Source: an uncultured virus (IMG/VR IMGVR_UViG_3300031088_000603) (taxonomy: Duplodnaviria > Heunggongvirae > Uroviricota > Caudoviricetes). From it: 64,000 bases of DNA. The DNA lies in IMG/VR virus record IMGVR_UViG_3300031088_000603; one strand, 5' to 3'. A program made the position numbers and the translations under genes. The notes below the pieces were generated by a model. It saw nothing but the letters and a program-made list of their open reading frames with translations, had not been told where the DNA came from and searched no databases. Below are positions 1 through 64,000 of this stretch, piece by piece (position 1 is the first letter of the stretch; every line of letters starts with the position of its first letter).

Positions 1-2
1 TA

Positions 3-722
3 GTCATTTACGCGGGCGACAACTGCTACGCAGCCTTTGCAGAGTCCAAGTCTGGGAAGATCTTCTACCGAGTCTCTGGAAGCGCTCAGACCAAGCAAAT
101 CACTGACTTCAGTGTTAGACCTGCTGGTTATCCTGCAAGCTGTGCATTCCCGTCCTCCGCCTCTGAGGTTGGCGATTCTGCTCAGTTGAACAAGCTGCTT
201 TCTCAGGCAGTGGTCAATGAGAGCAACCTCACTGGCGATCAGCACAAGATCGTTGCCTTGAAGCTCTCTTCCGATAAGGGCTATACTGTTTCCTCTTCGT
301 GGAAGTACGGTTCATCGTTCCAAACGACACTGGGTGGTAGCGAACTTATCTTCAAGGCTCAGGCTGTCAGCTACAGAGCTATCTCACTTCTCGGCTCGGG
401 TGGTGGATGGCTAGACACCACGTCACTCGACACACCCATTCCTGGTAGTGAGCAGTCTAAGGGTCAGTGGTCCACGACAGTAGTTGGTGCGGGCAAGACC
501 TCCATCACTACACCTAATGGAGCCAAGTCGGTCAATGTTGTTCCCACCAGAGACCTAGACCAGTTCGAAGTCAATGGCTACACAGCAGGTACTCCCGGCA
601 ACCCAGTCCTGACCGAAACCATTGGCGACGGCAAGATCTACAAGATGCTCGTTTGGGATAGGGCGCTTACCAGTGATGAGCAGGATGTCATCAACCGCTA
701 CCTTGCATCTACTGCTAAGTAG
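3..722 (+). CDS. 3' part of a gene running in from before the window: pilin-like beta motif followed by a LamG/concanavalin-like C-terminus
   Basis: Frame open from nt 3 (VIYAGDNCYAAFAESKSGKIFYRVS...). Ends IYKMLVWDRALTSDE, a typical LamG-like ending. The SKSG motif resembles ORFs 15302 and 19232. Confidence 0.55.
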   Translation, partial: VIYAGDNCYAAFAESKSGKIFYRVSGSAQTKQITDFSVRPAGYPASCAFPSSASEVGDSAQLNKLLSQAVVNESNLTGDQHKIVALKLSSDKGYTVSSSWKYGSSFQTTLGGSELIFKAQAVSYRAISLLGSGGGWLDTTSLDTPIPGSEQSKGQWSTTVVGAGKTSITTPNGAKSVNVVPTRDLDQFEVNGYTAGTPGNPVLTETIGDGKIYKMLVWDRALTSDEQDVINRYLASTAK

Positions 723-730
723 CCCTCAAC

Positions 731-760
731 TTGACATTTACCGATAGTCATGGATAGGAT
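731..760 (+). promoter_or_regulatory. SigA-like promoter TTGACA-N18-TAGGAT
   Basis: Near-consensus hexamers; the same pattern recurs near 4399, 7859, 37231, 38197 and 43853. Confidence 0.7.
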
Positions 761-766
761 TACCCT

Positions 767-940
767 CATCACTAGTGAGTGTTGACATCTACAGAAGAAC
801 CTCGGTTAGCGCGCTGGATGGTCGGGCGCGACAAAAGTACTGATTGACTTAGGTCACCACTAATTGATACCCGTTGTATGATTTCAGTTCATGCAACGAA
901 CAGAACCCCTCATCGCTTCTACAGGATGAGGGGTTCTGTC
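767..940 (+). ncRNA. candidate small structured RNA
   Basis: Promoter 731-760, several hairpins (TGAC-TTAG-GTCA; CGTTGTATGA..TCATGCAACG), ends at the 14-bp hairpin 901-938; no credible ORF. Confidence 0.4.
901..938. terminator. intrinsic terminator, probably bidirectional
   Basis: CAGAACCCCTCATC / GATGAGGGGTTCTG perfect inverted repeat. Confidence 0.75.
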
Positions 941-957
941 GTCTAGTTGTAGCTGAC

Positions 958-1380
958 TTACTCGAAGTGATGGAACCGAGGGTAGTACCTTACTCCGTAG
1001 TGCTTAGCCACCGGCACAAGCTCTTCATCGATATGGATGATGTCTGCCATGAGGACCGACAGGATTGGCTCGATGGAGAAGTCGTAGAGCGCGAGACGGG
1101 CGATGATGTCGATGTGGTACGCCACCGGATCGTTGTCCGAGTTGGTCATGATTTCGGTTTCGAGATCCGTAGAGCGCACCTCCGGACCCCACTCGTTGTT
1201 GGTGTACTTCCGCACGGAAGCCTGAATCTCCTTGGAGCTACCGGAAACGAGGTAGCCAACGGTGGAGATGAAGCGTGTGCGGTTGTCGTGGAAGTTACCC
1301 TTGTCGAGGTCCGACTCGATAAGGGCGGTGAACGCCGCTGTGACGTTCTGAACGAGGTTCTTCTCGGTGGCGAAGCTCAT
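958..1380 (-). CDS. hypothetical protein
   Basis: ORF with GC-rich third positions; ATGA overlap with the upstream gene. Confidence 0.75.
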   Translation of the reverse strand: MSFATEKNLVQNVTAAFTALIESDLDKGNFHDNRTRFISTVGYLVSGSSKEIQASVRKYTNNEWGPEVRSTDLETEIMTNSDNDPVAYHIDIIARLALYDFSIEPILSVLMADIIHIDEELVPVAKHYGVRYYPRFHHFE

Positions 1381-1781
1381 GCTGCGCTCGTCTCGTCACG
1401 CACAGCGTCATCGAAGTAGAGGACGGTGACGATGAGAAGGTTTCCGAAGTTCTTGAGGTAGGAAGCGACCTCGAAGATGTCGGTGGACGTTGCGATCTCG
1501 TAGGCGTAGCGACCCAGGATGTCGAGCGTGCCGAGGATGTACGGCTCGTCGTCGGTCGGGGTGTAGATGTCCTCGAAGAAGACCTCGGGCTTGTTGATGT
1601 ACGACCCGATGGAGTCGATGACCGGCTCCCCGAAGGAGCGCACCAGGGTCGTGACGCGCTCGCGAAGTTCGGTCGCGTCGATTGCCTCGTTCTGGATGTC
1701 CGTCGCGCACAGGCTGGTGTAGGCATCCTGAACCTTGTTGAACATGTTGAGGCGTTCCTGAGCGGTGTACGTGATGTCCAT
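1377..1781 (-). CDS. hypothetical protein (start MDITYT)
   Basis: SD GAAGGA before ATG at 1781; strong codon bias. Confidence 0.75.
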   Translation of the reverse strand: MDITYTAQERLNMFNKVQDAYTSLCATDIQNEAIDATELRERVTTLVRSFGEPVIDSIGSYINKPEVFFEDIYTPTDDEPYILGTLDILGRYAYEIATSTDIFEVASYLKNFGNLLIVTVLYFDDAVRDETSAA

Positions 1782-1845
1782 TGTCTTTTCCTTCTGAGAG
1801 GTGTTGGGTTTCTTGGTTACCTGTAGCTTATTACAACTTGCGCCG

Positions 1846-2199
1846 TCACGCAACCCTGCCACGGAGAATTCGGGCGAACATCTCGTGGCTGGTCTTGAGG
1901 TAGGCGATGTCACGCTTCAGCGTCGGCATGACATCGATCAGAACCTCGATGGTGTCGGTGTTCTTGATGCGCTCAGCGGAGTTGTCGATGTCGATGACGT
2001 TGCGCTCGAAACCGGGAAGCTGCGAAGGGTTGGTGAAGTAGAGCGAACGCATCTCACCCGAGAGGGAGTAGAACAGCGCGAGGGTGTCAGCGTGCAGCTT
2101 CTCCTTGAACTGGGGAGCGTCGATAGTGGAAGACGCGAGGAGGTCTTCGAAGGTGTCGATGACGTTCTGTGCGAGGTCAAGCTGTTCAATCGTACGCAT
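1846..2199 (-). CDS. hypothetical protein
   Basis: SD AGGGAG; strong codon bias. Confidence 0.75.
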   Translation of the reverse strand: MRTIEQLDLAQNVIDTFEDLLASSTIDAPQFKEKLHADTLALFYSLSGEMRSLYFTNPSQLPGFERNVIDIDNSAERIKNTDTIEVLIDVMPTLKRDIAYLKTSHEMFARILRGRVA

Positions 2200-2320
2200 G
2201 ATGTGCTCCCTGTTCGGTGGGTGAATACTTACAACCTATCACCTAATCTGGTCGATAGCAAGGGCGAATGCTCTAACGTAATGTTCGACTTTGCTGCTTA
2301 GGCAACCTATACTCCGCGAC

Positions 2321-2497
2321 ATGGATAACACAGAACCGAAGCCAGCACCCGAAGTCGTATTGATGGCAAAGCTCCCTCTCGCCATTGACAGGCTCATGGC
2401 AATTGCTAACGCTGCCACTGCTGCATACGGAAAAGACATCTTCATGCTCACTGACCATCCCGATAGCAAGACTCACGTCGTCTTCGCCAGAGACTGA
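2321..2497 (+). CDS. small hypothetical protein, probably leaderless
   Basis: TATACT -10 element 7 nt before ATG. Confidence 0.5.
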   Translation: MDNTEPKPAPEVVLMAKLPLAIDRLMAIANAATAAYGKDIFMLTDHPDSKTHVVFARD

Positions 2498-2574
2498 TTT
2501 CCCATTGTCCGCGCCTAGTGCTATGGTGTAACCAACTACCAGAGTTCCACTCTTCTTACCGAAGGAAGTAACCA

Positions 2575-2850
2575 ATGTCTTCTCACGACTACCGCTCCAT
2601 CGAATCCGTGCCGGTTCAGTTGAACGAGATCGTCAAGAGCCTCAGCACTGAGCGCGGCTTCTACACCTACAGCGCAGAACACCTGTGGCTCGAAGCAGTG
2701 GGCACCTGCACCTACAGCGTCGAGGTCGAACGTCTGGTCATGTCCATCATCGACGACATGTTCACCCCGGGCGTTCGCAAGCAGAAGCTCTCCATCGATC
2801 ACCTCCGTGCCGCTCTCAACGAGTACGTCGGAGAGCTTCAGGCAGCCTGA
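2575..2850 (+). CDS. hypothetical protein
   Basis: SD GAAGGA, codon bias, downstream terminator hairpin. Confidence 0.75.
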   Translation: MSSHDYRSIESVPVQLNEIVKSLSTERGFYTYSAEHLWLEAVGTCTYSVEVERLVMSIIDDMFTPGVRKQKLSIDHLRAALNEYVGELQAA

Positions 2851-2980
2851 GTTATCTCGGTCAGAATCCCCCTTGGAAGAAATTCCTGGGGGGTTCTGCT
2901 TTTGGGGTTGCACGTCGTTCTTACTAGTGATAAATTCTAATTATTCAGTCAGAGAGTCCCTTCCCAACAAGGAGAACATC

Positions 2981-3346
2981 ATGCCCGACACCATCGCTCC
3001 CGTCATCCCCACGCTGCTCGAAGAGATCACCAACAAGATGAACTCCATCATCGAGGAGTACAAGAAGTCCGCGAGGGACATGCTGGTCGTCGCTGAGGGC
3101 GGCAGCATCTCGCTCTTCGGTGAGTACGAGAAGCTCGGTCTCGCCCAGGCTCGTGCACAAGCTGCCTGGCACGTCCTCTACATCCTGGAGGACCGTGCGA
3201 ACACCTGGGGTGTTCAGGAGGCGGTGACCCGTCAGATCATCGGCGCTGCTGGCAACACCGACTACAAGCCCGCCTACTTCGAGGCGTTGCAGGGTGTCAT
3301 CTCCACGCTCGACCGTGAGAAGTTCCGTACGCACCCGCGCGTCTAG
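2981..3346 (+). CDS. hypothetical protein (start MPDTIAP)
   Basis: SD AAGGAG and upstream TTGCAC promoter. Confidence 0.75.
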   Translation: MPDTIAPVIPTLLEEITNKMNSIIEEYKKSARDMLVVAEGGSISLFGEYEKLGLAQARAQAAWHVLYILEDRANTWGVQEAVTRQIIGAAGNTDYKPAYFEALQGVISTLDREKFRTHPRV

Positions 3347-3425
3347 CTCACTTTCCCCATCACCCCGTCACCTTTACCGGAGGCGGGGTGATGGGTCGTT
3401 AAAGGTCTAGCTAGTGGAAGAGAAC

Positions 3426-3572
3426 TTACCTGTTGGTTAGCGTGGTGGGCAGGAGCGGTCTAATCAGTTCGATGTCAGCCCGGTCAATCTCTGGGTTTTC
3501 AACCTCGCCCGCTGCTGACTCGATGCGCTCCCATGCTGCGATCTGCTCTTCGGTTGGTGTCTTGTCAGTCAT
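3426..3572 (-). CDS. 48-aa hypothetical protein (MTDKTPTEEQIAAWERIE...)
   Basis: Manual translation; SD GGAG; below the ORF-track cutoff. Confidence 0.55.
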   Translation of the reverse strand: MTDKTPTEEQIAAWERIESAAGEVENPEIDRADIELIRPLLPTTLTNR

Positions 3573-3694
3573 GTTGCTCCGATTCTCGTTAGGTAGGTGT
3601 AGCTAGGTGATGCTAGTTGTTCTACATCATACTGTCAACCACTTATGACGCTTGGCAATTGCCACCTGACAATGCGAGTGGTAGTATCACAACC

Positions 3695-4381
3695 ATGTCC
3701 CAGAACCCGTTGTTGTATCGCAACAGCCGTAACCGCAACCCCGGTCAAGCTGTCCGCAACGCGGTGCTAGAACGCAGTCGGTGGGGTGTTCCTTTCGAGG
3801 TGGACGAAAAGCTGTCTGGGATGCTATCGGAGACGTTCGAGAGCACAGCAAGACTGTGGACGGACGATAGCGCTGTCCGGGAAGCATGGTCAGTCTTCGA
3901 TGAGCAGGGTGATGTTGTCAGTCTCGAACTCTTCCTGGTCATGATCAGAACGCCATCTAACCTCCCGAATGACGACCGCATCTTCGACGGTATGAGCTAC
4001 AAGAAGCCGGAACTGTTCATCTCGGCGGATATCACCGTGGGCGAAATAGTCTTTGTCATGCAACGCTATGCAAGCATCCTGTGTCACAGCGGGTTCATGC
4101 CTGATGGTCATAGAGGTGGTTCATTCAAGCTGATCGAACAGGACATCAAAGTGGTCCGCGAGATGGTTCCCGAGCGCGAAGCTCTTGCATGGGTGTTGGC
4201 TCTGAGACTGCTCAAATCAGGACACAAGGGACTCACGGATCTAGCTCAACTCGTCATCGACAATGGATATGGATTCGAGGACATTGCGAGAGTGATCAAT
4301 GGCGGCGTGCTGAGTCGAAAGCAGTTTGAGATGGCAGTCCTACACGGTATTGACACTCAACTCATCTTGTCCGTTGCCTGA
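3695..4381 (+). CDS. NDID-tail family protein
   Basis: ITVGEIVFVMQR and ALAW motifs; C-terminus LHGIDTQLILSVA; leaderless start after TAGTAT. Confidence 0.7.
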   Translation: MSQNPLLYRNSRNRNPGQAVRNAVLERSRWGVPFEVDEKLSGMLSETFESTARLWTDDSAVREAWSVFDEQGDVVSLELFLVMIRTPSNLPNDDRIFDGMSYKKPELFISADITVGEIVFVMQRYASILCHSGFMPDGHRGGSFKLIEQDIKVVREMVPEREALAWVLALRLLKSGHKGLTDLAQLVIDNGYGFEDIARVINGGVLSRKQFEMAVLHGIDTQLILSVA

Positions 4382-4453
4382 GACGAACTGCTGCTCAGTT
4401 GACAGCAACATCTCTCAACGATAGGGTTTGAGTAATCAGATGAAAGCGGAGCG

Positions 4454-4879
4454 ATGGCTAAGACGGTAGAGCTTGAAGAAGGTCGTTACCGCGTGCCAAT
4501 GAGCGTTCTGAGTGAGTTCGTCGAATCGCCCTTCGAGTGGTGTCCGTGGGACTGTCCTTTGTTCACTGAGGCTGAGGTTCGAGAGCTTCCCGAAGACATG
4601 TCGTGTGACGTACCTTACGACGACCAGACCAACGTTCGAGACATGGTTGTAGGGCAGTCTTCCTATCACATCGCTCGCATAGCCTACCTTGTCCGTCATC
4701 AGACAGTGCTCGATGAGTACGACTACCCGGTGTTCTCGACCGACAATGCTCAGAGAGGTCTACACGCCCTTCTTGACGGTAACCACCGGTACGGCGCAGC
4801 AATCATCCGTGGCGATGAGTTCTTCATTGTCGATATCGATGGTGATATTGACTATGCACGCGAACTTTTCGATGTCTAA
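4454..4879 (+). CDS. ParB/Srx-like domain protein
   Basis: LLDGNHRYGAAIIRG motif. Confidence 0.65.
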   Translation: MAKTVELEEGRYRVPMSVLSEFVESPFEWCPWDCPLFTEAEVRELPEDMSCDVPYDDQTNVRDMVVGQSSYHIARIAYLVRHQTVLDEYDYPVFSTDNAQRGLHALLDGNHRYGAAIIRGDEFFIVDIDGDIDYARELFDV

Positions 4880-4960
4880 TATCGGTTGGGTGCCTACAAA
4901 ATCCTGAATGCGGTAGATAACCGACTACGATAGTCGTACACCGCACAGAAAGAGGATGGC

Positions 4961-5221
4961 ATGTCGCTACCAAACACATTTGTTCCCGAGTACATCGGCA
5001 AGGTTGTCGAGGTCACCGTCACCAAGCACATCAGTAACGGCACGAAGACATCGAAGTACTTCGGTCTTCTTTTGGGTTACAACGAAGAGTACTCTTCTGC
5101 CAAGGGCAAAGACATCGATGGACTATTCTTTGTGATCAAAGGCTTTGCAGATCCCATCGCAGCTACTAGCTTCGATGGAGCATCGTCCTACGAAGTGAGC
5201 CTAGCTACCAAGTCTAGCTAA
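4961..5221 (+). CDS. hypothetical protein
   Basis: SD GAGGA; ORF. Confidence 0.7.
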   Translation: MSLPNTFVPEYIGKVVEVTVTKHISNGTKTSKYFGLLLGYNEEYSSAKGKDIDGLFFVIKGFADPIAATSFDGASSYEVSLATKSS

Positions 5222-5287
5222 ACCGTCCCAGTTCTTCATACACGAACGCCCCTGTCATGTTCCGACAGGGGCGTTCGTGTTTTGCTC

Positions 5288-5689
5288 TTAGAGGTCGAAG
5301 CTGCCTCGGGCGTTGTCGAGGATGTCGCCGTCGATGTTGTAGACGTGGTTGAGGAAGATGTCTGCGACCTCTTCGAAGCTCTCTTCCTCGTCGTCCTCGT
5401 CGTGGGTGCCGGTGGCGGTCGCGATGGAGCGGAGGCTTGCGGAGTAGTTTCCGTCCTCGCTCCAGTCGAAGTTGAACTCGATGGACGTGGCGGCGGGGTA
5501 GGTCTCCTTGATGTCCTTGAGCATGTTCTGGATTGCCTGCTCGTTCTGGAGGTAGTTGAAGACCTCAGCGATGGCGGTGATGTCACGCGCACCCTCGGAG
5601 GCGGGGTCGGAGTTGTAGGCGACCAGGGCGTTCTTGACGCGGATGGCGAACTCGGCGGGGGCTTCGGTGGCGATGCTGCTGACGCTCAT
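5288..5689 (-). CDS. acidic hypothetical protein
   Basis: SD AGGAG; strong codon bias; terminator near 5242-5280. Confidence 0.75.
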   Translation of the reverse strand: MSVSSIATEAPAEFAIRVKNALVAYNSDPASEGARDITAIAEVFNYLQNEQAIQNMLKDIKETYPAATSIEFNFDWSEDGNYSASLRSIATATGTHDEDDEEESFEEVADIFLNHVYNIDGDILDNARGSFDL

Positions 5690-5856
5690 TGTGTACTCCT
5701 GAGTTATGTATGTGTTGTCGTTGTGAGTACCAATCTAGTCTGATTGGATGAGTCCTGTCAAGTTAGAATCTAAGTTTTTCGAGAAGCCTTCTGTCTTGAC
5801 ATCTAGACAGTGGTTGGTTAGTGTTGACGTACAACTACGTGTAATGGAGGACTACG

Positions 5857-6630
5857 GTGGCTATCAAGTTTACTGAATCGGGCATCACCATCTACCGTGG
5901 TGTCGCGTATCGCGAGGGTTTTGTATCTCGCCTTCGTGACATGCTGCATTACCAGCACAAGAAGAACATTGTTGCTATCCTCGTCTCCTTTGCGATCTTC
6001 GTGGGACTGAGTGTCGCATTCGTTGGTGCGGTTGTTTCCGAACAGCATGAACTCATCATTCTGGCGTTGTTCATGGCGGTTGTAATAGCCCTCCTTGTCA
6101 TGCTGATGAGGATACAAAGGGGATTTGAGAAGATTGGCAGTCGGTGGGAATCTCACATCGCCAATTGGTTTTTCTTTGCCGGTGAGTACGACAACATCCC
6201 TCTTCGGTGGATGAACCAGTGGGACGCTCTTCCTAACCGAGATGCTGCCGAAGAAGCAATCAAGGATCGGGTTGCGCACTGGGAACGTAATGAAGTGCTT
6301 GTCAAACTCATGGCTACATCAGCGTGGGATGTTCAGCGCAGCTACTACGGGGTGTTGGCTAAGTTAATGGATGCCTACTCGAAGACCGTTTCTAGAACGG
6401 TCATGGGAATGAACCTTCGGTATGAATCCAGACCCGCAGCATGGCTTGCGCTATTCATCGAAGAAACGCTACCTGTTGAGCAGTGGGACAATGATGGTAT
6501 CGATATCTACGAGGCTTTGAACCACCACCTCAGTGGAACCAAAGCAGAGGTTATCGCCCATGCAGTCGAGAACGATATCGACCCCGGACTCATGGATTCC
6601 CTACAGGGTCTTCAAGCGGTCAAGAACTAG
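5857..6630 (+). CDS. NDID-tail family membrane protein (2 TM)
   Basis: Two hydrophobic helices; C-terminus AVENDIDPGLMDSLQ. Confidence 0.75.
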   Translation: MAIKFTESGITIYRGVAYREGFVSRLRDMLHYQHKKNIVAILVSFAIFVGLSVAFVGAVVSEQHELIILALFMAVVIALLVMLMRIQRGFEKIGSRWESHIANWFFFAGEYDNIPLRWMNQWDALPNRDAAEEAIKDRVAHWERNEVLVKLMATSAWDVQRSYYGVLAKLMDAYSKTVSRTVMGMNLRYESRPAAWLALFIEETLPVEQWDNDGIDIYEALNHHLSGTKAEVIAHAVENDIDPGLMDSLQGLQAVKN

Positions 6631-6700
6631 CCTCAAACTGGCTGTTGCAAAGCCACTTCCTTTCAGGTAGTCTATTACTACCAATACCGAAGGAGACATC

Positions 6701-7201
6701 ATGATGCTGTTCGCCACCAGTGCGCCCGCCAACGTCTACCCCATCGCCGCTCTCGTCACCCTTGCAGTCCTTGCGCTCGTCGCGGCTGTGATCATCAAGC
6801 AGCGCAACCAGAAGTCGATCATCGAAGATGCCGTGGTAGCGTTCCCCAAGCGCAACGTGCTGCTCATTGATGACCTTCGGAACTTCCGCGAGACCCCGAA
6901 GGACGCGAACGTGGTCATCGCTCGCACGTCGGCTGAGGCTCTGATCGAGCTTGAGAAGGATGTCGCGTGGGATGAGATCTGGTTCGACCACGACCTCGGT
7001 GAGCCGAATGGTGTTCTCGACACCACCATGCCAGTGGTGGACTTCCTGTCCGAGCGGGCGTACTTCGACAACCCTGTGTTTGTCAACCGAGTCATCGTTC
7101 ACACCTCGAACAGCGTGGGTCGTGACCAGATCACGCAGAGCCTCCGTCACTACGGCTACTCCGTCAGTGTCGTGGATGCAAAGACGTTCTTCATCGTCTA
7201 G
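6701..7201 (+). CDS. membrane-anchored cyclic-phosphate-processing receiver (cREC-like) domain protein
   Basis: VLLIDDLR..ARTSAEAL..DEIWFDHDLG..IVHTSNSVG motifs, with an N-terminal TM. Confidence 0.7.
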   Translation: MMLFATSAPANVYPIAALVTLAVLALVAAVIIKQRNQKSIIEDAVVAFPKRNVLLIDDLRNFRETPKDANVVIARTSAEALIELEKDVAWDEIWFDHDLGEPNGVLDTTMPVVDFLSERAYFDNPVFVNRVIVHTSNSVGRDQITQSLRHYGYSVSVVDAKTFFIV

Positions 7202-7288
7202 CTGGCACTTGTGCAGTATCAAGTGAGGTAGTACCATTTCAGTGCTGCCTCGCTTGGTTGTTAAGCGATACCTAACGGAAGATAACCT

Positions 7289-7846
7289 ATGAACAGTCCA
7301 GCATTGTGGAACCCAATCACTTCTGATATCAGTGAATCAGACATCGCAAAGGGTATTGCGGTTGCTCTCGTCTCCATTGGTATTGCCTTTGTTGTTGCTC
7401 TGGTGTGCCTCGTTATCCGCCTGTACCGATATCGTCAGTACAGTAGAGGTATCACCAGCACAGATCCCAGCGGCGCATCCTCGCCGTTCAAGTGGAAACT
7501 ACTTGGTCCTGGCAAATCTTTCATTGGGGTCATCTTCGGGGTTGTGTCGATTGCCTCTATTTTCGCCGTGGGCGTGCCATTGGCACTGAGTCAATCTGGA
7601 GGCAATTTCAACAAAGATTTCGCCTCACTACAGCAGTTTGTTGAGACCAACTATGGTGTGACGCTATCGGATGAGTCAGCCAAAAGTCTCTTTAGGACGT
7701 ATGGACCCAATAACCAGTACTCAACCATTGTCATTGAGCAGAAGGGTGTTGACGTACGTCTTGATGACATACAGACAACAGATGGCGAGACCGGTTACCT
7801 TCTGGTAGATACGGATGGTCAGCCTCTACCCCAGAACGCTCGATAA
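7289..7846 (+). CDS. membrane protein (2 TM plus soluble domain)
   Basis: Hydrophobic segments; FVETNYGVTL resembles ORFs 49590 and 50199. Confidence 0.7.
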   Translation: MNSPALWNPITSDISESDIAKGIAVALVSIGIAFVVALVCLVIRLYRYRQYSRGITSTDPSGASSPFKWKLLGPGKSFIGVIFGVVSIASIFAVGVPLALSQSGGNFNKDFASLQQFVETNYGVTLSDESAKSLFRTYGPNNQYSTIVIEQKGVDVRLDDIQTTDGETGYLLVDTDGQPLPQNAR

Positions 7847-7909
7847 AACTCATCTGCATTGACAGCTTTGCGAACTTACGATAGGATTTGACTACATCTA
7901 ACGAGAGGG

Positions 7910-8626
7910 GTGCACACTGTGGCTAAGTACCAGGGCTTTGAATGGCGCTCTCAGCTTGCTGGATGGGACAACCGTATCTGGGAGGCTCCCATACCGCTCT
8001 CGAATGAGGTCAAGAAAATCAGCGGTCGCACCCTCAAGTCCGTGAGCCACTTCCACCCCCGAACTCATCGACAGGTGATTCTGAAGAAGGCTCTTGACAC
8101 CCCCAATGTGGTCTCTTTGTCCTCGCTCACTCTCGCAACTACCCAGGACAAGGATTGGGTGGTAGAGACCCTAGTCGGTTCATCTACTGACAGGATTGTC
8201 ACCGTAGGCGAACTTGCTCACACTGTCGCTCGTTTCCCCGCTGTCTTCAGGAACGATAGCGAGTACCCGGACGTGCTTCATGGAGAAGCAGATGGAAATG
8301 GTTCATTCGAGGGTGAGGCGACCGTTCGTGACTTCTACCGTAGATTCCTTGCTGAAATCAGGACCGAGATCTGCCCCGAGGACAAGGACTCTGCTCTGAG
8401 TCACTTGCTGCGGTTCGCGCGGTTCTATCGTGTCGGTCAGCACGAGAATTTGGGTAGCAAGACGGTTGCTACCGTGAAGATGCATGCTGAGTTCGGTCTG
8501 ACTTTCGACGACATGATTCGATACAACAAGCTTGGCTTTGCCACGCCCGAGTCGATTGCGGAAATCAAGAATCAGGACATCGACGAAAGCATCCTAGTAC
8601 GACTCTTGGAGGATTCACATGCTTGA
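7910..8626 (+). CDS. NDID-tail family protein
   Basis: VTVGELAHTVARFP; C-terminus NQDIDESILVRLL. Confidence 0.75.
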   Translation: MHTVAKYQGFEWRSQLAGWDNRIWEAPIPLSNEVKKISGRTLKSVSHFHPRTHRQVILKKALDTPNVVSLSSLTLATTQDKDWVVETLVGSSTDRIVTVGELAHTVARFPAVFRNDSEYPDVLHGEADGNGSFEGEATVRDFYRRFLAEIRTEICPEDKDSALSHLLRFARFYRVGQHENLGSKTVATVKMHAEFGLTFDDMIRYNKLGFATPESIAEIKNQDIDESILVRLLEDSHA

Positions 8627-9587
8627 CTTTGAACAGACCGAATGGAATGCGCCCATGCCCATTTCGAAGTCTCTCATCATGCGCGGAAACGATTTGGTGT
8701 CCGACCTCGACCAGAATCACCTCCTGGCATTGAGCGATGAGTGCCCCGCTGTTCCTGAGATCTCCGAAGAAGACCGTGCAACGATGATTGATGGGTACGA
8801 CTACTCTGATGTCAAAAACGAACTCGTCATCTCTCCCAACCTCGCCCACTACGCCACTCCGAACTCCTTCCGGTTCGACTCTACCTGGCTCAAGTGCGTC
8901 AGGACACGCGCGCCGTATGAACGACTCATGGCTTCTAAGGTGTATGCCAACACTCGCATGGACAAGAACGAAAATGCCATCCGATACGAGTATGACTTCC
9001 TGCAATTGTTCCTCAACTACGGCGATGATGCATTCAGCTTTATTCACGCGCTGTCGCCTGATGTCATTGCTCCGGCTGAGACGCTGTGGTCGCTTCCCGA
9101 AACCGATGAACTGACTCCGTTTAGGCTGTCCGTCGCCATTCGCAATGCGACAACCGACAGCAAGATTGCGAGCAGCCACTCGACTCTTATGGATGCTTTC
9201 GGAGACAGTCTTGCCGACCTCCGCATCTCCGAACTTGCTTTTGTCATCGCTCGATTCCCCAACGTTTTGACGCATAACAGCACCATCGACATCTTCTCCG
9301 AGATGGAGGGTATCTTCGAAGACAATATCGATGAAGGTCGCAAGCACCTCGGTGATGAAGCGTTCGCCTGGCTGATTGCGCTGATGAACAACGACTACCA
9401 CTTCGTCACAAATCTGGACAAATACGACATCCCTCGGTGGTTCGAGGTGCTTGCTGAGCATCAGGTGTCTTTCGATGAAGGCGTTCAGTACCTCTATGAC
9501 GGTTGCTTCAATCCTGAAGTCATTGTCGGCTTGCTGAACAACGATATCGACGATGCGCTGTTTAGTCAGATGCGAGACGTGGCATGA
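8619..9587 (+). CDS. NDID-tail family protein
   Basis: RISELAFVIARFP and AFAW; C-terminus LLNNDIDDALFSQM. Confidence 0.75.
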   Translation: MLDFEQTEWNAPMPISKSLIMRGNDLVSDLDQNHLLALSDECPAVPEISEEDRATMIDGYDYSDVKNELVISPNLAHYATPNSFRFDSTWLKCVRTRAPYERLMASKVYANTRMDKNENAIRYEYDFLQLFLNYGDDAFSFIHALSPDVIAPAETLWSLPETDELTPFRLSVAIRNATTDSKIASSHSTLMDAFGDSLADLRISELAFVIARFPNVLTHNSTIDIFSEMEGIFEDNIDEGRKHLGDEAFAWLIALMNNDYHFVTNLDKYDIPRWFEVLAEHQVSFDEGVQYLYDGCFNPEVIVGLLNNDIDDALFSQMRDVA

Positions 9588-10108
9588 GTGGGCATTTTGG
9601 TGCTAAGCCTTGGTCTGATGAGGTGATTGAAAAGGCTGACCATCCTGTACCTCGTCCTCGGACCATCAAGCAGCGTCAGCCGTATGGTGACATCATCACG
9701 ATGGAGCAGATTACGCTTGGTAACTCCTATCTCGCCACCATCAGGGTTCTCGCTGAGCAGACTGATGTGACTGTAGGTGAGGTCGCATTCGCACTCAGCC
9801 GTGACGACAGCATCCTTAAGGGAATTGGCAAGCCAGGTCATATCCCTTCGGGGTTCCCCAACTACCTCAAGAACATCAGGTTGTATAGCCGACCGTATGA
9901 GGGTCTTGCTCTTGCCTCATTCTTCTTCGGTATCCCAGTTCATGCGGCTCACGAGTTGGTGGAGATGGCAGCAAGCAAAGGTGAGGGTTACGATGAAATC
10001 GCTGCCGTTGTCGCCAGGATTGGATACAGCTACAGAAAGAGGCTGGTTGCGGCAATCGGTCATGATGTGGATGTCGAGTTGCTGGGTCATCTCAGAGGCG
10101 CAGCTTGA
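9584..10108 (+). CDS. NDID-tail family protein
   Basis: VTVGEVAFALSR; C-terminus IGHDVDVELLGHL. Confidence 0.7.
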   Translation: MSGHFGAKPWSDEVIEKADHPVPRPRTIKQRQPYGDIITMEQITLGNSYLATIRVLAEQTDVTVGEVAFALSRDDSILKGIGKPGHIPSGFPNYLKNIRLYSRPYEGLALASFFFGIPVHAAHELVEMAASKGEGYDEIAAVVARIGYSYRKRLVAAIGHDVDVELLGHLRGAA

Positions 10109-10139
10109 CGTTCTATAGATTGTTTCGTATCATGGGAGT

Positions 10140-11240
10140 ATGACTTCAAACGAGACTAGCGCGCCTGTGCTGAAAACTGGCGACTTCGCGATCTCCTACA
10201 ACAAGAAGCATGACCGCATCAGCCTCCTATCCGATGACGGCGACTTCGCTGTTGAGGTCGAGACCGGTAGCAAGGCTGAACTTCGATTCCGACGAACCCT
10301 GGTTCGCAATGGTGTGATTGAGCCTGTCGCGCTTACCCTTTTCAATGACATCGAACTGGTTGACGCACCCAACCGATCCATCGATGCTGCCCTCGTCAAT
10401 GATGACCGACCCATCGCTTCGGCAGTCAACATCAACTTCTTCAAGAACCTGTTCATCCCTCACCAGGACGATGTTCGCTACTGGCTAGTCACGCAGAACG
10501 TGGCAGATGAGATTCTTGATGAGGTGATGAATCTCATGTCTACGCTCTCGAATAAGCAGCGCTATGCCGATGCCACTGACGACAACATCAAGCGGTTCGT
10601 CGAGATCCTCCTGTGGGAGAACTCGTACTTTGAGAGCGATATTGGTCTTGCCTGCTTCGATGGTCGCAACCAGTCCAAGCTCATTTCCGGCTCCACCGTG
10701 CGAGATGGTAAGCCCGTCACCATGCTCGACCTTTGCTTCATCACGCACGTATTCCGGGATGAGATGGACTGGTCAAACGTCACCGTTGCTGAGCTTGCAT
10801 TCGCTCTTGGGCGCAACAAGTCGCTGTTCAACTACGTGAAGAGCACGGGTAATTCAGGCAACAAGAGCAGCACGAAAAGTGATGCAGCGATGCGTTTTGT
10901 CACGCTAAAGCAGTTCCGTGCAGTCACCAATAACAACTCGGCATTTGCATGGATGCTGTTGAGCAATAAGGCTGGTGAGGACGCAGGTCAGGCGCGCGCC
11001 AAGCTTGTTGATCGTGTACGCCGGGACGCTGAGCGTCGTCTAGCCCGTGATGCTGTTCGTGGTGCTTGTAAGATGGTTGCAAAGGAGTTCGGCTTCGACC
11101 ATGCAGAGGCTATCTTCAACCAGAAGCACACCTACTTCACGGCGGGGATCATCTTCCCCGACTACATCATCAATGGGGTGCGGGCTGACCTCGACGTGGA
11201 TATCCTGCTTGCTATCCACGGTACGGAGCTACCCTCATGA
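10140..11240 (+). CDS. NDID-tail family protein
   Basis: VTVAELAFALGR and AFAW; C-terminus VRADLDVDILLAI; leaderless start behind a TTGACG promoter. Confidence 0.75.
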   Translation: MTSNETSAPVLKTGDFAISYNKKHDRISLLSDDGDFAVEVETGSKAELRFRRTLVRNGVIEPVALTLFNDIELVDAPNRSIDAALVNDDRPIASAVNINFFKNLFIPHQDDVRYWLVTQNVADEILDEVMNLMSTLSNKQRYADATDDNIKRFVEILLWENSYFESDIGLACFDGRNQSKLISGSTVRDGKPVTMLDLCFITHVFRDEMDWSNVTVAELAFALGRNKSLFNYVKSTGNSGNKSSTKSDAAMRFVTLKQFRAVTNNNSAFAWMLLSNKAGEDAGQARAKLVDRVRRDAERRLARDAVRGACKMVAKEFGFDHAEAIFNQKHTYFTAGIIFPDYIINGVRADLDVDILLAIHGTELPS

Positions 11241-11752
11241 GCATTGAGTCAATGTATATCTCGCACAGTACCCCCGAAGAGTACCGGGGTAGGAAGCTTC
11301 CAAAGGGGCAGTTCTCGGAGTGGCTTTCAGCGTTCCTTGACACCGAGCAACTACCCCGTTGGATTATGTTGCAGTGGTTCGACACGGTAGGCGACAAGGG
11401 CATCATCGATGACTTTCTCTACCGCAACTCGTGGGTCATTATGGACAAGATCAAGTCACGTCATGACTATGGCATGGTTCGTAATGCACAGTCGAATGTC
11501 GCGGTGAACCTCCGATGGCACAGGCGCGAGATTGCTAAGGTTGACTACTATCAGCGATTTGAGGGCGAATCCTTCATGGTCACGGTGATGTGTTTTGCCG
11601 GTGCTCCGCTGGAAAAGGTTCTCGAACTACAGCGACTGGGAATCGATAAGGTATTCTCTCTGTTTGTGAGGAAGATCCCCATCGATGACATCGCGGGATT
11701 CCTAGAGAACGATATCGACCTTTCTCTCATTGAATCGCTCCGGGAAGGGTGA
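11237..11752 (+). CDS. NDID-tail family protein
   Basis: C-terminus FLENDIDLSLIESLREG. Confidence 0.75.
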   Translation: MSIESMYISHSTPEEYRGRKLPKGQFSEWLSAFLDTEQLPRWIMLQWFDTVGDKGIIDDFLYRNSWVIMDKIKSRHDYGMVRNAQSNVAVNLRWHRREIAKVDYYQRFEGESFMVTVMCFAGAPLEKVLELQRLGIDKVFSLFVRKIPIDDIAGFLENDIDLSLIESLREG

Positions 11753-12752
11753 CGTTTTGGATGATGGCATCCCATACCTAGGGCGCAACAGGTCCGTGAA
11801 TGGTCGCGGCACGCTAGCGCTCATTGGTGGTGCCAGGATGAGGTCTGAGCTTCGGATGCTTGTCGAAAAGAAAGACAATGCTGCTAGGGCGCTTGGCATC
11901 TCAACTGAGCAGATTGACACCTTTGTCTCTTATTGGGGAGAGATGCTTGGTGCCTTTGCCGATGACACTAAGAACGACCATCCCAATGACTGCTCAGGGC
12001 AATTGGGTGAAATTAGGGTGGGGTCGGATAGAGTCGGCAGTGTCGTCATTTTGGACGTGCTGAACCTCGTTGACATCATGTGCGTAGTCTTCCCACAGAT
12101 GAGGTTCGATCCTCAGTGGGAGATGCAGGAGGTGCGGTGTGACAGGTGCTATGAGACCTTTACTGCGGCGATTGTCGAAGTGGACTCGCTTCCTCCTATC
12201 ATGGATGCATTCAACAAGGATGTCCCCGTGTGTGCATTTACGCTATCGACGGTCTACAGCAATTTCGCTGGGGTCTTCTCTGCGCTACGGAAGATCGATA
12301 TCAGCAACGAGGATGTCACCCGCGCCATAAAAGACCTCACAGGGGCGCAGGTGGCTTCTGAGCCGTACTTTGGCTCGACGTGGGTGCCGACAACATGGGG
12401 TGCTCAGTATGGTGGGTTATCAGCTTTGCGAAAGATTAGACGGCATCTTGAACTCTGGAAGAGCAATGGCGCTTCTGATGAAGTTGCACTGATGGCTCTC
12501 TTGGTTGAGTGCATTATTCACCAAGGTGACGTGGAAAGCGCGGTGTGGTCATTCATCACTAAGACGCTAGCTGACCCCGATGAGCGAGCGAGGTTCATGT
12601 ATGAACTCGACAAGTTCCACTCCATCTGGCAAAGAGAGACCCCTGAGCCAGAGATATCCGACGACCGGCTACGTAGGTTCGCTCGGGCGTATGAATTCGG
12701 TATCGATTTCGGTATCTTGAATGAACTTAGCGGAGAACGCTACGTATCCTAA
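11730..12752 (+). CDS. NDID-tail family protein with CxxC (start uncertain); paralogue of 47546
   Basis: VRCDRCYETF; WKSNGASDEVALMALL; C-terminus YEFGIDFGILNEL. Confidence 0.65.
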   Translation: MNRSGKGDVLDDGIPYLGRNRSVNGRGTLALIGGARMRSELRMLVEKKDNAARALGISTEQIDTFVSYWGEMLGAFADDTKNDHPNDCSGQLGEIRVGSDRVGSVVILDVLNLVDIMCVVFPQMRFDPQWEMQEVRCDRCYETFTAAIVEVDSLPPIMDAFNKDVPVCAFTLSTVYSNFAGVFSALRKIDISNEDVTRAIKDLTGAQVASEPYFGSTWVPTTWGAQYGGLSALRKIRRHLELWKSNGASDEVALMALLVECIIHQGDVESAVWSFITKTLADPDERARFMYELDKFHSIWQRETPEPEISDDRLRRFARAYEFGIDFGILNELSGERYVS

Positions 12753-13346
12753 TCAGAGCAGTTTTCTTGCCTTCTCCATCAGTGGGTATCGGTTCCCAGA
12801 GTGCTTCATGATGTCGTTGTGGATGGTCGTAAACCCCGCGTCGGTGTAGTAGTTCTCCAGGTGCTCGATACCCTGTGTTGACATGCGAATCATGGCTGCG
12901 GTGCCAATGGGAAAGCAGTACAGAATGCTGCGGTCGGGGGAGGTGACCTCTTCCATCTTCTCAATGAGTCGATGACCGAGCTTACGCCCAAGCTGGCGGT
13001 AGACGTTGAGCGTGTAGATGAAGAGGATACGTTCGTTCGGCTTGGCATTGATGATTGCCTCTCTACCGGCGAAGTCTCCAAAGTCAATGATGCCATCCAG
13101 ATTCTTGCTGTAGGCACCCTCATCGTCAGCAACGACTAGGTACGCATCTACCTTGCCCAGTACCATGTCGTCAGACACGAATTCCTCGTAGTTCGGAACG
13201 TCACGCACTGCGTTGTTCGCCATGAGACGAATAACGTAATGTGCTGTTGCTAGCTCGGGGAAGTCCTCAACCTTTTCGACCGAGAAGTAGCTGTGTTCAA
13301 TGACTGCGGAGATAGTCGCGTTCTGTTCAGGAGTGTAGGAATTCAC
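12753..13346 (-). CDS. putative GNAT-fold acetyltransferase
   Basis: ILFIYTLNV..GRKLGHRLIE and LENYYTDAGF resemble GNAT motifs A and B. Confidence 0.5.
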   Translation of the reverse strand: MNSYTPEQNATISAVIEHSYFSVEKVEDFPELATAHYVIRLMANNAVRDVPNYEEFVSDDMVLGKVDAYLVVADDEGAYSKNLDGIIDFGDFAGREAIINAKPNERILFIYTLNVYRQLGRKLGHRLIEKMEEVTSPDRSILYCFPIGTAAMIRMSTQGIEHLENYYTDAGFTTIHNDIMKHSGNRYPLMEKARKLL

Positions 13347-13435
13347 ACGGGGATAGTAGAGTCAGGCAGGCTTGATGTCAATGGTGTGAAGTGTAGACGC
13401 ATGATGATATCGGATGCTCCTGGTAACATTGACGC

Positions 13436-14587
13436 ATGACCACCACACCACATCACATCATCGACAAGAATGGGAAACACACCACCGTTCATCGACGTGT
13501 TGATGGTGCTTCGTCAAACAAGAAGGCAATTCCGACAGCGCCGACAACACCTATCAAATACCAGGATTACCGGCAGAACGGCGTACTGACTGGTCGAGAG
13601 ATGCTAATGCTTGGTGGCACTGCTGAGCTAGGAAGATACCTTCGAGATAACTTCGGTTGGCAACCCGTCATTCGCGCAACTGACAGTAATTTTGGTGTCA
13701 TCGAAGGTGCTCCCGACTATAACTCCTTGTGGGACAAGATGGCTGTAATGACACCCGAAGGAGCCATTATTGATGGCTATGGTGTCTACACCAAAGAGCA
13801 GTACATGAAAGCCGCAACGCACAAGACAGAGCGACTTTGCGAAGTGGGCGAAGACATCTTCGATGAGATTACCGAAGATATCGACCAGCCCGGAACCTCT
13901 GCTGGAATGATCGCCGTAGTGGCTTCCAAGATCCATATGTCCGTCTACGGAACAAACTCTATCGACTGGCACCGTGAGCTAGACGATGCTGATGTGGTCA
14001 ACGTCAATGGCAAGGACTTCTACGTTGGTATCGAGGGATGGAACAGCCTTGCATGTCAGAAATGCGGCACATTCCTTCATGAGTCAGTGCTGTCCATAGA
14101 TATCGAATGGGGAGATGCGAATACTTGCCAGCAATGCGGAGATGAGTTCAGTCTCGCCACTCTGACGTGTGCTATTCGACCTGGGTCAGTTGACTTACTT
14201 GACGATGATTATGCGCGTGAAGTCTCCTGGTATCACGCCAGTGTCAATCCCAACTGGGGAGAAGAAATAGCGAAAGCCGTTGATAATCCAGTCGTTCACT
14301 TGGGAGAGAAAGACACTGCGTTAGATAGGGCTAGTCATGTCAATTCCAGTGGCTTGTCTAAGATGTACCTCTACGAGGTCAAGATCAAACCAGAAGCTCC
14401 GCTATCCGCCTCGCTTCATCCTGATGACAACGTGAATCAGCCGCAAAATGCTGATCAGATGAGCAAGAAGGACGGCATGACTGGTAATGGTGTCAACAGG
14501 TATTTGAACGAGTACGAGACACAAGGCGCTATCTCACTGATGGCGCATAACCAGTCATTCGAAGTCATCGGAATGACAGCCATCTAG
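13436..14587 (+). CDS. DKNG-leader protein with Zn ribbon and ADP-ribosyltransferase-like C-terminal domain
   Basis: IIDKNGKHTTVHRR; CQKC..CQQC; WYHAS..VVHLG..LYEVKI..RYLNEYETQGAIS. Confidence 0.65.
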   Translation: MTTTPHHIIDKNGKHTTVHRRVDGASSNKKAIPTAPTTPIKYQDYRQNGVLTGREMLMLGGTAELGRYLRDNFGWQPVIRATDSNFGVIEGAPDYNSLWDKMAVMTPEGAIIDGYGVYTKEQYMKAATHKTERLCEVGEDIFDEITEDIDQPGTSAGMIAVVASKIHMSVYGTNSIDWHRELDDADVVNVNGKDFYVGIEGWNSLACQKCGTFLHESVLSIDIEWGDANTCQQCGDEFSLATLTCAIRPGSVDLLDDDYAREVSWYHASVNPNWGEEIAKAVDNPVVHLGEKDTALDRASHVNSSGLSKMYLYEVKIKPEAPLSASLHPDDNVNQPQNADQMSKKDGMTGNGVNRYLNEYETQGAISLMAHNQSFEVIGMTAI

Positions 14588-14635
14588 CTAGCGACCGATG
14601 TACCTGATACGATAGAACCAACCTAAGGAGAACGC

Positions 14636-15232
14636 ATGTCGAACCTCACCCCTAAGAGCATCGTTGACAAGAACGGTAAGGCAACGACCGTCCACATCAA
14701 CCCCGATGACAAGGGCAGCATCGCCAAGGAGCGACTCGACGCTCTTGCCGCTAAGCGCAAGGCAAAGGACGATGAGCCTTACACGCCTGCCAAGTTCGGT
14801 AAGCTCTCCGACAGGTTGCAGGACCGTCAGCAGAACTACACCCCGCAGGAGTTCGTTGAGGGTCGTCCTGACTACGAGTTCAACCCGCCTGAGCTTGCCG
14901 AGCTTGGCTTCGAGGGATTCCGCTTCACGACAGAGTACTCCGGTGGTCGCGTGAGTAGCGCATTCGTCATCCTCACCGAGCCTCGACCCGAAGAGGACAA
15001 GGACTACATCGACCGCTTCAAGCACGCCGTGCAGATGTCCTACTCGCCCGATGATGACCCCTATGTCATCACTGAGATCGATGCAGATGAGCTTCCTGGT
15101 CACACCAAGGAATCGCTCACCGATGCCATCAACACGCACGGTATGGACGGTGCGTGGATGAGCCTGAACACCTTCGAAGAGGCAATCGAGTTCTACGGCG
15201 GTCCTGACAAGGATGGTCACCTCCGCCGCTAA
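14636..15232 (+). CDS. DKNG-leader acidic protein
   Basis: IVDKNGKATTVHI; SD AAGGAG. Confidence 0.75.
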   Translation: MSNLTPKSIVDKNGKATTVHINPDDKGSIAKERLDALAAKRKAKDDEPYTPAKFGKLSDRLQDRQQNYTPQEFVEGRPDYEFNPPELAELGFEGFRFTTEYSGGRVSSAFVILTEPRPEEDKDYIDRFKHAVQMSYSPDDDPYVITEIDADELPGHTKESLTDAINTHGMDGAWMSLNTFEEAIEFYGGPDKDGHLRR

Positions 15233-15301
15233 GTACCACCAGAAGAACCCTCCGTTGCAACTAACCGCGACGGAGGGTTTCTTCTTTGCTACGATGTCGC
15301 C

Positions 15302-15805
15302 ATGTTTCGAGATGAGTATGACGCGCAGTTGAAGAAAGAGTTGGGCATTTCCGATAAGCCCTACTACATCTTCCTTGCGGTGGTCGGAGTTCTTGCGCTC
15401 ATCGGATTCATCTTTGCTGCCCAGGCTGTTGATCGGTTCAACACGAACAGGTGGAACGACCAGGCTATCCATGATCTCAAGAACATCGCGGTGGCACAGG
15501 ACTTCACCCTCCACCGCGTTGACCATTACGGTGACTCAGTGCGCGACATCAATAACATCTCGCTAGAACTGACACAGAAGGACATCAAGGGCATCAACCT
15601 TCTAATTGACCCAGGTGTCGAGACCTCGGTGAAGACCAACAAGGACCGAACTGCGTATGTTGCAGCGGTCATGTCGAAGACCGGGAGCGTGTATACCCTC
15701 TCATCAGAGTCAAACGATATTGAGTCGTACGGTTCGCTGGAAGAGTATGAGCGTGATGCGGAGTCTCCGCTCGATGATGTTCTCATGCCGGTGTTCAACC
15801 TGTAG
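15302..15805 (+). CDS. membrane-anchored pilin-like protein
   Basis: TM followed by DQAIHDLKNIAVAQ helix and YVAAVMSKTGSVY. Confidence 0.55.
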   Translation: MFRDEYDAQLKKELGISDKPYYIFLAVVGVLALIGFIFAAQAVDRFNTNRWNDQAIHDLKNIAVAQDFTLHRVDHYGDSVRDINNISLELTQKDIKGINLLIDPGVETSVKTNKDRTAYVAAVMSKTGSVYTLSSESNDIESYGSLEEYERDAESPLDDVLMPVFNL

Positions 15806-15853
15806 CCTCTGAGCCGTCTCACCCTTACGGTATGATTGGTTCAGGAAGAGAAC

Positions 15854-17113
15854 ATGACTACCGTACCTACCCCAATCGTTGACAAGAACGGCAAGAGGAC
15901 CACTGTCTATCGCCGTCTACTCGGGCGCTTTGGTCGCAGCCGAGAGCTTCCCGCAGTCGTTGCTAAGAAGGAGATTCAGGAGAGGTCTTTCGATGTCGAA
16001 TCGGGAGTCTTGACCAAGAGTCAAGTCAAACTTCTGCGTCATGATCCTACAGCGATTAGAAGCCTCTGTGATCACTTCAATTGGGAGATGATGGCTATTG
16101 GTCCCGTGCCTAAGAACATCAAAGTCCGCGAAAAAAGCGGAGGCGGACCTCAGTCATGGAATATCAACTGTCAGAACTGGTATGGCTTCGCTGCTGTTAC
16201 ACCGGACGGCGCTATCGTCGATACGACAGGTATCTACGCTTCGGTTGAGTCGTTCAGAGCATCTCTTCCGCTCGATGCTGTACCCCGTGCTTCTTTCCAA
16301 AAGGTCGAGAGGAATCTCGTGCCTAGAAAGTCGATGGATTACGACCACATCGATCCTTCTATTGCTATCGAGAAGATAGGGTACGCGGCGCTCAGTGGCG
16401 ACCATAGAGACGCTCTGACAACCGTTGACGACATCCCGTCCATCTCCCTAGGCAAGGAGCAGGCACGTCGCTCTCAGGAAGACGTAGAACTCGGTCGTGA
16501 GCCTTCAGGATTTGATGTGCCCATCGCCACTAAGCGTTTTCTGGTTGCATGTCCGCTCTGCCAGACGTTCTATCGCGACAGTGATGCTAACTCGGCATCA
16601 GTAGGCATGGAATGCCCTGGTTGCGGTAAGTACAACGAACCCCATACGTTGATTGTTGGCGTTCTTCCTGAAGATGTCGAGCTACTCACCAGTGATGATG
16701 CTGTTAGACAGAGAACGTGGTATCACGTCAGCACTCGCGAAGACTGGATGGGTGAAATTGACAAGGCGGAAGTCACGCCGGTTGTTCATCTCGGGTCGAA
16801 GAAGGCTGCCTACGAAAGAACTAATCAGTTGGAGTTCAAGAATCTTCGCATCTACGAGGTAAAGCTCAACGACGACATCCCTATCTCGCCGGTCATCGAG
16901 ATAGATGACACTGACAGGCAACCAATCACTGTTGACCAGTTAGAGCCACACCCCAACATGGTTGATGGTGCTAACCGCTACATCAACTCGTTTGAAGACT
17001 GCGGGAGTGTGTCGTTGATGGTGAACCCGACAATGTTCACGGTCATAGACTCTAAATCCATCCGCTATGACCTTGCCACGATGAGGCTTGCCGAGACAGT
17101 CAGGGGAGAATGA
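15854..17113 (+). CDS. DKNG-leader protein with Zn ribbon and ART-like domain (paralogue of 13436)
   Basis: IVDKNGKRTTVYRR; CPLC..CPGC; WYHVS..VVHLG..IYEVKL..RYINSFEDCGSVSL. Confidence 0.65.
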   Translation: MTTVPTPIVDKNGKRTTVYRRLLGRFGRSRELPAVVAKKEIQERSFDVESGVLTKSQVKLLRHDPTAIRSLCDHFNWEMMAIGPVPKNIKVREKSGGGPQSWNINCQNWYGFAAVTPDGAIVDTTGIYASVESFRASLPLDAVPRASFQKVERNLVPRKSMDYDHIDPSIAIEKIGYAALSGDHRDALTTVDDIPSISLGKEQARRSQEDVELGREPSGFDVPIATKRFLVACPLCQTFYRDSDANSASVGMECPGCGKYNEPHTLIVGVLPEDVELLTSDDAVRQRTWYHVSTREDWMGEIDKAEVTPVVHLGSKKAAYERTNQLEFKNLRIYEVKLNDDIPISPVIEIDDTDRQPITVDQLEPHPNMVDGANRYINSFEDCGSVSLMVNPTMFTVIDSKSIRYDLATMRLAETVRGE

Positions 17114-18276
17114 CAATGAGCACAGTACCCACCTCAATCATCGACAAGAACGGTAAGCGAACCACCGTGCATCGCCGTGTCGATAAGGCTAGTGGTGCCG
17201 ATAGAAGCATCCCGTCAGTAGTCAAGGCATCTAAGGTCAAGCCGATGGACTTTGCCAAAGAGGGTGTCCTTCTGCCACACGAGTCTGACACCTATTGGAA
17301 CAGGCATCTACTGGTCCGAAAGCTCTGCCAGGACTACGGATGGGACATGGTTGCCTTTGGTCCTGTAGGTCCGGACGATAAGGTCATCGAAAGCGCATTA
17401 GGCAAAGAGGGCGATTGGTATGAGGTTGCGGCACTGACACCAGAAGGTGCTCTCGTCAACACCAAGGGTATCTTCAACTCAATTGCCGAGCTACATGGTA
17501 CGTTTCGTGGAAACATCGACCGCTACCCATTGCAGAAGATCGAACTAGACAGCATCGTCTACTTTGAGGACATGACGAAGGGTTGGGGTGATGGCAGGGC
17601 TGACATCGATATCGTCTCAGCGAAGATTCATGGTGCTGTTACTGGTCAAGGCGGCGATGAGTGGATGGAGAACGTCGCAGATCTTGACAGTATCACGTTC
17701 AATGGTCAGCGTATCGCTATCGGCGTAGATACTCATAGCAACTTCGCGTGCCTGCAATGCGGCAACCTGTTCCAGTCCGGTATCAAGATGAACTACAACC
17801 CGCAGTGTCAAGCCTGTGGTGCTATCTCATCTCGTGACGACATCGAGGTTGTTCTCAAGCCTGAGTCGGTGCCGATGCTTCAAGATGACAAGAACGTTCT
17901 GGAAGCTTCCTGGTATCACATCAGCATCCGTAAGGACTGGGTTGCAGACCTTAACTCGGACGAAGACAAGCCTGTCGTTCACCTTGGTTCCAAAGAGGCG
18001 GCTATGGAGCGCATGAGCGATATCGGTGAAGATGAGATGTACCTCTATGAGGTGAAGTTGAACCCTGGTATTCCTATCGCTAAGCACCTTGAAGACGACC
18101 TCAACGACTACCAGCCGGAGCTTGTTTCGCAGATGGAGAAGAGTACCGTCATGGAGGCGGATGGTGCCAACAGGTACATCAACCGCTATGAGGATGCAGG
18201 CTCGGTGTCACTCATGGTTTCACCCGATAGCTTCACGGTGACTAAGGTCGAGTTGATTGGTGTAGAAGACAAATGA
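17110..18276 (+). CDS. DKNG-leader protein with Zn ribbon and ART-like domain (paralogue of 13436)
   Basis: IIDKNGKRTTVHRR; CLQC..CQAC; WYHIS..VVHLG..LYEVKL..RYINRYEDAGSVSL. Confidence 0.65.
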   Translation: MTMSTVPTSIIDKNGKRTTVHRRVDKASGADRSIPSVVKASKVKPMDFAKEGVLLPHESDTYWNRHLLVRKLCQDYGWDMVAFGPVGPDDKVIESALGKEGDWYEVAALTPEGALVNTKGIFNSIAELHGTFRGNIDRYPLQKIELDSIVYFEDMTKGWGDGRADIDIVSAKIHGAVTGQGGDEWMENVADLDSITFNGQRIAIGVDTHSNFACLQCGNLFQSGIKMNYNPQCQACGAISSRDDIEVVLKPESVPMLQDDKNVLEASWYHISIRKDWVADLNSDEDKPVVHLGSKEAAMERMSDIGEDEMYLYEVKLNPGIPIAKHLEDDLNDYQPELVSQMEKSTVMEADGANRYINRYEDAGSVSLMVSPDSFTVTKVELIGVEDK

Positions 18277-18791
18277 CAACCGTACCTACCCAGGTCATCG
18301 ACAAGAATGGTAGGCAGACAACTGTTCACAAGTCGGTGGGTAAGGCATCCGCGAATCAGCGAATTCCAGCACCTCGCAAAGAGTCAGTGACCGCCATTCA
18401 TCGTCGTCTCAGTGACTCCGATGACGCTTCCATGTCCGGCATTAGAAGCTACTTCAAGGACTTCTCCACACCAGAAGGTTCATCCAACTTCTGTGAGGGC
18501 GCTTCTATCGATCTCGTCGAGATGATAGGTGGTGAGATGATTCGCGTCACCGGTCTCGTCGAGGAACCAACCCGCAATCCCAACAGCGCATCTCAATCTG
18601 CCATTGAGCACCATGCTGTGCTCAAAAATGGCTATGTCTATGACGTGACTGCTCGTCAGTTTGAGCCTGATGCTGACTTCCCGGAAATCGTTCCTGCCGA
18701 AGAGTTCTTTGCCAAATGGGACCAAATCGAGGTCTACGGCAAGGACGATGACGGTGAAGAAGGATGGAACTCACTATCGGATGAACTGTGA
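18273..18791 (+). CDS. DKNG-leader protein with putative papain/transglutaminase-like Cys-His-Asp domain
   Basis: VIDKNGRQTTVHK; NFCEGAS..EHHAVL..YDVTARQF. Confidence 0.55.
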   Translation: MTTVPTQVIDKNGRQTTVHKSVGKASANQRIPAPRKESVTAIHRRLSDSDDASMSGIRSYFKDFSTPEGSSNFCEGASIDLVEMIGGEMIRVTGLVEEPTRNPNSASQSAIEHHAVLKNGYVYDVTARQFEPDADFPEIVPAEEFFAKWDQIEVYGKDDDGEEGWNSLSDEL

Positions 18792-18865
18792 GCTAACTTT
18801 TGCTTCCTATCACGATTCAAATGAGTTACTCTTTCCGCCTAGCAGCAATCACAGGAGAGATTTAG

Positions 18866-19222
18866 ATGGGTTACCGCTCAGAGCACTTCATTGGTTACGG
18901 GGTCAATCTTGGCAGCCCTTCGGAGTTCCCCGAGTCCTTAGCGGCTCTTCCCGGTACTGGATTTGCCACCGGTCTTGAAACGCTCATCCGCCGTGAGATG
19001 CCTCGCTTTCGAGTTGCTATCGCCGGAGACCTTCGTTCAGAGAATCCCCAGTACGTTGTCGTACTGGGCAGCACCATCGGGTCGGTGAAGACTACCGCTC
19101 AGGATGCCGTTGATGCTGCTGATGAACTAAGCGAAGACGAATCGTTGATACTGGATGTCTTCTTGAAGCAGTTCGATGTCACGCAAGAAGCCAATTGGAT
19201 TGAATGGGAGCGAGTCTCCTAA
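18866..19222 (+). CDS. hypothetical protein, paralogue of 22874
   Basis: MGY..GYGVNLG..VAIAGDL..WIEW; SD AGGAG. Confidence 0.7.
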   Translation: MGYRSEHFIGYGVNLGSPSEFPESLAALPGTGFATGLETLIRREMPRFRVAIAGDLRSENPQYVVVLGSTIGSVKTTAQDAVDAADELSEDESLILDVFLKQFDVTQEANWIEWERVS

Positions 19223-19231
19223 TAGGAGTAA

Positions 19232-19720
19232 GTGGATATGAGTAAGAGTCTGTTGAAAGCTGTTGGTTTCGTTGCTGCTGGTGCCGGAGGTGCTGCCGCT
19301 GCTGGGGCGGCTTACTACACCTTCTTCCACCCCTTCAATGAGAAGGTCGAAGCACCCGCTAAGAACGTCCGTCACAAGGAGTTTGATGTCCGCGCCAAGA
19401 ACGTCATCAACACCATCACGAGTGCTGAGGAACTCATCTACTTCAACACTGGTTTCTACGCCGATTCACTCGATGGTCTCGTGAGTAACGCTGCCTCTTT
19501 CGGCTTGAACGTCGATATCGCAGCACTGCGTTCGGAAGCCGATATCTCACTTGTAGGAACTGATGACCAGGATGACTTTGCTGTCATCGTGAAGTCTCAC
19601 TCAGGTCGTGTCTTTGTCCAGACCTCGCACTATGGCAAGATCCTCTCATACACGAACCCGGAGGATTACAACACCAAGACTGGTGGCGTTGTGGGTGGAA
19701 TTACCGTTCCGCTTTTCTAA
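19232..19720 (+). CDS. pilin-like membrane/secreted protein
   Basis: Ala-rich hydrophobic N-terminus; ITSAEELIYFNTGFYADSL and FAVIVKSHSGRVF resemble 15302. Confidence 0.55.
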   Translation: MDMSKSLLKAVGFVAAGAGGAAAAGAAYYTFFHPFNEKVEAPAKNVRHKEFDVRAKNVINTITSAEELIYFNTGFYADSLDGLVSNAASFGLNVDIAALRSEADISLVGTDDQDDFAVIVKSHSGRVFVQTSHYGKILSYTNPEDYNTKTGGVVGGITVPLF

Positions 19721-19787
19721 GCGCTGAACAGCATAGAAGAAAGCCCCGACGATGTTCTGTCGGGGCTTTCTTCGTACCTAAGGGTTA

Positions 19788-20747
19788 CTAGTATGTCTCG
19801 CCGCTAGACATACGGATGTAGATGGTTGTTCCATCCGCTGCGGTGTATTCCCTCTGCTCATTTCCTTCATCGATCCAGACCGGCTTGTCGGAGTCTTCGG
19901 GGTAGATACGCTCGATGAATTCGTTTGCTGTGATACCTCTTGTTACCAGCGCGTTAATGGAATCACTTCGCCCTGCGCCGTCTAGCTCCTTGAGGGTGTC
20001 AAATACTCGGGCAGGGACACCGCTCACCTTAGCAAGATCCTCAGAAGAGAATCGGTACGTCTGCTTATGCCTCAGTACGTCGGGGATGTTCTGCTTCATT
20101 TCGTCAGCACTCATAACGTGCCACATTCGCCCTTGCGACTGGACTGTGAGTCCGTAGGTGTAGCTACCCAAAGGGTCTATCCTGAAGTCTGAGAAGTCGG
20201 GATCGCTGTTCAGGGCGGTGACTGCATCCACGAACTCCTTCTCAGTACCTTCAACAGCGAAGCTCTTGGCTACTTCATTGATGTCGGTGGACACCTTCTT
20301 GAAGAATGCTGCGGTCGGGTCATCCACCTCGTAACCAAAATCGATGTCATTCGTGTACGCCGTGTAGACGAATGCGTTTTCGGGTAGCTCATCGAGGTTG
20401 TTCTCTCGAAGGTAGCTCTGGACCGCCTGATCGTCATACTCAGAGACCTCACTAACCTCGAACATCATTCCGTCATTCATTACGCCGTATCCCGGCACGG
20501 ATACGATAAATCCGGTTCGCCCTTGTGACGTAAGCTCTGGCGGATTCTTGGTAATCTCCATACTGAGTCCGCGTCCCTTGTTGACGGGGGTGTCGAGCTT
20601 GTCGAGTTCATCCGCAAGCACGTTTTCTTCCTGCACCTGTGGCGGTCGAGAGGGGAGCTTTGCGGGATCGGGTAGCTTGGGCGGGTTACGGTGAACTGTT
20701 GTCTGCTTGCCGTTCTTATCGACAATCGGGGTGGGTATCTTCGTCAT
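19788..20747 (-). CDS. DKNG-leader protein, paralogue of 21761
   Basis: IVDKNGKQTTVHR plus Pro-rich linker; PELTSQGRTG..PGYG and REYTAADGT shared with 21761. Confidence 0.75.
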   Translation of the reverse strand: MTKIPTPIVDKNGKQTTVHRNPPKLPDPAKLPSRPPQVQEENVLADELDKLDTPVNKGRGLSMEITKNPPELTSQGRTGFIVSVPGYGVMNDGMMFEVSEVSEYDDQAVQSYLRENNLDELPENAFVYTAYTNDIDFGYEVDDPTAAFFKKVSTDINEVAKSFAVEGTEKEFVDAVTALNSDPDFSDFRIDPLGSYTYGLTVQSQGRMWHVMSADEMKQNIPDVLRHKQTYRFSSEDLAKVSGVPARVFDTLKELDGAGRSDSINALVTRGITANEFIERIYPEDSDKPVWIDEGNEQREYTAADGTTIYIRMSSGETY

Positions 20748-20880
20748 GGATGAGATCCTTTCTCACTCATCTTACTGCGTTCATGCGTCACTCATCTTGG
20801 GATGGACATGTTGCGGTCACTCCGATTCAGTGATAAAGTCTGTTTATCGAATGAATCGCTCATAACCAGCAGGAGAAATC

Positions 20881-21336
20881 ATGTCCGAATACACGCCTCG
20901 TCCGTTCCCCGTCACCAACAAGTGCGACCGTGAGTGCACGGTCATGAAGCACGAACACCTGAACGAGGGCGAGGTGTTCGTGATGCTGGGTGAGGAGTAC
21001 CTCGTCGTCAAGGTGAACCGTGTCAACCTCGTCGTCCTGAACCTCGGCACCAAGGTCGTCTACAACTACCACCGTGACGCGGGCGGAACCGCCATCCGCT
21101 ACGACCAGAAGGCTCTCAACGACTACCACCTCGGCAAGATGAAGAAGTTCGATGCCGTCGTACCCCAGACGGAGAAGTCCTTCAAGCTCGGTGACCCGGT
21201 GACCATCGTCGGCTCCAAGTACAAGGGCAAGACCGGACTCGTCTGCAAGGTCAACCCCAAGAACTACCACGTCGTGATCCGCAAGCTCGGGGTCGTGTCG
21301 TTCCACCCGAGCTTCATCGCTGCTGAGTCCGAGTAG
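20881..21336 (+). CDS. basic protein with C-terminal KOW/SH3-like motif
   Basis: FKLGDPVTIVGSKYKGKTGLVCKVN; SD AGGAG; strong codon bias. Confidence 0.7.
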   Translation: MSEYTPRPFPVTNKCDRECTVMKHEHLNEGEVFVMLGEEYLVVKVNRVNLVVLNLGTKVVYNYHRDAGGTAIRYDQKALNDYHLGKMKKFDAVVPQTEKSFKLGDPVTIVGSKYKGKTGLVCKVNPKNYHVVIRKLGVVSFHPSFIAAESE

Positions 21337-21457
21337 CGGCTACACAGACAAAGACCCCGACACGAATCGGGGTCTTTGTCGTTTCATCTAACCTCACAGT
21401 CCTCTGTGAGCGGATTGGTTCTATCTGACAGTTGTTGCCTGGTTGATAGGATTAAGA

Positions 21458-21781
21458 ATGACTTTCGCGTACGGTGTTTCCTTTCCTCATCCTTTCGAGC
21501 AGGTGGAGCTTGATGCTCGCGTTCCTAAGCTAGTTCGTCCATTTCGACATTCGGCGGTAGAGAGCGCTATCTCGTCTACCCCTGTTATCCCTTCGCCGTC
21601 ATACCCCTCACTTTCGAGGATTCAGCTTCTGCATGGTGGTGACGCGGTTGTTGTTCGCTCCACAGTGTCCGAGACCACTCAGCGTGTGCCCAGCCCAGAT
21701 GAATTGAAGGAGTTGAATCGCTTCGTTAGCGAACTCCGTTCAGCGCCTCGGGTTGCTCAGTTAGACCTCGCTGGGGCTTAG
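21458..21781 (+). CDS. hypothetical protein, probably leaderless
   Basis: TAGGAT -10 element 5 nt before ATG; weak similarity to 18866. Confidence 0.55.
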   Translation: MTFAYGVSFPHPFEQVELDARVPKLVRPFRHSAVESAISSTPVIPSPSYPSLSRIQLLHGGDAVVVRSTVSETTQRVPSPDELKELNRFVSELRSAPRVAQLDLAGA

Positions 21782-22639
21782 AACAACTCCGCCCATATGA
21801 GCGCCGATGGGTCGTACCGTGTAGACGGTTCCGTCCTCTGCCGTTAGCTCTCGGAATGCACCCTGGTCCATCCATGCACGGTCAGGGAACTTCTTCATCA
21901 GCTTGGTAGCGAATCTCTTCGGTCCACCAGTTGTCGCCTTCATGACTGCCCAGAGACCCTGTGGGATGTGCTTCAACGCCTTGGTGATTTTCGGAGAGAC
22001 ATCAAAGACCTCCGCCAGTAGCTCGGTATCGAATGTCGAAAGCATGTCTGAGTACTTATCGCCTGCCATTGCTACGAGGTTCTCACTGAGGTAGTAATCG
22101 TCCATCGCGATGTACTTCTGACCATCCTGGATGAATAGCACTCCATCCCAGTTGGTGCCGTCAAGGACAGTAAATCCGGCGTAGCTCTCGTCATGGTTCA
22201 TCGCACGGATGATGTCGCGCTGACGGTCGTCGTAGTAGCTGTGATGGGACTTGATGATGTCGTCGATACTCGTGGCGATGGTGCCATAGAGGCTCTTGTT
22301 AGCGGTGAAGTCCGTGTCAGCGAACACCTCGGTGGCGACGATGATTGTGTTGTCGGAATCAGCTTGGCGCTTGGTCTGGGTGGTGTTCATGTACCACGTA
22401 CCGTCATCCTCGGTGGCGGTCTCCAAGACGAAGTACATGGCTCCTAGATGGCTCAGTCTGGTCCCGTAATGGCTGTAGCCAGGCTGGGTGATTCGGATAC
22501 CACGCTTGCCGTTCTTGGTGAGTAGCTCGGGGTCGAACTCGACCTTGACATCAGCGCCATAGAGATACTCGTCTGTCGTGTAGGCGGCGAACATCGCATC
22601 AATGTGCTCATCACCGGGTACGGTCGTACTTGTCATCAT
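21761..22639 (-). CDS. hypothetical protein, paralogue of 19788 lacking the DKNG leader
   Basis: PELLTKNGKRG..PGYS, FDTELLAEV and RELTAEDGT; SD AAGGAG. Confidence 0.75.
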   Translation of the reverse strand: MMTSTTVPGDEHIDAMFAAYTTDEYLYGADVKVEFDPELLTKNGKRGIRITQPGYSHYGTRLSHLGAMYFVLETATEDDGTWYMNTTQTKRQADSDNTIIVATEVFADTDFTANKSLYGTIATSIDDIIKSHHSYYDDRQRDIIRAMNHDESYAGFTVLDGTNWDGVLFIQDGQKYIAMDDYYLSENLVAMAGDKYSDMLSTFDTELLAEVFDVSPKITKALKHIPQGLWAVMKATTGGPKRFATKLMKKFPDRAWMDQGAFRELTAEDGTVYTVRPIGAHMGGVVLSPSEV

Positions 22640-22873
22640 GTCTCCTTATCCGGTGGATGCTAACTCAGAAAGATGAGGCTGTCAATTATGAGCAACTGCC
22701 CTAAGTCATAAAAATCGGCTCATGTCTTATGACTTAGGTCGGCATCCTTATTGGCTTGATACCCCGAAAATGCTCGTGGTTGACCCTCTGACAGCCTTTT
22801 GCGCCCGTTCTGCCCATTCACTCATCAGCGCTTGGGTATGAAGCCCTAAGGCGTTAGAGGGGCGTACAGCGCT

Positions 22874-23209
22874 TTAGCTGCGGGTGACCCATTCGTGCCA
22901 GACCGGAGTCATGGCGAGGTTGAAGCGTGAGGCGAATGCTTCTAGCTGCTCCATGACGGCATCGCTGGGGTTCTCATCACGTTTAGGGTGCGATCCGTCA
23001 ATGAGATAGATGATTGCTTCGATGGTGAGGTCTCCACCAATAGCCACTTCGAGCAACGGATAATCTGCTTCAATGAGGTCTTCGAACTGGGTATCTTCGG
23101 CATAGTCTTTGAGCGTGGTCGTCCACACTTCACCCTGACCATAACCCCATTCGCTGAGGTCTCCCAGGGCGAATCCAAAACCGTCGTAAATATCGTTGCC
23201 GTAACCCAT
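22874..23209 (-). CDS. hypothetical protein, paralogue of 18866
   Basis: MGY..GFGFALG..VAIGGDL..WHEW; SD AAGGAG. Confidence 0.7.
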   Translation of the reverse strand: MGYGNDIYDGFGFALGDLSEWGYGQGEVWTTTLKDYAEDTQFEDLIEADYPLLEVAIGGDLTIEAIIYLIDGSHPKRDENPSDAVMEQLEAFASRFNLAMTPVWHEWVTRS

Positions 23210-23294
23210 GAGGTTCTCCTTTGTTAGGCGGCGACTATAGCTGATTACGGATGTCGTGTTGATGAAATGGTGCTAGCTGTGCTATGGTTGCCCT

Positions 23295-23376
23295 TGTTAG
23301 TCAAGTTGGTCACAATCATTAGGCGGTTGTGACTCGAAGCCCACCTTCATGAGCCGGAGGTGGGCTTCTTCCTTTT
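23295..23376 (+). ncRNA. candidate sRNA A
   Basis: TTGATG-N18-TATGGT promoter (23259-23288), hairpin GTCACAATC/GGTTGTGAC, then a terminator; no ORF. Confidence 0.45.
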
Positions 23377-23419
23377 AGCCCGGGTTGACATCAATCAGTA
23401 CTACATGATATGATTCAGC

Positions 23420-23511
23420 CCTGTCTTTCGAGACTGTTAGTTGGATTATTAGCAACACCTTACGTACTACGAATGCGTAAGTAGCCCGCCTCCTCCCAGA
23501 GGCGGGCTTTT
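23420..23511 (+). ncRNA. candidate sRNA B
   Basis: TTGACA-N18-TATGAT promoter (23385-23414), GTCT-TTCG-AGAC and CTTACGTA/TGCGTAAG hairpins, terminator 23483-23511. Confidence 0.5.
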
Positions 23512-23512
23512 C

Positions 23513-25453
23513 TCATCCTGTCGTGATGCTCTTACGGTATTCCTCAGCAACTGGCTTTTCTACGAAGTCGAAGACGTTCACCTTATGACGCTTCAAGACT
23601 TCGAGGACGGCGCTTGGTGAGGTGTAGAAGAACTCCTTGCGCTGGTTGATCTTGTTCACTCGATCCTTGGCGAATGCGTCATGCAGCAACCCTTCCAGAG
23701 CTACCGCGTCATCAGAGAAGACGATGGTGTGCACATCGAATCTGAATGGGACCGATGCGTCTCCCAGTTCGAGCACTCGCTCCATTGGGTCAAGCCTTCT
23801 GGTCATGCCTATCTTGACGACCCGTTCACCGAATGCGCCGATGTTGGAGATGACGTAGACGTAGCCTGCCCGGGTATTCGCTGCTCTAAAGTCAGTCTTC
23901 TTGATCTCGCTGCCAACTTCTTCGAGCTTGCCTTGTGCTTCTTCTACCTCGCGCTGCTTATCGATGATGGCTTGCATGTCCTGGTGTTCACGGCGGGCAT
24001 CAGCAAGCTCTTTCTCCAAGCGTCCGAGTACGTTTCGGTAGTGAGACTCTTCCTTGGCGAGTTTGTCCTTCTGGACCTTGATCTCGGCTTCGACCTTTGC
24101 CTGTTCACGGATGAGTTCTTTCCTTTCCCGCTCGGCATCTCGTTCTGCGTCCAGAGCCATCCGGTACTGCGCCGCGAGCTTGATTTCCTGCTCTCGCAAG
24201 GTGATGTACCTACTGGCTATCCGAAGGTCGAGCATCTTCCCAAAGGTCTGAATCTTGTCAGCAGTCGCACGAAGCTTCTTGATGGATGGTTCCGGGTTAC
24301 CCCTGGTGCTCTTAGTGAGGTTCATCGCCTCCGTGTTGAACATGTTCAGAGCGAGCTTCTCGATGGACCGGGTGAACTTCAATCCCTCTTCCGATGAGTT
24401 GTTGAAGACCATCGGCGTGCAAGTGGTCGCCTTCTTGTCCTTCACCACCTGCTTGATTTTCTCCTTCAGCGTTTCGAGCTTAGCTTTCAGAGCAACGGAG
24501 TTCTCAGCAGGGTGTTCATAGTCGATGAGACCGGATTCGACGTAGAGGGTTTTCTCGTCGAGAAGGGACTCGATACTGCGAAGTTTCAACTGCTTGCTCT
24601 TGATAGCCCTATCGACTTCATGCCATTCATGCACTCCCTCGATTGCTGCTACGAAATGGTTGAACTCACCCTCCTTGCGGACTATCTCACGGTCGAGGTC
24701 TTTTACTTGCCTGGTGAGACCTTGCACGTTGATGCGCATTTCGATGAAGGAACCGATTTCCGCTCCTTCGCGGAGGTATCTGTCGATGGAATCTTGACGG
24801 TGAGCTACTTCCGCACGGAGGTTCTCGATGTCATAGCTCAGCCCTAGACGCTCCTGTACGGCGTTCAAATCGGTACTAGCTGCTTCCAGTTCGTCCAGCA
24901 GCCTATTCGCCTGCTCTGCGATACCACGGAACTGCTCACTCTTGCTACGGAGCTTACCCGTCGTTAGGAACATCGGCACCATGAGTTCTCGGTCTCGGAG
25001 CGCTTGATGCTTCTTCGCCATCTTCACGGCGGTCCTGTCTGCGTCTTGTGCCAGTGCCAGATGAGCGGGGATGCCTTGTTCGATGACTGACTGCGGTATC
25101 TCGTCAACCGTGCGTGGTGCGTGTACCTCGGTAGCGATGACTTCACTCGTCATCTCATCAGCTTCAGCTTCAGCTTCGACTTCGGATGAGATGGTGCCCT
25201 CCGGTACAGACGGAATCCGTTCTGGCTCTTCCTGTACCGCGCTCTCCGGCTCTGTAAGGACTTCTGCGCCTTCTCGGGTGCTCACGTCCTCTTCGACGCG
25301 CTCAGGGGCGCTGACGGCTTCCACTTTGGTATCCACTAATGCCGGTGATGTCTGTTCAATGGGAGTGACATGGGATGTCCATGCGGTTCCATCCCACCAT
25401 CGTGCTTGGGTGGCATCGGTCGGGTCGGGATACCAGTTGGCGGAGGCGGACAT
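23513..25453 (-). CDS. DUF2510 + coiled-coil + DUF4041 + T5orf172 (GIY-YIG-like) domain protein
   Basis: ANWYPDP..RWWDGTAWT; RAGYVYVISNIGAFGERVVKIGMTRRLDP..ELGDASVPFRFDVH..RKEFF. Confidence 0.9.
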   Translation of the reverse strand: MSASANWYPDPTDATQARWWDGTAWTSHVTPIEQTSPALVDTKVEAVSAPERVEEDVSTREGAEVLTEPESAVQEEPERIPSVPEGTISSEVEAEAEADEMTSEVIATEVHAPRTVDEIPQSVIEQGIPAHLALAQDADRTAVKMAKKHQALRDRELMVPMFLTTGKLRSKSEQFRGIAEQANRLLDELEAASTDLNAVQERLGLSYDIENLRAEVAHRQDSIDRYLREGAEIGSFIEMRINVQGLTRQVKDLDREIVRKEGEFNHFVAAIEGVHEWHEVDRAIKSKQLKLRSIESLLDEKTLYVESGLIDYEHPAENSVALKAKLETLKEKIKQVVKDKKATTCTPMVFNNSSEEGLKFTRSIEKLALNMFNTEAMNLTKSTRGNPEPSIKKLRATADKIQTFGKMLDLRIASRYITLREQEIKLAAQYRMALDAERDAERERKELIREQAKVEAEIKVQKDKLAKEESHYRNVLGRLEKELADARREHQDMQAIIDKQREVEEAQGKLEEVGSEIKKTDFRAANTRAGYVYVISNIGAFGERVVKIGMTRRLDPMERVLELGDASVPFRFDVHTIVFSDDAVALEGLLHDAFAKDRVNKINQRKEFFYTSPSAVLEVLKRHKVNVFDFVEKPVAEEYRKSITTG

Positions 25454-25693
25454 AGCTATACCTGTCTGTAGGGTCATCCTCAGTATCCCGTACGAATACA
25501 ACCCATCAAGGCTTTACTTGCCTCTCTGCCGCAATTTGTCCCCTCCCTGACCCCTGACGTGACCAACGAAGCTATAAAGCTATAGTCCCCGCTCCACCTG
25601 CTCGTTCTCTTACTCCAAGCCCGCAGAACGGCGTACAGCGCTTCAGACAAAGAGGCGGGGTTACCCAGTTCCCTGAATAACCCCGCCTGTGTC

Positions 25694-26728
25694 TTACTTC
25701 TCCGGCTTCTCGTAGACCTTGCCGTCCGCCCACCGGAACCAGATGCCCTGGTCAAGGTTTCGCTGGGTGAGTAGTTCGCCGTTCTTTACCTTGTCGTCCT
25801 CGCTCATCGCATCCCAGACATCGTACAGCGGCTCGAACCCTTCGACTGTCTCCGCACCGTCAGGGAAGATAGTGTCCATCCACAGGAAGAAGTTCAGGTC
25901 GGTGACTTCCCATTCCTCGTCTGCGTACACCCGCTCAGGAACCGCGTCCTCTACCTTGTCCTCAGCGATGCGGTAGAGTTCCCCGTCAGACCAGCGGAAC
26001 CAGATACCCTCTGCCAGGTTCTTCTCCACCAGCGCTTCCGCCTTGGTCTTACGCTCCGTAGGAGTCAGAGCATCCCAGGCATTGTAACGCGGCTTCATGA
26101 TGCCTCCGGCGTTCACAACAGCTTCGGGATACACCACGCTGACCCAGAAGTCGTTCTCCACGTCTACCTTGTGGCTGACCGGGGGAAGGATGCCGCTCTC
26201 GCGTTGCTCTGTGATGTACTCTTCCATCTCCACCATGATGTTGTGAGCTTCAAGGCGGACACCGCTTTCAAACTCTTCCCACCGGTCGGCTTCTTCTTGA
26301 AGCGCTTTCTTGAACTGCGTGATGGGGTTGTTCCTCTCGGTCTGCTTGACCGAACGCACGGTACCGTCAGTCCAGATGTACCACCGCTCCACCTTGTTGT
26401 GGATGCTTCCATCCTCCCACCGGAACCAGACACCCTCCTGGATGTGGTTCTCGATGTACTCTGCCGTACCCGCAGCCTTCTCTTCCTCACTCATGGCATC
26501 CCAGACAGCTTCTTTGTCCTCGCTGCCATCGCCTTCTGCCAGTCCGCAGAAGTCAGCCCAGTAGTTCCACCTGGCATCCATCAGACCGTCGTCTGCCTCT
26601 GAGTCGTAGGACGCTTCGAGTTCTTCCATCATCTTTGCGATATCCCGCTCAGCCTGAGCCGCGTGCTCTTCCATCTCCGCCTTGTACTCGGCGTTGATAG
26701 CTTCCTGTTCCGGGGTGAGGTCCGACAT
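25694..26728 (-). CDS. acidic protein with three WDA..GxWFRWxDG repeats
   Basis: Three ~37-aa internal repeats; SD AAGGAG before MSDLT. Confidence 0.75.
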   Translation of the reverse strand: MSDLTPEQEAINAEYKAEMEEHAAQAERDIAKMMEELEASYDSEADDGLMDARWNYWADFCGLAEGDGSEDKEAVWDAMSEEEKAAGTAEYIENHIQEGVWFRWEDGSIHNKVERWYIWTDGTVRSVKQTERNNPITQFKKALQEEADRWEEFESGVRLEAHNIMVEMEEYITEQRESGILPPVSHKVDVENDFWVSVVYPEAVVNAGGIMKPRYNAWDALTPTERKTKAEALVEKNLAEGIWFRWSDGELYRIAEDKVEDAVPERVYADEEWEVTDLNFFLWMDTIFPDGAETVEGFEPLYDVWDAMSEDDKVKNGELLTQRNLDQGIWFRWADGKVYEKPEK

Positions 26729-27398
26729 GATGTCTCCTTGCAAGGCGGTGTACATGGGTGGGGTAGGTATCTCACTCTATATTGTTCTGTGTTAGAACGC
26801 AACTACCGCCCTGTGCGGCTCTGTACGGAATCAGCATTCTTCAGACAACCGGAAACCCCAGTGTGGGCAGAAGGGTCGTCATGTATCCATCAGCGCCCTA
26901 CGGGGATGGGAGTAAGACTTATGGAGCTTGTTCACTCGGTACGTGAGCGTATGGTCCTAATCGACATTCTTGTAATCCACATTGTTGATTACGTCATTCA
27001 CATTGTGGATTAGTGATTGGGGATTATGTGGGTGTGCAGGAGAGGAAGGGGTTGCTCGTTCACCCTGTGTGACAGGTGGGGTTCTTCTTGGGTACGCATC
27101 CTGTAGGCGTACGTGGTTGACAGAGGGTGTCTCTCAGGGAGGGGAGTTGTTGTCAAGTTGACAGGCTCGGAGAGCTTGGGTGTCTGAGGGATACAGTCTG
27201 GGCGCGGGGTGATTCTGGGGGAGGAAGAGGGTGCTGTTGCGGGGAGAGTTTAGGCGCGGGATTTTTGGGTGTTTGGGAGGGCTAGAGAGGGGTATTCGGG
27301 GTCTGGGGTCGGGAGGGTGTTCTAGCCATTTCCGTATTAACTATAACCAAGAGCTTTGCTCGATACGTGGCGGCGATTCTCAAGCCCAGATGGGGCGA

Positions 27399-27458
27399 AA
27401 ATACGCTTTGTAGAGATCCTACAAAGAAATGCACGATTGTTTGTAGGGTATCTACAAA
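27399..27458. repeat. double-palindrome site, copy 1 (2 x TTGTAG-N5-CTACAA, 33 bp apart)
   Basis: TTTGTAG AGATC CTACAAA and TTTGTAG GGTAT CTACAAA; inverted copy at 30941-30999. Confidence 0.8.
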
Positions 27459-27625
27459 CCTTGTCCTGACGTGAATCCAAGATAGCATTGGAGTGTTGGT
27501 CACACAAGGGGCTTGTTTGAATTTCTTCCGTCTTTTGGTAGAGCCTAGATGTGATAAGCCCCTTGATAGGATGTGGACAAGCATGTACTATCCGACCACA
27601 CTAACGAGATAGGGGCGGGTTGCTC

Positions 27626-28168
27626 ATGAGCGATATTGTTATCACTGACAAAAGAAGCGGTGCCGTGGATGGCACCGAAGAGGAGTTTGCAGACTATGCC
27701 GACTTGGACTTCGATGAGGAAGATGACCGACCGAAAGAGTCTGCACACAAGATTCTCGTAAGAGGTTCCCTTCGGAGCTTCTTGACTGAGGTCATCTCCT
27801 TCACCACCATTGGTTCCGTCATCGGACTGATTGCGCTCTTCAGCCCTGGTGGGTTTGGTGACAACACTTTCAATGCCGTGATGACGCTGGGAATCGCTGC
27901 CGGTATCGCTGTGCTTGCGACATTACTGGTTGGTTTGATCGGTGAAATGATCAATGGTCCTGCCGCTCTTGTTCACCTCGCATTTGCCGTGGTGCTATTT
28001 GTCTGCGGTGGAAATCCCGGGTTGGTTCTCGACCCTACCGATAATGTGGACGGCTGGTTGCTCTTCGGTAAGGTCGTATTCAGCGTGGTGGCGGTCATCG
28101 CTCTGACATCGTTGGTATCGGTGGCATACAACGCCATCATCAATAGGGCAACTCGCAACGTGAAGTAG
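27626..28168 (+). CDS. 4-TM membrane protein
   Basis: Acidic N-terminus followed by four hydrophobic helices. Confidence 0.7.
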   Translation: MSDIVITDKRSGAVDGTEEEFADYADLDFDEEDDRPKESAHKILVRGSLRSFLTEVISFTTIGSVIGLIALFSPGGFGDNTFNAVMTLGIAAGIAVLATLLVGLIGEMINGPAALVHLAFAVVLFVCGGNPGLVLDPTDNVDGWLLFGKVVFSVVAVIALTSLVSVAYNAIINRATRNVK

Positions 28169-28228
28169 CTTCTTCAATAGCAAACGCCCCTGTGTTGATT
28201 CACAGGGGCGTTTGCCTTTGTCACGGGT

Positions 28229-29098
28229 TTAGCGTTCGATACCGGTTCGTGCTTCAACGTAGTCACAGATAAACGTGTCGAGAGCAATGAGCCTACGGTC
28301 GTTATCCCAGTCGAGCACCCCTTCTTCTAAGCAGAAGTCGTAGCCTTCTGCTGTCTCGTTGCTGACAAATGCTTCCTTGTCGTAAGCATCAGGGCGGTAT
28401 TCGTTCGGTAGGGAATCATAATACTCAATGATCTTTTTGCCGCTGAACTTGTTGTTGGTATCGATAAGAGTAACAGCCACTTCACTGGATACGTTGCCCT
28501 CGGTGAGTGCGATGAGGTCTTTGTCGCCGTCTTCCTTGTCTAGACCGAGGATCTCTTTGAGAGTGTCGTTGTTATCGACAGCCGTGATGAGCGCCTTCCG
28601 TCCGGGCATGAAAACATCTATCGGGTCTGGATGGTCTTCGATGGAGTACACGTACGCTTTCAATGCGCCAGGTAGATTGGAGGATAGACCAAGCTCGTCA
28701 TTGACAGCATCCTGAACTCTCTGCACACTCAATCGACCGCCGTCTTGCGTAATGACGGTTTTGCTGATGATTTCACTTTTCCCGGAGTCGAAGTCGAACA
28801 GACCACCAAGCTCCTGGTTGAGGGTATAAAGCTTGTGTCCACCCTCGCGCACCCATTTCTTGAGGTCATAGCCCTCGCTACTGAGTCGGAATTCAACAAC
28901 GTTTCCGCGTTTGACATCGCCTGTCTCGACGCGCTTGCGTAGTTCTTCTTGTGCTGCTGTGCTGCTCGGTGTTGATGCGGCAAACCTGCTGATGTTGAGG
29001 CGCTGACGTGCCTTGGCGGTGAGTTCATCTTCACGCACCATTCTGGTGTACTGGTTGCCGTTTACGTCAACACCGATTTTTGTTGTGAGGTTGGACAT
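28229..29098 (-). CDS. DKNG-variant leader protein, tandem paralogue of 29135
   Basis: IGVDVNGNQYTRM; GNVVEFRLSSEGYDLKKW shared with 29135. Confidence 0.75.
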   Translation of the reverse strand: MSNLTTKIGVDVNGNQYTRMVREDELTAKARQRLNISRFAASTPSSTAAQEELRKRVETGDVKRGNVVEFRLSSEGYDLKKWVREGGHKLYTLNQELGGLFDFDSGKSEIISKTVITQDGGRLSVQRVQDAVNDELGLSSNLPGALKAYVYSIEDHPDPIDVFMPGRKALITAVDNNDTLKEILGLDKEDGDKDLIALTEGNVSSEVAVTLIDTNNKFSGKKIIEYYDSLPNEYRPDAYDKEAFVSNETAEGYDFCLEEGVLDWDNDRRLIALDTFICDYVEARTGIER

Positions 29099-29134
29099 GT
29101 GGAGCCTTTCGTAGTTGGTGTTCTGGGTTGGGTG

Positions 29135-29902
29135 TTAGAGAGATTCGCTGTATACGCGACCGTAATCGACAACGAATTTCTTTATTGCGAGTTCCTTGAA
29201 GAAGGGGGTAGGAGCACCACGCGGGACTGTTGATTGGTACTCGTAGGGAAGCTGCTCGAAAGCCTTGTTGAATTCGGTGCGATTTTCCTCGGTTGAATTG
29301 AGGAGATTGTTTCGGTAATTGCCGGTCGGGTCATGTTGGAACAGCTTCGTTTGACCTTCATCGGTGTCAGCGCCAATGAAGTGAGCAAGCGCGGTGTGGT
29401 TTTCGACATGTTCGAGGATTTCGTGGTCAGCCATAACGAAATTGTCGTCACCGGGTTTGATAGGCTCGATGTTGGTAACTGCAACGTCGAAGTAATCCTC
29501 GGGGTCGGTGATACCGAATGCGCTTTCAAAGCGCTCCTTGACATCCTCAACGTCACCAAAGTCATCATTGAGCGACTGAGGAATACGCCATACGATCTCG
29601 TTGGTAGAGTCATTAAAATCCACCGCGCCTCCCAGTTCACGACTGAGTTCTTGAAGGCTTAGTCCCGTTGCCCACTTGCGGAAGTCGTAAGTCTCACTAC
29701 TGAAGGACAGTTCGACAACCTCGCCCTTGTAGACCTCGCCACGCTCCAAACGGTTGAGGAAAGTGTTGGTGTTGATGTCCTTCTTGACATAGCCATCGAG
29801 CGACAGGATGCTGCGCTTGGTCTCCAGCGCGTCAGGACTTATCATCCTGGTGTATCGTCTGCCGTTCTTGTCGATGCCTGTCTTGGGTACGAGGTTCGTC
29901 AT
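29135..29902 (-). CDS. DKNG-leader protein
   Basis: TGIDKNGRRYTRM; GEVVELSFSSETYDFRKW. Confidence 0.75.
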   Translation of the reverse strand: MTNLVPKTGIDKNGRRYTRMISPDALETKRSILSLDGYVKKDINTNTFLNRLERGEVYKGEVVELSFSSETYDFRKWATGLSLQELSRELGGAVDFNDSTNEIVWRIPQSLNDDFGDVEDVKERFESAFGITDPEDYFDVAVTNIEPIKPGDDNFVMADHEILEHVENHTALAHFIGADTDEGQTKLFQHDPTGNYRNNLLNSTEENRTEFNKAFEQLPYEYQSTVPRGAPTPFFKELAIKKFVVDYGRVYSESL

Positions 29903-29951
29903 TGGTATGCCTTCCGTTACTCAATGGTACCGCACACCACAGATATAGGCT

Positions 29952-30341
29952 TTGACACACCTATTTCCAAGCCAGATGTTTGACGAAGATAGTACCGAGT
30001 GTTATCGTTCCCGTCATGACATCCCCTTTCGCTCCCCAAAGGCTCATGTAGTCATGCTGACTGTCCGATTTCGAGAGTACGCTCCTGTTCGCGGAGTGAC
30101 CTGGCAGAGCATCTCTTACAACGAGGTAACGATGGTTCGGATTCTTACCGACGATGGTGCTATCGGAACTTGGGTAGGTGATTCGCAGATGTTCTATAAC
30201 GCCACTAAGACGGTGGGCGTTCTTCACACGTTTGAAGTCACCGCCAGTGCCTCTGAGGTGAAGAAGCTCCGCAAGGGTAGGGTTACCCGTGCTTTGAAGG
30301 ATCGACTGAATCGCACTCACAAGGTAGAAAGTAACAGCTAG
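29952..30341 (+). CDS. hypothetical protein, paralogue of 31029 (start uncertain)
   Basis: VRFRE..LRKGRVTR resembles IHFRE..LREGRVSR. Confidence 0.6.
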   Translation: MTHLFPSQMFDEDSTECYRSRHDIPFRSPKAHVVMLTVRFREYAPVRGVTWQSISYNEVTMVRILTDDGAIGTWVGDSQMFYNATKTVGVLHTFEVTASASEVKKLRKGRVTRALKDRLNRTHKVESNS

Positions 30342-30379
30342 GACTTGCGCAACCGCGAGAGGGGTGCTATTGTTCTAGT

Positions 30380-30570
30380 AACAGCCACTGTTAGGTTGAA
30401 CTCCTCGGTCCTTAGGGACTAAGCCGCAGGCACGTTAGACATGCTGGACCACAACGACTACTCATTGGGTAGTTATTACATGCATAGAAGGTTTCGAACC
30501 CTCGCGGCAACGTGAAAATCCATGGAATGCATGTAATTAAGAGCCACTCTTCGGGGTGGCTCTTCGTCTT
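30380..30570 (+). ncRNA. candidate structured RNA (~190 nt)
   Basis: TTGCGC-N17-TATTGT promoter; 11-bp helix ATTACATGCAT/ATGCATGTAAT enclosing a TTCGAA loop and a GCAA tetraloop; cUUCGg terminator. Confidence 0.55.
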
Positions 30571-30592
30571 TAACGGATAACCGCTTTGCTTT

Positions 30593-30946
30593 GTGTACCA
30601 TATGCGGATGCATGCAGAATTCCGTCGCTACCAAGCTCACCAGGGTGTCTACTGGGAGAGCATTAGAGCGGACACTGCTTTCTTCGTACGCTTCGTCTCA
30701 GCCCGTGACAGTATTTCGCCGTGGGTGGCGTACCCCACTGATTTCGAACGTGACTTAGAGGTGGACAGGACAAGCATCAACGAGAGGTTCCCGTTGAGCA
30801 ACCGCGCGTTAGAACGCATGTTGAACGATCATGTTCCTATCTCTGTTCGACGCGAGGCGGAGCGCATTCATCGAAGGCTCAACAAAGATCACCGGTTCTC
30901 TATCAAGGCTCGGAAGGGTCGCATCAAGATAATCGGTGAATTGTAG
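30593..30946 (+). CDS. basic hypothetical protein (start uncertain)
   Basis: ORF only. Confidence 0.55.
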   Translation: MYHMRMHAEFRRYQAHQGVYWESIRADTAFFVRFVSARDSISPWVAYPTDFERDLEVDRTSINERFPLSNRALERMLNDHVPISVRREAERIHRRLNKDHRFSIKARKGRIKIIGEL

Positions 30947-30999
30947 AAACCCTACAACAGATCCGGTATTTCTTTGTAGGTATCCTACAAAGTGTATTT
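30941..30999. repeat. double-palindrome site, copy 2 (inverted relative to 27399-27458)
   Basis: TTGTAG AAACC CTACAA and TTTGTAG GTATC CTACAAA, 33 bp apart. Confidence 0.8.
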
Positions 31000-31028
31000 A
31001 GGCTGAAATCGGGGAGTACCCTTGTTTC

Positions 31029-31634
31029 ATGACAGCGATAAGTCGGTTCCAAGAGCACTGTGGCTCACTTCCTTCGACCAAGTGGCAGACTTTCACTCTG
31101 GGTGATTGCATTATGAGTCGAATGGTCACAAGCGCCGGACCTACGGCATGGAAGAAGCTAGACGAGCTATCTGCGCATCTGCTGCAATCTGACGAAGCGG
31201 GCAATGAATCACCCGCCGCTATCGACTTACCAATGGTGCTCTCCCTTGATGAAGAGTCTGAGCTTCTTCGCGGTTCTGTACCCCGAAACCTCATTCGTCG
31301 AGCAGAGACCAAGATCCGTTCAGGAATGCTCACAGACGGCGGCAGGGCGGTTCCTGTCATACACTTCCGTGAGCAGCGTGAAGAGGGTAAGTTCGCCCGT
31401 GACACCATTACCTTCGAGGGGCGATGCTACATCAGGGTGGTACCTGAGAACGGTACGTGTACACAGTGGAAAGTCGTACCCTCCCAGGAGTCGGCAGTAG
31501 ACCTTGAACTGATCGATGAGTTCAACTGCGTCATCTCCGACTACGATGCTCATGAGCTTCGAGAAGGTAGAGTCTCGCGCGGTGTGTTCAATAGCATCGC
31601 TGAATGCTCTGACACCAAGTCTCTTCGTGTATAG
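31029..31634 (+). CDS. hypothetical protein, paralogue of 29952 (start uncertain)
   Basis: C-terminal similarity to 29952. Confidence 0.6.
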   Translation: MTAISRFQEHCGSLPSTKWQTFTLGDCIMSRMVTSAGPTAWKKLDELSAHLLQSDEAGNESPAAIDLPMVLSLDEESELLRGSVPRNLIRRAETKIRSGMLTDGGRAVPVIHFREQREEGKFARDTITFEGRCYIRVVPENGTCTQWKVVPSQESAVDLELIDEFNCVISDYDAHELREGRVSRGVFNSIAECSDTKSLRV

Positions 31635-31647
31635 CCGTTAACGAAGA

Positions 31648-31679
31648 AGCCCCTCTACCGATAATGTGGTAGAGGGGCT
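31648..31679. terminator. bidirectional terminator
   Basis: AGCCCCTCTACC / GGTAGAGGGGCT inverted repeat. Confidence 0.75.
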
Positions 31680-32142
31680 ACTCTTCAACAAAAGCCTCTG
31701 CTAATGTCGGTGCTACTGTACAATCTAGATAAATTTGACTTATGCGCCTATTTTGCGCCGATTCATGTATTGGTTTACATGTCTCACTTCTCCTTTGGGG
31801 ATAGCCATATATAAGTTGTCAATGATTATTTGCATTCTACGCTGCCCGTTCAGGCTAATGTGCGCTTAGTTACAATGTGAATCACATCGGCTTACTCCTT
31901 CTTGTACCTTTTTATACTCTGCAAATGGGTTTGATATACATTAGATGCGCCGTGTTAGCGCTTTTGTGAATTACGTTGGTATCACATTGGCTTGCTCCTA
32001 TAAAGCGACGAATACTATGTTTGGTTCAATTTTCAAAGATGTGTTACGTCAAATTTTCACTGCGCTGTTGGCGCTGGTAAATCGGGCTACACAGGCTCTC
32101 CTACTTGTTATCTAGCGGCGGTTTCGCCTTTCCTTGCCTACA
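31648..32142 (-). ncRNA. AT-rich transcript carrying four SD + start-stop modules
   Basis: TTGCAC-N17-TAGAGT promoter (32177-32149); AGGAG..GTG TAG, AGGAG..ATG TGA twice, and AAGGAG..ATG TAA at ~100-107 nt spacing. Confidence 0.6.
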
Positions 32143-32243
32143 AGAACTACTCTACACGAAGATGCATTAGTGTGCAAGCTCAAATCGAAAAAAGTTTGAG
32201 AAAGATCAAAGCAGCCCCTCCGGTGTCGAAGGGGCTGCTTTGA

Positions 32244-32603
32244 TTAGTCGCGTGTGAGGTGAGGATGAGCCTCGTAGAAGGCAAGAACCGTCTTCTCAGA
32301 GATGGTGTCGGAGGCACCTTCGAGTAGACCTCGCATGCTTGCCCACACGCGGATGCGGGCGTTGAGGACTGTTGTCCCCGCGTCTACGACGGGCTTCGTG
32401 ACGACTGACTTAGTTGCGCTACCCGCAACTCGATCAGTAACCCGACTGCCCGTTATCCATCGCTGCATGTGACGCTCGAACGTCTTGCGGTTGCGCTTGT
32501 TGAGGTCGATCTCGTAGTCAGTGCCGCCGAAGGAGAAAGTGACAGTCTCGGCTTCACCTGCCCCACCCAGATCGTCAGAGATTCTTACAGTAGTGGTCTT
32601 CAT
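32244..32603 (-). CDS. lsr2: Lsr2 nucleoid-associated protein
   Basis: ISDDLGG..ETVTFSFGGTDYEIDL dimerisation domain and IRVWA..IS..VLAFYEAH DNA-binding domain. Confidence 0.9.
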   Translation of the reverse strand: MKTTTVRISDDLGGAGEAETVTFSFGGTDYEIDLNKRNRKTFERHMQRWITGSRVTDRVAGSATKSVVTKPVVDAGTTVLNARIRVWASMRGLLEGASDTISEKTVLAFYEAHPHLTRD

Positions 32604-32620
32604 TGGTTTCTCTCCCTTTA

Positions 32621-33343
32621 TCAATTAGTGCCCCGCCAGCCCGGAACGAACTCGTCGAGGAACTCACCGTATGCATCGTCCCAACGACGAGTTCCGTTAC
32701 CCTGACTCGCTGTGCGCATCTGCACAAGCCAGCGGAAGTTCATCTTTTCTGCGTTGGATTTAGCGTTCCACGCAGGAAGTCGGTCGTGAGCGTTCACCCA
32801 CTGAACAAAGTCAGCAGCGGCGACATCCCAACTTCTCTTCGTTCCGTAGTACGAATCCTTGGAGTGCCAGTTGGGAATCGATTCGTCGAGCTTCTCGAAG
32901 AGGTCAGCGTATTCCTGAGCAAGAGCAGCACCCCGCCCTCCCTTGGCAATGGTCTGAAGGCGAAGGAGGTGACCATTGAGAACCAGTTCCTCTTCGCCGC
33001 TGGTCTTCTGTTTGCGAGGAAGGGCACCGTGTTGGTTATACCACTCGATGATGGCTGTGACCTTATTCTCACGGTAGGCAGACATGTCATGGTTCTTTGA
33101 CTTCCAGTCCGGCAGCAGGCGATTCATCGTGTTCAGCCTATCTGCGGAGAGCGTTCCTGTTCTATCCGCCATGCGCTGATCACGAAGCCACCGGTAGAGA
33201 CTCTTTCCATGTGTACCGGTTGCGCTTTGCTTCGGGAGATCTCCGTTGTTTTCAATCCAAAGAACCAGAGCGGTGAGCATTTGCTCCCATGTCTCGCCAG
33301 CAGCTTTCACTTTGAGGTTGAGGGGTGTGGTGGGGATAGGCAT
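32621..33343 (-). CDS. helicase-associated (HA) domain repeat protein (about 3 repeats)
   Basis: WEQMLTALVLWIENNGDLPK..LYRWLRDQR..LLPDW repeats. Confidence 0.8.
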   Translation of the reverse strand: MPIPTTPLNLKVKAAGETWEQMLTALVLWIENNGDLPKQSATGTHGKSLYRWLRDQRMADRTGTLSADRLNTMNRLLPDWKSKNHDMSAYRENKVTAIIEWYNQHGALPRKQKTSGEEELVLNGHLLRLQTIAKGGRGAALAQEYADLFEKLDESIPNWHSKDSYYGTKRSWDVAAADFVQWVNAHDRLPAWNAKSNAEKMNFRWLVQMRTASQGNGTRRWDDAYGEFLDEFVPGWRGTN

Positions 33344-33370
33344 GAGTGTGACTTTCTTGGTCTGTAGAGG

Positions 33371-33856
33371 TTACTTCTCGAAGGGTGCGACGACAGCGTT
33401 CACTCGCGCGATAAGGTTTGCGTCGGCAATCTCGTCACGGTTGGTCGTCTGGTACTTCACCCAGCTAGCAAGCGCTCGCTCGGTCTGCTCGGCTGCATTG
33501 ACCTTGGGCGCTCGACCGTGAGTCTCAGTCCACTTGGTGAGCTTGCTGAACGTCCTCTCCCACTGGCGGTCCTGACGCACGACGAAGGCGTTCACATCCG
33601 CAACGGTGGGGTTTTTGTCACTGAGGTACCGCTCGATTCTTGCCGCCTTGCGAGCCGCTACCTCGGCATCCCTAGCCTCTTTGATTGCGATTTTACGAGC
33701 CTCAGCGTCAGCAATGCGCTGCGTCTCGCGTTCAGCGTTCTCTTTACGAAGCTGTGCCCGCTCTTCTGCGGTCTCCATCTTACGTTCTGCTCGCTCGTTC
33801 TGACGCGCGACGATAACCTCGCTGCGGAGGTTGAGCTTTTCAGAGGGGATAGGCAC
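33371..33856 (-). CDS. coiled-coil + single HA domain protein (GTG start, MPIPSEKLNL)
   Basis: WERTFSKLTKWTETHGRAPK..ERALASWVKYQ; N-terminus like that of 32621. Confidence 0.75.
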   Translation of the reverse strand: MPIPSEKLNLRSEVIVARQNERAERKMETAEERAQLRKENAERETQRIADAEARKIAIKEARDAEVAARKAARIERYLSDKNPTVADVNAFVVRQDRQWERTFSKLTKWTETHGRAPKVNAAEQTERALASWVKYQTTNRDEIADANLIARVNAVVAPFEK

Positions 33857-33973
33857 GATGATTCTTTCGCTAGGGTTTGTCGTCTTTCTACATCCTAGCG
33901 TAGATAAACCGAAGTTGCAAACAGCGAAAGACCCCGTGTCTTCAATCGACACGGGGTCTTTCGTCTTACCGAG

Positions 33974-34924
33974 TTAGCGCCACTCGGGGAGGATGCTGGT
34001 GAGAAGTGCCTCACGCTCAGGGGTCCACTTGCCACCCTTGCCGTTCGCGGCGGCACGAGCCTGCGCGAGCCAGATGTACTTTCGGCTCTCGACGGCATCG
34101 TCCGAACCGTAGCGGGGAAGGTGACCGTTCTCCTTCACCCAGTCAGCGACCTCCTGAGCGCGGTCCTCCCACTTGCCACGGGGGATGCGCGTGCCATCAG
34201 CGACGGTCGAAGAACCGCGCCAGCCGGGGGTCTTCTCGTCGAGAAATGCACCGTACTGCTCGTCCCAGCGGTGCGTGCCCGAACCCTTGGATGCCGAACG
34301 CATGTTGATCATCCAGAAGTTGTGGCGCTGCTCATCAGCGTCATCGGTGGGGTAGCGGGGAAGACGACCGTTGGTCTCGACCCAGGCGACGAACTCGGCG
34401 GCAGCCTGCTCCCAGGTGCGGTACTCGCGGCGCTTCTTGCCACGCCACCCGGGCACTCGCTCGTCGAGGATGGCGAGCCGCTCATCGCGGATGCGGATGC
34501 CGTCAGCGGTCGTGGGGTTCATGACCTTCTGGTTGAGTCGCCAGACAGCGAGGTCGTTCTCTTCGCGGTCGGTCTTGCTGCGCTGGGGGAAACGCTCGTG
34601 CTCCGCGACCCAGGTGACGAGGTGCTCCAGGTGGGACTCCCACGTCTGGTAGTGGCGCGACGATGCGGCGCTCTTCGACTTGATTGCGGTGTTCTCGATC
34701 TTGTCGGTGTCGGCGTTCCATCCGGGAACAACCGTGTCGAGGTAGTCGAAGAACTGGTCGGACTTGCTGTCCGTGCTCTGGCGGCTGATCTGGTGAATCC
34801 ACCAGTCGCGGTGCTCCGCGTAGTCGTTCTCCGCACCGGTCGCGGCGTACGGGAGACCGCCGTTGCGCTGAACGAATTCAGCGAAAGAGTCGGCGCTCTT
34901 CTTCCAGGCATCGAATACAGACAT
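33974..34924 (-). CDS. HA domain repeat protein (about 4 repeats)
   Basis: WE..WVxxNGxLPR..W..xR..LDxxxPGW repeats. Confidence 0.8.
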   Translation of the reverse strand: MSVFDAWKKSADSFAEFVQRNGGLPYAATGAENDYAEHRDWWIHQISRQSTDSKSDQFFDYLDTVVPGWNADTDKIENTAIKSKSAASSRHYQTWESHLEHLVTWVAEHERFPQRSKTDREENDLAVWRLNQKVMNPTTADGIRIRDERLAILDERVPGWRGKKRREYRTWEQAAAEFVAWVETNGRLPRYPTDDADEQRHNFWMINMRSASKGSGTHRWDEQYGAFLDEKTPGWRGSSTVADGTRIPRGKWEDRAQEVADWVKENGHLPRYGSDDAVESRKYIWLAQARAAANGKGGKWTPEREALLTSILPEWR

Positions 34925-35024
34925 TTGGGTGATTCCTTTGGCTTAGTGGAGGTAGTGGTAGTTGCTGTGTAATTACATCCTAAACGATAGATTAGGAAAA
35001 CACAAGTCGGCATTACAGGGGACG

Positions 35025-35885
35025 TTATGCTGCGCTTTCGTGCTGCTCATCTGAGTCCTGATGAAGAGCTTTGTTGCGTAGCATGTTGATCTGATTCATG
35101 GTGGGTTCGTGCTTGAAGATGTAGACACCCGAACCATCATCGTTACGCACGGTCTTGACGAAATCAGCAAGGTTGCCTGCATTGTGGTCGTCATCAAACA
35201 AGTTGATTTCTAACGTACCGCGATTCTCACTTCGTTTTGAGACGGAGAAGTGAGCACTGAAGAATCGGTTGGGACTCAACTGCATGGTGACGTAGTTGTC
35301 GCGAATCTGGACAGGATTGTGAAGAGCGAGTGGAAGTTCATCCCCTGTGCTGATGATTGTTGCATCGCTGAGGGTAACGATCTTCTTGTAGTCGAATAGG
35401 TCTTGGAGGAAGGGTCCAAGCTTAGCCTTGATCTTGTCGTCCGCAGTCGCACCCTTTGGGGTCTTGTTCTCCTGAGTAAGCGGTGCAAGAGTGCGGAAGG
35501 TGGCACCGCTGCTCATGTTGGCAGGGTGACGAAGGTAGAGGGACAGGATGTATGACCCTAGGCGGTGATGGTTCTTGGGACTGATGATGGTCTCCCAGTC
35601 GAGGTCCATCGTTGCGAGCTTCTTGAAGATATCGACTCCGGCGCTTTCGATGCGCGACAGGATGTATTCGATACGAACGTCAGCGGTATCGTAGGGAGTG
35701 TAGATGTCATCCTCACCACCGATACGCTTGGCGTTCTTGACCTCCAGCGAGAACTTGTTCGCCTTGCCAGAAACGGTAACGACATTGCACTGGCAACTGC
35801 GCGGGTCTTTGCTTCCGAGCTTCGTCGCGAACTGCGCGAGGTGGAACACCGGCACGTAGTGCTGGTACTGATTCTGATCGGTCAT
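35025..35885 (-). CDS. DUF4238 domain protein
   Basis: N-terminal QHYVPVFHLAQF..IEYILSRIES. Confidence 0.7.
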   Translation of the reverse strand: MTDQNQYQHYVPVFHLAQFATKLGSKDPRSCQCNVVTVSGKANKFSLEVKNAKRIGGEDDIYTPYDTADVRIEYILSRIESAGVDIFKKLATMDLDWETIISPKNHHRLGSYILSLYLRHPANMSSGATFRTLAPLTQENKTPKGATADDKIKAKLGPFLQDLFDYKKIVTLSDATIISTGDELPLALHNPVQIRDNYVTMQLSPNRFFSAHFSVSKRSENRGTLEINLFDDDHNAGNLADFVKTVRNDDGSGVYIFKHEPTMNQINMLRNKALHQDSDEQHESAA

Positions 35886-36129
35886 ACCTAAAGCATATTG
35901 CTGGAAGACTGAATTGTCAATCGGCGCTACTTCTTGGCTGTGCCGTTGTATTCGCTGTTGTACTTCGCAACAGCCTTGCGGACATTACCCGAGACGATGA
36001 TGCTGACAGTCTCATAGACGGTGTAGCAAACCACGCAGATGCTTGCGAAGAAGTAGAAATTGAACACGCGGTTGCTCCTTAGGCAAATCTAGGAGAGATT
36101 ATCACAGACATCTTTGCAGGTTGTGAAAT

Positions 36130-36342
36130 CTAGGCTGGGTCGCTGCCTTGGATGATGCGACGAGGCTCGATAACGAACTCGTAGACCGCTGCCCCGATAG
36201 AACCCACCAGGCAGTAACACGACACGACGAGAGAACCGATCATAAGGGCATCAGTGCTCACCACTCCGAATACCGTGAGCAGAGCGATGGTGATTAGCGC
36301 CAATGGTGCCAATCCAACAAAGATCTTTCCGGTCATGCTCAC
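36130..36342 (-). CDS. small 2-TM membrane protein
   Basis: SD AAGGAGG; hydrophobic sequence. Confidence 0.65.
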   Translation of the reverse strand: MSMTGKIFVGLAPLALITIALLTVFGVVSTDALMIGSLVVSCYCLVGSIGAAVYEFVIEPRRIIQGSDPA

Positions 36343-36403
36343 AATGCCTCCTTAGGCTGGTTTGTGAGCGCTAGTGTCTCACATGTCTAGTGGTGATACC
36401 ACC

Positions 36404-37162
36404 TCAACGCATGTCGAATCCTGCATCTGCGGCGTATACGTGTGCGAGAGTGATCACGTTAGGGTCGTTTTCATCGACGAAGATGGGCGACTTCAGACGG
36501 TTACTCACGATGCATGTGCCAGCCGGATGTACGGTTCGGTGGGAGTCGCAGTAGAGGTAGCTCGCGCCATACTGACTATCGTCCATTCCCTCGGGGTCCA
36601 CGCCAAATGCTCGTGCGTACTGCCTGTGAACCTCACGATCTTCCAGCATCAACTCCATATCGAGAGCGAAGGGAGGCATAGGGCTGAATGCGCGAGGAAG
36701 AACTGTGGAAGAAGCCTTGGCGGGGTCAACCCAGTCGCCCGATTCGATTACCTTGGCGAGATCTTGGTAAAGGTGATCCTTTGCCTCTTCGTTATCGCCA
36801 AAGATGTCATTTGCTTCCTTGTCAGTGGGGTTCGAGGCGAGCATGATTGCGTCAACCCAGGTCGGCTCTTCGACTTCGGTACGATTGCCGCGAGCGTTGC
36901 TGCCTTCTTGATACTCGATGGTCTCGGCGTTCATCATGTCACGGTCGTATTCGCGCCAGAGGTGCTTGAATGTTCGGTCGAAGTAAGTACCAGAAGCAAC
37001 AATCGACTGTGCAGCGTCCTTGCGAAGACTCATCTGCTTCTGCGGAGAGTTACTCGACATCGACGGAAGGATGCGATTCGTCGTGGCATCCTTGTCGGAG
37101 CCTACCCAGACATGAGTCTGCTTACCGTTCTTGTCAGTCGTGGGGATGCGTCGCTTGCTCAT
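36404..37162 (-). CDS. DKNG-leader protein
   Basis: IPTTDKNGKQTHVWV; SD AAGGAG. Confidence 0.75.
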   Translation of the reverse strand: MSKRRIPTTDKNGKQTHVWVGSDKDATTNRILPSMSSNSPQKQMSLRKDAAQSIVASGTYFDRTFKHLWREYDRDMMNAETIEYQEGSNARGNRTEVEEPTWVDAIMLASNPTDKEANDIFGDNEEAKDHLYQDLAKVIESGDWVDPAKASSTVLPRAFSPMPPFALDMELMLEDREVHRQYARAFGVDPEGMDDSQYGASYLYCDSHRTVHPAGTCIVSNRLKSPIFVDENDPNVITLAHVYAADAGFDMR

Positions 37163-37293
37163 TACTGCTCCTTTGTTGTTCTCAGTGTACAGGAGCGAGA
37201 TGACAATGATTCACATGCGCCGACCGCTATTTGACTGTCGCCCAGGATCTTGATAGGATTTACTCAAAATACACGACGAAAGACGACTTCCTT

Positions 37294-38184
37294 ATGCTGA
37301 AAGCCGCCACCGCAAACCTTCGCCGCAAGGCTCGCCATCCTGTCCTGAACGAACTGTTCAAGCTCGGTGCCATTATCACCGGAGCCATCTTGGTCGCCGT
37401 GGGACTCGAACAGTTCCTCGTGCCCAATGGATTCCTTGATGGCGGTGTCGTGGGTGTGTCCATTATCCTCACCAACTTCTTCGACATCCCTCTCGGTGTG
37501 TTCATCGGAGTGGTCAACATCCCGTTCCTCATCATCGCTCTCAAGTACGCGGGGTTCAAGTCAGCCGCCCGTACTGCTGTGGGCATCGTGGTCCTGTCGG
37601 CTTCGACCGTGTTTCTGCACCACTTCGAGCCTCTCACCGAAGAGTTCGTCCTCGCGCTTGGATACGGTGGAGTTCTACTCGGTGTGGGTGTCGGTCTTGC
37701 TCTTCGCTACGGCGGAGCGCTCGATGGTACCGAGATTCTGGCAGTCACCCTTGCCACCCGTACCAAGATGAGCGTTGACCAGATCATCTTGGTCATCAAC
37801 TTCTTCATCTTCGCCATTGCAGCATTCGTCTTTGGTCCGGAGCGGGCGATGGCATCGTTCCTGCTCTTCTACGTCGTTGTAACTCCAATCATCAAGAAGG
37901 TCATTGACGGTGGTAACTCCACCAAGGTCGTTCAGATCATGTCGTCGAAGCACGCCGAAGTGGCAGAGGCTATCCACGAGTCGCTCAACCGAAAGGTTAT
38001 CTTCATCGATGCTCACAAGGACGACATCAATGACTCGTTGAAGGTCGTGAACACCTTCTGCGCTCGCGCTGAGGAAGCCATTCTTGTCGAAGCTGTCGAT
38101 GCCGTTGACCCGGACGCTATCATCGTCATCAGCGATGCCGCGAACATCCACGGAAGCATCTTCACCAAGAACAAGCACCACTAA
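37294..38184 (+). CDS. YitT family (DUF161/DUF2179) membrane protein
   Basis: FLVPNGFLDGGVVGVSII, NIPF, GGALDGTEILA and VDPDAIIVISDA. Confidence 0.9.
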   Translation: MLKAATANLRRKARHPVLNELFKLGAIITGAILVAVGLEQFLVPNGFLDGGVVGVSIILTNFFDIPLGVFIGVVNIPFLIIALKYAGFKSAARTAVGIVVLSASTVFLHHFEPLTEEFVLALGYGGVLLGVGVGLALRYGGALDGTEILAVTLATRTKMSVDQIILVINFFIFAIAAFVFGPERAMASFLLFYVVVTPIIKKVIDGGNSTKVVQIMSSKHAEVAEAIHESLNRKVIFIDAHKDDINDSLKVVNTFCARAEEAILVEAVDAVDPDAIIVISDAANIHGSIFTKNKHH

Positions 38185-38309
38185 CCGCGTGTCGTTTTGA
38201 CACGATTCGACGAGGTGTGATAGGTTATACCTAGTAACAACCTTGGCTGAGACGCTCCCTCTGGAATATCGAGGGAGCGTCTCTTTTTCTCCGCTTCGAA
38301 AGGACACCT

Positions 38310-38579
38310 GTGCTGCACGACTTCATCGGTCAGACCCTTGCTGTCTTCGTGACTATCACCGTTGTGTTCGGGGTGACCAACTTCATCTACATTGGTCGAT
38401 TTGCTGACCCGACGATGGGTGCCGAGGAAGATGCCGAGAGCATCGTAGAACAGTCTATGGATACCGTCTTCGGCAGTATCATCGGGAACACCTTTGAGGT
38501 CTCACTCTGGTTCTCTGCGCTGCTCTTTGTCACCTGGGTTGGCTGGTTCGTTGTTCAGTGGTTCGCGACCATCTCCTAA
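38310..38579 (+). CDS. small 2-TM membrane protein
   Basis: SD AAGGA; hydrophobic ends. Confidence 0.65.
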   Translation: MLHDFIGQTLAVFVTITVVFGVTNFIYIGRFADPTMGAEEDAESIVEQSMDTVFGSIIGNTFEVSLWFSALLFVTWVGWFVVQWFATIS

Positions 38580-38653
38580 TTCGGCAACCGGCTCGACAAC
38601 TTGACGCTTATCTACCGTCGTGATAAGATTTGACTTCTTTATGAAGGAGCGTT

Positions 38654-39100
38654 ATGAGCGGCACCACTATGTTCGGCAGCGGAGATCTAGAACCGCACGA
38701 TTTTGACGATGTTGCGCTCATCATCAAGACGCTTGGTGTGAGCAACCCCCGCGCTCTTGTCCTTGACCGGCACAACGGATTCATCATTCTCAACTCAGAC
38801 AAAGGCGTGAGTGATTCCTTCAACCTAACCCTTGACGATCAGTCGTACCTTCCCATCAACGACACGCATGACTCTATGGTTGCAATCGTGCTCACCATGC
38901 GTGTGAACAAGTTGATGTTGAAGAACCCATCACCAAGTGACAGCAACCAGTGGTGGCTCATTCCTCCCGAAGACCGCAGTCTCATGAGTAGAGAGGCGAT
39001 GGAATGGTGGGAGGACTTGGAGTATCCAGACCAGGACATGCCTGTTTGGAATCGCGCCGTGGAGACCTACGAAAAGCTGTATGGCGAGAAGCCTCTCTAA
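38654..39100 (+). CDS. tandem paralogue 1 (DSFxLTLDD..LPIxDTHD family)
   Basis: Shared motifs and C-terminal YGEKPL. Confidence 0.75.
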   Translation: MSGTTMFGSGDLEPHDFDDVALIIKTLGVSNPRALVLDRHNGFIILNSDKGVSDSFNLTLDDQSYLPINDTHDSMVAIVLTMRVNKLMLKNPSPSDSNQWWLIPPEDRSLMSREAMEWWEDLEYPDQDMPVWNRAVETYEKLYGEKPL

Positions 39101-39153
39101 CGTCTGTTAGCATTCTGACAATCGATTGGAATGTAATAATGTACGTACATACT

Positions 39154-39606
39154 ATGGCTTTTGGAACCGGTGACCAATTCGGCACGAAGCACTACCATGA
39201 CCTCATGAGGGCAGTGGATTCTCTTGGTGTAGATCATCCCGAGTGGTCTTGTTTCGACGAAGAGCGCGGCGATATTGACATCAACTGCAATGCTCCTGTT
39301 GATAGCGCGTCATTCAGAGACTCATTTCATCTCACACTAGACGATGAAGTCAATCTACCCATCAGTGACACCCATGACGCGATGGTTGCTGTTGTTCTTG
39401 CAATGCGCGCAAACTACCTCGCCGCTAAGGATGCCGAAGACCCCGCTGATGTTCAATGGGTGATTGCCCCCGTTGATAGATCCAAGGCTGCTGCATGGAT
39501 GCTGGAAGATGAAGGATATCAAGAAGAGATGGAGTATCAACAAGGACCGCTCTTTGATAAGGCGGCATTGGCATACGAAGAAGTGTATGGCGAGAAGCCT
39601 CTATAA
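39154..39606 (+). CDS. tandem paralogue 2
   Basis: Highly similar to 39660. Confidence 0.75.
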   Translation: MAFGTGDQFGTKHYHDLMRAVDSLGVDHPEWSCFDEERGDIDINCNAPVDSASFRDSFHLTLDDEVNLPISDTHDAMVAVVLAMRANYLAAKDAEDPADVQWVIAPVDRSKAAAWMLEDEGYQEEMEYQQGPLFDKAALAYEEVYGEKPL

Positions 39607-39659
39607 TGTGTGTTAGCATTCCAGCAATCGATTGGAATGTGGCAATGTTTGAACACACT

Positions 39660-40112
39660 ATGGCTTTTGGAACCGGCGACGAATTCGGTACGGAGCATTA
39701 CGATGACCTCATGAAAGCCGTTGATACTCTCGGGGTAGATCACCCTGAATGGTCTTGCTTTGATGAAGAGTCGGGTGAGATCTACATCAACCGCGATGCA
39801 CCTATCGACAGTGCATCGTTCAGAGACTCATACCACCTTACGCTCGATGACGAGGTATCACTACCCATCAGTGATACCCATGATGCAATGGTTGCTGTAG
39901 TCCTCTCGATGCGAGCCAACTATCTCATTGCTAGGGATGCCGAAGACCCTGAGGATGTCAACTGGGTCATTGCTCCCGTCGATAGATCCAAGGTTGCTCC
40001 GTGGATGCTGGAAGACGAGGGGTATCAGGAAGAGATGAAGTACCAGCAAGGTCCGCTTTTCGACAAGGCAGCGTTGGCATACGAAGAAGTGTATGGCGAG
40101 AAGCCGCTCTAA
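39660..40112 (+). CDS. tandem paralogue 3
   Basis: Highly similar to 39154, including the upstream intergenic sequence. Confidence 0.75.
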   Translation: MAFGTGDEFGTEHYDDLMKAVDTLGVDHPEWSCFDEESGEIYINRDAPIDSASFRDSYHLTLDDEVSLPISDTHDAMVAVVLSMRANYLIARDAEDPEDVNWVIAPVDRSKVAPWMLEDEGYQEEMKYQQGPLFDKAALAYEEVYGEKPL

Positions 40113-40178
40113 CTAACAACCTTCCTGTCAGCGGACTCGGCTATCATTGACACATAACCGATAGTGGGAGTATCAACT

Positions 40179-40886
40179 ATGTCCAGCAACAAGCAAGTCG
40201 TCACCAAGCCAGTTCAGGGTAAGAACGGCGTTCACATGCAGCGATTCCACGTGAACGCTGATGCGAACGATGCAACAGCGAAGCGAGTTAGCGGTGTTGC
40301 AGCGCCCGCTAGTTCTGCCACCCCGGCACGTGAGGTAACCATCCAGATTGACTACGGCAATCCGCAGCCTATCTACCTGAAGGCATCTTCGTATGGCATG
40401 AGCACCGGTCTCAACTTGTCTCGTGAAGAGGCACGGAATATGTTCAATCAGCTAGATCACCTACTTGGCGAGAATACCGAGGAATATGTTCCTGCTGAGA
40501 AGTCAGATGATTTAGTGCGCGATGTCAGTGTCATCATTGATGAGAACGACTCGTACCGTCCTTACCAGCTTCGGGTCGGACAGCACGGTATGTACTCAGC
40601 TACGAATATGACGCACGATGAGGTCATGCTTTCTGCTGATGCTCTTGGTGCATATCTCGATGGAGAGCACAACTTGCCTGAACCCAACGTTTCAAAAGAT
40701 GTTGACCTCGAAGATTACATCCGTGACGCAAACGGTATCAACTTCATGCTCCGCCGACAGCTTGGTAAGGCGCTTGCGTCTGATAACGGTCGAGCAGAAG
40801 TTCGCGAGCTTCTCGAAAATGCTGATGAAGACAAGATCGAGCCACAGGTACGTTCTAACATCGAGTACTTGGAAAAGAGCTACTAA
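40179..40886 (+). CDS. DKNG-variant leader protein with internal duplication
   Basis: TKPVQGKNGVHMQRFHV; REVTIQID..YGMSTGLN versus RDVSVIID..HGMYSATN. Confidence 0.7.
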   Translation: MSSNKQVVTKPVQGKNGVHMQRFHVNADANDATAKRVSGVAAPASSATPAREVTIQIDYGNPQPIYLKASSYGMSTGLNLSREEARNMFNQLDHLLGENTEEYVPAEKSDDLVRDVSVIIDENDSYRPYQLRVGQHGMYSATNMTHDEVMLSADALGAYLDGEHNLPEPNVSKDVDLEDYIRDANGINFMLRRQLGKALASDNGRAEVRELLENADEDKIEPQVRSNIEYLEKSY

Positions 40887-40961
40887 GAGCTAGCTAGCAC
40901 GAACACCCCGGCGCTATTCCTGCCGGGGTGTTCGTGTTTGAGGCTGTGTTGTCTAGGGTGA

Positions 40962-41510
40962 TTAGCTTTTCGGTCGGAGACCTAGTGAGTCTCCGTTGCG
41001 GAAGGAGTCTAGAATTCCCTCGTCGATGTCATTGGCAACAACGAGATTGATCTCACTAGTCGGACGACCTTTATGCAGCATTGTGAAGACGCGACTCATG
41101 TCGGCGTTACGCAGAGATTCGCCATCAATGCCTACCATCAATCCGAGGACAATCATCTCTCGGGTGTTGGTGCCAACGTACTTGTGTGCATCCAGAAGGA
41201 GCGGAGTCATGATCGGATTGGTAAACTCAGCATCCATCTTTCCCTCTGTACCGAAACGTTCGATGAATGCCTCCGCGACCAAAGTCATAATGTCGTCATT
41301 CTCGCCGTACTTTTCCAACTGCTGATAGTACGGCAGGGTCTTTTCGCCTGCTGACCTCAGTACGTACGCGCCCGGCGACATATTGTACTTACCGTTGTGA
41401 TGGTACTTACGCCGAAAGAGTGCCGAACCCGCAAAACACAGAGCGCCCGTTCCGATGAAGACAACGCTAGCAATTTGCTCTATGGTCATGTGTGGATGGT
41501 ACCAGCCCAT
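40962..41510 (-). CDS. NDID-tail family membrane protein
   Basis: N-terminal TM; VVANDIDEGILDSF. Confidence 0.7.
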   Translation of the reverse strand: MGWYHPHMTIEQIASVVFIGTGALCFAGSALFRRKYHHNGKYNMSPGAYVLRSAGEKTLPYYQQLEKYGENDDIMTLVAEAFIERFGTEGKMDAEFTNPIMTPLLLDAHKYVGTNTREMIVLGLMVGIDGESLRNADMSRVFTMLHKGRPTSEINLVVANDIDEGILDSFRNGDSLGLRPKS

Positions 41511-41614
41511 TTATCGTCCTGCGCAGCAAAGACCCGAGAAGCGGCGGCGAGTTCGTTTGACACTCTATTGACAGCAAGCTACCATTCGCTAATCAGGATA
41601 AGAATGGATACCCA

Positions 41615-42301
41615 TTGAAGAGGTTTACGAAGCTCGCCACCTACTTGCGTGAAGAGCACTTCCAAAGTGTCTTTAGTCTTACTGTCGTGCTCATTATGGT
41701 GGGTTCCATTGTGGGAACCATCGAGCCGCTTATGCATAAGGAAAGCACGCCCCTGTTCCAAAGCTGGGGTAGTTTTGTCATGGTTGGGTGCATATCCCTG
41801 GGTGTCACGATGTTTCTTGTTGTTATGTTGATCAACAAAAGACCAAGCTTTGCCGTTGATACATTGAGCTATGCGGGCGTTCCATTCTTCATTACCATGC
41901 GCGCTCGACTAGCTGGATGCGACATCAACAAGGTGGCTAAATACTGGAAGTCTGTACATCCTGACAGCGGTGTCAATGGGTGGTTCCGCTTTATGCGCGG
42001 TTCAACTTTGCGGAGAAAGGTTGCTGTTGGTGTGCGTATCGCCCGTGTCGCACCAAGCATTAGTCAGTCACACTTTGCAGCGATGCTCATTGCTCTCGAT
42101 GTCCCGGATGATGACATCAAGTCATACGACAACCAGGAGATGCTACGGCTATTTGAGCAGGGTGTGCCGCCGTCAAGTCTTGGTTTTGTGGTAGGAAACG
42201 ACATCGACTACCAAACCTTCCTGTCATTCCGTAAGGGCAATGGCTTTGTAGGAAATGAGCTATTGCTTATTCGCGATTCGGTGGTGCTCTCTCATGCTTA
42301 G
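41615..42301 (+). CDS. NDID-tail family membrane protein
   Basis: Two TM segments; VVGNDIDYQTFLSF. Confidence 0.75.
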   Translation: MKRFTKLATYLREEHFQSVFSLTVVLIMVGSIVGTIEPLMHKESTPLFQSWGSFVMVGCISLGVTMFLVVMLINKRPSFAVDTLSYAGVPFFITMRARLAGCDINKVAKYWKSVHPDSGVNGWFRFMRGSTLRRKVAVGVRIARVAPSISQSHFAAMLIALDVPDDDIKSYDNQEMLRLFEQGVPPSSLGFVVGNDIDYQTFLSFRKGNGFVGNELLLIRDSVVLSHA

Positions 42302-42998
42302 AGCAAAATCCCTACTCAATAGATTGCGGACCTTCTTGTTGCACCCATATATCCTGATAGGAGTGGGTCTTTTTGTCACAACGGCTACCGCTATTGTGTT
42401 TATGACAATAGGTTACATGCGGTCTTCATTGGCGACCGTCACGTCGGTAGAGCAGATGGATAAGTTCTCTACCTTGATTATTGCTCTCGGTCCAGTGACG
42501 GCATTGGTAGCATTGGTTTATATAGCGGTCGTGGCAAACAATCGTCGCCCAGATACGGCTAAGGGTGTCCTGAGATTCGCTGGACTATCGTCTCGTATGG
42601 TTCGAGAGATGAAGGAATCGGGAATTGACATCAAAGCGGTTTCTGACCACTGGAAGCTAGCTCATGTTGAGACTGGGGTTACTACTTGGACCAGATTCGG
42701 TCGCCCATCTATGTGGCGACGGAAGCTCGCCGTCTCTACCCATGTTGCATTGCTATCTAGCGACAAATCTGAGTCAGTTTACGTTGCAGCGTTGCACTTG
42801 CTGGGTGTTTCGGATCAGGACATCCGAGACAATAGCGCCCGAGAGATGTACCGTCTCTATACGCAGGGTGTTTCACTTGATAGTCTTGCCTACGCCGCAG
42901 AGAATGACATCGATGCTGATTTGTTTAAAAACTTCACTCGCAACAACGATATGATGGACATGCAGATGCAGATGAATCTATTAGGGATGGCTGCCTAA
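42294..42998 (+). CDS. NDID-tail family membrane protein (paralogue of 41615)
   Basis: Two TM segments; AAENDIDADLFKNF. Confidence 0.75.
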   Translation: MLRAKSLLNRLRTFLLHPYILIGVGLFVTTATAIVFMTIGYMRSSLATVTSVEQMDKFSTLIIALGPVTALVALVYIAVVANNRRPDTAKGVLRFAGLSSRMVREMKESGIDIKAVSDHWKLAHVETGVTTWTRFGRPSMWRRKLAVSTHVALLSSDKSESVYVAALHLLGVSDQDIRDNSAREMYRLYTQGVSLDSLAYAAENDIDADLFKNFTRNNDMMDMQMQMNLLGMAA

Positions 42999-43636
42999 TG
43001 CACAAGACCAATACTCCTTTTGACGGCATGAAGGTACTTCTGTTGCTTGGTGTCATCTTCGGTCCAATCGGTTTCTCGATAGACAAACTGCCGTCTCTTG
43101 CATTGCTGCAAGAGCACGGATTCGACAACAACTGGATGCCATTCATCCTTTCGTGGGTGCCTCTCACCGCGATTACTTTTGTCATCTACAAGTTCCTGAA
43201 CCACTTCTCGGAGGACGACCACGTTCGAGCGCTACAGATGCATGGTCTGCCTAAGCTTGTCATTCGTCGTCTGGCTGCTGATGGTGTGAACATTGTCAGG
43301 GCTGGTGAGCTACTCAAAGCCCGAGCAGAGCGGTCGCAAGCTCCTAAGATGTCCCGCGCTAGAATCATCTTCGATTACAGGGGTAGAGCTTCTAAAACGA
43401 TGACCGCTCTTCGTTCCCGCAATGGTCATTACAAGGTGCTTCTGAAATCCTTCGGTGTCGAAGAGAAGATGATGAGAGGTCAAGACCCCGCGCAGTTGGT
43501 TCGACTCATCATCCGAGGCGTAGACGCAAATATGGCTGTTGCTGTGGCAGAGAACGATATCGACATTCAGACCTTCGATTCCTTCTATGGCGGGTTCGGC
43601 ATGATGGGTCTTCAGATGCCAGCAAAGGTGGCGTAG
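42998..43636 (+). CDS. NDID-tail family membrane protein
   Basis: Two TM segments; VAENDIDIQTFDSF. Confidence 0.75.
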   Translation: MHKTNTPFDGMKVLLLLGVIFGPIGFSIDKLPSLALLQEHGFDNNWMPFILSWVPLTAITFVIYKFLNHFSEDDHVRALQMHGLPKLVIRRLAADGVNIVRAGELLKARAERSQAPKMSRARIIFDYRGRASKTMTALRSRNGHYKVLLKSFGVEEKMMRGQDPAQLVRLIIRGVDANMAVAVAENDIDIQTFDSFYGGFGMMGLQMPAKVA

Positions 43637-43640
43637 AAGG

Positions 43641-43856
43641 ATGTACAATCCGGACATGAGTGAGTCATCAGTAGAAGAAGTATGTGCGGACTGTTGGAAC
43701 GAGGCATTGTCAAGTTTGGGCATTCCGCCTGAGACCGCACATGTACCTCAGGATAAGTCTGAGGCAGTCCGAGACGCTTACGATGACTGGCACTTCAGCA
43801 TGCACGAGGTGGGCAAGAACACCATCAGTCCGAGACGCTTCATCAAGGTGGGTTGA
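43641..43856 (+). CDS. small hypothetical protein (CADC..WHxxxH)
   Basis: ORF only; possible metal ligands. Confidence 0.5.
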   Translation: MYNPDMSESSVEEVCADCWNEALSSLGIPPETAHVPQDKSEAVRDAYDDWHFSMHEVGKNTISPRRFIKVG

Positions 43857-43923
43857 CACTAGATTTTACTTGTGATAGGATTCAAAGTTATCGAAAATCA
43901 GAATCCTACCCGAAGGAAAAATC

Positions 43924-44250
43924 ATGTCGAACGACATCTACACAATCAAAAGTCTCATTGAAGCATTCACGGTATTAGACGGCTCCGAGTTGGTTGTATC
44001 CACTACAGGATGCGACGGCTGCGGCGGCGAAGCTGGTTCTCTTGTCTACAACGAAGAGAACAAGAAGTACGCCGAGATCAACATGGCAAATGGCACCGAT
44101 AAGGCGATCAATGCAACAGAGTTCCTCGCGTTGCTCATCGAGGGAGAGAAGAATGGCTACGGCGATTCCGAAGTCTCGATGGAAGGTTGTGACTGCTACG
44201 TTGACGTGACAGAGATCACGATCCTCGACAACGAGATCATGCTCACCTAA
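43924..44250 (+). CDS. small acidic Cys-motif protein (GCDGC/EGCDC)
   Basis: Own TTGACA promoter and SD; paralogue of 44340. Confidence 0.75.
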   Translation: MSNDIYTIKSLIEAFTVLDGSELVVSTTGCDGCGGEAGSLVYNEENKKYAEINMANGTDKAINATEFLALLIEGEKNGYGDSEVSMEGCDCYVDVTEITILDNEIMLT

Positions 44251-44339
44251 GGCACTAACCCATCACACCCCGGTTGACGTTAAATGCCGGGGTGTGATAA
44301 GGTTTGAGTATCTCAATCAAATCCTACGCAGAGGAAATC

Positions 44340-44735
44340 ATGTCCGGAGACATTCTCACGACGAGAGCGCTCATCGCATCACTCAAAGACACCAAGAAGA
44401 ACAGCGGCGGCGAGATAGCTCTCATGCTCGAAGGCTGCGACGGTTGTTGGGACTACGCCTGTTCCGTCACAACGACCAAGCGCGAGGGTTCCAAGAAGGT
44501 CTTCCTCAAGAGGGGCAGAGAGGACGATAAGTCGCTCACCGTGAACAAGACTCTTAAGGCACTCTCCGATGCCAAGAAGCTCGGCTACGCCGATGCAGAG
44601 ATCATCGTCGAGGGTTGTGACTGCTCCGGTGATGGTGGCAGCGTCGAGACTCTCGACAGTGGTGATCTCATCATCAAGAGGGCTGCCGAATCACACACCG
44701 TGTTCGGTGGGGACGAAGACGACAACTACTTCTGA
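44340..44735 (+). CDS. small Cys-motif protein (GCDGC/EGCDC)
   Basis: Own TTGACG promoter; SD GAGGA. Confidence 0.75.
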   Translation: MSGDILTTRALIASLKDTKKNSGGEIALMLEGCDGCWDYACSVTTTKREGSKKVFLKRGREDDKSLTVNKTLKALSDAKKLGYADAEIIVEGCDCSGDGGSVETLDSGDLIIKRAAESHTVFGGDEDDNYF

Positions 44736-44820
44736 GTCAAGATGCAAGCAAGGCTGCGTTTCATTCACATGGGATGCAGCCTTGTTTGCTTTACGCCCTG
44801 TGTGGTGGTAAGGTTACCTT

Positions 44821-44963
44821 ACCGAGTTAGTTCAATGGTTATATGCAGTGCGGCTAAAAACCGCGAGCGAGAACGCTGGAAACAAGCTGGAGATGGGTAG
44901 GCATAGTGCAGGATTAATTACCCTGCGACACTATGTGTGGTTCGATTCCCCCACTCGGTGCCA
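44821..44963 (+). ncRNA. atypical 143-nt tRNA-like RNA
   Basis: 7-bp acceptor stem ACCGAGT/ACTCGGT followed by G-CCA; TAGTTCAATGG D-arm start; GGTTCGATTCC T-loop; about 70 nt longer than a standard tRNA. Confidence 0.7.
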
Positions 44964-45028
44964 AACAATCTCCGTCCTTATGCAGGGCGGAGATTGCTCT
45001 TTAAGCCATCAGGAGTTAGTCTGTTCAT

Positions 45029-45187
45029 ATGGACCTTTACGAGACCAACGAAGAAGCCTACGAGCGAGGTAGGGCTGATGAGCGTCAGTTCATCCAGAAC
45101 ACGGTCCAGAAGAACGGTTACGACTGGGGTCAGGACCGACGATTCTCGCCTCTTCAGCACCTACTCAACTGGTTGAATGCGCGCTGA
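45029..45187 (+). CDS. 52-aa hypothetical protein (MDLYETNEEAYERG...)
   Basis: Manual translation; TGATG coupling to 45187. Confidence 0.55.
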   Translation: MDLYETNEEAYERGRADERQFIQNTVQKNGYDWGQDRRFSPLQHLLNWLNAR

Positions 45188-45927
45188 TGCGCTTCTTCAA
45201 CGGGGTACTAGACTGGCTCCATAGCAGGCATCTTCTCCTGGCTATGGTTGCCATCACCGTCGTAGCGAGCTATGGTCTCTTTGGCATCCCGTTCTTCTTC
45301 CTTGGGCAGGAATCGCTTGGCGTTCCATTCTTCATCACCTCTTGGATGCCGTTGTTCATCGCCTTCGCGATGATGCATGTGTCTGCGAGTAATAGAGTCA
45401 GCGGAAGCGACATCCGTAAAATGCTCATTGGATCTGGGCTTTCATCGGAGACTGCTAACTCATTCGATTCAGGTCTCAAAACCCCTGGTGGTAATGGATC
45501 AAGCCAGTCCAAAGTTCCTCGGAATACGACCGACAGTATCGAGATGCTGTTCTTGAACTGGTACCGAACATTCAACCCTGGTCGGCGCTCCCCGTCGATC
45601 AATCGCTTGTCATTCGAGGCACAGCGTATTCAAAAACGTATCAACGCCTCTCTGGATAAGAACATCACCGGAAAGTTCAGCCCTCCCGGTATTGACCACT
45701 ACTTCGCTGTGCTGTTTCGTATAGGGCTGAGCGACGAAATCGCCAGCATCATGAGATGGCAGGATATCCTTACGCATATCGACAAGGGATGCAGCATTGC
45801 TGACCTCAACAGTATGGCTGATTCCGAAAGAATTCGTCGCGAACACGATATCGACCACGACCTCTTCGGCTCGCTTCATGATGGAGACGCAACCATGAAG
45901 TTGCGCAACCTGTCTGTTATCAGCTAG
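45187..45927 (+). CDS. NDID-tail family membrane protein
   Basis: Two TM segments; REHDIDHDLFGSL. Confidence 0.7.
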   Translation: MRFFNGVLDWLHSRHLLLAMVAITVVASYGLFGIPFFFLGQESLGVPFFITSWMPLFIAFAMMHVSASNRVSGSDIRKMLIGSGLSSETANSFDSGLKTPGGNGSSQSKVPRNTTDSIEMLFLNWYRTFNPGRRSPSINRLSFEAQRIQKRINASLDKNITGKFSPPGIDHYFAVLFRIGLSDEIASIMRWQDILTHIDKGCSIADLNSMADSERIRREHDIDHDLFGSLHDGDATMKLRNLSVIS

Positions 45928-45936
45928 TCTGTCAGT

Positions 45937-46473
45937 ATGAGACCAGAGCATCGCGTCACCCTATCGTGCGGTAAGACTTTCGGTGACATGGAGCGCTATG
46001 CGTTCACTGGTACGAACTCCAACTGGCTGTTGATCACCACCAACATCTCTGTCGTGCCTGAGCACTGGATGGAAGAGATGGCTTCGCAGTTCGCTTCGGT
46101 GGGCGCACTGAGCGCCTATCTTCGTAGTCGTGTGATGCGACGGTTCTTCAAAGCCATCAACTACCACGAGCCTTCATCATGGCTGACAGGAAACAGTGAG
46201 ATGGATGCGCCGGTCAAGGCTGGTAGCGCCTTCATCAACAGCGCACACCGAGAGGTCATGGATAGTGCCGTACCCAGCGCGAGCAAGGCTCTTGCAATGC
46301 TCTGCGTCATGTCCGGTATCGGCATCGATGATGTGACCGAACTGTTCAAGTCTCGCAAGCCGTCAGACATCACACAAATGGTGATTGCAGGCTATGACCT
46401 CACTGCCATCGAGGGCGCTGTCGCCAACAACATCGACATGACGCTGCTACTTTCGCTTGTGGATGCAGCATAA
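45937..46473 (+). CDS. NDID-tail family protein
   Basis: AVANNIDMTLLLSLVDAA. Confidence 0.7.
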   Translation: MRPEHRVTLSCGKTFGDMERYAFTGTNSNWLLITTNISVVPEHWMEEMASQFASVGALSAYLRSRVMRRFFKAINYHEPSSWLTGNSEMDAPVKAGSAFINSAHREVMDSAVPSASKALAMLCVMSGIGIDDVTELFKSRKPSDITQMVIAGYDLTAIEGAVANNIDMTLLLSLVDAA

Positions 46474-46528
46474 CGCACGGGGTGTCACAAGCTCTTAGTA
46501 CACTGGTTCTAATCAACCAGGAGTAGCT

Positions 46529-47494
46529 ATGGGTTCAAATACTAGACCAGTCGTCATCACCGATAAGAACGGCAAGGTCACGACCGTTCACAAGGGTACG
46601 AATTGGCGCACTCAGAATAAGAACCGCGCCGAAGCGCTCGGTAAGCCCGTTTCTGCTGCTGGCTTCCACAATTCACCAGAGATTGCGGAAGCTCTCAAGG
46701 GAGTAACCGAGGCGCGTGAGACCATCTTGAAGAGTCAAGAGAGTTTCGAGCTAGCGAATGTCAACGCCTTGATTCAGACTGTCAAGCACGACTTCTTTGA
46801 TGCGGCTAAGCTCGTTCTTATCGAAGAGAATGATGGACTACCTGAAGCACTCCGCCGTGATGGTGGTCTTGTCGTCACCGCTATCTTGGATGAATCGGGC
46901 AAAGACCTCGGTTACCAGCAAGGTGACTCTGCGGAGTACGACATCTTCGCCAAGAATCTGACCAAGAATTCTGGTGTTATCGCTATGGCAGATGATGGCT
47001 ACCACAAGACCCTCTCATGGGAGGTCGAAGGTGTTTCCGAACCGCTTCCTAATAACTCCGCATTCGGTAGCAAGAAGGTTGCCGATATGGTCAGCGATGT
47101 TGACTGGATCGACGAGAAGAAGGTCTTGGACAAGGTAAGCGAAATCGGTAATTCCGAAGGCGGCGAGCAGGGTATCAAGAACCTTCTCGCGCGCTCATAC
47201 GGTGTTCAGCCCGAGAACATCGAAAAGGCATACAAGTCCACTGACGGTCTCCTAGGTGACAACCATGCAGAGTGGCTATCGGAATCAGAACCCGATCCGT
47301 GGGGTCCGCAGCACCCCGTGCACTACAGAGTCATGATGGGTCGCGAAAGTCACCCAGTGGTTCGTGAGTTGCAGGACTTCGACTACTACGAAATCGACGA
47401 CAATAAGTTTATCGGTGGTCACTACTTCCCCAGCCGCGAGGCGGCTCAGGATGCGTTCGACTCCTTCGTTCGAGATGTGATTATCAACCCATAG
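46529..47494 (+). CDS. DKNG-leader protein
   Basis: VVITDKNGKVTTVHK; SD AGGAG. Confidence 0.75.
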   Translation: MGSNTRPVVITDKNGKVTTVHKGTNWRTQNKNRAEALGKPVSAAGFHNSPEIAEALKGVTEARETILKSQESFELANVNALIQTVKHDFFDAAKLVLIEENDGLPEALRRDGGLVVTAILDESGKDLGYQQGDSAEYDIFAKNLTKNSGVIAMADDGYHKTLSWEVEGVSEPLPNNSAFGSKKVADMVSDVDWIDEKKVLDKVSEIGNSEGGEQGIKNLLARSYGVQPENIEKAYKSTDGLLGDNHAEWLSESEPDPWGPQHPVHYRVMMGRESHPVVRELQDFDYYEIDDNKFIGGHYFPSREAAQDAFDSFVRDVIINP

Positions 47495-47545
47495 TGAATT
47501 TCCCACGCCAATCAGTTACCCTTCTACCTGAGAGGGAGAGAAGCT

Positions 47546-48553
47546 GTGATTGTTGGCGTGGGAACGGGTCGTGACGTTGGGTGGTATCAGCCGCTTGCGG
47601 TCGTCGCTGGGCACAGAGCTTCTCAGCAGAAATTAGAGATGGCTCGGGGTGCAACCAATCTAGCGACCCGTTTCGACATCTCGGTGAGTCGGGTAGCCCG
47701 GTTCGTCGATAACTGGGCAGCGCCTCTTGCTGATTCTGAAACGACTATCCCTGCAACTCGCAACCTCACGTACTGTAACTGTCGAGCGGGGTTGGCTATA
47801 GGATCAAGCAGTCCCGATCCTGACTCACTATCGACCGAAATCACCGTTCTCAATTTGAATGACCTGCTCGATATCACGGCAAACACCGATGTGACTGAGT
47901 TGGTTCTTCCGGGTACTACAGCAGAGGCATGGGAGCTATCGGGGAGACATGATTACCTTGTATGCGCTTCATGTCGAGGTAGCTTTGAGGCTTTCGTGTT
48001 CGATGAACACCCATCCGCTTTCATGGGATTCAGAGGAACGAAGTTCACGCAATTTGAGAAGACCTTCCTCCTACCCGAATGGTCTGAGTGCATTGAAATG
48101 TTCGAGCGTAGTACGAAGCTCGAAGTGGATGATTTGAGTGCGGCAGTGAACAGCCTTACTCAGGACTTGTTGGATACAGATCCCACGTTCGGCAGGGGGT
48201 GGAGTCCAGTCAATTTCGGACTAGCTGATTTCGAGTGGGCTGTAGAGAGATGGCAAGATGCGGGCGCTAATAAGGAAATCGCGGTGATGTCCGTTCTCAT
48301 GGAAGCACTTGCTTATCAGATCCCAGATTGCTACACGCCAGACCAGTGGTCAATCGATGTCATGAGTGACAGTACCAAAAGACGAGAGGTCGTCTTACGC
48401 GCCAACGCCCTCATCGGTAAGATGTCAAGAGGCGGGTCTTTCACGTGGCGTTCTGATGCTGATTCCAAGACAAGGTTCCGGTACATTCTCAATCTCGTAG
48501 ACAACGATATCGATAGCTTACTTGGTGAATCACTCCGGTTTGGTGCCTTGTAG
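47546..48553 (+). CDS. NDID-tail family protein with Cys motifs (paralogue of 11730)
   Basis: YCNC, VCASCRGSF and WQDAGANKEIAVMSVL; LVDNDIDSLLGESL. Confidence 0.7.
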   Translation: MIVGVGTGRDVGWYQPLAVVAGHRASQQKLEMARGATNLATRFDISVSRVARFVDNWAAPLADSETTIPATRNLTYCNCRAGLAIGSSSPDPDSLSTEITVLNLNDLLDITANTDVTELVLPGTTAEAWELSGRHDYLVCASCRGSFEAFVFDEHPSAFMGFRGTKFTQFEKTFLLPEWSECIEMFERSTKLEVDDLSAAVNSLTQDLLDTDPTFGRGWSPVNFGLADFEWAVERWQDAGANKEIAVMSVLMEALAYQIPDCYTPDQWSIDVMSDSTKRREVVLRANALIGKMSRGGSFTWRSDADSKTRFRYILNLVDNDIDSLLGESLRFGAL

Positions 48554-48598
48554 TAACACTAGATGTCATGATGGGTCTTGAATCAGAAAGGCTTCATT

Positions 48599-48952
48599 GT
48601 GAACAAGTTCGTAGGCACCATATCGCTCGTTGCAGCATCTCTCTTTGTGCTGACGGGGTGCACCTCATCTGGTGATGCCGAAGCGACCCCTTCACCCACG
48701 CCTACGCTCACTGCGTCTCAGGTTCGAGTTCCCGACCTGACTGATTTAGATGGTCGAACTGCGGCGGCAAAACTGTCGGATATGGGCTTGGAGTACGACT
48801 TCAGTGAGAGTGTCTGGACATCAAAGAACTGGAAGGTCACTGGTACCGACCCTGCAACTGACACCATCGTCGAAAAGGGTACCAATGTCATTCTCATCGT
48901 GACCAAGATAACGCCCTCTGAGAAAGCTACGGAAGAAGCCGAAGATGAGTGA
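48599..48952 (+). CDS. lipoprotein with PASTA domain
   Basis: Lipobox LTGC; VPDLTDLDGRTAAAKLSDMGL..VTGTDPA..V.KGTNVILIV. Confidence 0.8.
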   Translation: MNKFVGTISLVAASLFVLTGCTSSGDAEATPSPTPTLTASQVRVPDLTDLDGRTAAAKLSDMGLEYDFSESVWTSKNWKVTGTDPATDTIVEKGTNVILIVTKITPSEKATEEAEDE

Positions 48953-49148
48953 CCGTGGGCAGATATCGAGCTATCGAGTAGAACCCGGCGACGAGATTCC
49001 TCAGTCAGGTTACAAGTGGGGTCTAGGTGTTTTGGTTGGTGACTCCGAGCCGATGTTCGTTCGAGATGCGGACTACGCTGACCGCGATGCAGTCGTGAAA
49101 GCTATCTCATCAATCACCAGAAACGTAAAGACAACACCTGTACGATAG
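48945..49148 (+). CDS. small hypothetical protein
   Basis: Overlap-coupled ORF. Confidence 0.55.
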   Translation: MSDRGQISSYRVEPGDEIPQSGYKWGLGVLVGDSEPMFVRDADYADRDAVVKAISSITRNVKTTPVR

Positions 49149-49289
49149 ACATAATGAAGGAGTGGTAATGAGTGACATCAAGCGCAACGTAGAGACTTTT
49201 CTCGGTACGTCTAACGAGGCTTATGCAGTGGGAGTGTCCGCATTCTTCATGGCTTCGTTCGGCTACATCAATACAGCTTTGGCTATGGC

Positions 49290-49541
49290 TTAGCTCTGAT
49301 CGCTCGACATCACGAGCAACTCCGGGCTGATCGCTACCACTTGCACAGAACCGTCATCGACGAGCAGCCAGATGGCTTCCTGAGCGTCTGTGTCTGTCGC
49401 TTGGGGAACAAGTGCCGTCATCTCCTGAATGGAACGCACAGAGCCGTCAGAGAGTCCTTCGACGATATCACAGGCATAGCTTTCTATGCGTTCGTCACGG
49501 CGCGCTTGTGCCGCTCTTCCAGATTCGCTTACTCTTCCCAT
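49290..49541 (-). CDS. small hypothetical protein, possible winged helix
   Basis: IVEGL..SIQEM..AIWLLVDDGSV pattern. Confidence 0.5.
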   Translation of the reverse strand: MGRVSESGRAAQARRDERIESYACDIVEGLSDGSVRSIQEMTALVPQATDTDAQEAIWLLVDDGSVQVVAISPELLVMSSDQS

Positions 49542-49589
49542 GCTTTTCTGCCATTCGGTTGTGCGTCTATTCTCTGGCGCTGAGTGTTG

Positions 49590-50123
49590 CTATCGTCGGG
49601 GTAGCTCGACAGGATTTTCCGTACCGCTGATAACAACAAATTGTCCATTGAGGTAAGCAAATGTAGCGTTGATTTTGTTCCCTCTCCACTCAACTTCCGT
49701 TGTCCCGAAGTCACGCATGAAATCGAACTTTGGCGGGTTTGCCCATTCTGTGACCGTGAACTCATCGACTTCCAAGTTCCCGTTATGACCAAGTAGTTCA
49801 TCAGCCTGCTGGTTAGTGAGATCGAAGTCGTATGTCTCTTGGATGACCGACTTGGTTTGCTCTCGTAGGGCATTGTTCATGACCGATGAGTAATGAGTGC
49901 TGATGGTTAGCGCAAGGGCACCGGCAATGACCGCCGTCATAGCAGCGACCGCGAAGAGTATCTTAGGCTTGGTGTAGTCGTCCTCCCCAGCCCTACTCTT
50001 CTTCACGCTGAGTAGACCAAGAACAATGAGGGTGATCGTCACTACTGCCATGAGTGCCGCAAGTGCCATGTGGGGACCGACAAGGGTCTCCCATACACCT
50101 GGCGCACGGAAATTGATCTGCAT
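49590..50123 (-). CDS. 2-TM membrane protein
   Basis: Hydrophobic helices; IQETYDFDLT. Confidence 0.7.
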   Translation of the reverse strand: MQINFRAPGVWETLVGPHMALAALMAVVTITLIVLGLLSVKKSRAGEDDYTKPKILFAVAAMTAVIAGALALTISTHYSSVMNNALREQTKSVIQETYDFDLTNQQADELLGHNGNLEVDEFTVTEWANPPKFDFMRDFGTTEVEWRGNKINATFAYLNGQFVVISGTENPVELPRR

Positions 50124-50198
50124 TTGACCAGGGTAACAGATGGGTCACAATTAGTTGCTCTGCTGGTGAATTGCGCGGTATGCAGCTATCTTGGCTAC

Positions 50199-51041
50199 AT
50201 GAATCTTGCTCAGTCAGTTGCGACAGTGCCCTTCCAGACAGAAGCATCAGTAACAGGTGCGTTTGTCATGGTTTCAATCTTCACCATCTTGGCGCTAGTT
50301 GTTTGGGCTGTGATTGCAAGCGTTTTGGGTGACTCTGATAAATACAGAGCACAGAAGACGAAGGCGGTACTTGAAGGTGTCGCACCCAAGAGTAACGGCA
50401 AGATGGTCAAAATCATGTCCGTTGGTGCTGCATTGATTGTTCTTGCTGGGGTACTTGTCGCTAGCAATATGATGGCTGGTGAGAGGCAACTGGCGAGTGA
50501 CAATGCCACCGCTACGAAGAAGTGGTCTGCGACTATTACGCCCTGGGCAGTGGAGACATATAACGCCGAAGCTGACTTCGCAGATTTCAAATTCGTCCCC
50601 GACGAATCGCTGTTCCTCGAAGACTGCCTAGGAAAATTTGAGCCATGTTCCGAGGGTGAAGCTCTTGTTGGCGATGAAGGCAACCGCGTTGTCAAGGATG
50701 TCTTTCTCGCGAAGGTAGGCGAGACACTAGTTCTCATTGACAGCAAGGGGAACCAGCTTAACCTTGCAGCAACAGCGAAGGACTTCCCGCATGTTCCCGC
50801 CATGAGTGATGATGACTCCGTAAGAGGCAAGTACCTGCGTTGGGCACAGGACAACTACAACATCAAGGATATGGACTTCCTTGGCGAGGATGACAAGGAT
50901 CTTGCTTCTTACGACGTGGCTTTCATCACCATCGATGACGAGTTGGTCTATGGTCAGGTCAAGACCGTAGTGGGACAGACTGTGTTGTTGGAGAAGAACC
51001 CCGACAAGAGTGGTCCTGATTACATCGAGTATCAGGGGTAG
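50199..51041 (+). CDS. 2-TM membrane protein with duplicated soluble domain
   Basis: WAVETYN and WAQDNYN; KVGETLVL and VVGQTVLL. Confidence 0.7.
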   Translation: MNLAQSVATVPFQTEASVTGAFVMVSIFTILALVVWAVIASVLGDSDKYRAQKTKAVLEGVAPKSNGKMVKIMSVGAALIVLAGVLVASNMMAGERQLASDNATATKKWSATITPWAVETYNAEADFADFKFVPDESLFLEDCLGKFEPCSEGEALVGDEGNRVVKDVFLAKVGETLVLIDSKGNQLNLAATAKDFPHVPAMSDDDSVRGKYLRWAQDNYNIKDMDFLGEDDKDLASYDVAFITIDDELVYGQVKTVVGQTVLLEKNPDKSGPDYIEYQG

Positions 51042-51046
51042 AGCAC

Positions 51047-51829
51047 ATGATGGGTAGAGCGCTAGCTCCTGACTTGAAATCTCTGGACTGTACGGCTTAT
51101 GACGTAGCCAGCACTCTCACGTCGGACATGAAGAACAACTACTGGTCGGAGATACCTACCCGCCGACTTGTTGACGAATGCATGCGCCGCGAAGGCTACT
51201 CTGACAAGGTTCGCGAAGAGGTTCTCGCGATGACCGTCTTCGACACCTTCAGCGGTGATGAAGACGTAGAGGCTGACGTGGTGTCCGTGTTCGTCAGATC
51301 GGCTTTGTGGGGCGGCGACGAACTACTTCTTGCCGATCAAGACACGCTTTGTGAGCTTCCCGAAGTCTCCCATCTGCTGTTCTCGTCGGATTGGCATGAA
51401 GATAGACCAATCGACAAAGAAGAGTTGACTCTTATCCATTCCTCTCTTGGTCACTATCAACTGTGGCATCGTGTGTCGGCACAAGAGCTTGCCTATGCAG
51501 CGTCACTCAGGAGAGGTCTTCTTGTCGGTGCACTCACGCACAAGGAAGACCAAATCTACACCTTTGATGATGAGCCGAAGTACGAGCACATCTTCGAGTA
51601 TGTCGCCATCGCACGTCGATACGTCAGCGATGATTCTGCGCTCCTGTGGGCAGTGAACTGTGATGCTTACGAGATGGATGTCGATGAGTATGAGGCGCTA
51701 GTTCAGATGTGCTCTGTCGAAGATGCAATGCTGTATCTCGACGCTGGTGTCACAAATGCTTCGACGATAATCAGGATGCTGAAAAGTGACGTAGATCCGT
51801 CAGTGGCACATTCATTCGTTTCTTCTTGA
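51047..51829 (+). CDS. NDID-tail family protein
   Basis: VSAQELAYA and SALLW; MLKSDVDPSVAHSF. Confidence 0.7.
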   Translation: MMGRALAPDLKSLDCTAYDVASTLTSDMKNNYWSEIPTRRLVDECMRREGYSDKVREEVLAMTVFDTFSGDEDVEADVVSVFVRSALWGGDELLLADQDTLCELPEVSHLLFSSDWHEDRPIDKEELTLIHSSLGHYQLWHRVSAQELAYAASLRRGLLVGALTHKEDQIYTFDDEPKYEHIFEYVAIARRYVSDDSALLWAVNCDAYEMDVDEYEALVQMCSVEDAMLYLDAGVTNASTIIRMLKSDVDPSVAHSFVSS

Positions 51830-51907
51830 AGTAGGTGTAGCGCTCATCAGGTTTCTGTTGTATGCTTTACTCAATAGCAAGAACGGCAGCGACCAAAGGA
51901 AAATCTC

Positions 51908-52183
51908 ATGGCGATTGACACCTTCACCATCAAGCCCGAGAAGCTCGATCAGTTCGACATGTTCCGCTTCGAGGGGTTCGAAGACACGCAGAGCGTCTTC
52001 TTCAAGCTGTACGACTCCTACGAAGAGGCGTACATCGAGGGCACGGAGAACGGTGGTACGCTGACCGAAGTCGAGGGTTCCGCCCCGATGCCGGAGGATT
52101 TCGACCCCGAGTTCGTCGAGTACCAGGCGGTCTGCGGGTCGTGGGACTGCCGCGCACCCGAGTGCAAGCCGAAGGGGATCTGA
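51908..52183 (+). CDS. small acidic hypothetical protein
   Basis: SD AAGGA; codon bias; C-terminal CxxxxCxxxxC. Confidence 0.7.
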   Translation: MAIDTFTIKPEKLDQFDMFRFEGFEDTQSVFFKLYDSYEEAYIEGTENGGTLTEVEGSAPMPEDFDPEFVEYQAVCGSWDCRAPECKPKGI

Positions 52184-52185
52184 TC

Positions 52186-52506
52186 ATGGGTTACGCATTC
52201 AACAGCAGAGAAAGCCAGTTGGACAAGCGCACCCTCGGTGGCTTCTTCCCGGCTCCCATCGAGATCGCTCCGACTTCCGATTCAAGCCAGGCGGTCTATG
52301 AGGCTAACCTGGAGCTTGGTCTTCCGACCTACGAGGGGGACCACACCACGTCCTACGTTCTCGAAGTTGACACCAAGGACGCTGGCATCGTTCGCGGTCG
52401 AGGTAGCTCGTGGTATTACATCAACCGCGATGGTGAGCGTAGCGAGAAGAACTACCGTTCTCGGAAGCTCGCTTCCAACGCCCTCGCAGAGCACTTCCTC
52501 GGCTAG
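52186..52506 (+). CDS. hypothetical protein
   Basis: Codon bias and SD. Confidence 0.7.
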   Translation: MGYAFNSRESQLDKRTLGGFFPAPIEIAPTSDSSQAVYEANLELGLPTYEGDHTTSYVLEVDTKDAGIVRGRGSSWYYINRDGERSEKNYRSRKLASNALAEHFLG

Positions 52507-52698
52507 CCCTCAATGAAGGGAAAGATGCTGTGATCAGACTGGATCGTGGCAGAACCAGAACTGAACAGGGTCTAAACCCAGCCCAGATCTACTTTATGCC
52601 TTTGGGCTGCGGCTTTTCGGTTGCCCTTACACCACTTATTTTTACAAGCCTGTTGAACCCAGTCGCTTGGTCTGTTAGGACTGGGTAACCATACACGG

Positions 52699-53775
52699 TC
52701 AGATTTCGAGTGATGGAAAAATAGTGCCATCCGACTGAATAGTTGCATCTAGTCGTCTCTCCGGCATCAGGTGTGAGTGACCTCCACCAAGGATGATGTT
52801 GGGTATCTCGTCTTTACGTATGCGCGGCTGTGTGAGTGAGTCCGATGCCATGAGTGGGTTGGTGTGCTGACCTGATATAGCGAACGCTTTGTCGTTCTTG
52901 GTGTCGTAGGCGTGTTGACCCAAAACCCTGAGATGGTCTATTTTGCCTGTCGTCGCGAACTCGTGGAGCATGAGAAAGAGCCACACCGTCGTGCGTTCGT
53001 TTCTTCCTAGCCTGACTGGTGTTTCTTTGAGGAATAGCTCGGTGAGTGCGATGTCTGACCATACGAAGATGTCTAGTGCGTAGTCTGCGAGCCTCAGGGT
53101 GGTGCCCACGGTCTTCCAGATGGGCTGCATGAGCAACGGCTGCTGATTCTCCATTGAGTCCCGCACAACGCCTCTGAGAGCTTCTTGGACCATCTCGAAG
53201 GACTCAAAGACCGTCTCTGATGAATGCCAGTTCGATACCTTGCTGTGTGCTGGCGAGAGTATGGACATCAGCCTTGGTCTAGCTTCTCTATATCTCGATG
53301 CGATAGAGAGCGCTTGGTACACGATGGTGTCTGGTCTGATGACTAATTCACTCCCGTACCTGTCTTCGGAAAGCCATGCTGTCGTATGGTCTGGCAGCAC
53401 GGTGAGCTTGATTTCCAAAGCCCTCGTTTGACCCATCGGACTGGATAGGACCAGATCGATACGCGGTAGTGTGTTTGGTACGGCACAGAGGTCGGCGTAG
53501 AGGTTGTACTTGTGCTCGAAGGAGTGCTGAATGCCCGCAAGCTCTGCTCCGAACAACTCCGGCAATGTGATTCGGCTATGCACGAGACTGCCGGTCTGGT
53601 CAATTGCGAGATAGGTGAAGTCCATTCCTTTGTCATGCATGTAGTGAGCAAGGGCGACAGGGAATGCGTTGTTGAACTGATTCTTTCCCCATGATGAGGG
53701 AAGCAAGAAGTCGCGATTGGAGTCGTCGAGTCCGTAGAGCCTGGGGGCTTCTTCCGGTATCTCGAAACGGGACAT
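52699..53775 (-). CDS. HindVP-family type II restriction endonuclease
   Basis: PRLYGLDDSNRDF..SWGKNQFNNAFPVAL, RIDLV, LEIKLTVLPD, GSELVIRPDTIVY, KNDKAFA, ILGGG..L.PERRLDA. Confidence 0.85.
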   Translation of the reverse strand: MSRFEIPEEAPRLYGLDDSNRDFLLPSSWGKNQFNNAFPVALAHYMHDKGMDFTYLAIDQTGSLVHSRITLPELFGAELAGIQHSFEHKYNLYADLCAVPNTLPRIDLVLSSPMGQTRALEIKLTVLPDHTTAWLSEDRYGSELVIRPDTIVYQALSIASRYREARPRLMSILSPAHSKVSNWHSSETVFESFEMVQEALRGVVRDSMENQQPLLMQPIWKTVGTTLRLADYALDIFVWSDIALTELFLKETPVRLGRNERTTVWLFLMLHEFATTGKIDHLRVLGQHAYDTKNDKAFAISGQHTNPLMASDSLTQPRIRKDEIPNIILGGGHSHLMPERRLDATIQSDGTIFPSLEI

Positions 53776-53865
53776 ATTCAAGCCTACCAACTGATAGAGA
53801 GATGACAGCGTTTTTGACTTGCTTTTTGACCTAATAGCGCCTATCATCTGAGCCTCTACAACTGA

Positions 53866-54450
53866 TTGGTACAAGCAGTGAATATCGAATGGCATGAACC
53901 CTTGGAGTGGACCGCTAGCGTCAAAGAGTGGGCTGATCAGAACCTCAGAGATCTTGAATCTCTGAATGAGAGTTGGTTCTTCCGGGACATGAACCACAAG
54001 GGCGAGCTACTGATGTTCATGCTGTACGACGCTTGGATGCTCGACAGCAATAAGTACTCCACTGATGCTTTTGAATTCAAGGGTAGGGTTACGATTGGTG
54101 AGTATGCATTCCTGGCTGCCAGAACCCTCGGGGGCGAAACCAGTCGAGTTTCTGTTCCGCAGTCATCTATGCGTAGCGACGATTTCTTCGATATCGAAGA
54201 ACTGGATATCGAACCTCATTCTGCTTTGGCATGGCAAGTCCACTTCGATAGATACAGACACCTATACGAAAACAAGAGCGCACTGCTCAACACCAAGAGA
54301 GCTATCGAGTTCGGTATCAGCTATGACAAGCTCCACAGCTACCTGAAGACATTCGACAACAATAGTCGTCGTTATGTTGAGTTCGGCTTGATCGATAACG
54401 AGCTTGACAATGCCCTGCTCGACTCCCTCTCCGATGGCGCAAATGCGTAG
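53866..54450 (+). CDS. NDID-tail family protein
   Basis: VTIGEYAFLAAR and SALAW; LIDNELDNALLDSL. Confidence 0.7.
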   Translation: MVQAVNIEWHEPLEWTASVKEWADQNLRDLESLNESWFFRDMNHKGELLMFMLYDAWMLDSNKYSTDAFEFKGRVTIGEYAFLAARTLGGETSRVSVPQSSMRSDDFFDIEELDIEPHSALAWQVHFDRYRHLYENKSALLNTKRAIEFGISYDKLHSYLKTFDNNSRRYVEFGLIDNELDNALLDSLSDGANA

Positions 54451-55081
54451 TTCGGCTAGATCTGTAACCAAGTTCCTAGCTGCCCGGTTTCCATACCTGC
54501 GACCGAAAACACCCCCTTACTACATCTTCATAGCCAGTGTTCCGCTGTCTCTAATCTCTGTCTTTACGGCGGTGATTGGAGGCGTACTCGGGTCGCTTGC
54601 TTTCTTCGTGATTTCACTCTTGTTGGTCATGGTGTTCGCGGGGACGGCAATATCAACCTTGGTGATTGAGCGGGGTAGCTCTGGTTCCATATGGTATCGC
54701 GTTACCAACTTCCAGAAGGTTTCTGGTGCTCCGCGTTCGTATGTGGATGAATGGTACAAAGCGGTCAACTATGACATGGGAATGCTTGGAGAGATTATCG
54801 ATGATCTGTTTGAGCCTCACCGTATGACTCCTGCCCTCAGCGGATATGCTCGGAAAACCCGTAAAAAGGTCATAGGTGTATCAGAAGGCAACAGGGCTGC
54901 GGCTATGTTGCTGCTCATGATTGGCTGCGAGCCGGATGCCATTTTGAGTTGGGACGATATGGATATGGGTGCTGTCCTGCGTTGCCTGAAAGCTGGTGTG
55001 CCTGTAGATAGCCTCAGGAGCTTCGTTCAGAACGACATCGATCCTCAGATGGCTCACAGCATGCTCTCTACTTGGGACTGA
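54443..55081 (+). CDS. NDID-tail family membrane protein
   Basis: Two TM segments; FVQNDIDPQMAHSM. Confidence 0.7.
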   Translation: MRSSARSVTKFLAARFPYLRPKTPPYYIFIASVPLSLISVFTAVIGGVLGSLAFFVISLLLVMVFAGTAISTLVIERGSSGSIWYRVTNFQKVSGAPRSYVDEWYKAVNYDMGMLGEIIDDLFEPHRMTPALSGYARKTRKKVIGVSEGNRAAAMLLLMIGCEPDAILSWDDMDMGAVLRCLKAGVPVDSLRSFVQNDIDPQMAHSMLSTWD

Positions 55082-55218
55082 AAGTCACGAGGACCGTTAT
55101 CAGATTGTTATATAAAAAGTAATAAAACACCTAAAAATAGTGCTTTTGGCACCTAAAAACCGACTCTCAAACCGATATTAACGGTGAAGGAGAAAGTCTC
55201 CTTTGAAGGAGTTTCAAA

Positions 55219-55374
55219 ATGAACAACGACCAAAACAACAAGACAGATTTCGGTTTCAAGCTCAACATTCGCGGACGCGAGATTTTCAGCTTCAGCGGCA
55301 ACTTTCAGATTAACGCCGGAATGGTCGCTCTGATAGTAGTTGTCGGAACCAAAGTTCTGGAACTGATGAGCTAA
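55219..55374 (+). CDS. 51-aa peptide with hydrophobic C-terminus
   Basis: SD AAGGAG; MNNDQNNKTDFGFKLNIRG...MVALIVVVGTKVLELMS. Confidence 0.55.
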   Translation: MNNDQNNKTDFGFKLNIRGREIFSFSGNFQINAGMVALIVVVGTKVLELMS

Positions 55375-55387
55375 GCGAAATGGGGCG

Positions 55388-55921
55388 GTGAGTGAAAGTC
55401 ACCGCCCCATCCCGTATTCACGGTATGATGACCCGATGTTCCTATCACGAGAATTTCCAACGGCGGAGGCTCTTAGGCGGCAGTCATTCGGTGAAAACAA
55501 GCCGACCGCATTTCTGCCCCACACGATTGAACGGTCTGACTCTTTCTTCCGACCGGCTGTCTATTTCGTCAAGAGCTTCTGGACCACGACCGAGGGCGAC
55601 AGCTTAGCTCTGGCTTTCGGTAGTGTGGTGTTCAGCTTTGACCGGTTTGACGGCAAGCACCGAGACTTCTATTTGAACCTGTCGTTTGACGACCTGATGG
55701 TTCTGGGAAAAAGAAAGAGGGCGGCATCCGGGCTGAGCTTTGATGTAGAGAGGCGACCATTCGCCATTGCTCACGGCTCCGATAAAATGTGGACATACCC
55801 GTCTGCCACCCCGACCGATCCTGAGCCTTGGCGGGAGTTTCTTCATACGCGGCTCGCTGCACTACCTGATGCTCCGGATGATGGCATCTGGCGGGTCATG
55901 GACCGCTACTCCATCCACTAA
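55388..55921 (+). CDS. hypothetical protein
   Basis: ORF ending at a terminator. Confidence 0.6.
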   Translation: MSESHRPIPYSRYDDPMFLSREFPTAEALRRQSFGENKPTAFLPHTIERSDSFFRPAVYFVKSFWTTTEGDSLALAFGSVVFSFDRFDGKHRDFYLNLSFDDLMVLGKRKRAASGLSFDVERRPFAIAHGSDKMWTYPSATPTDPEPWREFLHTRLAALPDAPDDGIWRVMDRYSIH

Positions 55922-55966
55922 ACACAGAACGCCCCTCCGAGAAGAAGGGGCGTTCTGTGTTGCTGT

Positions 55967-56707
55967 CTACAGGTGGTAAACGGTGATTGCTACAAAGAAC
56001 TTATCGATCTTGGCGTTCGGCTTGGCAGTGACGACATTTGCCTTGACCTCGATTTCGACGCTCTCCGGGACCGGTCGGCTGATGCTCACGAGGTTCAGAC
56101 CGCCACCCTCACCCTCACGCTCGATGTGAGCACGAACATAAAGTGCGCCGTACTTCGTCTCCTTCTCCATCAGCTTGAGGGCTGCTGCACGAGCATCCGC
56201 CTGGCTGTCGAAGCCTTGTGCGACGATGTGACCGTAATCACCCGCGACCTCGTACTTAGTGACAGCCTTACCTTCGGTGGCGGTGGCGACCGGCTTACGC
56301 TTCGCGGGGAGCTTGAAGCTTTGTACGCTCTCTACCTTGCCGACCCCGATGATAGCTTCGACCTTGTTGATGACGAGATCTTCAGTGTAGTTGTCCTGGT
56401 GCAGCTTGGTCAGTTCCTGACCGGTGAAGGTGACCTTGATCTTCTCGACGGTTGTGATGGTGTCTTCTTCGCGGAAAACCGGGATGATGACAGCAGCACT
56501 GTTCAGGTCATCGATGGCGGGGTTAATGTGACGACGAGCGGCGGTCGGAGTCATTCTCTCCGTCCGCACGATTTGGGTCACATCGAGCGCAGTGGAGTTG
56601 TAGGACTCCTGAGTGTACTCAGAGTACGCCTCGTCCACGAGTTCGCCGTCAGAAGCGTACTGGTTCTTCGGCGTGATGGTGAGTGCCGTGATGGGGGTGC
56701 TGCGCAT
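55967..56707 (-). CDS. hypothetical protein
   Basis: Strong codon bias. Confidence 0.75.
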   Translation of the reverse strand: MRSTPITALTITPKNQYASDGELVDEAYSEYTQESYNSTALDVTQIVRTERMTPTAARRHINPAIDDLNSAAVIIPVFREEDTITTVEKIKVTFTGQELTKLHQDNYTEDLVINKVEAIIGVGKVESVQSFKLPAKRKPVATATEGKAVTKYEVAGDYGHIVAQGFDSQADARAAALKLMEKETKYGALYVRAHIEREGEGGGLNLVSISRPVPESVEIEVKANVVTAKPNAKIDKFFVAITVYHL

Positions 56708-56844
56708 GATGATTTCCGTTTCTCGTGGTGTCATTCCGTCTGTATATCTACACCCTATCAGTAGTCTGAAGTCAGTGTCAACTCGCTATCTGGAAATGAA
56801 AGAAGCCCCCGAGTTACCCCGGAGGCTTCTTTCATAGTGCTGAC

Positions 56845-57381
56845 CTAAGCGAAGTATCCGAGCGACCGGATTTTCTCGATGTGCACCTGGACAGACGGGG
56901 CGTTCCTGGCGTACTCCGAAGCAGCACCCGTCTCGGAGAGCCACTCGTTAATGATGATCTTCTCCTGCTCCGTCGCCTCGACCTTGCCGCTGCCCGCGAT
57001 AACCTCTTCGAACGAACGGGTTCCCGAACCCTTAGCAACGGAGTCGTACCACTCCCGCTTGATGACCTCCATCTCCCTAATCATGTTGTAGCGCTCAGCG
57101 ATGACTTCGAGAGGCTCGTTGGAGTAGCTGCTGTGGTCACGGAAGGCGTAGAGGGCGTTGCCATCGTACTGATCGGCGCTGTGGAAGGCAGCCCATGCAG
57201 CGGTTCCCTCGAAGCGGTCGGGGAGGGTGAAGTAGTCCTCGTATTCACTCTCGATGGTCACGCTGATGACCCATCGACCGTACTCCAGGCTGACGTGCGC
57301 ATCGGGGTGGATCTGGCGCGCACGCTCCAGCATCTCGTTGTAGCTGGCGAACTTACGCTCGGTAGTGGTGGTTTCGTTCAT
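56845..57381 (-). CDS. hypothetical protein, tandem paralogue of 57419
   Basis: YNEMLERARQIHPDA..LPDRFEGTAAW. Confidence 0.75.
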   Translation of the reverse strand: MNETTTTERKFASYNEMLERARQIHPDAHVSLEYGRWVISVTIESEYEDYFTLPDRFEGTAAWAAFHSADQYDGNALYAFRDHSSYSNEPLEVIAERYNMIREMEVIKREWYDSVAKGSGTRSFEEVIAGSGKVEATEQEKIIINEWLSETGAASEYARNAPSVQVHIEKIRSLGYFA

Positions 57382-57418
57382 GGTTACACCTCGTTATGAG
57401 AAGCGGGCAGATGATGAG

Positions 57419-57994
57419 TTATGGGAGGTAGCTGCGAGAGATATCGAGAGTAAGAGCTTCAATCCGCTCTCGTTCGTTTCCCATCTTATCACTAGCGTAA
57501 ACGACTCCCGGCACCTTGTCAAATGGAGAGCGGTAATCAGCATCAAACCACTCGATATAGATACGACGCTCTTCTTCGGTGATGCTGTCTACGTTCCTGA
57601 CGCTCATGATCTTCTCGATGGAACGTAGACCCTTGCTGTGAAGAAGCTCGTTGTAGAAGTCTAGCTGGTGCTGACTGTAAGCCTCCTGGTAGTTGTACCA
57701 CTCAGCAGCGATTTCGAAGGGAACGAAAGGCTGGTTGCTCTTTGCCCACGCCGCTAGCTGGTTGGGATACTCGTCAGACGGCGAATGAGCGACATCCCAT
57801 GCAGGAGTACCCTCGAACCGCTTCGGAAGGTTCTCATTGTCATCGCTGACGTTGAGGTCGATCTCCACCTTCCACTCGCCCTCTTCCCCGAGAGATAGCT
57901 TGGCATCGGGGTGGATGCTCTTGGCACGGCGAAGCATCTCCTGGTAATCCACCTTGACGACGGGGGAGCTGAAGGGGTCGGTATCAACACTCAT
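57419..57994 (-). CDS. hypothetical protein, tandem paralogue of 56845
   Basis: YQEMLRRAKSIHPDA..LPKRFEGTPAW. Confidence 0.75.
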   Translation of the reverse strand: MSVDTDPFSSPVVKVDYQEMLRRAKSIHPDAKLSLGEEGEWKVEIDLNVSDDNENLPKRFEGTPAWDVAHSPSDEYPNQLAAWAKSNQPFVPFEIAAEWYNYQEAYSQHQLDFYNELLHSKGLRSIEKIMSVRNVDSITEEERRIYIEWFDADYRSPFDKVPGVVYASDKMGNERERIEALTLDISRSYLP

Positions 57995-58207
57995 TTTGTT
58001 GTCCTATCTGGGAATTGGTCGGTGATGTTGCGTCCTTTTCGGTATCAGGAAATCTAATACCGTTGTGCCTGTATGATTCAACTAAGCAGACAGAGATACT
58101 TGACCCTATCACTTTAAGCCTATTTTCGCTACCGGCAATCTCCCGCACCTAAGCCTTACACGCTGAGGTGAGGTACTAGGTTGCGTACCCTACTTAAGGC
58201 TGTTCCT

Positions 58208-58885
58208 ATGAAGTTGCGCCAACTTTGGAGAGACGATCACGCTGAATCAAGTGTCATGCATACGATCAGCCTCATCGTCAGTGCTCTTAGCGCAGCAACG
58301 CTTACCGGGTTCGTTGGGACAATGTACAACTCCGGCGTAGCTCTGGGTAGCGAGAACCAAGCGCAGATGGAATCGATCACAGCGGCAGCATTCTTCGAGC
58401 GTGAAGGAAGTGACACTCGCCAGGTGTCTGACCAAGACCCCACCAAAGCAACCATCATGGTTCAAGATGGAACATGCATCACTTACTCGCTCGAACCGTC
58501 CGAGACTAAGAACGATGAGGTAAGTTTCGTCCGCACTGAAAACACCTGCGTAGATGATGGGTTCATCCCATTCCGCAAGGTGCTAATCAACTCGATGGAT
58601 ACCACGAGCTACTTTCAGTACATCAACGTAGCTGGTCGAGAGATTGTGGGCGGAGAGGTGCAAGGTGAGTGCGACCCGTTCTTTACTCCTACTGAGTGTG
58701 AGTCAACCGTTCCTCACGTCATTCGCGTTCATGCCGATACCAAGAACCCTATCACTGGCAAACAAGACCTAGAATTCACCGTAGTGACTAGCATCCCGCT
58801 TCATCAAATGATGGTTGATGGCGACGACAATGTTGCTGTTACATCGACCATTCCGAATGATGGGACGGCAACCACCGCTCCTTAG
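58208..58885 (+). CDS. minor-pilin/pseudopilin-like protein
   Basis: RQLWRDDHAESSVMHTISLIV.. prepilin-like N-terminus plus hydrophobic helix; Cys pairs. Confidence 0.45.
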   Translation: MKLRQLWRDDHAESSVMHTISLIVSALSAATLTGFVGTMYNSGVALGSENQAQMESITAAAFFEREGSDTRQVSDQDPTKATIMVQDGTCITYSLEPSETKNDEVSFVRTENTCVDDGFIPFRKVLINSMDTTSYFQYINVAGREIVGGEVQGECDPFFTPTECESTVPHVIRVHADTKNPITGKQDLEFTVVTSIPLHQMMVDGDDNVAVTSTIPNDGTATTAP

Positions 58886-59139
58886 TTGAAGATGTCGAAG
58901 ATGTCGTCGAAGAAGGAACTGCCGCCCCACCACCACCACCAGCCTCCGCCTCCGTCTCCACCATATCCCCCTCCACCACCGCGCCGTGACCTCTTTGGTC
59001 TACTCACGGTAACGATGATGCCAATGACGAAGCCAAGGACGATGACCACACCGATAGCGATGAGGGTTGGGACAACCCATCCGGGTGCCCCGGCTGCTGC
59101 TTCGCTAACAGATGATGCTCGGATCACTAGTTCATTCAT
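58882..59139 (-). CDS. small single-TM protein with Gly/Trp-rich tail
   Basis: TM followed by RRGGGGGYGGDGGGGWWWWWGG; leaderless start. Confidence 0.6.
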   Translation of the reverse strand: MNELVIRASSVSEAAAGAPGWVVPTLIAIGVVIVLGFVIGIIVTVSRPKRSRRGGGGGYGGDGGGGWWWWWGGSSFFDDIFDIFN

Positions 59140-59251
59140 GGCGGGATGCTAGCAACAAATTGCCGACTAAGCAATTAAGTTCTTGCTTGCGCTTAGAGCA
59201 AGCGTGCTGTAGTGTTCATCTATAAGTATTCATCGACCAGAAAGAGAAACC

Positions 59252-59557
59252 ATGCCTCAGCCCAGCAACGAGTCGCTCATCAGCCTTGTCAAGGAGACCG
59301 TCGAGACCGCAGGTCGTCTCATCAACTTCTCCGACAGCCACGCTTCGCTCGTCGGACTCAACGGCTTCCTCACCGGTCTGACGCATGTCGTCATGGGTAA
59401 CCCCGGTGTGACCGAGGTCGAGATCGTGACCGATGCTAAGAACCCCATGTGGGTCGATGACGACGACAGCGAGAACCACGGCGCGTCGGTGGCGCTTTAC
59501 CGCTCCATCACTCGTCAGGGCGTGTACCTCATCAAGCTGCTCAAGCAGGGCGAGTAG
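59252..59557 (+). CDS. hypothetical protein
   Basis: Codon bias; promoter and terminator. Confidence 0.7.
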   Translation: MPQPSNESLISLVKETVETAGRLINFSDSHASLVGLNGFLTGLTHVVMGNPGVTEVEIVTDAKNPMWVDDDDSENHGASVALYRSITRQGVYLIKLLKQGE

Positions 59558-59613
59558 ACCGCTGACAAAACACCCCGTCTGAACTAACAGACGGGGTGTT
59601 TTGTCGTTAACGA

Positions 59614-59868
59614 CTAATGAGTGTAGACGTGCCTCATGCGTTCATTGATATCAGAAACCTGTCGCGGCAATGTGAACAGGTCGATGATGGTGCCAATCCC
59701 GAACAAGCCCCACGTGAGTAGCCAGATGACACCCTTGACCGGCTTGCCTAGATAGAAGTGCTGGATGCCTGCAACGAGAACGAAGGTGAGCGCCCAGAGA
59801 AGGTAGGCGAGTCCAAGATCCTTCTGTGGTTGAGTCGGGCTGATGTAAACGGGTTGTGGTGTGCTCAT
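59614..59868 (-). CDS. TM2-domain (NINE-like) protein
   Basis: KDLGLAYLLW..GIQHFYLGK..GVIWLLTWGLFGIGTIIDLFTLP. Confidence 0.85.
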   Translation of the reverse strand: MSTPQPVYISPTQPQKDLGLAYLLWALTFVLVAGIQHFYLGKPVKGVIWLLTWGLFGIGTIIDLFTLPRQVSDINERMRHVYTH

Positions 59869-59979
59869 GGTGCTCCAATGATGTCGCGGAATGGTATTTT
59901 AGACCCGAATGAGTACCCGTATCGGAAAACCAAACCAGACTTGATGACATTGGTACTACGGTGCTACCCTGTCTGTACT

Positions 59980-61026
59980 ATGGATTCGTCGCCACATACG
60001 CTTTCGGAGCTTGTTGCTCGGCGTATTGTCACGCCAAGAAAGCCGAGCGTGGTTCAGGGCTACTACCCCAAGCATAGTGAGTTCGTGGCAACGCTCAGGG
60101 ATGAGTGCGATGTACATGGGTTCGATTTCAAAGAGGCGCTTGCTGAGTACAAAGACAGCAGCCTGCGGGAACTCTTTGCTGACTCCGACTACAAGAGGTT
60201 CCCTACCGGACTCAATAGGAACGTCACTGCTGAGGTCAATCAGATGCAGCGTATAGACACCAGCTACATGACCCGTGTGCCGCTAGCCTATGGGTTCCTT
60301 GTCAATCCCGCCCGAGCTTCTGCATACATGGTGCAGTGGACTGAGAACAAGGCTGATAACGTCGTCTCAACCGATCTACAGCCACCCCATGTATGGCTGC
60401 GGCACGCGAATCGAATGCCAGGTGATGTCATCCCACGTAACCTTCGATTGGCATTCAAGACCGAGTTCTGGCGGACGGATATCACCAAGGTCGAGCCACA
60501 CAAAGTTGAGTCAAAAATCGCACGTTCATTCGGTGCTGAGGGTGCATTGGTCGATGCGTTTAGCCTTCCGATGACTCCCAACCGAGACCAATTTTCGGGG
60601 CTGTGTAACGTGCTACCACTGTCGGCATACGCGGCGCACCTTCGACCTTCTGTACAGGATGCGGTGAGTGCCCAGTGGCTGTTCAATGAGTTCTCATCCC
60701 GTGTCGATAAGCTATCTGTACCAGGCAGAGAAAAGACAAACAGTAAGGCTGTGTACGAGTTCACCGCCAAGATCGATATCGCCACCTCACACACCGCATA
60801 TGCCATAGCAAGGCGTGAATGGGGAAGTGACTACCCGCTCTCGTGGTCCATTCTGGGAGAGTATTTGAACCTTGCTGTAGATGAAGTTCGCCGCGCCGCG
60901 TTGACCGATGCCGTGCCTTCTCAGATATTCAGATTGATGACAGAAGGGCTGAGCTACCAAGAGGCAGTTATGGTGTCAGGCAGCGGAATGGACGACAGCC
61001 TCTTCAACTCTCTCCGCGCTGCGTAA
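59980..61026 (+). CDS. hypothetical protein with degenerate NDID tail
   Basis: C-terminus VSGSGMDDSLFNSLRAA; leaderless start. Confidence 0.65.
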   Translation: MDSSPHTLSELVARRIVTPRKPSVVQGYYPKHSEFVATLRDECDVHGFDFKEALAEYKDSSLRELFADSDYKRFPTGLNRNVTAEVNQMQRIDTSYMTRVPLAYGFLVNPARASAYMVQWTENKADNVVSTDLQPPHVWLRHANRMPGDVIPRNLRLAFKTEFWRTDITKVEPHKVESKIARSFGAEGALVDAFSLPMTPNRDQFSGLCNVLPLSAYAAHLRPSVQDAVSAQWLFNEFSSRVDKLSVPGREKTNSKAVYEFTAKIDIATSHTAYAIARREWGSDYPLSWSILGEYLNLAVDEVRRAALTDAVPSQIFRLMTEGLSYQEAVMVSGSGMDDSLFNSLRAA

Positions 61027-61101
61027 TTCGTTCTTGCAATGAGCGGTCATGTAGGTTATGATTGATTTATCTTATTCACCCACACTCGAAGGAACGTAAC
61101 T

Positions 61102-61344
61102 ATGGCTACCCAGGAAGCTACCGTCGCCGCCAAAAAGGAAGAGGCTGCGATTGCGTTCATCATCGAGAACTACGGTCGAGCCAACCACCCCTCGCACTCG
61201 CGCCGCTCCATCGAGTTCCGCTCCGTCTCCACCTACGCTGCTCGTTACGGTCACACCGTGGACGACTTCATCTTCGACGAGGCGATTGCTCGTCGCTTCG
61301 GAGACGGTATGGAGTTCGAGGGCTGGGCACCCGAGTCCGACTAA
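61102..61344 (+). CDS. hypothetical protein
   Basis: SD AAGGA; codon bias. Confidence 0.7.
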   Translation: MATQEATVAAKKEEAAIAFIIENYGRANHPSHSRRSIEFRSVSTYAARYGHTVDDFIFDEAIARRFGDGMEFEGWAPESD

Positions 61345-61385
61345 AACGCACCCTTCATCAGATCCTCTATCAGAAAGAGTAAACC

Positions 61386-61865
61386 GTGTACTTCGTAGTC
61401 AATGAGCGTCACCGTCCCGGCACCTACAACGCACCCCGGCACTCGGAAGAGGAAGAGACTCGCCGCCGTGCCGTGAACATCGATGTTCACGAGCGCTACT
61501 ACGCCGCCCTGGTCCGATACGCCGAGGACGAGCCGCGCATCAGCATCAAGCCCAAGGAAGACCAATTCTTCCCAACTACGTTGACCATCTACGTCGATGG
61601 CGGTCACGAGTGGGCGTACGTCACGTGGGCTGGTTTTGGTCAGGAAGACCGCCGCCCCATCGAAGAGTGGCGCGGTCACGTCGTGCTTCGTGCTTCGACC
61701 GAAGAGGCGCAGTACGAGCTTCTCGACATGCGAAACCTCGACTACAACGTCTTCAAGTACGGTGATGCTCAGGCGCGAATCGTCATCAATGCGGTCAAGG
61801 CTCACATCGAGAGCGGCTTCGCGGAGCCTGTCAAGGTGTCCAGCAACATCGGGTTCCAGATCTAA
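61386..61865 (+). CDS. hypothetical protein
   Basis: Codon bias. Confidence 0.7.
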   Translation: MYFVVNERHRPGTYNAPRHSEEEETRRRAVNIDVHERYYAALVRYAEDEPRISIKPKEDQFFPTTLTIYVDGGHEWAYVTWAGFGQEDRRPIEEWRGHVVLRASTEEAQYELLDMRNLDYNVFKYGDAQARIVINAVKAHIESGFAEPVKVSSNIGFQI

Positions 61866-62037
61866 GAACCTCACATCAAGGGCGTGACTACTTACGGGTG
61901 GTCACGCCCTTTGTGGTTGCATAGCGGTAGTCATTTGTGATGAGTGCGAGTGTTACAGGAGTGTTTCGTGATGCCAAAGTGAGCTATGGGGTACAAACCT
62001 GAGTTAGAATCTGCCGCACTACCAAGGGGAGTACATC

Positions 62038-62286
62038 ATGCAGCAGAGAACGCCAGAAGAAACCAAGGTCATGCTCGAAGCAATCGCACGCGAGACCAGG
62101 AGGCTTGTAGACACCTGGGGCGGAGTTGACTACGACTGGGCAATCGGCGTAGTGGCTCGTGCGAACAACCACCGATACAACCGCACCGAGGTTCGTTTTG
62201 GAATCAGCGAAGCTGTCAAGAATGGTTACCTCGATATCAAGACGCTGCCTGGCGACCTCAGCAAGAGCATTCACCCCGGAGCCTAA
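62038..62286 (+). CDS. hypothetical protein
   Basis: SD GGGGAG. Confidence 0.65.
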   Translation: MQQRTPEETKVMLEAIARETRRLVDTWGGVDYDWAIGVVARANNHRYNRTEVRFGISEAVKNGYLDIKTLPGDLSKSIHPGA

Positions 62287-62365
62287 GGAACTGGTAGGCG
62301 TTGACACCATGACAAATATACGGTAAGTTGTTTATACCACTACAGGATACGTCAAGGAGAACACA

Positions 62366-62776
62366 ATGGCTGAGAAGACCAGCGCTGAGATCGGTAACGA
62401 GATCCTCGCAATCGTTCGCAGTGCGCACTCGATGAAGTCGGAACTCTACAGCCGCGTTCTCATCGCGCAGAAGTTCATCAAGGACTTCTACCGCGAGAAC
62501 CACCACTTCACCGAGCACCGTTACGCCGCTTTCGAGAACTCGACGGGGCTATCCATCGAGAACATCGATGCTGAGGGAATTTTCCTCGACGTGGACTACG
62601 ACGACGGTGCCTACATCACATTCGACGACCTCGACAACATCAAGACATACCTTAAGCAGGACTACGAGGTGTTCAAGGCTAACTTCGCCGCCAGGGAGGA
62701 AGAGCGAATCGCTCTCCAGGGTCGTAAGCTCCGCGAAGAGCTTGACGCTCTCGAATCCACACGACAGGTGATCTAA
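62366..62776 (+). CDS. hypothetical protein
   Basis: TTGACA promoter; SD AAGGAG. Confidence 0.75.
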   Translation: MAEKTSAEIGNEILAIVRSAHSMKSELYSRVLIAQKFIKDFYRENHHFTEHRYAAFENSTGLSIENIDAEGIFLDVDYDDGAYITFDDLDNIKTYLKQDYEVFKANFAAREEERIALQGRKLREELDALESTRQVI

Positions 62777-62778
62777 CC

Positions 62779-63066
62779 ATGATGAACGACAAGGAACTGG
62801 CTCGAATCGTTGATGTGGCTTCCGGTGTGACTTACCAGGAGCTTCCCGAGGGTTACTTCATCAAGCTCACCGAAGAGGTCACGAGTGACGAGCATGAGAT
62901 CGTGCGAGCCATCGTCATCGAGGATGTTGAGTCCGGAAAGTTCTACCGGACTCTGTTCCGGTTCAACTACTACTCGCAGTACGGCGAGCCGATTGGCGGT
63001 GTCTCTGACCTCCAAGAGGTCTTTCCTCGCGAAGTGATGACCGTCGTCTACGAGCGCGCTCAGTAG
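62779..63066 (+). CDS. hypothetical phage-type protein
   Basis: GKFYR..Y..EVFPREVMTVVYE. Confidence 0.7.
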   Translation: MMNDKELARIVDVASGVTYQELPEGYFIKLTEEVTSDEHEIVRAIVIEDVESGKFYRTLFRFNYYSQYGEPIGGVSDLQEVFPREVMTVVYERAQ

Positions 63067-63515
63067 TGCCCGCCCAGCCTCTTTCGATGGAGGGTGAACT
63101 CCGATACCGCCATGCGGAAGAGTTCACCCTCCGCCGTGCGTTTTCCGGTAGTGATGATTCCTACATCGTTTGGCTCGCGTGGCACGACATCACGAAGTCC
63201 GACTTGACGTTTGATATCAATGCCTTGGGTGTAGACCGCGACTCTGCTATCTCGTCACTTGATATCGATGAGCTTGATGAGATGTGGGAGAAGGTGGTTC
63301 ATACAGACCCAGTTAGTCGTTTAGTGTGGATATTGACAGCGAAGATTACTCACCTTAAACTTGACGACCTACTCTTGATGATTGAACGTGGAGTGGATGT
63401 TGATGACTACCGCAAGTGGTATTTCTCTGGTATCTCACCCGAGCGGATAGCCGTCATGGTGAGGGACATGGATGGCAGTTTGATTGAGTCGTTCCTGTTC
63501 GGTTCGCAAGGCTAG
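63066..63515 (+). CDS. protein with degenerate NDID tail
   Basis: SGISPERIAVMVRDMDGSLIESFL. Confidence 0.6.
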   Translation: MPAQPLSMEGELRYRHAEEFTLRRAFSGSDDSYIVWLAWHDITKSDLTFDINALGVDRDSAISSLDIDELDEMWEKVVHTDPVSRLVWILTAKITHLKLDDLLLMIERGVDVDDYRKWYFSGISPERIAVMVRDMDGSLIESFLFGSQG

Positions 63516-63605
63516 TCCTCACCAATCAGGACACGCCGACCGTATGGTTGCGGATAGTGGCGGGCTGTGATAGATTCTGTCATAGATACTCAAACGGAGG
63601 TTCAC

Positions 63606-64000
63606 ATGTACATCGGTCTTGACCTAGATGGTGTTACCGCTCGATACGTCGAGGGGCTTCGTGATGCCGTTGCCAAGGCACTGGGGATTACCCCCGAGGA
63701 CGTTGGTGGCGAGCCTGAAGACTACGGCTTCAGTAACTGGCGTGAGATGAAGGATCGCTTCAAGGAGCTTCACACGGGCGGTGTCGCAGAGGGTCTGTAC
63801 CGTAAGCTCGCTATCTTCGAGGGCGCATCGGAAATCCTGTGGAAGCTCTCGGACGAGGGCGATGAGATTGGCGTGGTGACTTCGCGTTTCGTCAAGCACC
63901 GCCAGAACGGCATCGTCGTACGCGACACGGCGTACTGGCTTGACGAGAACAACGTCCCCTACCGAGACCTCTGCTTCTTGCGAGACAAGACGCGCTTCCT
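63606..64000 (+). CDS. HAD-family 5'(3')-deoxyribonucleotidase (NT5C-like), truncated by the window end
   Basis: MYIGLDLDGV..FEGASEILWKL..IGVVTSR..DTAYWLDENNVPY; SD GGAGG. Confidence 0.85.
   Translation, partial: MYIGLDLDGVTARYVEGLRDAVAKALGITPEDVGGEPEDYGFSNWREMKDRFKELHTGGVAEGLYRKLAIFEGASEILWKLSDEGDEIGVVTSRFVKHRQNGIVVRDTAYWLDENNVPYRDLCFLRDKTRF

What the first reader, a model, noticed from the sequence alone, without database searches (positions are those of the whole stretch)
3695..63515. About 20 diverse proteins end in the same 'x(E/N)NDIDxxLxxSL' C-terminal tail
Seen, C-termini: 3695 LHGIDTQLILSV, 5857 VENDIDPGLMDSL, 7910 KNQDIDESILVRL, 8619 LNNDIDDALFSQM, 9584 IGHDVDVELLGHL, 10140 VRADLDVDILLAI, 11237 LENDIDLSLIESL, 11730 YEFGIDFGILNEL, 40962 VANDIDEGILDSF, 41615 VGNDIDYQTFLSF, 42294 AENDIDADLFKNF, 42998 AENDIDIQTFDSF, 45187 REHDIDHDLFGSL, 45937 VANNIDMTLLLSL, 47546 VDNDIDSLLGESL, 51047 LKSDVDPSVAHSF, 53866 IDNELDNALLDSL, 54443 VQNDIDPQMAHSM, 59980 SGSGMDDSLFNSL and 63066 VRDMDGSLIESF. 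A helix-Gly-helix usually precedes it. Bodies are soluble, TM-anchored or Cys-rich. No protein carries both this tail and the DKNG leader. Inference: a docking module that lets many variable adaptors plug into one hub, such as a protease/AAA+ ATPase or a phage scaffold.
Basis: partly seen in the sequence, partly recalled or inferred. Interest (0 to 1): 0.85.

Follow-up and report, generated by a model that had tools for sequence, protein, structure and literature searches.

The report
New helical tail domain, twenty paralogs
Twenty genes in this stretch really do end in the same short sequence, which is the last part of a small, previously undescribed helical domain found only in a few uncultured plant-associated bacteria; its function is still unknown.

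Summary
Twenty ORFs (19 on +, one on -) end in x(E/N)NDIDxxLxxS(L/F), 0-22 residues before the stop. The coordinates in the finding are ORF starts, not motif positions. In a leave-one-out HMM test, 18 of 20 rank directly behind the training set. Codons vary, so the conservation is at protein level.

The tail is not a free peptide. It is the loop and last helix of a folded, mostly acidic, cytoplasmic all-alpha domain (AF2 pLDDT 87.9, 8 helices). The domain looks built from ~24-26-residue helix-loop-helix units.

There are three or four subfamilies, each homologous over its full length: membrane-anchored with 1-2 TM helices, soluble with a 'TVGExAF' motif, and a CxxC pair. Across subfamilies only the last 25-70 residues are shared.

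Pfam, NCBIfam, PHROGs and PADLOC gave no match, and PDB and BFVD gave no clear fold relative. A profile search of 1.84 billion proteins gave 49 hits. Thirty-one are true C-terminal matches, 16 of them near-copies of window proteins. All come from metagenomes, on contigs up to 654 kb. A neighbouring gene family sits on an 805-kb contig, so the locus is probably chromosomal.

Best reading is a non-enzymatic adaptor domain on variable N-terminal modules. No hub was found, and the protease/AAA+/phage-scaffold idea has no support.

The parts
3617..4381 (+). Soluble member (254 aa), degenerate tail LHGIDTQLILSV, motif 4340-4378
   Evidence: Leave-one-out E 0.0096. Shares the 'TVGExxF..R' and 'ALAW' motifs with 9584.
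5857..6630 (+). 2-TM member (257 aa), tail ENDIDPGLMDSL, motif 6568-6606
   Evidence: Leave-one-out E 1.1e-7. Relatives P0010, P0013, P0025 and P0049 are 24-27% identical.
7910..8626 (+). Soluble member (238 aa), tail NQDIDESILVRL, motif 8570-8608
   Evidence: Leave-one-out E 0.024, ranked directly behind the training set.
8619..9587 (+). Soluble member (322 aa), tail NNDIDDALFSQM, motif 9537-9575
   Evidence: Leave-one-out E 3.3e-6. Hit on the tail only by the independent A4 profile.
9584..10108 (+). Soluble member (174 aa), tail GHDVDVELLGHL, motif 10058-10096
   Evidence: Leave-one-out E 0.09. The AF2 model is poor (pLDDT 50.6) but helical.
10140..11240 (+). Weak member (366 aa), tail RADLDVDILLAI, motif 11181-11219
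   Evidence: Not recovered by leave-one-out (E 9.8). Shares the TVAELAFALGR motif with the soluble group.
11237..11752 (+). Soluble member (171 aa), tail ENDIDLSLIESL, motif 11705-11743
   Evidence: Leave-one-out E 3.2e-8.
11730..12752 (+). Weak member (340 aa, 6 Cys), tail EFGIDFGILNEL, motif 12693-12731
   Evidence: Not recovered by leave-one-out (E 65). Full-length paralog of 47546 (BLASTP E 2e-10).
40962..41510 (-). 1-TM member (182 aa), the only one on the minus strand, tail ANDIDEGILDSF, motif 40998-41036
   Evidence: Leave-one-out E 3.5e-8. Relative P0022 is 59% identical.
41615..42301 (+). 2-TM member (228 aa), tail GNDIDYQTFLSF, motif 42194-42232
   Evidence: Leave-one-out E 6.2e-14.
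42255..42998 (+). 2-TM member (247 aa; relative P0001 starts 27 codons later), tail ENDIDADLFKNF, motif about 42900-42935
   Evidence: Leave-one-out E 4.9e-10. Motif coordinates computed by hand from the translation.
42998..43636 (+). 2-TM member (212 aa), tail ENDIDIQTFDSF, motif 43550-43588
   Evidence: Leave-one-out E 4.7e-9.
45187..45927 (+). 2-TM member (246 aa), tail EHDIDHDLFGSL, motif 45841-45879
   Evidence: Leave-one-out E 1.8e-4.
45937..46473 (+). Soluble member (178 aa), tail ANNIDMTLLLSL, motif 46423-46461
   Evidence: Leave-one-out E 3e-8.
47546..48553 (+). Cys-containing member (335 aa), tail DNDIDSLLGESL, motif 48500-48538
   Evidence: Leave-one-out E 0.37 but ranked directly behind the training set. 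Paralog of 11730.
51047..51829 (+). Soluble member (260 aa, 5 Cys), tail KSDVDPSVAHSF, motif 51782-51820
   Evidence: Leave-one-out E 9.5e-4.
53866..54450 (+). Soluble member (194 aa), tail DNELDNALLDSL, motif about 54394-54429
   Evidence: Leave-one-out E 0.22, ranked directly behind the training set. Motif coordinates computed by hand.
54404..55081 (+). TM member (225 aa), tail QNDIDPQMAHSM, motif 55028-55066; its last 122 residues (54713-55078) are the modelled domain
   Evidence: AF2 pLDDT 87.9, pTM 0.80, 8 helices. Leave-one-out E 4.1e-8.
59758..61026 (+). Soluble member (422 aa by the longest ORF; relative P0009 is 343 aa), tail GSGMDDSLFNSL, motif 60979-61017
   Evidence: Leave-one-out E 4.1e-4.
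63066..63515 (+). Soluble member (149 aa), tail VRDMDGSLIESF, motif 63459-63497
   Evidence: Leave-one-out E 7.7e-5.

Best explanation
The shared tail is the C-terminal cap of a small, non-enzymatic, cytoplasmic, mostly acidic all-alpha domain. The domain appears to be built from ~24-26-residue helix-loop-helix units of the form G-h-P-x-x-x-I-x-x-h-V-E-N-D-I-D-x-x-L-x-x-S-L. The conserved N and D residues sit in the loop between the last two helices and probably act as helix caps (inferred).

The domain defines an unannotated protein family restricted to a few uncultured, plant-associated, probably actinobacterial organisms. It is expanded to 20 genes in this 64-kb, probably chromosomal, island. 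Three or four subfamilies (1-2-TM anchored, soluble with a 'TVGExAF' motif, a CxxC pair) share only this end.

The mechanism I commit to is inferred, not shown. The domain is a protein-protein adaptor that ties different N-terminal modules (membrane anchors, soluble domains) to one common partner or to each other. This is the way effector-associated domains couple variable proteins to a core component.
For: Shown:
- The motif and module are real and far above chance.
- Conservation is at protein level, with varied codons. Against a 98%-identical strain, pN/pS over nine genes of the cluster is 0.23 (69 synonymous and 53 non-synonymous differences).
- A confident 8-helix model places the motif in the loop before the last helix: pLDDT 87.9, pTM 0.80, blocks over the motif 94 and 86.
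- The last 75 residues carry net charge -10 to +1 in 20 of 20 members.
- In 7 of 7 TM members the flanks are K/R-rich and the inter-TM loops are not, which puts the domain in the cytoplasm by the positive-inside rule (inference).
- Across subfamilies, 6 of the 8 window members left out of the A4 profile match it only over its last 17-38 positions. The other 2 are missed.
- BLASTP of the bodies without tails finds only six pair links at E<=0.01 among 20 proteins.
- No enzymatic or other family appears in any of the 20 in Pfam, PHROGs, PADLOC or NCBIfam.
- Fifteen relatives at 24-59% identity keep the same C-terminal motif, and several sit on one 654-kb contig.
- A second locus, L001, keeps two members and the same upstream gene.

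The repeat nature rests on hhalign of unit 1 against unit 2 (P=3e-4) and on a 30.4-bit single-stretch match to a tandem array of the same unit in P0023.

The analogy to EADs comes from passages read in PMC7159879.
Against: - No partner or hub was identified.
- No protein in the window carries the module together with an NTPase, peptidase or other core-type domain.
- The conserved N-D-I-D may be purely structural (helix capping), so conservation alone does not show a binding site.
- I had no model coordinates and could not map conservation onto the surface.
- Only one subfamily gave a confident model. The soluble member 9584 gave pLDDT 50.6.
- The internal-repeat signal is weak (hhalign probability 40%).
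- The profile also hits de novo designed helical repeats, so part of the signal is generic to G-capped helical hairpins.
- Two listed members (10140, 11730) are not statistically supported.
Confidence: 0.5

Rival explanations
1. Plain paralogy without a common partner. The 20 genes are diverged copies of a few helical proteins. The tail is conserved only because it is the folding cap of the helical-repeat domain, and each paralog binds something different or nothing.
For: Within subfamilies homology extends 85-120 residues or the full length. N at a helix C-cap and D at an N-cap are classic structural positions (established knowledge; inferred here). The same unit pattern recurs in unrelated and even designed repeat proteins. 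No hub was found.
Against: The last unit is much better conserved than the preceding units of the same domain across subfamilies. This includes surface-type polar residues (E, N, D, S) over 36 sequences from several organisms.
Confidence: 0.27
2. A short linear docking or degradation signal, read by a protease/AAA+ unfoldase, a secretion system or a phage scaffold.
For: The motif sits 0-22 residues from the C-terminus in all 20. It is acidic-hydrophobic like known C-terminal docking tips (recalled: SSB tip, FtsZ C-terminal peptide).
Against: The motif is modelled as part of a folded domain with pLDDT 86-94, not after a disordered linker. Seven members are membrane proteins with the tail on the cytoplasmic side, which argues against export. 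No protease, AAA+, secretion or phage structural family was found among the window ORFs scanned. The locus is probably chromosomal.
Confidence: 0.08
3. A nucleic-acid-binding helical-repeat or HTH-like domain that targets the variable N-termini to DNA or RNA.
For: Weak structural resemblance to TALE/BurrH and mTERF repeats (VIA Z 2.5-3.0). The repeat proteins hit by the profile give sub-threshold MerR/HHH Pfam scores. Lsr2 and HA-domain genes lie in the same window.
Against: Net charge of the last 75 residues is -10 to +1, and 17 of 20 are negative. No HTH family is seen in Pfam even at E<=5. The Z scores are far below the level the tool calls meaningful for helical proteins.
Confidence: 0.05

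Closest known systems
Effector-associated domains (EADs) of NTP-dependent bacterial conflict systems (Kaur, Burroughs, Iyer, Aravind, eLife 2020, PMC7159879; passages read with 'find')
   Same: Both are small, non-enzymatic, mostly all-alpha domains at a protein terminus. Both are lineage-specific, present in several copies per locus or genome, and fused to variable modules. EADs are proposed to work by homotypic or adaptor interactions.
   Different: EADs are defined by one copy on a core component (VMAP, iSTAND, GAP1, Ubl) and further copies on enzymatic effectors. Here no core NTPase/vWA component and no enzymatic effector domain was found in the window. No Pfam family of any kind matched.
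Tandem ~26-residue helix-loop-helix repeat arrays in haloarchaeal DUF1102 proteins (P0020 and P0023; source names for P0020 and P0059) and the C-terminal arrays of some M56 (BlaR1-type) peptidases (P0019, P0028, P0036, P0042, P0044, P0046, P0048)
   Same: They share the unit pattern G-[VI]-P-x-[DE]-D-I-x-x-Y-V-x-E-G-I-D-x-x-L. One 55-residue stretch of P0023 scores 30.4 bits against the tail profile, including the 'GID..L' part.
   Different: Those proteins carry 5-10 tandem units, are from unrelated phyla, and are unannotated themselves. The window proteins have only about two recognisable units, always at the very C-terminus. Homology versus convergence is not settled.
De novo designed helical repeat proteins (PDB 5cwb, 8cwy, 8cws, 7mwr)
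   Same: They are the only hits at E<0.01 of the tail profile in the PDB (E 6.6e-11 to 1.6e-3, summed over repeats). They share a G-capped helix, an N-cap S/D-x-x-E, and a ~25-residue half unit.
   Different: Designed proteins cannot be homologs. The hits show that part of the profile signal is generic helical-hairpin grammar.
C-terminal docking peptides (SSB acidic tip, FtsZ C-terminal peptide, proteasome-activator HbYX/GQYL tails); recalled, not tested by a tool
   Same: A conserved acidic-hydrophobic motif at the extreme C-terminus of proteins.
   Different: Those are short peptides after disordered linkers on one protein family. Here the motif is inside a folded domain on many different proteins.

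Membership tests
Any curated family in Pfam-A, NCBIfam, PHROGs or PADLOC | HMM match at or near the curated threshold | tested here: not met
   None of the 20 proteins has a hit above a curated cut-off. Two weak sub-threshold TM-region hits to PF03706. Tails alone at E<=5: five unrelated families, each hit by one member.
Effector-associated domains (EAD1-10) | Small non-enzymatic terminal domain, mostly alpha-helical | tested here: met
   8-helix model. No enzymatic family found.
Effector-associated domains (EAD1-10) | One copy fused to a core component (vWA-MoxR partner, STAND, GAP1, Ubl) in the same locus or genome | tested here: inconclusive
   None among the window ORFs scanned. The rest of the genome is not held.
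Effector-associated domains (EAD1-10) | Further copies fused to enzymatic effector or signalling domains | tested here: not met
   No effector-type Pfam domain in any of the 20.
HTH / helical-repeat nucleic-acid binders (MerR, HhH, TALE, mTERF) | Family HMM match, or a clear fold match and a basic binding surface | tested here: not met
   No Pfam hit. Net charge -10 to +1. The fold part is inconclusive: VIA Z at most 3.0 for TALE/BurrH/mTERF.
C-terminal linear docking or degron motif | Motif lies in a disordered tail, outside a folded domain | tested here: not met
   Motif residues fall in pLDDT blocks 94 and 86 and form the loop plus helix 111-120 of the model. This was shown for one subfamily only.
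Known solved fold | Significant structural match | tested here: inconclusive
   Foldseek against PDB: 0 matches at E<=1e-3. VIA wide: best Z 4.8, and 0 of 48,161 chains at Z>=5. BFVD: 0 at E<=1e-3.
Phage-encoded family | Homologs or neighbours in phage genomes | tested here: not met
   tblastn of 54404 against 50,697 phage records and 72,556 plasmids found none. The IMG/VR scan found none. No structural PHROG in 74 other ORFs. Relatives lie on contigs of 654 and 805 kb.

The most novel reading that the evidence does not exclude
The window holds two mutually exclusive address modules that form a plug-and-socket system. The C-terminal NDID helical-repeat domain (20 proteins, seven of them membrane-anchored) would be the receptor. 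The N-terminal beta-hairpin-like leader '(I/V)(I/V)DKNGKxTTVH(R/K)' (eight to nine proteins in the same island) would be its peptide ligand. Together they would build a private, lineage-specific interaction network that recruits leader-bearing proteins to the membrane or to soluble partners. Nothing tested here excludes this, and it was not tested: the only complex job went to a homodimer.
Probability: 0.07. Interest if true: 0.8.

Novelty: new variant of a known kind. Interest (0 to 1): 0.45.

Why it matters
If the adaptor reading is right, this is a new, compact (~70-120 aa) protein-protein coupling domain, expanded more densely (20 genes in 64 kb) than most known adaptor families. It occurs in an uncultured, plant-surface, probably actinobacterial lineage in which few of the ~90 ORFs scanned (about 14) match any curated family. 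The domain gives a handle (an HMM and a confident model) for annotating a block of genomic dark matter, and a concrete pull-down target. If the tail is only a structural cap, the finding reduces to a new lineage-specific paralog family, which is ordinary.

Tried and rejected
- **Whole genome:** not held, so no genome-wide census.
- **GTDB species genomes:** two scans (YitT; TM-subfamily alignment) confirmed nothing. The second used only one narrow peptide pattern, so absence is not proven.
- **IMG/VR scan:** none.
- **Metagenome scan:** two loci only. L002 is the same element, 98% identical to window 5290-16085.
- **Handle searches:** not possible.
- **Word-index protein search with A2:** only 2 hits, less useful than the exhaustive search.
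- **Exhaustive search, other hits:** 18 of its 49 hits are long or multi-stretch repeat proteins. I scanned 17 of them against Pfam and did not examine the 6,458-aa P0015. Seven are M56 peptidases, and others include a LysM and a DUF5801 protein. I treat them as repeat-grammar matches, not family members.
- **ESM Atlas for 54404:** best feature score 0.83, below the tool's own lead level. Structure rows had TM<=0.36. Nothing usable.
- **Atlas for YitT:** no taxonomic help.
- **Homodimer co-fold of the 122-aa domain:** the tool returned 'no answer' (0.15 against a mark of 0.42). This counts neither for nor against self-association.
- **Second AF2 job, soluble 9584:** pLDDT 50.6, too poor for a fold search.
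- **PDB profile search with A4:** nothing below E 0.049.
- **DNA-repeat or RBS-artefact explanation:** rejected because the codons vary.
- **ParB-like idea for gene 4454 (from the 'DGNHR' motif):** recalled only. Pfam at E<=5 does not support it.
- **Literature search for a described family:** 0 papers. That single four-term query is my only search for prior description, so 'not in print' is weakly based.
- **RNA evidence:** contigs from two metatranscriptome libraries lie on parts of 41.0-47.0 kb (X19 6 pieces, X20 5 pieces). The tool warns this does not show transcription, and uncovered parts mean nothing.
- **Earlier-findings look-ups:** nothing on this genome or sequence.

Full report
**Observation**

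The coordinates in the finding are ORF starts, or for 40962 the low end of the only minus-strand member. The motifs themselves lie 0-22 residues before the stop codons (with two rows re-anchored by hand).

The chance controls are as follows.
- A loose regular expression finds 18 matches in 833 six-frame ORFs, against 4.08 on average (maximum 10) in 50 shuffles. Sixteen of the 18 are within 23 residues of an ORF end.
- An HMM built on the last ~70 residues (alignment A1) finds no further ORF in the window better than E=3.8, and nothing better than E=1.6 in reversed sequences.
- In leave-one-out runs, 14 of 20 are recovered at E<0.01. Four more rank directly behind the training set (E 0.024-0.37). 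Two (10140, 11730) are not recovered.

Codons for the conserved residues vary freely (GAT/GAC, ATC/ATT, four Ser and five Leu codons). This is therefore protein-level conservation, not a DNA repeat or the next gene's ribosome-binding site.

Against a 98%-identical strain (L002), nine genes of the first cluster show 69 synonymous and 53 non-synonymous differences, pN/pS 0.23. The ORFs are real genes under purifying selection.

**Anatomy**

The conserved element is longer than the 12-residue tail. Over 36 sequences the consensus is D.....rl...Gvp...i..AveNDID.sL..Sl..g. In the membrane-anchored group, alignment continues about 120 residues back to a 'PxRWxxxW..AGG' helix.

AlphaFold2 on the last 122 residues of 54404, with a 27-row alignment, gives pLDDT 87.9 and pTM 0.80 with eight helices. 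The NDID residues form the loop before the last helix (111-120), in blocks of pLDDT 94 and 86. The tail is therefore part of a folded domain, not a flexible peptide.

The two last helix pairs resemble each other (G-h-x-x-x-x-h-x-x-W-D-D-M-D... against G-V-P-x-x-x-I-x-x-V-E-N-D-I-D...). hhalign of the two units gives P=3e-4 but only 40% probability, so an internal ~24-residue repeat is suggested rather than proven.

The last 75 residues are acidic to neutral in all 20, with net charge -10 to +1.

Seven members have one or two N-terminal TM helices. Their flanks are K/R-rich and their inter-TM loops are not, which by the positive-inside rule places the domain in the cytoplasm (inference). None of the soluble members has an obvious signal peptide by eye. 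I ran no predictor for this.

**Is it one fold or a module on different bodies?**

It is both, at different levels.
- BLASTP of the bodies without tails links only a few pairs: 11730-47546, 41615-42255, and weak links among 3617, 8619, 9584, 10140 and 51047.
- With tails included, the TM group 40962/41615/42255/42998/54404 forms one cluster.
- The soluble group shares further motifs: an N-terminal 'W..P.P', then 'TVGExAF..R', then 'ALAW'.
- A profile made from the TM group and its relatives (A4) was run against the eight window members it did not contain. It aligns to six of them only over its last 17-38 positions (E 3.5e-5 to 0.053 in a 20-sequence database). It misses two.

So three or four subfamilies, each homologous over its full length, share only the last 25-70 residues.

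**What it resembles**

- None of the 20 proteins matches Pfam, PHROGs, PADLOC or NCBIfam. The tails alone give no recurrent Pfam family even at E<=5.
- The model has no Foldseek match at E<=1e-3 in the PDB or in BFVD.
- The Foldseek-independent search gives best Z 4.8, with 0 of 48,161 chains at Z>=5. The top rows are a TBC GAP domain, a designed cage, and TALE/BurrH and mTERF repeats. This is well below what the tool regards as meaningful for helical proteins.
- The tail profile hits only de novo designed helical repeat proteins in the PDB at E<0.01. Part of its signal is therefore generic grammar of G-capped helical hairpins.
- In the exhaustive search of 1.84 billion representatives there are only 49 hits at E<=1e-3.
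  - Thirty-one are single C-terminal matches, all of which carry the motif. Sixteen are 80-100% identical to window proteins and 15 are 24-59% identical.
  - The other 18 are long or multi-stretch repeat proteins, including M56 peptidases with C-terminal arrays and haloarchaeal DUF1102 proteins.
  - One of the repeat proteins, P0023, matches the tail profile over a single 55-residue stretch at 30.4 bits, including '...YVDEGIDLKLV...'. The tail unit may thus belong to a wider, unannotated class of ~26-residue helical-hairpin repeats. Homology is not settled.

**Where it lives**

- The diverged relatives come only from metagenome-derived collections and are all named 'hypothetical protein' or unnamed.
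- Four relatives (P0013, P0022, P0030, P0050) lie on one 654-kb contig. Others lie on contigs of 637, 205 and 156 kb.
- A near-identical copy (97%) of the neighbouring gene 17110 lies on an 805-kb contig. The locus is therefore probably chromosomal rather than phage.
- In keeping with that, there are no phage structural PHROGs in 74 other ORFs, no tRNA, no match in 50,697 phage or 72,556 plasmid records, and none in IMG/VR.
- Actinobacterial affinity rests on three things. These are an Lsr2 gene whose phage homologs are all from actinophages (best 35.5%, a Curtobacterium phage), a DUF2510 domain, and HA domains.
- The 7.7-kb test stretch is held by 20 public runs from 16 studies labelled phyllosphere, straw, leaf litter, plant or food metagenome. 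One of these may be the source.
- The window also holds defence genes: PD-Lambda-1, a HindVP-type endonuclease and a DUF4238 protein.
- A second locus from another organism (L001) keeps a TM member, a soluble member and the same small upstream gene as in the window.

**Mechanism**

What is shown is a folded, acidic, cytoplasmic, non-enzymatic helical domain at the C-terminus of proteins whose N-terminal parts differ. It is conserved at protein level across organisms and massively duplicated.

What is inferred is that it mediates protein-protein contacts and so ties variable modules, seven of them membrane anchors, to a common partner or to each other. The closest documented principle is that of effector-associated domains (passages of PMC7159879). 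However, the features that define EADs were not found in the window. Those features are a copy on a core NTPase/vWA component and copies on enzymatic effectors. The rest of the genome could not be examined.

I give this reading 0.5. The main rival (0.27) is that the tail is merely the structural cap of a helical-repeat fold in ordinary diverged paralogs. A linear degron or docking signal (0.08) and nucleic-acid binding (0.05) are disfavoured by the fold model and by the charge, respectively.

**Limits**

- No model coordinates were available to me, so I could not ask whether the conserved polar residues are exposed.
- Only one subfamily gave a confident model.
- Genomic context of relatives was limited to 4.4 kb (L001).
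- The single complex job returned no verdict (see Tried and rejected).

**Verdict**

This is a real, statistically solid, previously unannotated domain family with an unusually dense local expansion. The 'one hub' idea remains an untested but reasonable hypothesis. The specific hubs proposed (protease/AAA+, phage scaffold) have no support.

Noticed in passing
13436-14587 (+), 15836-17113 (+), 17110-18276 (+), 18273-18791 (+), 19788-20747 (-), 29135-29902 (-), 46529-47494 (+); variants at 28229-29098 (-) and 40164-40886 (+): A second module family. Seven proteins start with '(I/V)(I/V)DKNG(K/R)xTTVH(R/K)', or the close variant 'IDKNGRRYTRM' in 29135, within the first 25 residues. Two more carry looser variants. 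Three of them (13436, 15836, 17110) are full-length paralogs (BLASTP E 1e-43 to 1e-69). The others share only the ~33-residue leader. None carries the NDID tail. The word-index search found only six relatives, all unnamed and without Pfam domains.
   Followed up: partly
23513-25501 (-): A 662-aa protein with N-terminal DUF2510, DUF4041 and a C-terminal T5orf172 domain. It matches the PADLOC model PD-Lambda-1 (E 8.9e-97), so it is a likely anti-phage defence gene.
   Followed up: partly
52699-53997 (-): HindVP-type type II restriction endonuclease (Pfam E 5.5e-111). No methyltransferase family was seen among the window ORFs I scanned. Other strains carry a 196-bp deletion just upstream (52528-52725).
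   Followed up: no
32244-34924 (-): An Lsr2-like gene (32244-32624) is directly followed by three proteins with helicase-associated (HA) domains. Two of them (32621, 33974) are paralogs.
   Followed up: no
38654-40112 (+): Three tandem paralogs (148, 200 and 168 aa; the last two are 84% identical) of an unannotated acidic protein. The ORFs 38654-39100 and 39004-39606 overlap as called, so one start is probably wrong.
   Followed up: no
4454-4879 (+) and L001:1-405: A small conserved protein with a 'LLDGNHRY' motif sits upstream of the TM tail gene in both the window and the distant locus L001, so the synteny is conserved. The motif recalls ParB/Srx-type 'DGxHR', but Pfam gives no support.
   Followed up: partly
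58181-58885 (+) and L001:1352-2788: Two proteins share a pilin-like N-terminus ('LWR.D.AE.S.M.TIS..VSA' followed by a hydrophobic helix). This could be a TadE- or pseudopilin-like class III signal. That resemblance is recalled and not tested.
   Followed up: no
10140-11240 (+): Against the 98%-identical strain L002, this one gene has 73 differences (pS 0.157). Its neighbours have 0-13 differences (pS 0-0.05). This is a local divergence or recombination hotspot.
   Followed up: no
12709-12765 and 55099: Strain mosaicism. L002 carries about 570 extra bases at 12709/12765, which changes the C-terminus of the 11730 homolog. Contigs of two other runs diverge into AT-rich sequence right after the stop of 54404.
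   Followed up: no
6701-7201 (+): A TM-anchored protein with a cyclic-phosphate-processing receiver domain (cREC_REC, Pfam E 3.4e-16; phrog_1479) is embedded in the first tail-gene cluster.
   Followed up: no

Follow-up and report, generated by a model that had tools for sequence, protein, structure and literature searches.

A portable N-terminal hairpin peptide on diverse acidic proteins of giant actinobacterial phage-like elements, probably an address tag for one common partner

Background

The internal proteins of bacteriophage T4, as presented in passages of PMC3012670, are diverse defence proteins that have only a capsid targeting sequence (CTS) in common, and the T4 set of CTS-type proteins includes, in the part of PMC5512222 that deals with them, an ADP-ribosyltransferase. 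Passages of the latter article also define the ART-PolyVal, LPD29, ArdC-N and MPTase families in proteins argued to enter with phage or plasmid DNA. In the Photorhabdus PVC (eCIS), according to sections of PMC9054023, an N-terminal leader of ~50 residues on unrelated payloads suffices for loading a phage-tail-like particle.

Here we analyse a stretch of 64,000 nucleotides from an uncultured virus (IMG/VR IMGVR_UViG_3300031088_000603), called the window throughout, in which a first-pass annotation had described a common N-terminal leader on 11 proteins with diverse bodies and had proposed a modular tag loading variable effectors into virions. Our results indicate that this short peptide is probably an address tag taking effectors to one common partner.

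Results

All 11 ORFs translate as first written, and eight of them start with PTPIVDKNGKxTTVH(K/R). A six-frame scan of the window with DKNG[KR]xT[TH]V returned 8 matches, each 10-27 residues from an ORF start, and 50 shuffles of the window returned none. A leader HMM, a check suggested by the first-pass annotation, was built from 86 non-identical leaders and matched the same eight ORFs at E 2e-16 to 9e-12, scores that are partly circular because 5 of the 86 leaders come from this window.

On the plus strand, the tagged ORFs are 13436..14587 (383 aa; leader 13436-13570, HIIDKNGKHTTVHRR ... KKAIPTAP; HMM E 4e-13), 14636..15232 (198 aa; leader 14636-14770; E 1e-15), 15854..17113 (419 aa; leader 15854-15988; E 8e-14), 17110..18276 (388 aa; leader 17110-17244; E 3e-15), 18273..18791 (172 aa; leader 18273-18407; E 2e-16) and 46529..47494 (321 aa; leader 46529-46663; E 1.5e-12); on the minus strand they are 19788..20747 (319 aa; leader 20613-20747; E 1e-15) and 36404..37162 (252 aa; leader 37028-37162, TTDKNGKQTHVW ... 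NRILPSM; E 9e-12). The 13436, 15854 and 17110 proteins are paralogs with a Zn-ribbon and an ART-like domain, C-terminal in 13436; in the 17110 protein a CxxC...CxxC ribbon at residues 214-236 precedes the ART-like fold at 257-388, and homologs of its C-terminal domain occur without the tag on 8 actinobacterial plasmids. The 18273 body has a homolog in a related element (31% identity over 163 aa, E 3e-13), a tagged protein that is itself a weak match to the papain-like toxin family Tox-PLDMTX. The acidic bodies of 14636 and 19788 belong to no family, and the latter found no usable match in the ESM Atlas. Two further ORFs, 14588-15526(-), antisense to the 14636 ORF and longer, and 36374-37234(+), overlapping the 36404 ORF, are probably spurious.

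Among the remaining candidates, 29135..29902 (minus strand, 255 aa, TGIDKNGRRYTRM; HMM E 0.18) and 28229..29098 (minus strand, 289 aa, IGVDVNGNQYTRM; no HMM match at E<1) are paralogs (28% identity, E 6e-23) with a variant hairpin, G[IV]D[KV]NGxxYTRM (looser form G[IV]DxNGxxYTRM). Since this variant also stands at the head of a non-homologous protein in a related element, the pair forms a divergent tag subtype. The ORF 40179..40886 (plus strand, 235 aa; QGKNGVHMQRFH; PVQGKNGVHMQRFH) has a basic start and an acidic body like the tagged ORFs and no profile match at E<1, and is a doubtful member. The leader reported on 11 proteins was therefore recovered as 8 strong and 2 variant tags, with no profile support for 40179.

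Metatranscriptome contigs from two libraries covered parts of 14636-15232 (14660-15250) and of 19788-20747, a weak hint of expression given that DNA carry-over is possible. Assemblies broke at leader positions (14660-14696, 15869, 17168 and 20691-20743), which indicates that near-identical leader DNA is repeated in the samples.

The tag extends beyond the leader first described. In the 86-leader alignment a second box, R-[VIL]-[PAS]-x-[VIL], follows 13-16 residues downstream of the tag His; its Arg, in a column outside the pattern by which the rows were chosen, is near-invariant (81/86 rows, with Lys in 4/86). The layout is thus a hairpin, a variable spacer, the second box and then a disordered basic linker, ~35 residues in all. 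AlphaFold2 on the 86-row alignment predicted a beta-hairpin with strands at residues 3-9 and 15-21 (pLDDT 88-94), in agreement with the hairpin with an NG turn anticipated at first pass; in the 17110 protein the hairpin spans residues 5-23 and the disordered linker 22-40, and in the full-length model the linker between tag and body is disordered (pLDDT about 40). A two-copy prediction of the tag from the same alignment (scores 0.00 and 0.01, mark 0.42) speaks neither way on self-association. Pfam gave no match over the tag, and a PDB profile search gave chance matches only (10-11 residues, E about 1).

The motif lies 9-13 residues past an ATG in 137 of 177 occurrences, and the best-scoring profile match starts within the first 17 residues in 149 of the best 150 profile hits. 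The exception, P0027 (770 aa), has its best-scoring match at residues 433-454 and contains the hairpin three times, twice internally, so that a free N-terminus is not required. Synonymous codons vary in the leader, with all four Gly, Thr and Val codons used at invariant residues; scrambled synonymous sites beneath invariant residues point to selection on the peptide. The basic linker and acidic body noted at first pass are borne out by the charges: across the 11 ORFs tags have a pI of 9.8-11.8 and bodies one of 4.1-5.0 (net charge -17 to -31), and overall the values are about 10 and about 4.6.

The profile search retrieved 728 protein clusters (50% identity) with the tag, nearly always from residue 1; tagged bodies are strongly acidic and the median length of tagged proteins is 233 aa. 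BLAST of the 11 window bodies gave 8 groups (13436/15854/17110; 29135/28229; six singletons), matching the eight or so families first estimated and not the single homologous family that would have told against a modular tag. More widely, 93 bodies, from 95 distinct complete tagged proteins of the window, the related IMG/VR record and metagenome loci, fell into 56 BLAST groups, and 146 bodies from the best 150 profile hits into 83, so that the bodies represent dozens of unrelated families. Tagged genes occur in arrays, at 13.4-20.7 kb of the window and as 2-3 tags at several metagenome loci, and 14-17 tagged ORFs were found in the related record; within IMG/VR the tag is on one contig only. Megablast of window positions 13000-21000 against GenBank phages gave no match, and tblastn of a 42-aa leader against phages and PLSDB plasmids none at E<=1, a weak negative for so short a query. 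Two matches to a strict DNA pattern in species-representative cellular genomes were internal and due to chance (one GlnRS, one large secreted protein). A full-text literature search for the motif gave only papers that were unrelated, judged by title, and searches on capsid targeting with anti-defence and on huge phages with Actinobacteria brought up nothing about the tag; as far as the passages of PMC5512222 show the tag is absent from the domains described for polyvalent proteins.

Recognisable bodies are few in number and are conflict or effector domains. Pfam found ART-PolyVal (68 bits), LPD29 (72.6 bits) and ArdcN (41 bits) in 86 tagged relatives, the ArdcN protein also matching MPTase-PolyVal below cut-off (23.6 bits), and GmrSD_N (71.6 bits), Tox-PLDMTX (27.6 bits) and, under its cut-off of 27, ArdA (26.1 bits) in 149 others; 226 of the 235 scanned had no Pfam family. 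In both structure-match lists for residues 257-388 of the 17110 model (residues 250-380 at pLDDT about 90) ART-fold chains made up nearly all of the first 50 rows, the best fold match being ParT (Z 7.1, rmsd 4.0 A, 121 residues aligned), with Tpt1 at Z 6.4 (rmsd 3.4 A, 90 residues aligned) and a cyanophage pre-ejectosome protein domain at Z 5.3 (20% identity). Although ART-fold toxins and enzymes (ParT, RES/MbcT, diphtheria toxin, Tpt1/KptA) superpose on this region, the window body shares 3-20% sequence identity with them, at Z <8 and with no Pfam match. The 13436, 15854 and 17110 bodies thus share an ADP-ribosyltransferase-like fold, a Z below 8 being middling; H270, H291, R301, Y313, R355, Y356, E361 and S367 are invariant, and the likeness is confined to this body family and does not extend to the tag.

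The tagged genes lie on a giant phage-like element of actinobacteria. The related record (203 kb) carries 64 tRNAs and a tmRNA and has genes for DnaE, a clamp loader, ribonucleotide reductase, ThyX, RtcB and NAD salvage enzymes, a gene set that looks jumbo-phage-like, and contigs with relatives measure 637 and 805 kb. Searches of the 64-kb window and of the related record (for the latter Pfam 124 + 9 ORFs, PHROGs 66 ORFs, three six-frame family searches) recognised no capsid, portal, terminase, tail or scaffold family; these searches span 267 kb, both records being fragments of elements. At the metagenome loci, 12 of 46 neighbours of tagged genes had a Pfam match, all of accessory types such as RNA ligase, NUDIX, Macro and NT5C and none structural, with no MuF, portal, terminase or conjugative transfer genes adjoining. 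The related record also encodes an FtsK-type translocase and an AAA_10 ATPase, both far from tagged genes, PilB/PilT/PilC, and peptidase-like proteins (DUF2201_N and S26). Genes of the window include one for an Lsr2-like protein, whose N-terminus the tag hairpin loosely resembles, a likeness on which we base no claim of mimicry, and three for HA-domain proteins, which are, one body aside, the only non-tag family common to window and related record. Host-like -10 boxes stand before many of the tagged genes individually, and 17 of 88 genes appear to be leaderless, where about 7 would be expected. A common promoter TGTC-N11-15-TANNNT was rejected (34 window sites against 31 expected).

Discussion

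The best explanation would be a docking handle for effectors. A portable module of ~35 residues is attached to separately encoded, mostly single-domain and strongly acidic conflict effectors: ART-like proteins, antirestriction proteins of ArdC-like and ArdA-like type, a DUF262-type nuclease domain, a papain-like toxin fold and many bodies of no known kind. The module opens with a basic beta-hairpin (PTPIVDKNGKxTTVHKK), continues with a short variable spacer and the second box (R-[VIL]-small-x-[VIL]) and ends in a disordered basic tether rich in Pro, Ala and Ser. The sequences and models show this module, its modularity, its conservation as protein, its predicted hairpin and tether and the effector-like character of the recognisable bodies. 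One receptor of the element would recruit every tagged protein through the handle, and a changeable effector set would ride with the element DNA into the next cell. We put this reading, of docking at one receptor together with travel into the next cell, forward tentatively, at somewhat short of an even chance; the receptor, the loading of a particle or transfer apparatus, delivery to a new cell and cleavage at the second box are the steps that we infer. That the tag serves as the signal by which a non-covalent 'polyvalent' arsenal is loaded, with dozens of exchangeable effectors pre-loaded via one peptide and delivered with the DNA, seems to us rather unlikely.

As for the first-pass proposal, its modular address tag on variable effectors is well supported, on the evidence of 728 clusters, unrelated bodies, protein-level conservation, a disordered linker and conflict domains, while its loading of cargo into virions, though plausible, has two findings against it: no virion families were recognised in the 267 kb, and the neighbouring genes are accessory. 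The FtsK, AAA_10 and Pil genes of the related record suggest that the vehicle, if any, need not be a capsid. Against docking and delivery counts the acidity of the bodies, whereas T4 internal proteins touch DNA through lysines in the account given in passages of PMC3012670. The internal hairpin copies of P0027, which make a free N-terminus dispensable, count against it as well. Host-like promoters and leaderless starts suggest, moreover, expression by host RNA polymerase right after entry, which would make pre-loading unnecessary.

This timing would also suit an intracellular tether, in which the basic hairpin and linker bind a common hub in the infected cell, with no packaging or transfer of protein, and concentrate the acidic effectors at the site; candidates for the hub are the element's own DNA, nucleoid proteins (Lsr2, for instance) and some host machine. 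The opposite charges of tag and body, the internal hairpin repeats of P0027, which suit a binding module, the Lsr2-like and three HA-domain proteins of the window, HA being shared with the related record, and the lack of recognised virion genes in both are all consistent with it. The tag, however, resembles no DNA-binding family or solved structure in the Pfam and PDB profile searches, and the recognisable bodies have different targets (NAD-dependent modification of proteins or nucleic acids, ssDNA binding, restriction mimicry), to which one address is not obviously suited, and we consider a tether unlikely, though worth serious attention.

The near-invariant Arg followed by a hydrophobic residue in a disordered stretch resembles a processing site, several bodies are toxin-like (ART fold, papain-like fold), and the related record has the peptidase-like DUF2201_N and S26; the tag might accordingly be a regulatory handle through which a protease or chaperone would time the activity of potentially toxic effectors, either degrading them or activating them by cleavage at the Arg box. 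A degron would not require so strictly conserved a 17-residue hairpin, however, no cognate protease was found, and processing is equally compatible with packaging, so that the reading is not exclusive and we regard it as improbable. Very improbable, finally, is a 5' coding stretch conserved mainly for swapping bodies by homologous recombination and encoding a peptide of little function: the arrays and the near-identical leader DNA repeated at assembly breaks would fit it, but scrambled synonymous sites leave little DNA identity for recombination in most pairs, and the second box and charge pattern are conserved too.

If the arsenal reading were true, the 728 clusters would constitute a catalogue of mostly unknown injected proteins for anti-defence and host takeover, and the tag a portable handle for loading any protein; a docking module that travels with the DNA would likewise give protein-loading experiments a handle that is compact and conserved. 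Should the tag mark proteins acting at incoming DNA or travelling with it, it would offer a simple sequence rule for hundreds of candidate effectors for anti-defence and host takeover, in a lineage of very large plant-associated elements of actinobacteria that is still unexplored. Even if it were a tether only, one peptide on so many unrelated enzymes would point to an unknown hub.

Comparison with known systems

PVC leaders, in the sections of PMC9054023 concerned, show little conservation of residues and withstand point mutations, whereas conservation of the tag described here is strong; Pfam and PHROG recognised no sheath, tube, baseplate or Pvc15-type AAA ATPase in the window and the related record, which are fragments of elements. 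With polyvalent proteins (Iyer, Burroughs, Anand, de Souza and Aravind 2017), as described in passages of PMC5512222, the tagged relatives share the repertoire of ART-PolyVal, LPD29, ArdC-N and MPTase-PolyVal, present inside the window only as fold-level ART likeness, and the proposed logic of effectors on hand at the first moment of invasion. Unlike the 2-15 domains per chain reported in those passages, the proteins studied here are separate and small with a common tag, only the protein with ArdC-N and a metallopeptidase having two named domains, and no linkage to MuF, portal, relaxase or T4SS was found in these fragments of the elements.

The analogy with the T4 CTS and Alt drawn at first pass is apt in logic. 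In T4 (IPI-III, Alt) a short N-terminal peptide is the sole shared part of diverse anti-defence and host-modifying proteins, and here, too, an N-terminal peptide is shared by unrelated proteins (8 strong and 2 variant tags on 8 body families). The tag differs from the CTS in being ~35 residues long and bipartite, with a hairpin, and in its acidic cargo, and no scaffold, protease or capsid genes were recognised in the window and related record. As a docking module, the handle would be a non-covalent counterpart of both the T4 capsid targeting sequence and polyvalent proteins and, if this is true, a third way of equipping invading DNA with proteins, beside covalent polyvalent proteins and MuF/portal fusions.

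Anatomy of the N-terminal tag

Alignment of 86 distinct leaders yielded the consensus M-x(3-8)-PTP-IV-DKNGK-x-TTVH-KK, followed by 8-12 variable residues and then by a second box, R-[VIL]-[PAS]-x-[VIL], with arginine in 81 of the 86 rows and lysine in four. As only the first box had served to choose the rows, the second constitutes independent evidence for a conserved unit of about 35 residues. Every synonymous codon is in use at the invariant residues (four each for Gly, Thr and Val), which argues for selection on the peptide rather than on an RNA or DNA signal. AlphaFold2, run on the 86-row alignment, agreed with the beta-hairpin proposed in the first-pass annotation, predicting strands at residues 3-9 and 15-21 (pLDDT 88-94), and left the second box unstructured (pLDDT 68-78). 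When the 17110 protein (ORFs are named by their start coordinates) was modelled at full length, residues 22-40 came out disordered (pLDDT ~40), from which the tag is predicted to hang from its body by a tether, without packing on it.

Tagged genes in the window

Six-frame translation of the window returned eight matches to the strict motif DKNG[KR]xT[TH]V, each 10-27 residues into an ORF, and none was obtained in 50 shuffles. The first-pass annotation had attributed the leader to 11 proteins, and our translations of all 11 ORFs were the same. An HMM built locally from 86 non-identical leaders retained eight of these ORFs (E 2e-16 to 9e-12), scores that are partly circular because five of the 86 rows are window ORFs; 29135(-) reached only 0.18, and 28229(-) and 40179 were missed at E<1. 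ORFs 29135 and 28229 are paralogs whose variant hairpin recurs at the head of a non-homologous protein from a related element, and they thus represent a divergent subtype; the membership of 40179 is doubtful. The earlier count of about eight body families agrees with BLAST, which sorted the 11 bodies into 8 groups, and all 11 proteins combine a basic tag (pI 9.8-11.8) with an acidic body (pI 4.1-5.0), as had been noted. Two long ORFs, at 14588-15526 (-) and 36374-37234 (+), lie antisense to tagged genes and exceed them in length, so that a length-based gene caller would choose the wrong strand.

Upstream of tagged genes, in the window and in metagenome loci L040-L187, a TANNNT box ends 5-10 nt before the ATG in 17 of 88 distinct regions (~7 expected by shuffling), and a Shine-Dalgarno sequence is absent from 16 of those 17. 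Leaderless transcripts are common in actinobacteria, and on this sequence pattern the TANNNT-box regions probably mark such transcripts.

Distribution of the tag

A strict back-translated DNA pattern matched five times in a single 202,737-bp contig of IMG/VR and at no fewer than 148 loci in metagenome contigs; among the matches listed, contigs of 358, 231, 180, 177 and 100 kb carry it. In 185,579 species genomes the same pattern gave only two matches, both internal and due to chance, and tblastn found no match to a leader in GenBank phages or PLSDB plasmids. An ATG lies 9-13 residues ahead of the motif in 137 of 177 occurrences, and none lies within 40 residues in 10. When 1.84 billion representatives were searched with the profile, 728 clusters scored at E<=1e-3, and 73 of these reached E<=1e-10. 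The best-scoring match begins within the first 17 residues in 149 of the best 150 hits; the exception, P0027, is a protein of 770 aa that carries the hairpin three times, once at its N-terminus and twice internally. No mention of the motif in this sense was found in the literature searched. The tag would belong with N-terminal address tags on co-delivered effectors, a known kind.

Contigs from public runs end or branch at leader-coding stretches (window 14660-14696, 15869, 17168 and 20691-20743), which indicates that near-identical leader DNA is repeated in those samples and breaks the assemblies. Window DNA itself is present in 20 metagenome runs, drawn from 17 studies (one perhaps the source) and covering phyllosphere, leaf litter, straw, plants and food.

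Diversity of the tagged bodies

Bodies are diverse, forming 56 BLAST groups among 93 sequences and 83 groups among 146 in a second set, and they are strongly acidic, with a median pI of 4.6 and 74% below pI 5, against 5.6 and 26% for the 117 untagged ORFs of the related IMG/VR record (~203 kb). None of the 11 window proteins has a Pfam family above cut-off. Pfam matches were obtained in five of 86 tagged relatives (LPD29, ART-PolyVal, ArdcN with MPTase-PolyVal, and Tox-PLDMTX twice, both below cut-off) and named domains in four of 149 profile hits (GmrSD_N, ArdA just under cut-off, Tox-PLDMTX over cut-off, and LRV_2). Two further proteins of the related record, a poly(A)-polymerase/CCA-type nucleotidyltransferase and a GmrSD_N protein, begin with variant tags.

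The three window paralogs 13436, 15854 and 17110 have in common a CxxC...CxxC ribbon and, at the C-terminus, a domain (modelled at pLDDT ~90) in which H, R, Y and E residues are invariant. Three structure searches with this domain matched almost exclusively ART-fold chains: Foldseek at E 0.03-0.5; a second look, which found Tpt1 (Z 6.4, rmsd 3.4 A, 90 residues aligned); and a Foldseek-independent search, which found ParT (Z 7.1, rmsd 4.0 A, 121 residues aligned) and also one domain from the pre-ejectosome protein of a cyanophage (Z 5.3, 20% identity). The model therefore points to an ART fold, a claim that covers fold and not activity because the Z values are middling. Tag-less forms of the domain occur on eight plasmids of Rhodococcus, Arthrobacter and Streptomyces, seven of them mobilisable; in both plasmid cases inspected, genes for a relaxase and MobC lie at most ~3 kb away. 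For another tagged body, 320 actinophage records contain homologs that lack the tag.

Nature of the element

Family matches in the window comprise Lsr2-like, HA, DUF2510/T5orf172, PASTA and HindVP; no tRNA and no phage structural match was found there. At 32244-34924 (-) three HA (helicase-associated) domain proteins come directly after an Lsr2-like gene, a 662-aa DUF2510 + DUF4041 + T5orf172 protein lies at 23513-25501 (-), and a HindVP-type restriction endonuclease at 52699-53997 (-) (E 5.5e-111). Apart from the tag, HA-domain proteins and a single body, the window has almost nothing in common with the related record.

The related record, labelled a provirus in IMG/VR (CheckV completeness 96%), encodes DnaE, whose closest phage relative is a Streptomyces phage DnaE (37% identity), clamp loader, LigA, GyrA, ribonucleotide reductase, ThyX, dUTPase, RtcB and NAD salvage enzymes. 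It holds 64 tRNA genes and a tmRNA within ~17 kb (~64.9-81.8 kb; L030:4899 to L031:1841, pieces of the record), with the RtcB ligase and a CCA/poly(A)-type nucleotidyltransferase located away from this array, and a type I-E CRISPR-Cas set (Cas3, Cse1, Cas7, Cas5, Cas6e) at ~114-122 kb (L032:14277 to L033:1760). This phage-like record also carries PilB-like, PilT-like and PilC-like type IV pilus genes (L028:4574-9879), an FtsK-type translocase of 1030 aa (L190) and an AAA_10 ATPase of 920 aa (L034:6395-9157). In this record neither Pfam (124 + 9 ORFs) nor PHROGs (66 ORFs) nor three six-frame searches revealed any capsid, portal, terminase or tail family. Homologs almost identical to window proteins (P0003, P0090) are carried by two contigs, 637,428 and 805,269 bp long, which could be very large elements if single, or else host chromosomes with an integrated copy. 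Our reading is of a giant actinobacterial phage-like element whose particle or transfer genes, if any, would lie outside the sequence read.

Possible role of the tag

The best-supported reading, held tentatively, is that the tag would serve as a docking handle for one common receptor, through which exchangeable effectors would accompany DNA. It is favoured by the tag's modularity, by its predicted tether and by cargo domains matching families that were defined in proteins argued to be injected with DNA (PMC5512222). Against such delivery stand the lack of virion genes in the sequence examined, the accessory character of the neighbours (Pfam match in 12 of 46, none structural), the host-like promoters, with the excess of apparently leaderless starts described for tagged genes, and the acidity of the cargo. 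An intracellular tether, the strongest competing explanation, is rather unlikely, and a regulatory handle appears improbable; a recombination cassette is very improbable, being disfavoured because the invariant residues use all synonymous codons. The docking-handle reading fits a likeness to phage T4, in which, according to PMC3012670, diverse defence proteins have only a capsid targeting sequence (CTS) in common.

Follow-up and report, generated by a model that had tools for sequence, protein, structure and literature searches.

Four tandem start-stop modules on a probable non-coding RNA of a phage-like or otherwise mobile element

We analyzed a 64,000-nucleotide stretch of DNA from an uncultured virus, referred to here as the window. 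At 31640-32142 on the minus strand, it probably contains a stand-alone gene for a non-coding RNA about 500 nt long. The RNA carries four modules, each consisting of an SD sequence, a start codon and an immediate stop codon. We tentatively propose that the payload consists of the modules themselves, and that this is a multivalent, ribosome-titrating RNA that would dampen or reshape SD-dependent initiation during expression of the element. The element is large and phage-like or otherwise mobile, and its host is probably an actinobacterium. Nearly all of the element's genes are ORFans.

The unit is bounded by a promoter and a terminator. The coordinates originally predicted for the promoter, modules, spacings and terminator were all confirmed on the minus strand. 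The putative promoter (32149-32177) has a -35 element TTGCAC (32177-32172), a 17-nt spacer and a -10 element TAGAGT (32154-32149), and transcription is predicted from the sequence to start near 32142. The TTGACA-N17-TAGNNT sites that precede genes elsewhere in the window are of the same class. The -35 element matches TTGACA at only three of six positions, and for this reason a scan for consensus promoters did not list the site. It is among the 25 sites in the window that fit the looser pattern TTG[AC][AC]N-N16-18-TA[GT]NNT. The intrinsic terminator identified by a terminator scan (31648-31679, minus strand) has a 12-pair stem with eight G-C pairs, and a tail of UCUUCGUU.

The RNA unit is located directly downstream of an Lsr2-like gene (32244-32624, minus strand; Pfam PF11774, 4.5e-14; phrog_1223, 6.6e-17), which has its own terminator hairpin (32205-32244, minus strand; inverted repeat I1). 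At the other end, the RNA terminator lies 14 nt from the stop codon of a convergent plus-strand ORF of 201 aa (31029-31634). This ORF has a full-length homologue, P0001, with 92% identity. It has no assigned family, and no Pfam, PHROG or usable ESM Atlas match was found for it. Between promoter and terminator, the sequence and an ORF scan support the predicted stand-alone unit free of ORFs. The longest ORF on the RNA strand has 31 codons, and the unit has no coding capacity. A gene search of the whole window found no tRNA or tmRNA genes, and an Rfam search of 30500-33500 at E values up to 10 gave four noise matches only.

The unit is also covered by contigs from RNA libraries. Such contigs are found in all three metatranscriptome runs aligned to the window, which belong to three studies; they give neither strand, level nor termini, and RNA libraries may contain DNA. 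Runs X18-X20, which contained 6% of the sampled words, were left out of the alignment. RNA-library contigs end at 32133 and 32114. No such contig covers 32134-32329, whereas a DNA contig continues through this region. These ends near the predicted transcription start are a weak hint for the promoter. The RNA-library contig of run X16 joins 31646 to 31692, omitting exactly the terminator hairpin.

All four modules are on the minus strand. The core of module 1 (32087-32102) reads AGGAG-agcct-GTG-TAG, with a 5-nt spacer between SD and start. Modules 2 (31982-31999, AGGAG-caagcca-ATG-TGA) and 3 (31882-31899, AGGAG-taagccg-ATG-TGA) have 7-nt spacers, and module 4 (31775-31794, AGGAG-aagtgagac-ATG-TAA) has a 9-nt spacer. 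The start-to-start distances are 105, 100 and 107 nt. The modules thus vary in start codon (one GTG, three ATG), stop codon (TAG, two TGA, TAA) and spacer length (5, 7, 7 and 9 nt), yet every unit consists of SD, start and stop. This disfavors a binder that recognizes one fixed sequence. Modules 2 and 3 are identical at 17 of 19 positions (repeat family D1), and AGCC is common to the spacers of modules 1 to 3. When the four units are aligned, the mean column identity is 60%, and Tandem Repeats Finder reported no array. ToxI-type repeats of type III toxin-antitoxin systems, in which an endoribonuclease toxin gene follows nearly identical short tandem repeats in the same orientation, were considered and rejected on account of this column identity, the missing Tandem Repeats Finder array and a downstream ORF that is convergent and matches no family.

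The clustering of the modules exceeds chance. The pattern AGGAG-N5-9-(ATG|GTG)-stop has five matches on both strands of the window, and four of these are located at 32102-31775 on the minus strand. All four AGGAG sequences in the 503-nt RNA precede a start-stop, and four of its five start-stops, TTG counted, have AGGAG before them. We shuffled the 503 nt 20,000 times at the dinucleotide level: 19,891 shuffles contained no module, 106 contained one, three contained two and none contained three or more. The window-wide total of five is not extreme by itself (200 block shuffles, mean 0.9, maximum 5), and what stands out is how the motifs cluster on one strand, not their total number. At 83 other loci, taken from the surroundings of Lsr2 homologues or from a first motif scan (512 kb, both strands), we found three single matches and no cluster.

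The real genes of the element use AGGAG as their SD, too. Counting AGGAG 4-10 nt before the start of an ORF of at least 40 codons, 23 of the 119 AGGAG sites in the window precede such ORFs. Because AGGAG and its spacing are the same as in the real genes, the modules resemble the element's genuine ribosome sites. The same observation leaves unsupported the suggestion that the RNA favors the many leaderless mRNAs in the window, as does the promoter scan, in which three of the 25 sites lead into the start codon of a long ORF and one of the three is inside another ORF. The use of AGGAG by real genes also weighs against the titration of ribosomes that we propose, because a general ribosome sink would hit the element's own AGGAG genes too. 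In addition, a cell has thousands of ribosomes, and very many copies of the RNA would be needed.

A diverged relative allowed us to examine which parts of the unit are conserved. A metagenome scan with Lsr2 gave 79 loci, and the same element was found in L006 alone, which is 99% identical and contributes one informative change. The relative, a contig of run X17, is about 90% identical over 31734-32114, with 28 substitutions and nine gap letters; one substitution is not among the 35 listed events. None of these 35 events falls within the 72 core nucleotides from SD to stop in the four modules. The probability of such sparing is 6.5e-4 under independent placement, and seven of 381 circular shifts equal it, in a test that uses one relative and has power for modules 1 and 2 only. 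As the original prediction anticipated, SD, spacer, start and stop are kept in this one relative, and the spacers between modules have changed, by 11% in spacer 1 and 28% in spacer 2. Module 2 forms a conserved island, with the nearest changes 1 nt past the stop and 5 nt ahead of the SD. The seven flanking contigs of the relative have 45 changes in 1,018 nt (4.4%), and the 3' half of the unit (31734-31909) has two changes in all. Indels of 1 and 2 nt in the relative disrupt small ORFs on the plus strand. The relatives hold no longer ORFs at the unit, which argues against the modules being decayed genes.

The four units and the different strains keep translational meaning, that is SD, spacing, start and stop, rather than a fixed sequence, which makes the ribosome the most likely ligand. 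A sequence-specific binder would give the same pattern of core conservation. An unlikely alternative is a ligand other than the ribosome, either a protein of the element or host that recognizes initiation regions or a C-rich regulatory RNA with anti-SD-like loops, sponged by the four AGGAG sequences. The layout is multivalent, like that of known sponge RNAs, and the entire cores of 16-20 nt, including the spacer letters between SD and start, are unchanged in the relative. The AGCC shared by modules 1 to 3 and the hairpin that adjoins every core are also in line with such a ligand. However, binding to AGGAG explains neither the correctly spaced start nor the immediate stop in all four units, and a specific binder must tolerate spacers of 5-9 nt and hairpin loops of 3, 6 and 12 nt. 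A Pfam scan found no RNA-binding family among the 97 ORFs of the window.

Another candidate is that the modules encode tiny peptides or are decaying gene starts. Reinitiation could occur at the inner GUG of AUGUGA (4 codons in module 2, 11 in module 3), the 31-codon ORF could be translated, or the modules could be relics of a duplicated 5' gene end. In E. coli, AUGUGA and GUGUGA start-stops can allow reinitiation at their inner GUG (PMC9841429), and both module 2 and module 3 have AUGUGA. The 31-codon ORF (31835-31740) overlaps module 4, but it has no SD before it. The inner GUG is present in two of the four units only. Reading the changes by hand, we found that those at 31981, 31978 and 31977 hit two of the three sense codons of the GUG frame in module 2, and therefore no conserved module 2 peptide is indicated. 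The start-stops are conserved, not decaying. We regard peptides or gene relics as very unlikely.

Folding predicted two hairpins in each unit, a small one with the start-stop in its 5' arm followed by a G+C-rich one. A 5'-proximal hairpin, GGCG-aaac-CGCC (32117-32128), is found in both the MFE and centroid folds. The predicted first hairpins are a UGUGA/UCACA stem in module 2 (31965-31986), a stem of seven pairs with the loop AUU in module 3 (31873-31889) and CAUGUA-aaccaa-UACAUG in module 4 (31764-31781), all on the minus strand like the other hairpins. The earlier proposal that the start-stop lies within the 5' arm is clear for these three modules and ambiguous for module 1. The GCGC-loop-GCGC hairpin that had been noted after three modules is present in module 1 (32062-32074, GCGC-caaca-GCGC, without change in the relative), module 2 (31947-31961, GCGCU-aacac-GGCGC) and module 4 (31744-31758, GCGC-aaaauag-GCGC), and module 3 has an interrupted one (31839-31865).

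Several changes in the relatives retain these local hairpins. In the second hairpin of module 2, pair 31961/31947 changes on both sides from G-C to A-U in the X17 relative, a compensatory change, and pair 31957/31951 changes from U-G to U-A. In the first hairpin of module 2, the 5-bp outer stem is intact and the three changes fall in the loop or inner extension. In the first hairpin of module 3, a change from C to U at 31877, seen in L006 and run X16, converts G-C to G-U with pairing retained. In runs X17 and X13, the pair 31865/31839 of the second hairpin of module 3 is G-C instead of G-U. The global MFE fold has a z score of -2.7, but X17 has 18 substitutions at positions paired in this fold, and 13 of them disrupt the predicted pair. 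The relative thus contradicts the long-range helices, and we retain the local hairpins alone. In the predicted ensemble, the SD has a mean unpaired probability of 0.71, 0.33, 0.76 and 0.46 in modules 1 to 4, compared to 0.45 for the whole RNA, and the start-stop has one of 0.19-0.45. The SD is therefore predicted to be largely unpaired in modules 1 and 3 and partly paired in modules 2 and 4. The mostly paired start-stops and the partly paired SDs of modules 2 and 4 could lower 30S binding.

The hairpins are also palindromic in DNA. This raises the alternative of a signal at the DNA level, in which the palindromes ATGTGA-T-TCACAT and CATGTA-N6-TACATG would serve as operators, or in which the A+T-rich block would act as an origin or as a nucleation site for the Lsr2-like silencer encoded next to it. 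The RNA region is the most A+T-rich 400 nt in the profile of the whole window and adjoins the Lsr2-like gene; the G+C content is 0.42 in the unit versus about 0.52 in its surroundings. An 18-nt imperfect inverted repeat flanks the unit on both sides (31622-31639 and 32145-32162). However, half-site spacings of 1, 6 and 12 nt are unsuited to one DNA-binding protein, and the change at 31877 retains a G-U pair, which is of the RNA type only. A DNA signal leaves unexplained why AGGAG is found at SD distance, on one strand, in four units, and the unit is covered by RNA-library contigs. Such a signal is highly improbable. A CRP-like reading of the palindromes as TGTGA-N6-TCACA was ruled out, as the spacings are 1 and 12 nt.

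To our knowledge, all start-stops described so far are scattered single sites, each of which affects its host gene only slightly. Meydan et al. (2019; 10.1101/520783) report that single E. coli start-stops with an SD, such as those in yecJ and hslR, bind ribosomes in toeprinting and Ribo-RET, and that 14 such cases are nested in genes and tune the host ORF by about 16%. Start-stop minimal ORFs are also found in C. jejuni (PMC11955535). Like the modules, the sites of Meydan et al. have an SD-like sequence, a start and an immediate stop, and no peptide is possible. The modules match them in both respects: GTG-TAG, ATG-TGA, ATG-TGA and ATG-TAA are preceded by AGGAG at 5, 7, 7 and 9 nt. Unlike the E. 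coli and C. jejuni sites, which are single and within genes, the modules are four conserved sites on a dedicated promoter-terminator unit free of ORFs. The next gene is convergent, and there is no downstream ORF to tune.

Comparisons with Csr/Rsm sponge RNAs and with the lambda bar minigenes had been suggested; they hold only as analogies, and the defining features of both are missing here. CsrB and RsmZ are dedicated non-coding RNAs with a repeated short purine motif containing GGA, and multivalency is the working principle they would share with this RNA. In Csr/Rsm RNAs, GGA is located in hairpin loops and the ligand is CsrA. Here, AGGAG is predicted mostly in linkers 5' of the hairpins, the motif is a full SD with start and stop at ribosomal spacing, and the ribosome is the presumed ligand. 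The Csr/Rsm covariance model gave no match in Rfam up to E = 10, and actinobacteria, as far as we know, lack CsrA. The bar minigenes are mini-ORFs with an SD on a mobile element; bar perturbs translation and encodes no protein. Their action depends on a sense codon after AUG, followed by peptidyl-tRNA drop-off. The four modules have no such codon, and only fMet could be released.

SASs, the Start-Associated Sequences of Cluster K mycobacteriophages, are repeated, extended AGGAG-containing motifs 3-7 bp before starts, with a function described as unknown and thought to be initiation-related (PMC3203893). These actinobacteriophage SASs resemble the modules in their repeated motif, but they precede real genes, which the modules do not. 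The SAS motif is the 13-mer GGGATAGGAGCCC with up to two deviations. When up to three mismatches are allowed, it is absent from 31640-32177 and has five matches elsewhere in the window, compared to 13.4 expected by chance.

Ribosome-bound SDs are also used to stabilize RNA. As far as we know, such stabilizers need one 5'-proximal site, not four at even spacing. In B. subtilis, initiating ribosomes at a strong SD of hbs mRNA block RNase J1 (PMC5737220), and mycobacterial katG mRNA is stabilized by a polypurine sequence and translation initiation (PMC2358910). As with STAB-SD and hbs stabilizers, initiation complexes stationed at intervals of ~100 nt would keep 5'-end-dependent RNases away from an A-rich RNA that is otherwise untranslated. 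Ribosome loading would then serve only for protection, and the payload would be elsewhere, for example in the near-invariant 3' half. We consider protection of this kind improbable. The 5' hairpin and the terminator hairpin of the RNA are typical stabilizing ends, and the 3' part at 31734-31881 has only two changes in the relative. However, no payload was identified in the form of an Rfam match or ORF, and the modules are the sole conserved islands of the variable 5' half, which fits better with the modules as payload. STAB-SD, hbs and katG elements resemble the proposed modules in that their SD binds a ribosome or 30S subunit for a purpose other than making protein. Each of them is a single 5'-proximal element on an mRNA, whereas here the start-stop array is four-fold, periodic and without a coding part.

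We return to the modules as a ribosome-titrating payload. From the features described above, we infer that the RNA binds ribosomes, is occupied by them and has a physiological effect. Each of the four diverged tandem units, 100-107 nt long with a start 5-9 nt from the SD, would capture an initiation complex that is unable to elongate and can only release fMet and recycle. One RNA could thus hold as many as four parked ribosomes at intervals of about 100 nt. A more specific and rather doubtful version is a 'ribosome trap' of an actinobacterial mobile element, in which the four start-stops would each lock an initiating ribosome, together with fMet-tRNA and a release factor cycle, on the non-coding RNA. 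The element might in this way throttle or re-program SD-dependent translation of the host, or protect the anti-SD end of 16S rRNA against attack. We know of no bacterial or phage RNA with this mode of action.

Selection has kept four start-stops and little else, and the start-stop therefore looks like a working part and not like noise or damage control. The array is a clean natural substrate for studying the behavior of a ribosome that is parked on AUG-stop. If titration of ribosomes is what the RNA does, this would be a new means by which a mobile element controls translation in its host, and it would offer a compact tool to tune ribosome availability. If ribosomes only protect the RNA, it would represent a new stabilizing design for long non-coding RNAs in Gram-positive bacteria.

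We also searched for similar arrays. A literature search in which most subscription journals were outside the range found no start-stop array on a non-coding RNA and no ribosome-sponging phage RNA. A blastn search with the unit and with 28500-36400 gave no match among 50,697 phage records and 72,556 plasmids. In IMG/VR, the Lsr2-like protein found two relatives with 34% identity, both without modules, and the 201-aa protein found none. Array searches of the databases were limited to two-module patterns. The core pattern AGGAGYAAGCCRATGTGA has three matches in IMG/VR, none with a second module. A protein scan of GTDB genomes found nothing, and the two-module DNA pattern gave three chance single-module matches there, in Rikenellaceae, Clostridiales and cyanobacterial MAGs, two of them in long open frames. 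A generic two-module pattern matched 27 IMG/VR loci, with no analogue of the array among them. Twelve of these loci matched via TGG only and do not have two true start-stops. The other 15 have two true start-stop modules; all are inside fully open reading frames, indicating that they are coding repeats.

The RNA gene is an ORF-free unit of about 500 nt on the minus strand (window 31640-32142). The upstream Lsr2-like gene ends at 32244, and a hairpin with 18-nt arms (inverted repeat I1, 32244-32205) lies directly 3' of it. The promoter is composed of a -35 box TTGCAC (32177-32172), located 17 nt before the -10 box TAGAGT (32154-32149). Just past the predicted transcription start, the RNA is predicted to form a 5' hairpin (32128-32117). 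Four modules follow, each with a Shine-Dalgarno sequence (SD), a start codon and an immediate stop codon: m1, AGGAG-N5-GTG-TAG (32102-32087); m2, AGGAG-N7-ATG-TGA (31999-31982); m3, AGGAG-N7-ATG-TGA (31899-31882); and m4, AGGAG-N9-ATG-TAA (31794-31775). Their start-to-start distances are 105, 100 and 107 nt. A terminator with 12 pairs and a U-rich tail was found by terminator scan at 31679-31648. The entire gene is flanked by an 18-nt imperfect inverted repeat, I2 (83% complementary), with one arm just past the terminator (31622-31639) and the other overlapping the -10 box (32145-32162); this repeat could be a cassette boundary or chance.

The longest ORF in the unit has 31 codons. The RNA contains 35% A and 43% G+C, compared to about 52% G+C in the window. 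The four units align poorly (mean column identity 60%), and Tandem Repeats Finder detected no array at this location. Despite this, m2 and m3 are identical at 17 of 19 positions over the SD, spacer, start and stop (repeat D1), and AGCC is common to the spacers of m1-m3. This suggests that the units arose by tandem duplication long ago and kept their cores. In the predicted ensemble, the SDs of m1 and m3 are mostly free of pairing (mean unpaired probability 0.71 and 0.76, respectively), and those of m2 and m4 are paired in part (0.33 and 0.46). A short predicted hairpin holds the start-stop in its 5' arm, with 7 pairs in m3, 6 in m4 and 5 plus an extension in m2; the assignment in m1 is ambiguous. 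Each unit has a second, G+C-rich predicted hairpin, GCGC-loop-GCGC in m1, m2 and m4 and interrupted in m3, and ends with an A-rich spacer.

Motif counts bore out the predicted array of SD-led immediate start-stops. The strict motif, AGGAG-N5-9-(ATG or GTG)-stop, occurs five times on both strands of the whole window, four of them in the RNA unit, where every AGGAG precedes a start-stop. When the 503-nt sequence was dinucleotide-shuffled 20,000 times, 19,891 shuffles contained no module, 106 one, three two and none at least three. Block shuffles of the window gave a mean of 0.9 motifs and a maximum of 5, so the total of five alone is not extreme. The signal is the clustering of the modules. Only three isolated matches and no cluster were found in 83 other loci (512 kb, both strands counted), which were fetched around Lsr2 homologues or from a first motif scan. 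The fifth motif in the window, AGGAG-N5-GTG-TGA (12127-12142, plus strand), is isolated inside an ORF (11730-12752).

Of the words sampled from 29000-35000, 6-9% are present in each of six metatranscriptome runs from leaf litter or the phyllosphere. Three of these RNA runs (X15, X16 and X17) and one DNA run were mapped onto the window, and contigs from each RNA run fall on the unit: 31888-32133 in X15; 31822-31985, and 31549-31646 joined to 31692-31834, in X16; and 31734-32114 in X17. No RNA contig from these runs covers 32134-32329, and a contig from the DNA run spans 31639-32547. Two RNA contigs stop short of the predicted transcription start, by 9 and 28 nt, a weak hint in agreement with the promoter. 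The joint in X16 omits exactly the terminator hairpin (31647-31691), with 5 letters common at the joint. We interpret it as an artefact of copying through a stable hairpin in the RNA; it could also be a natural deletion variant. Contigs from RNA libraries do not reveal strand, transcript level or true ends, and such libraries can contain DNA; transcription of the unit is likely. An element acting at the DNA level is a rival reading that we regard as highly improbable.

Comparison with relatives indicated which parts of the unit are constrained. The 100-kb metagenome contig L006 is the same element, 99.0% identical over 29247-32607. It has one change in the RNA unit, at 31877, which converts a G-C pair in the m3 hairpin to G-U. 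Over 381 nt, the X17 contig shows 28 substitutions and 9 gap letters and represents a relative at about 90% identity; 27 listed substitutions and 8 indel events were analyzed, one substitution being unlisted. None of these 35 events falls within the four cores, which run from AGGAG through the stop codon and total 72 nt (P = 6.5e-4 under independent placement); just 7 of 381 circular shifts are equally event-free. The test relies on one relative, whose contigs possibly mix strains, and is informative for m1 and m2 only, since the 3' half (31734-31909) has 2 changes in total. Within this scope, SD, start and stop are kept while spacers diverge, as the original prediction anticipated. Events cluster in the spacers, with 23 over the 82 nt of spacer 2 and 10 over the 87 nt of spacer 1. 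At m2, a block of 22 nt is free of change, the nearest changes being 1 nt past the stop and 5 nt before the SD. The X17 flanks differ at 45 of 1,018 positions in seven contigs (4.4%), indicating that the spacers evolve faster, and the cores slower, than neighboring genes.

The 1- and 2-nt indels in X17 would frameshift small plus-strand ORFs, and two of three sense codons are changed in the four-codon inner GUG frame of m2. On these grounds, and with its short ORFs, the unit is non-coding. It matches no known RNA family in Rfam. A decayed gene was rejected, as the start-stops are the conserved part of the unit rather than lost. That the modules yield tiny peptides or are gene relics is very unlikely. 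Compared to the global minimum-energy fold, the 27 listed substitutions comprise 9 unpaired, 5 pair-keeping and 13 pair-breaking changes. Among the pair-keeping changes, the double change at 31961/31947 (G-C to A-U) and the one-sided changes at 31951 and 31839 all fall in the second hairpins of m2 and m3. The pair-breaking changes are nearly all in long-range helices or helices outside the module hairpins. On this distribution the global fold was rejected and the predicted local hairpins were kept.

The units retain SD, spacing, start and stop, while the choice of start codon and stop codon and the length of the spacer differ between them. This pattern suggests that the modules are read by the ribosome. 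In E. coli, ribosomes bind single SD-led start-stops in vivo as well as in vitro, and the sites slightly lower expression of their host genes (10.1101/520783); similar sites are listed in C. jejuni (PMC11955535). At each unit, a 30S subunit would bind first, and a 70S would then form with fMet-tRNA on the start and the stop in the A site, leaving termination and recycling as the sole outcome. The 100-107-nt period would provide space for four ribosomes and the two hairpins between them. We tentatively favor the modules as the payload: the RNA would be multivalent, binding ribosomes as they initiate and drawing them away, a reading we hold at somewhat below even. Bound ribosomes might serve only to stabilize the RNA; we consider this unlikely. 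A non-ribosomal binder of initiation-region look-alikes is judged equally unlikely.

The unit matches bacterial start-stop sites in sequence definition but is not nested in a gene, which is their context. It lacks the defining features of Csr/Rsm sponges, bar minigenes, type III antitoxin repeats and Cluster K SAS. Neither a start-stop array on a dedicated RNA nor a ribosome-sponging phage RNA was found in the literature, of which coverage was incomplete, and two-module patterns found no analogous array in IMG/VR or GTDB, so the array may be confined to this lineage. We rate as new the arrayed and autonomous form of start-stops, a known feature. Ribosome titration, if true, would be a categorically new mechanism.

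The upstream gene is Lsr2-like (PF11774, 4.5e-14; phrog_1223, 6.6e-17). Directly upstream of it are three consecutive genes with helicase-associated domains (HA, PF03457; 32621-34924, minus strand). Relative to the window, L006 carries about 1.4 kb extra (L006 1592-3003), inserted between 32625 and 32607 immediately upstream of the Lsr2-like gene. Part of this insert is 81% identical to the 5' portion of the gene, so the insert probably holds a second, tandem Lsr2-like paralogue. Downstream, a 201-aa plus-strand ORF converges on the terminator. Its full-length homologue (92% identity) argues that it is real, and the RNA would then be a stand-alone unit, not a leader.

Promoter-like sites TTGACA-N17-TAGNNT recur upstream of window genes, a type we take to be actinobacterial. 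With Lsr2, this makes the host probably an actinobacterium. The RNA had been proposed to favor leaderless mRNAs. This was not supported: the element's genes commonly use AGGAG (23 sites 4-10 nt before a start opening an ORF of at least 40 codons), and strict leaderless candidates are few. Two candidates, 10105-10142 (plus) and 35920-35883 (minus), open ORFs of 366 and 286 codons; both have a TTGAC[GA]-N17-TATNNT promoter-like site with ATG 6 nt past the -10 box.

Pfam matches at E ≤ 0.001 were obtained for 9 of 97 window ORFs scanned. They include T5orf172/DUF4041, YitT, HindVP endonuclease, PASTA and DUF4238, and no translation- or RNA-related family. Almost every window ORF lacks a Pfam or PHROG match, and the same 90% protein clusters occur on contigs of 128, 637 and 805 kb, which points to a very large element or to part of a chromosome from a lineage not yet sampled. 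The HindVP-type restriction endonuclease gene is at 52699-53997 (minus; PF09519, 5.5e-111). A 662-aa protein (23513-25501, minus) contains DUF2510, DUF4041 and T5orf172 domains, and its best tblastn matches, with 41-47% identity, come from phages of Mycobacterium and Corynebacterium.
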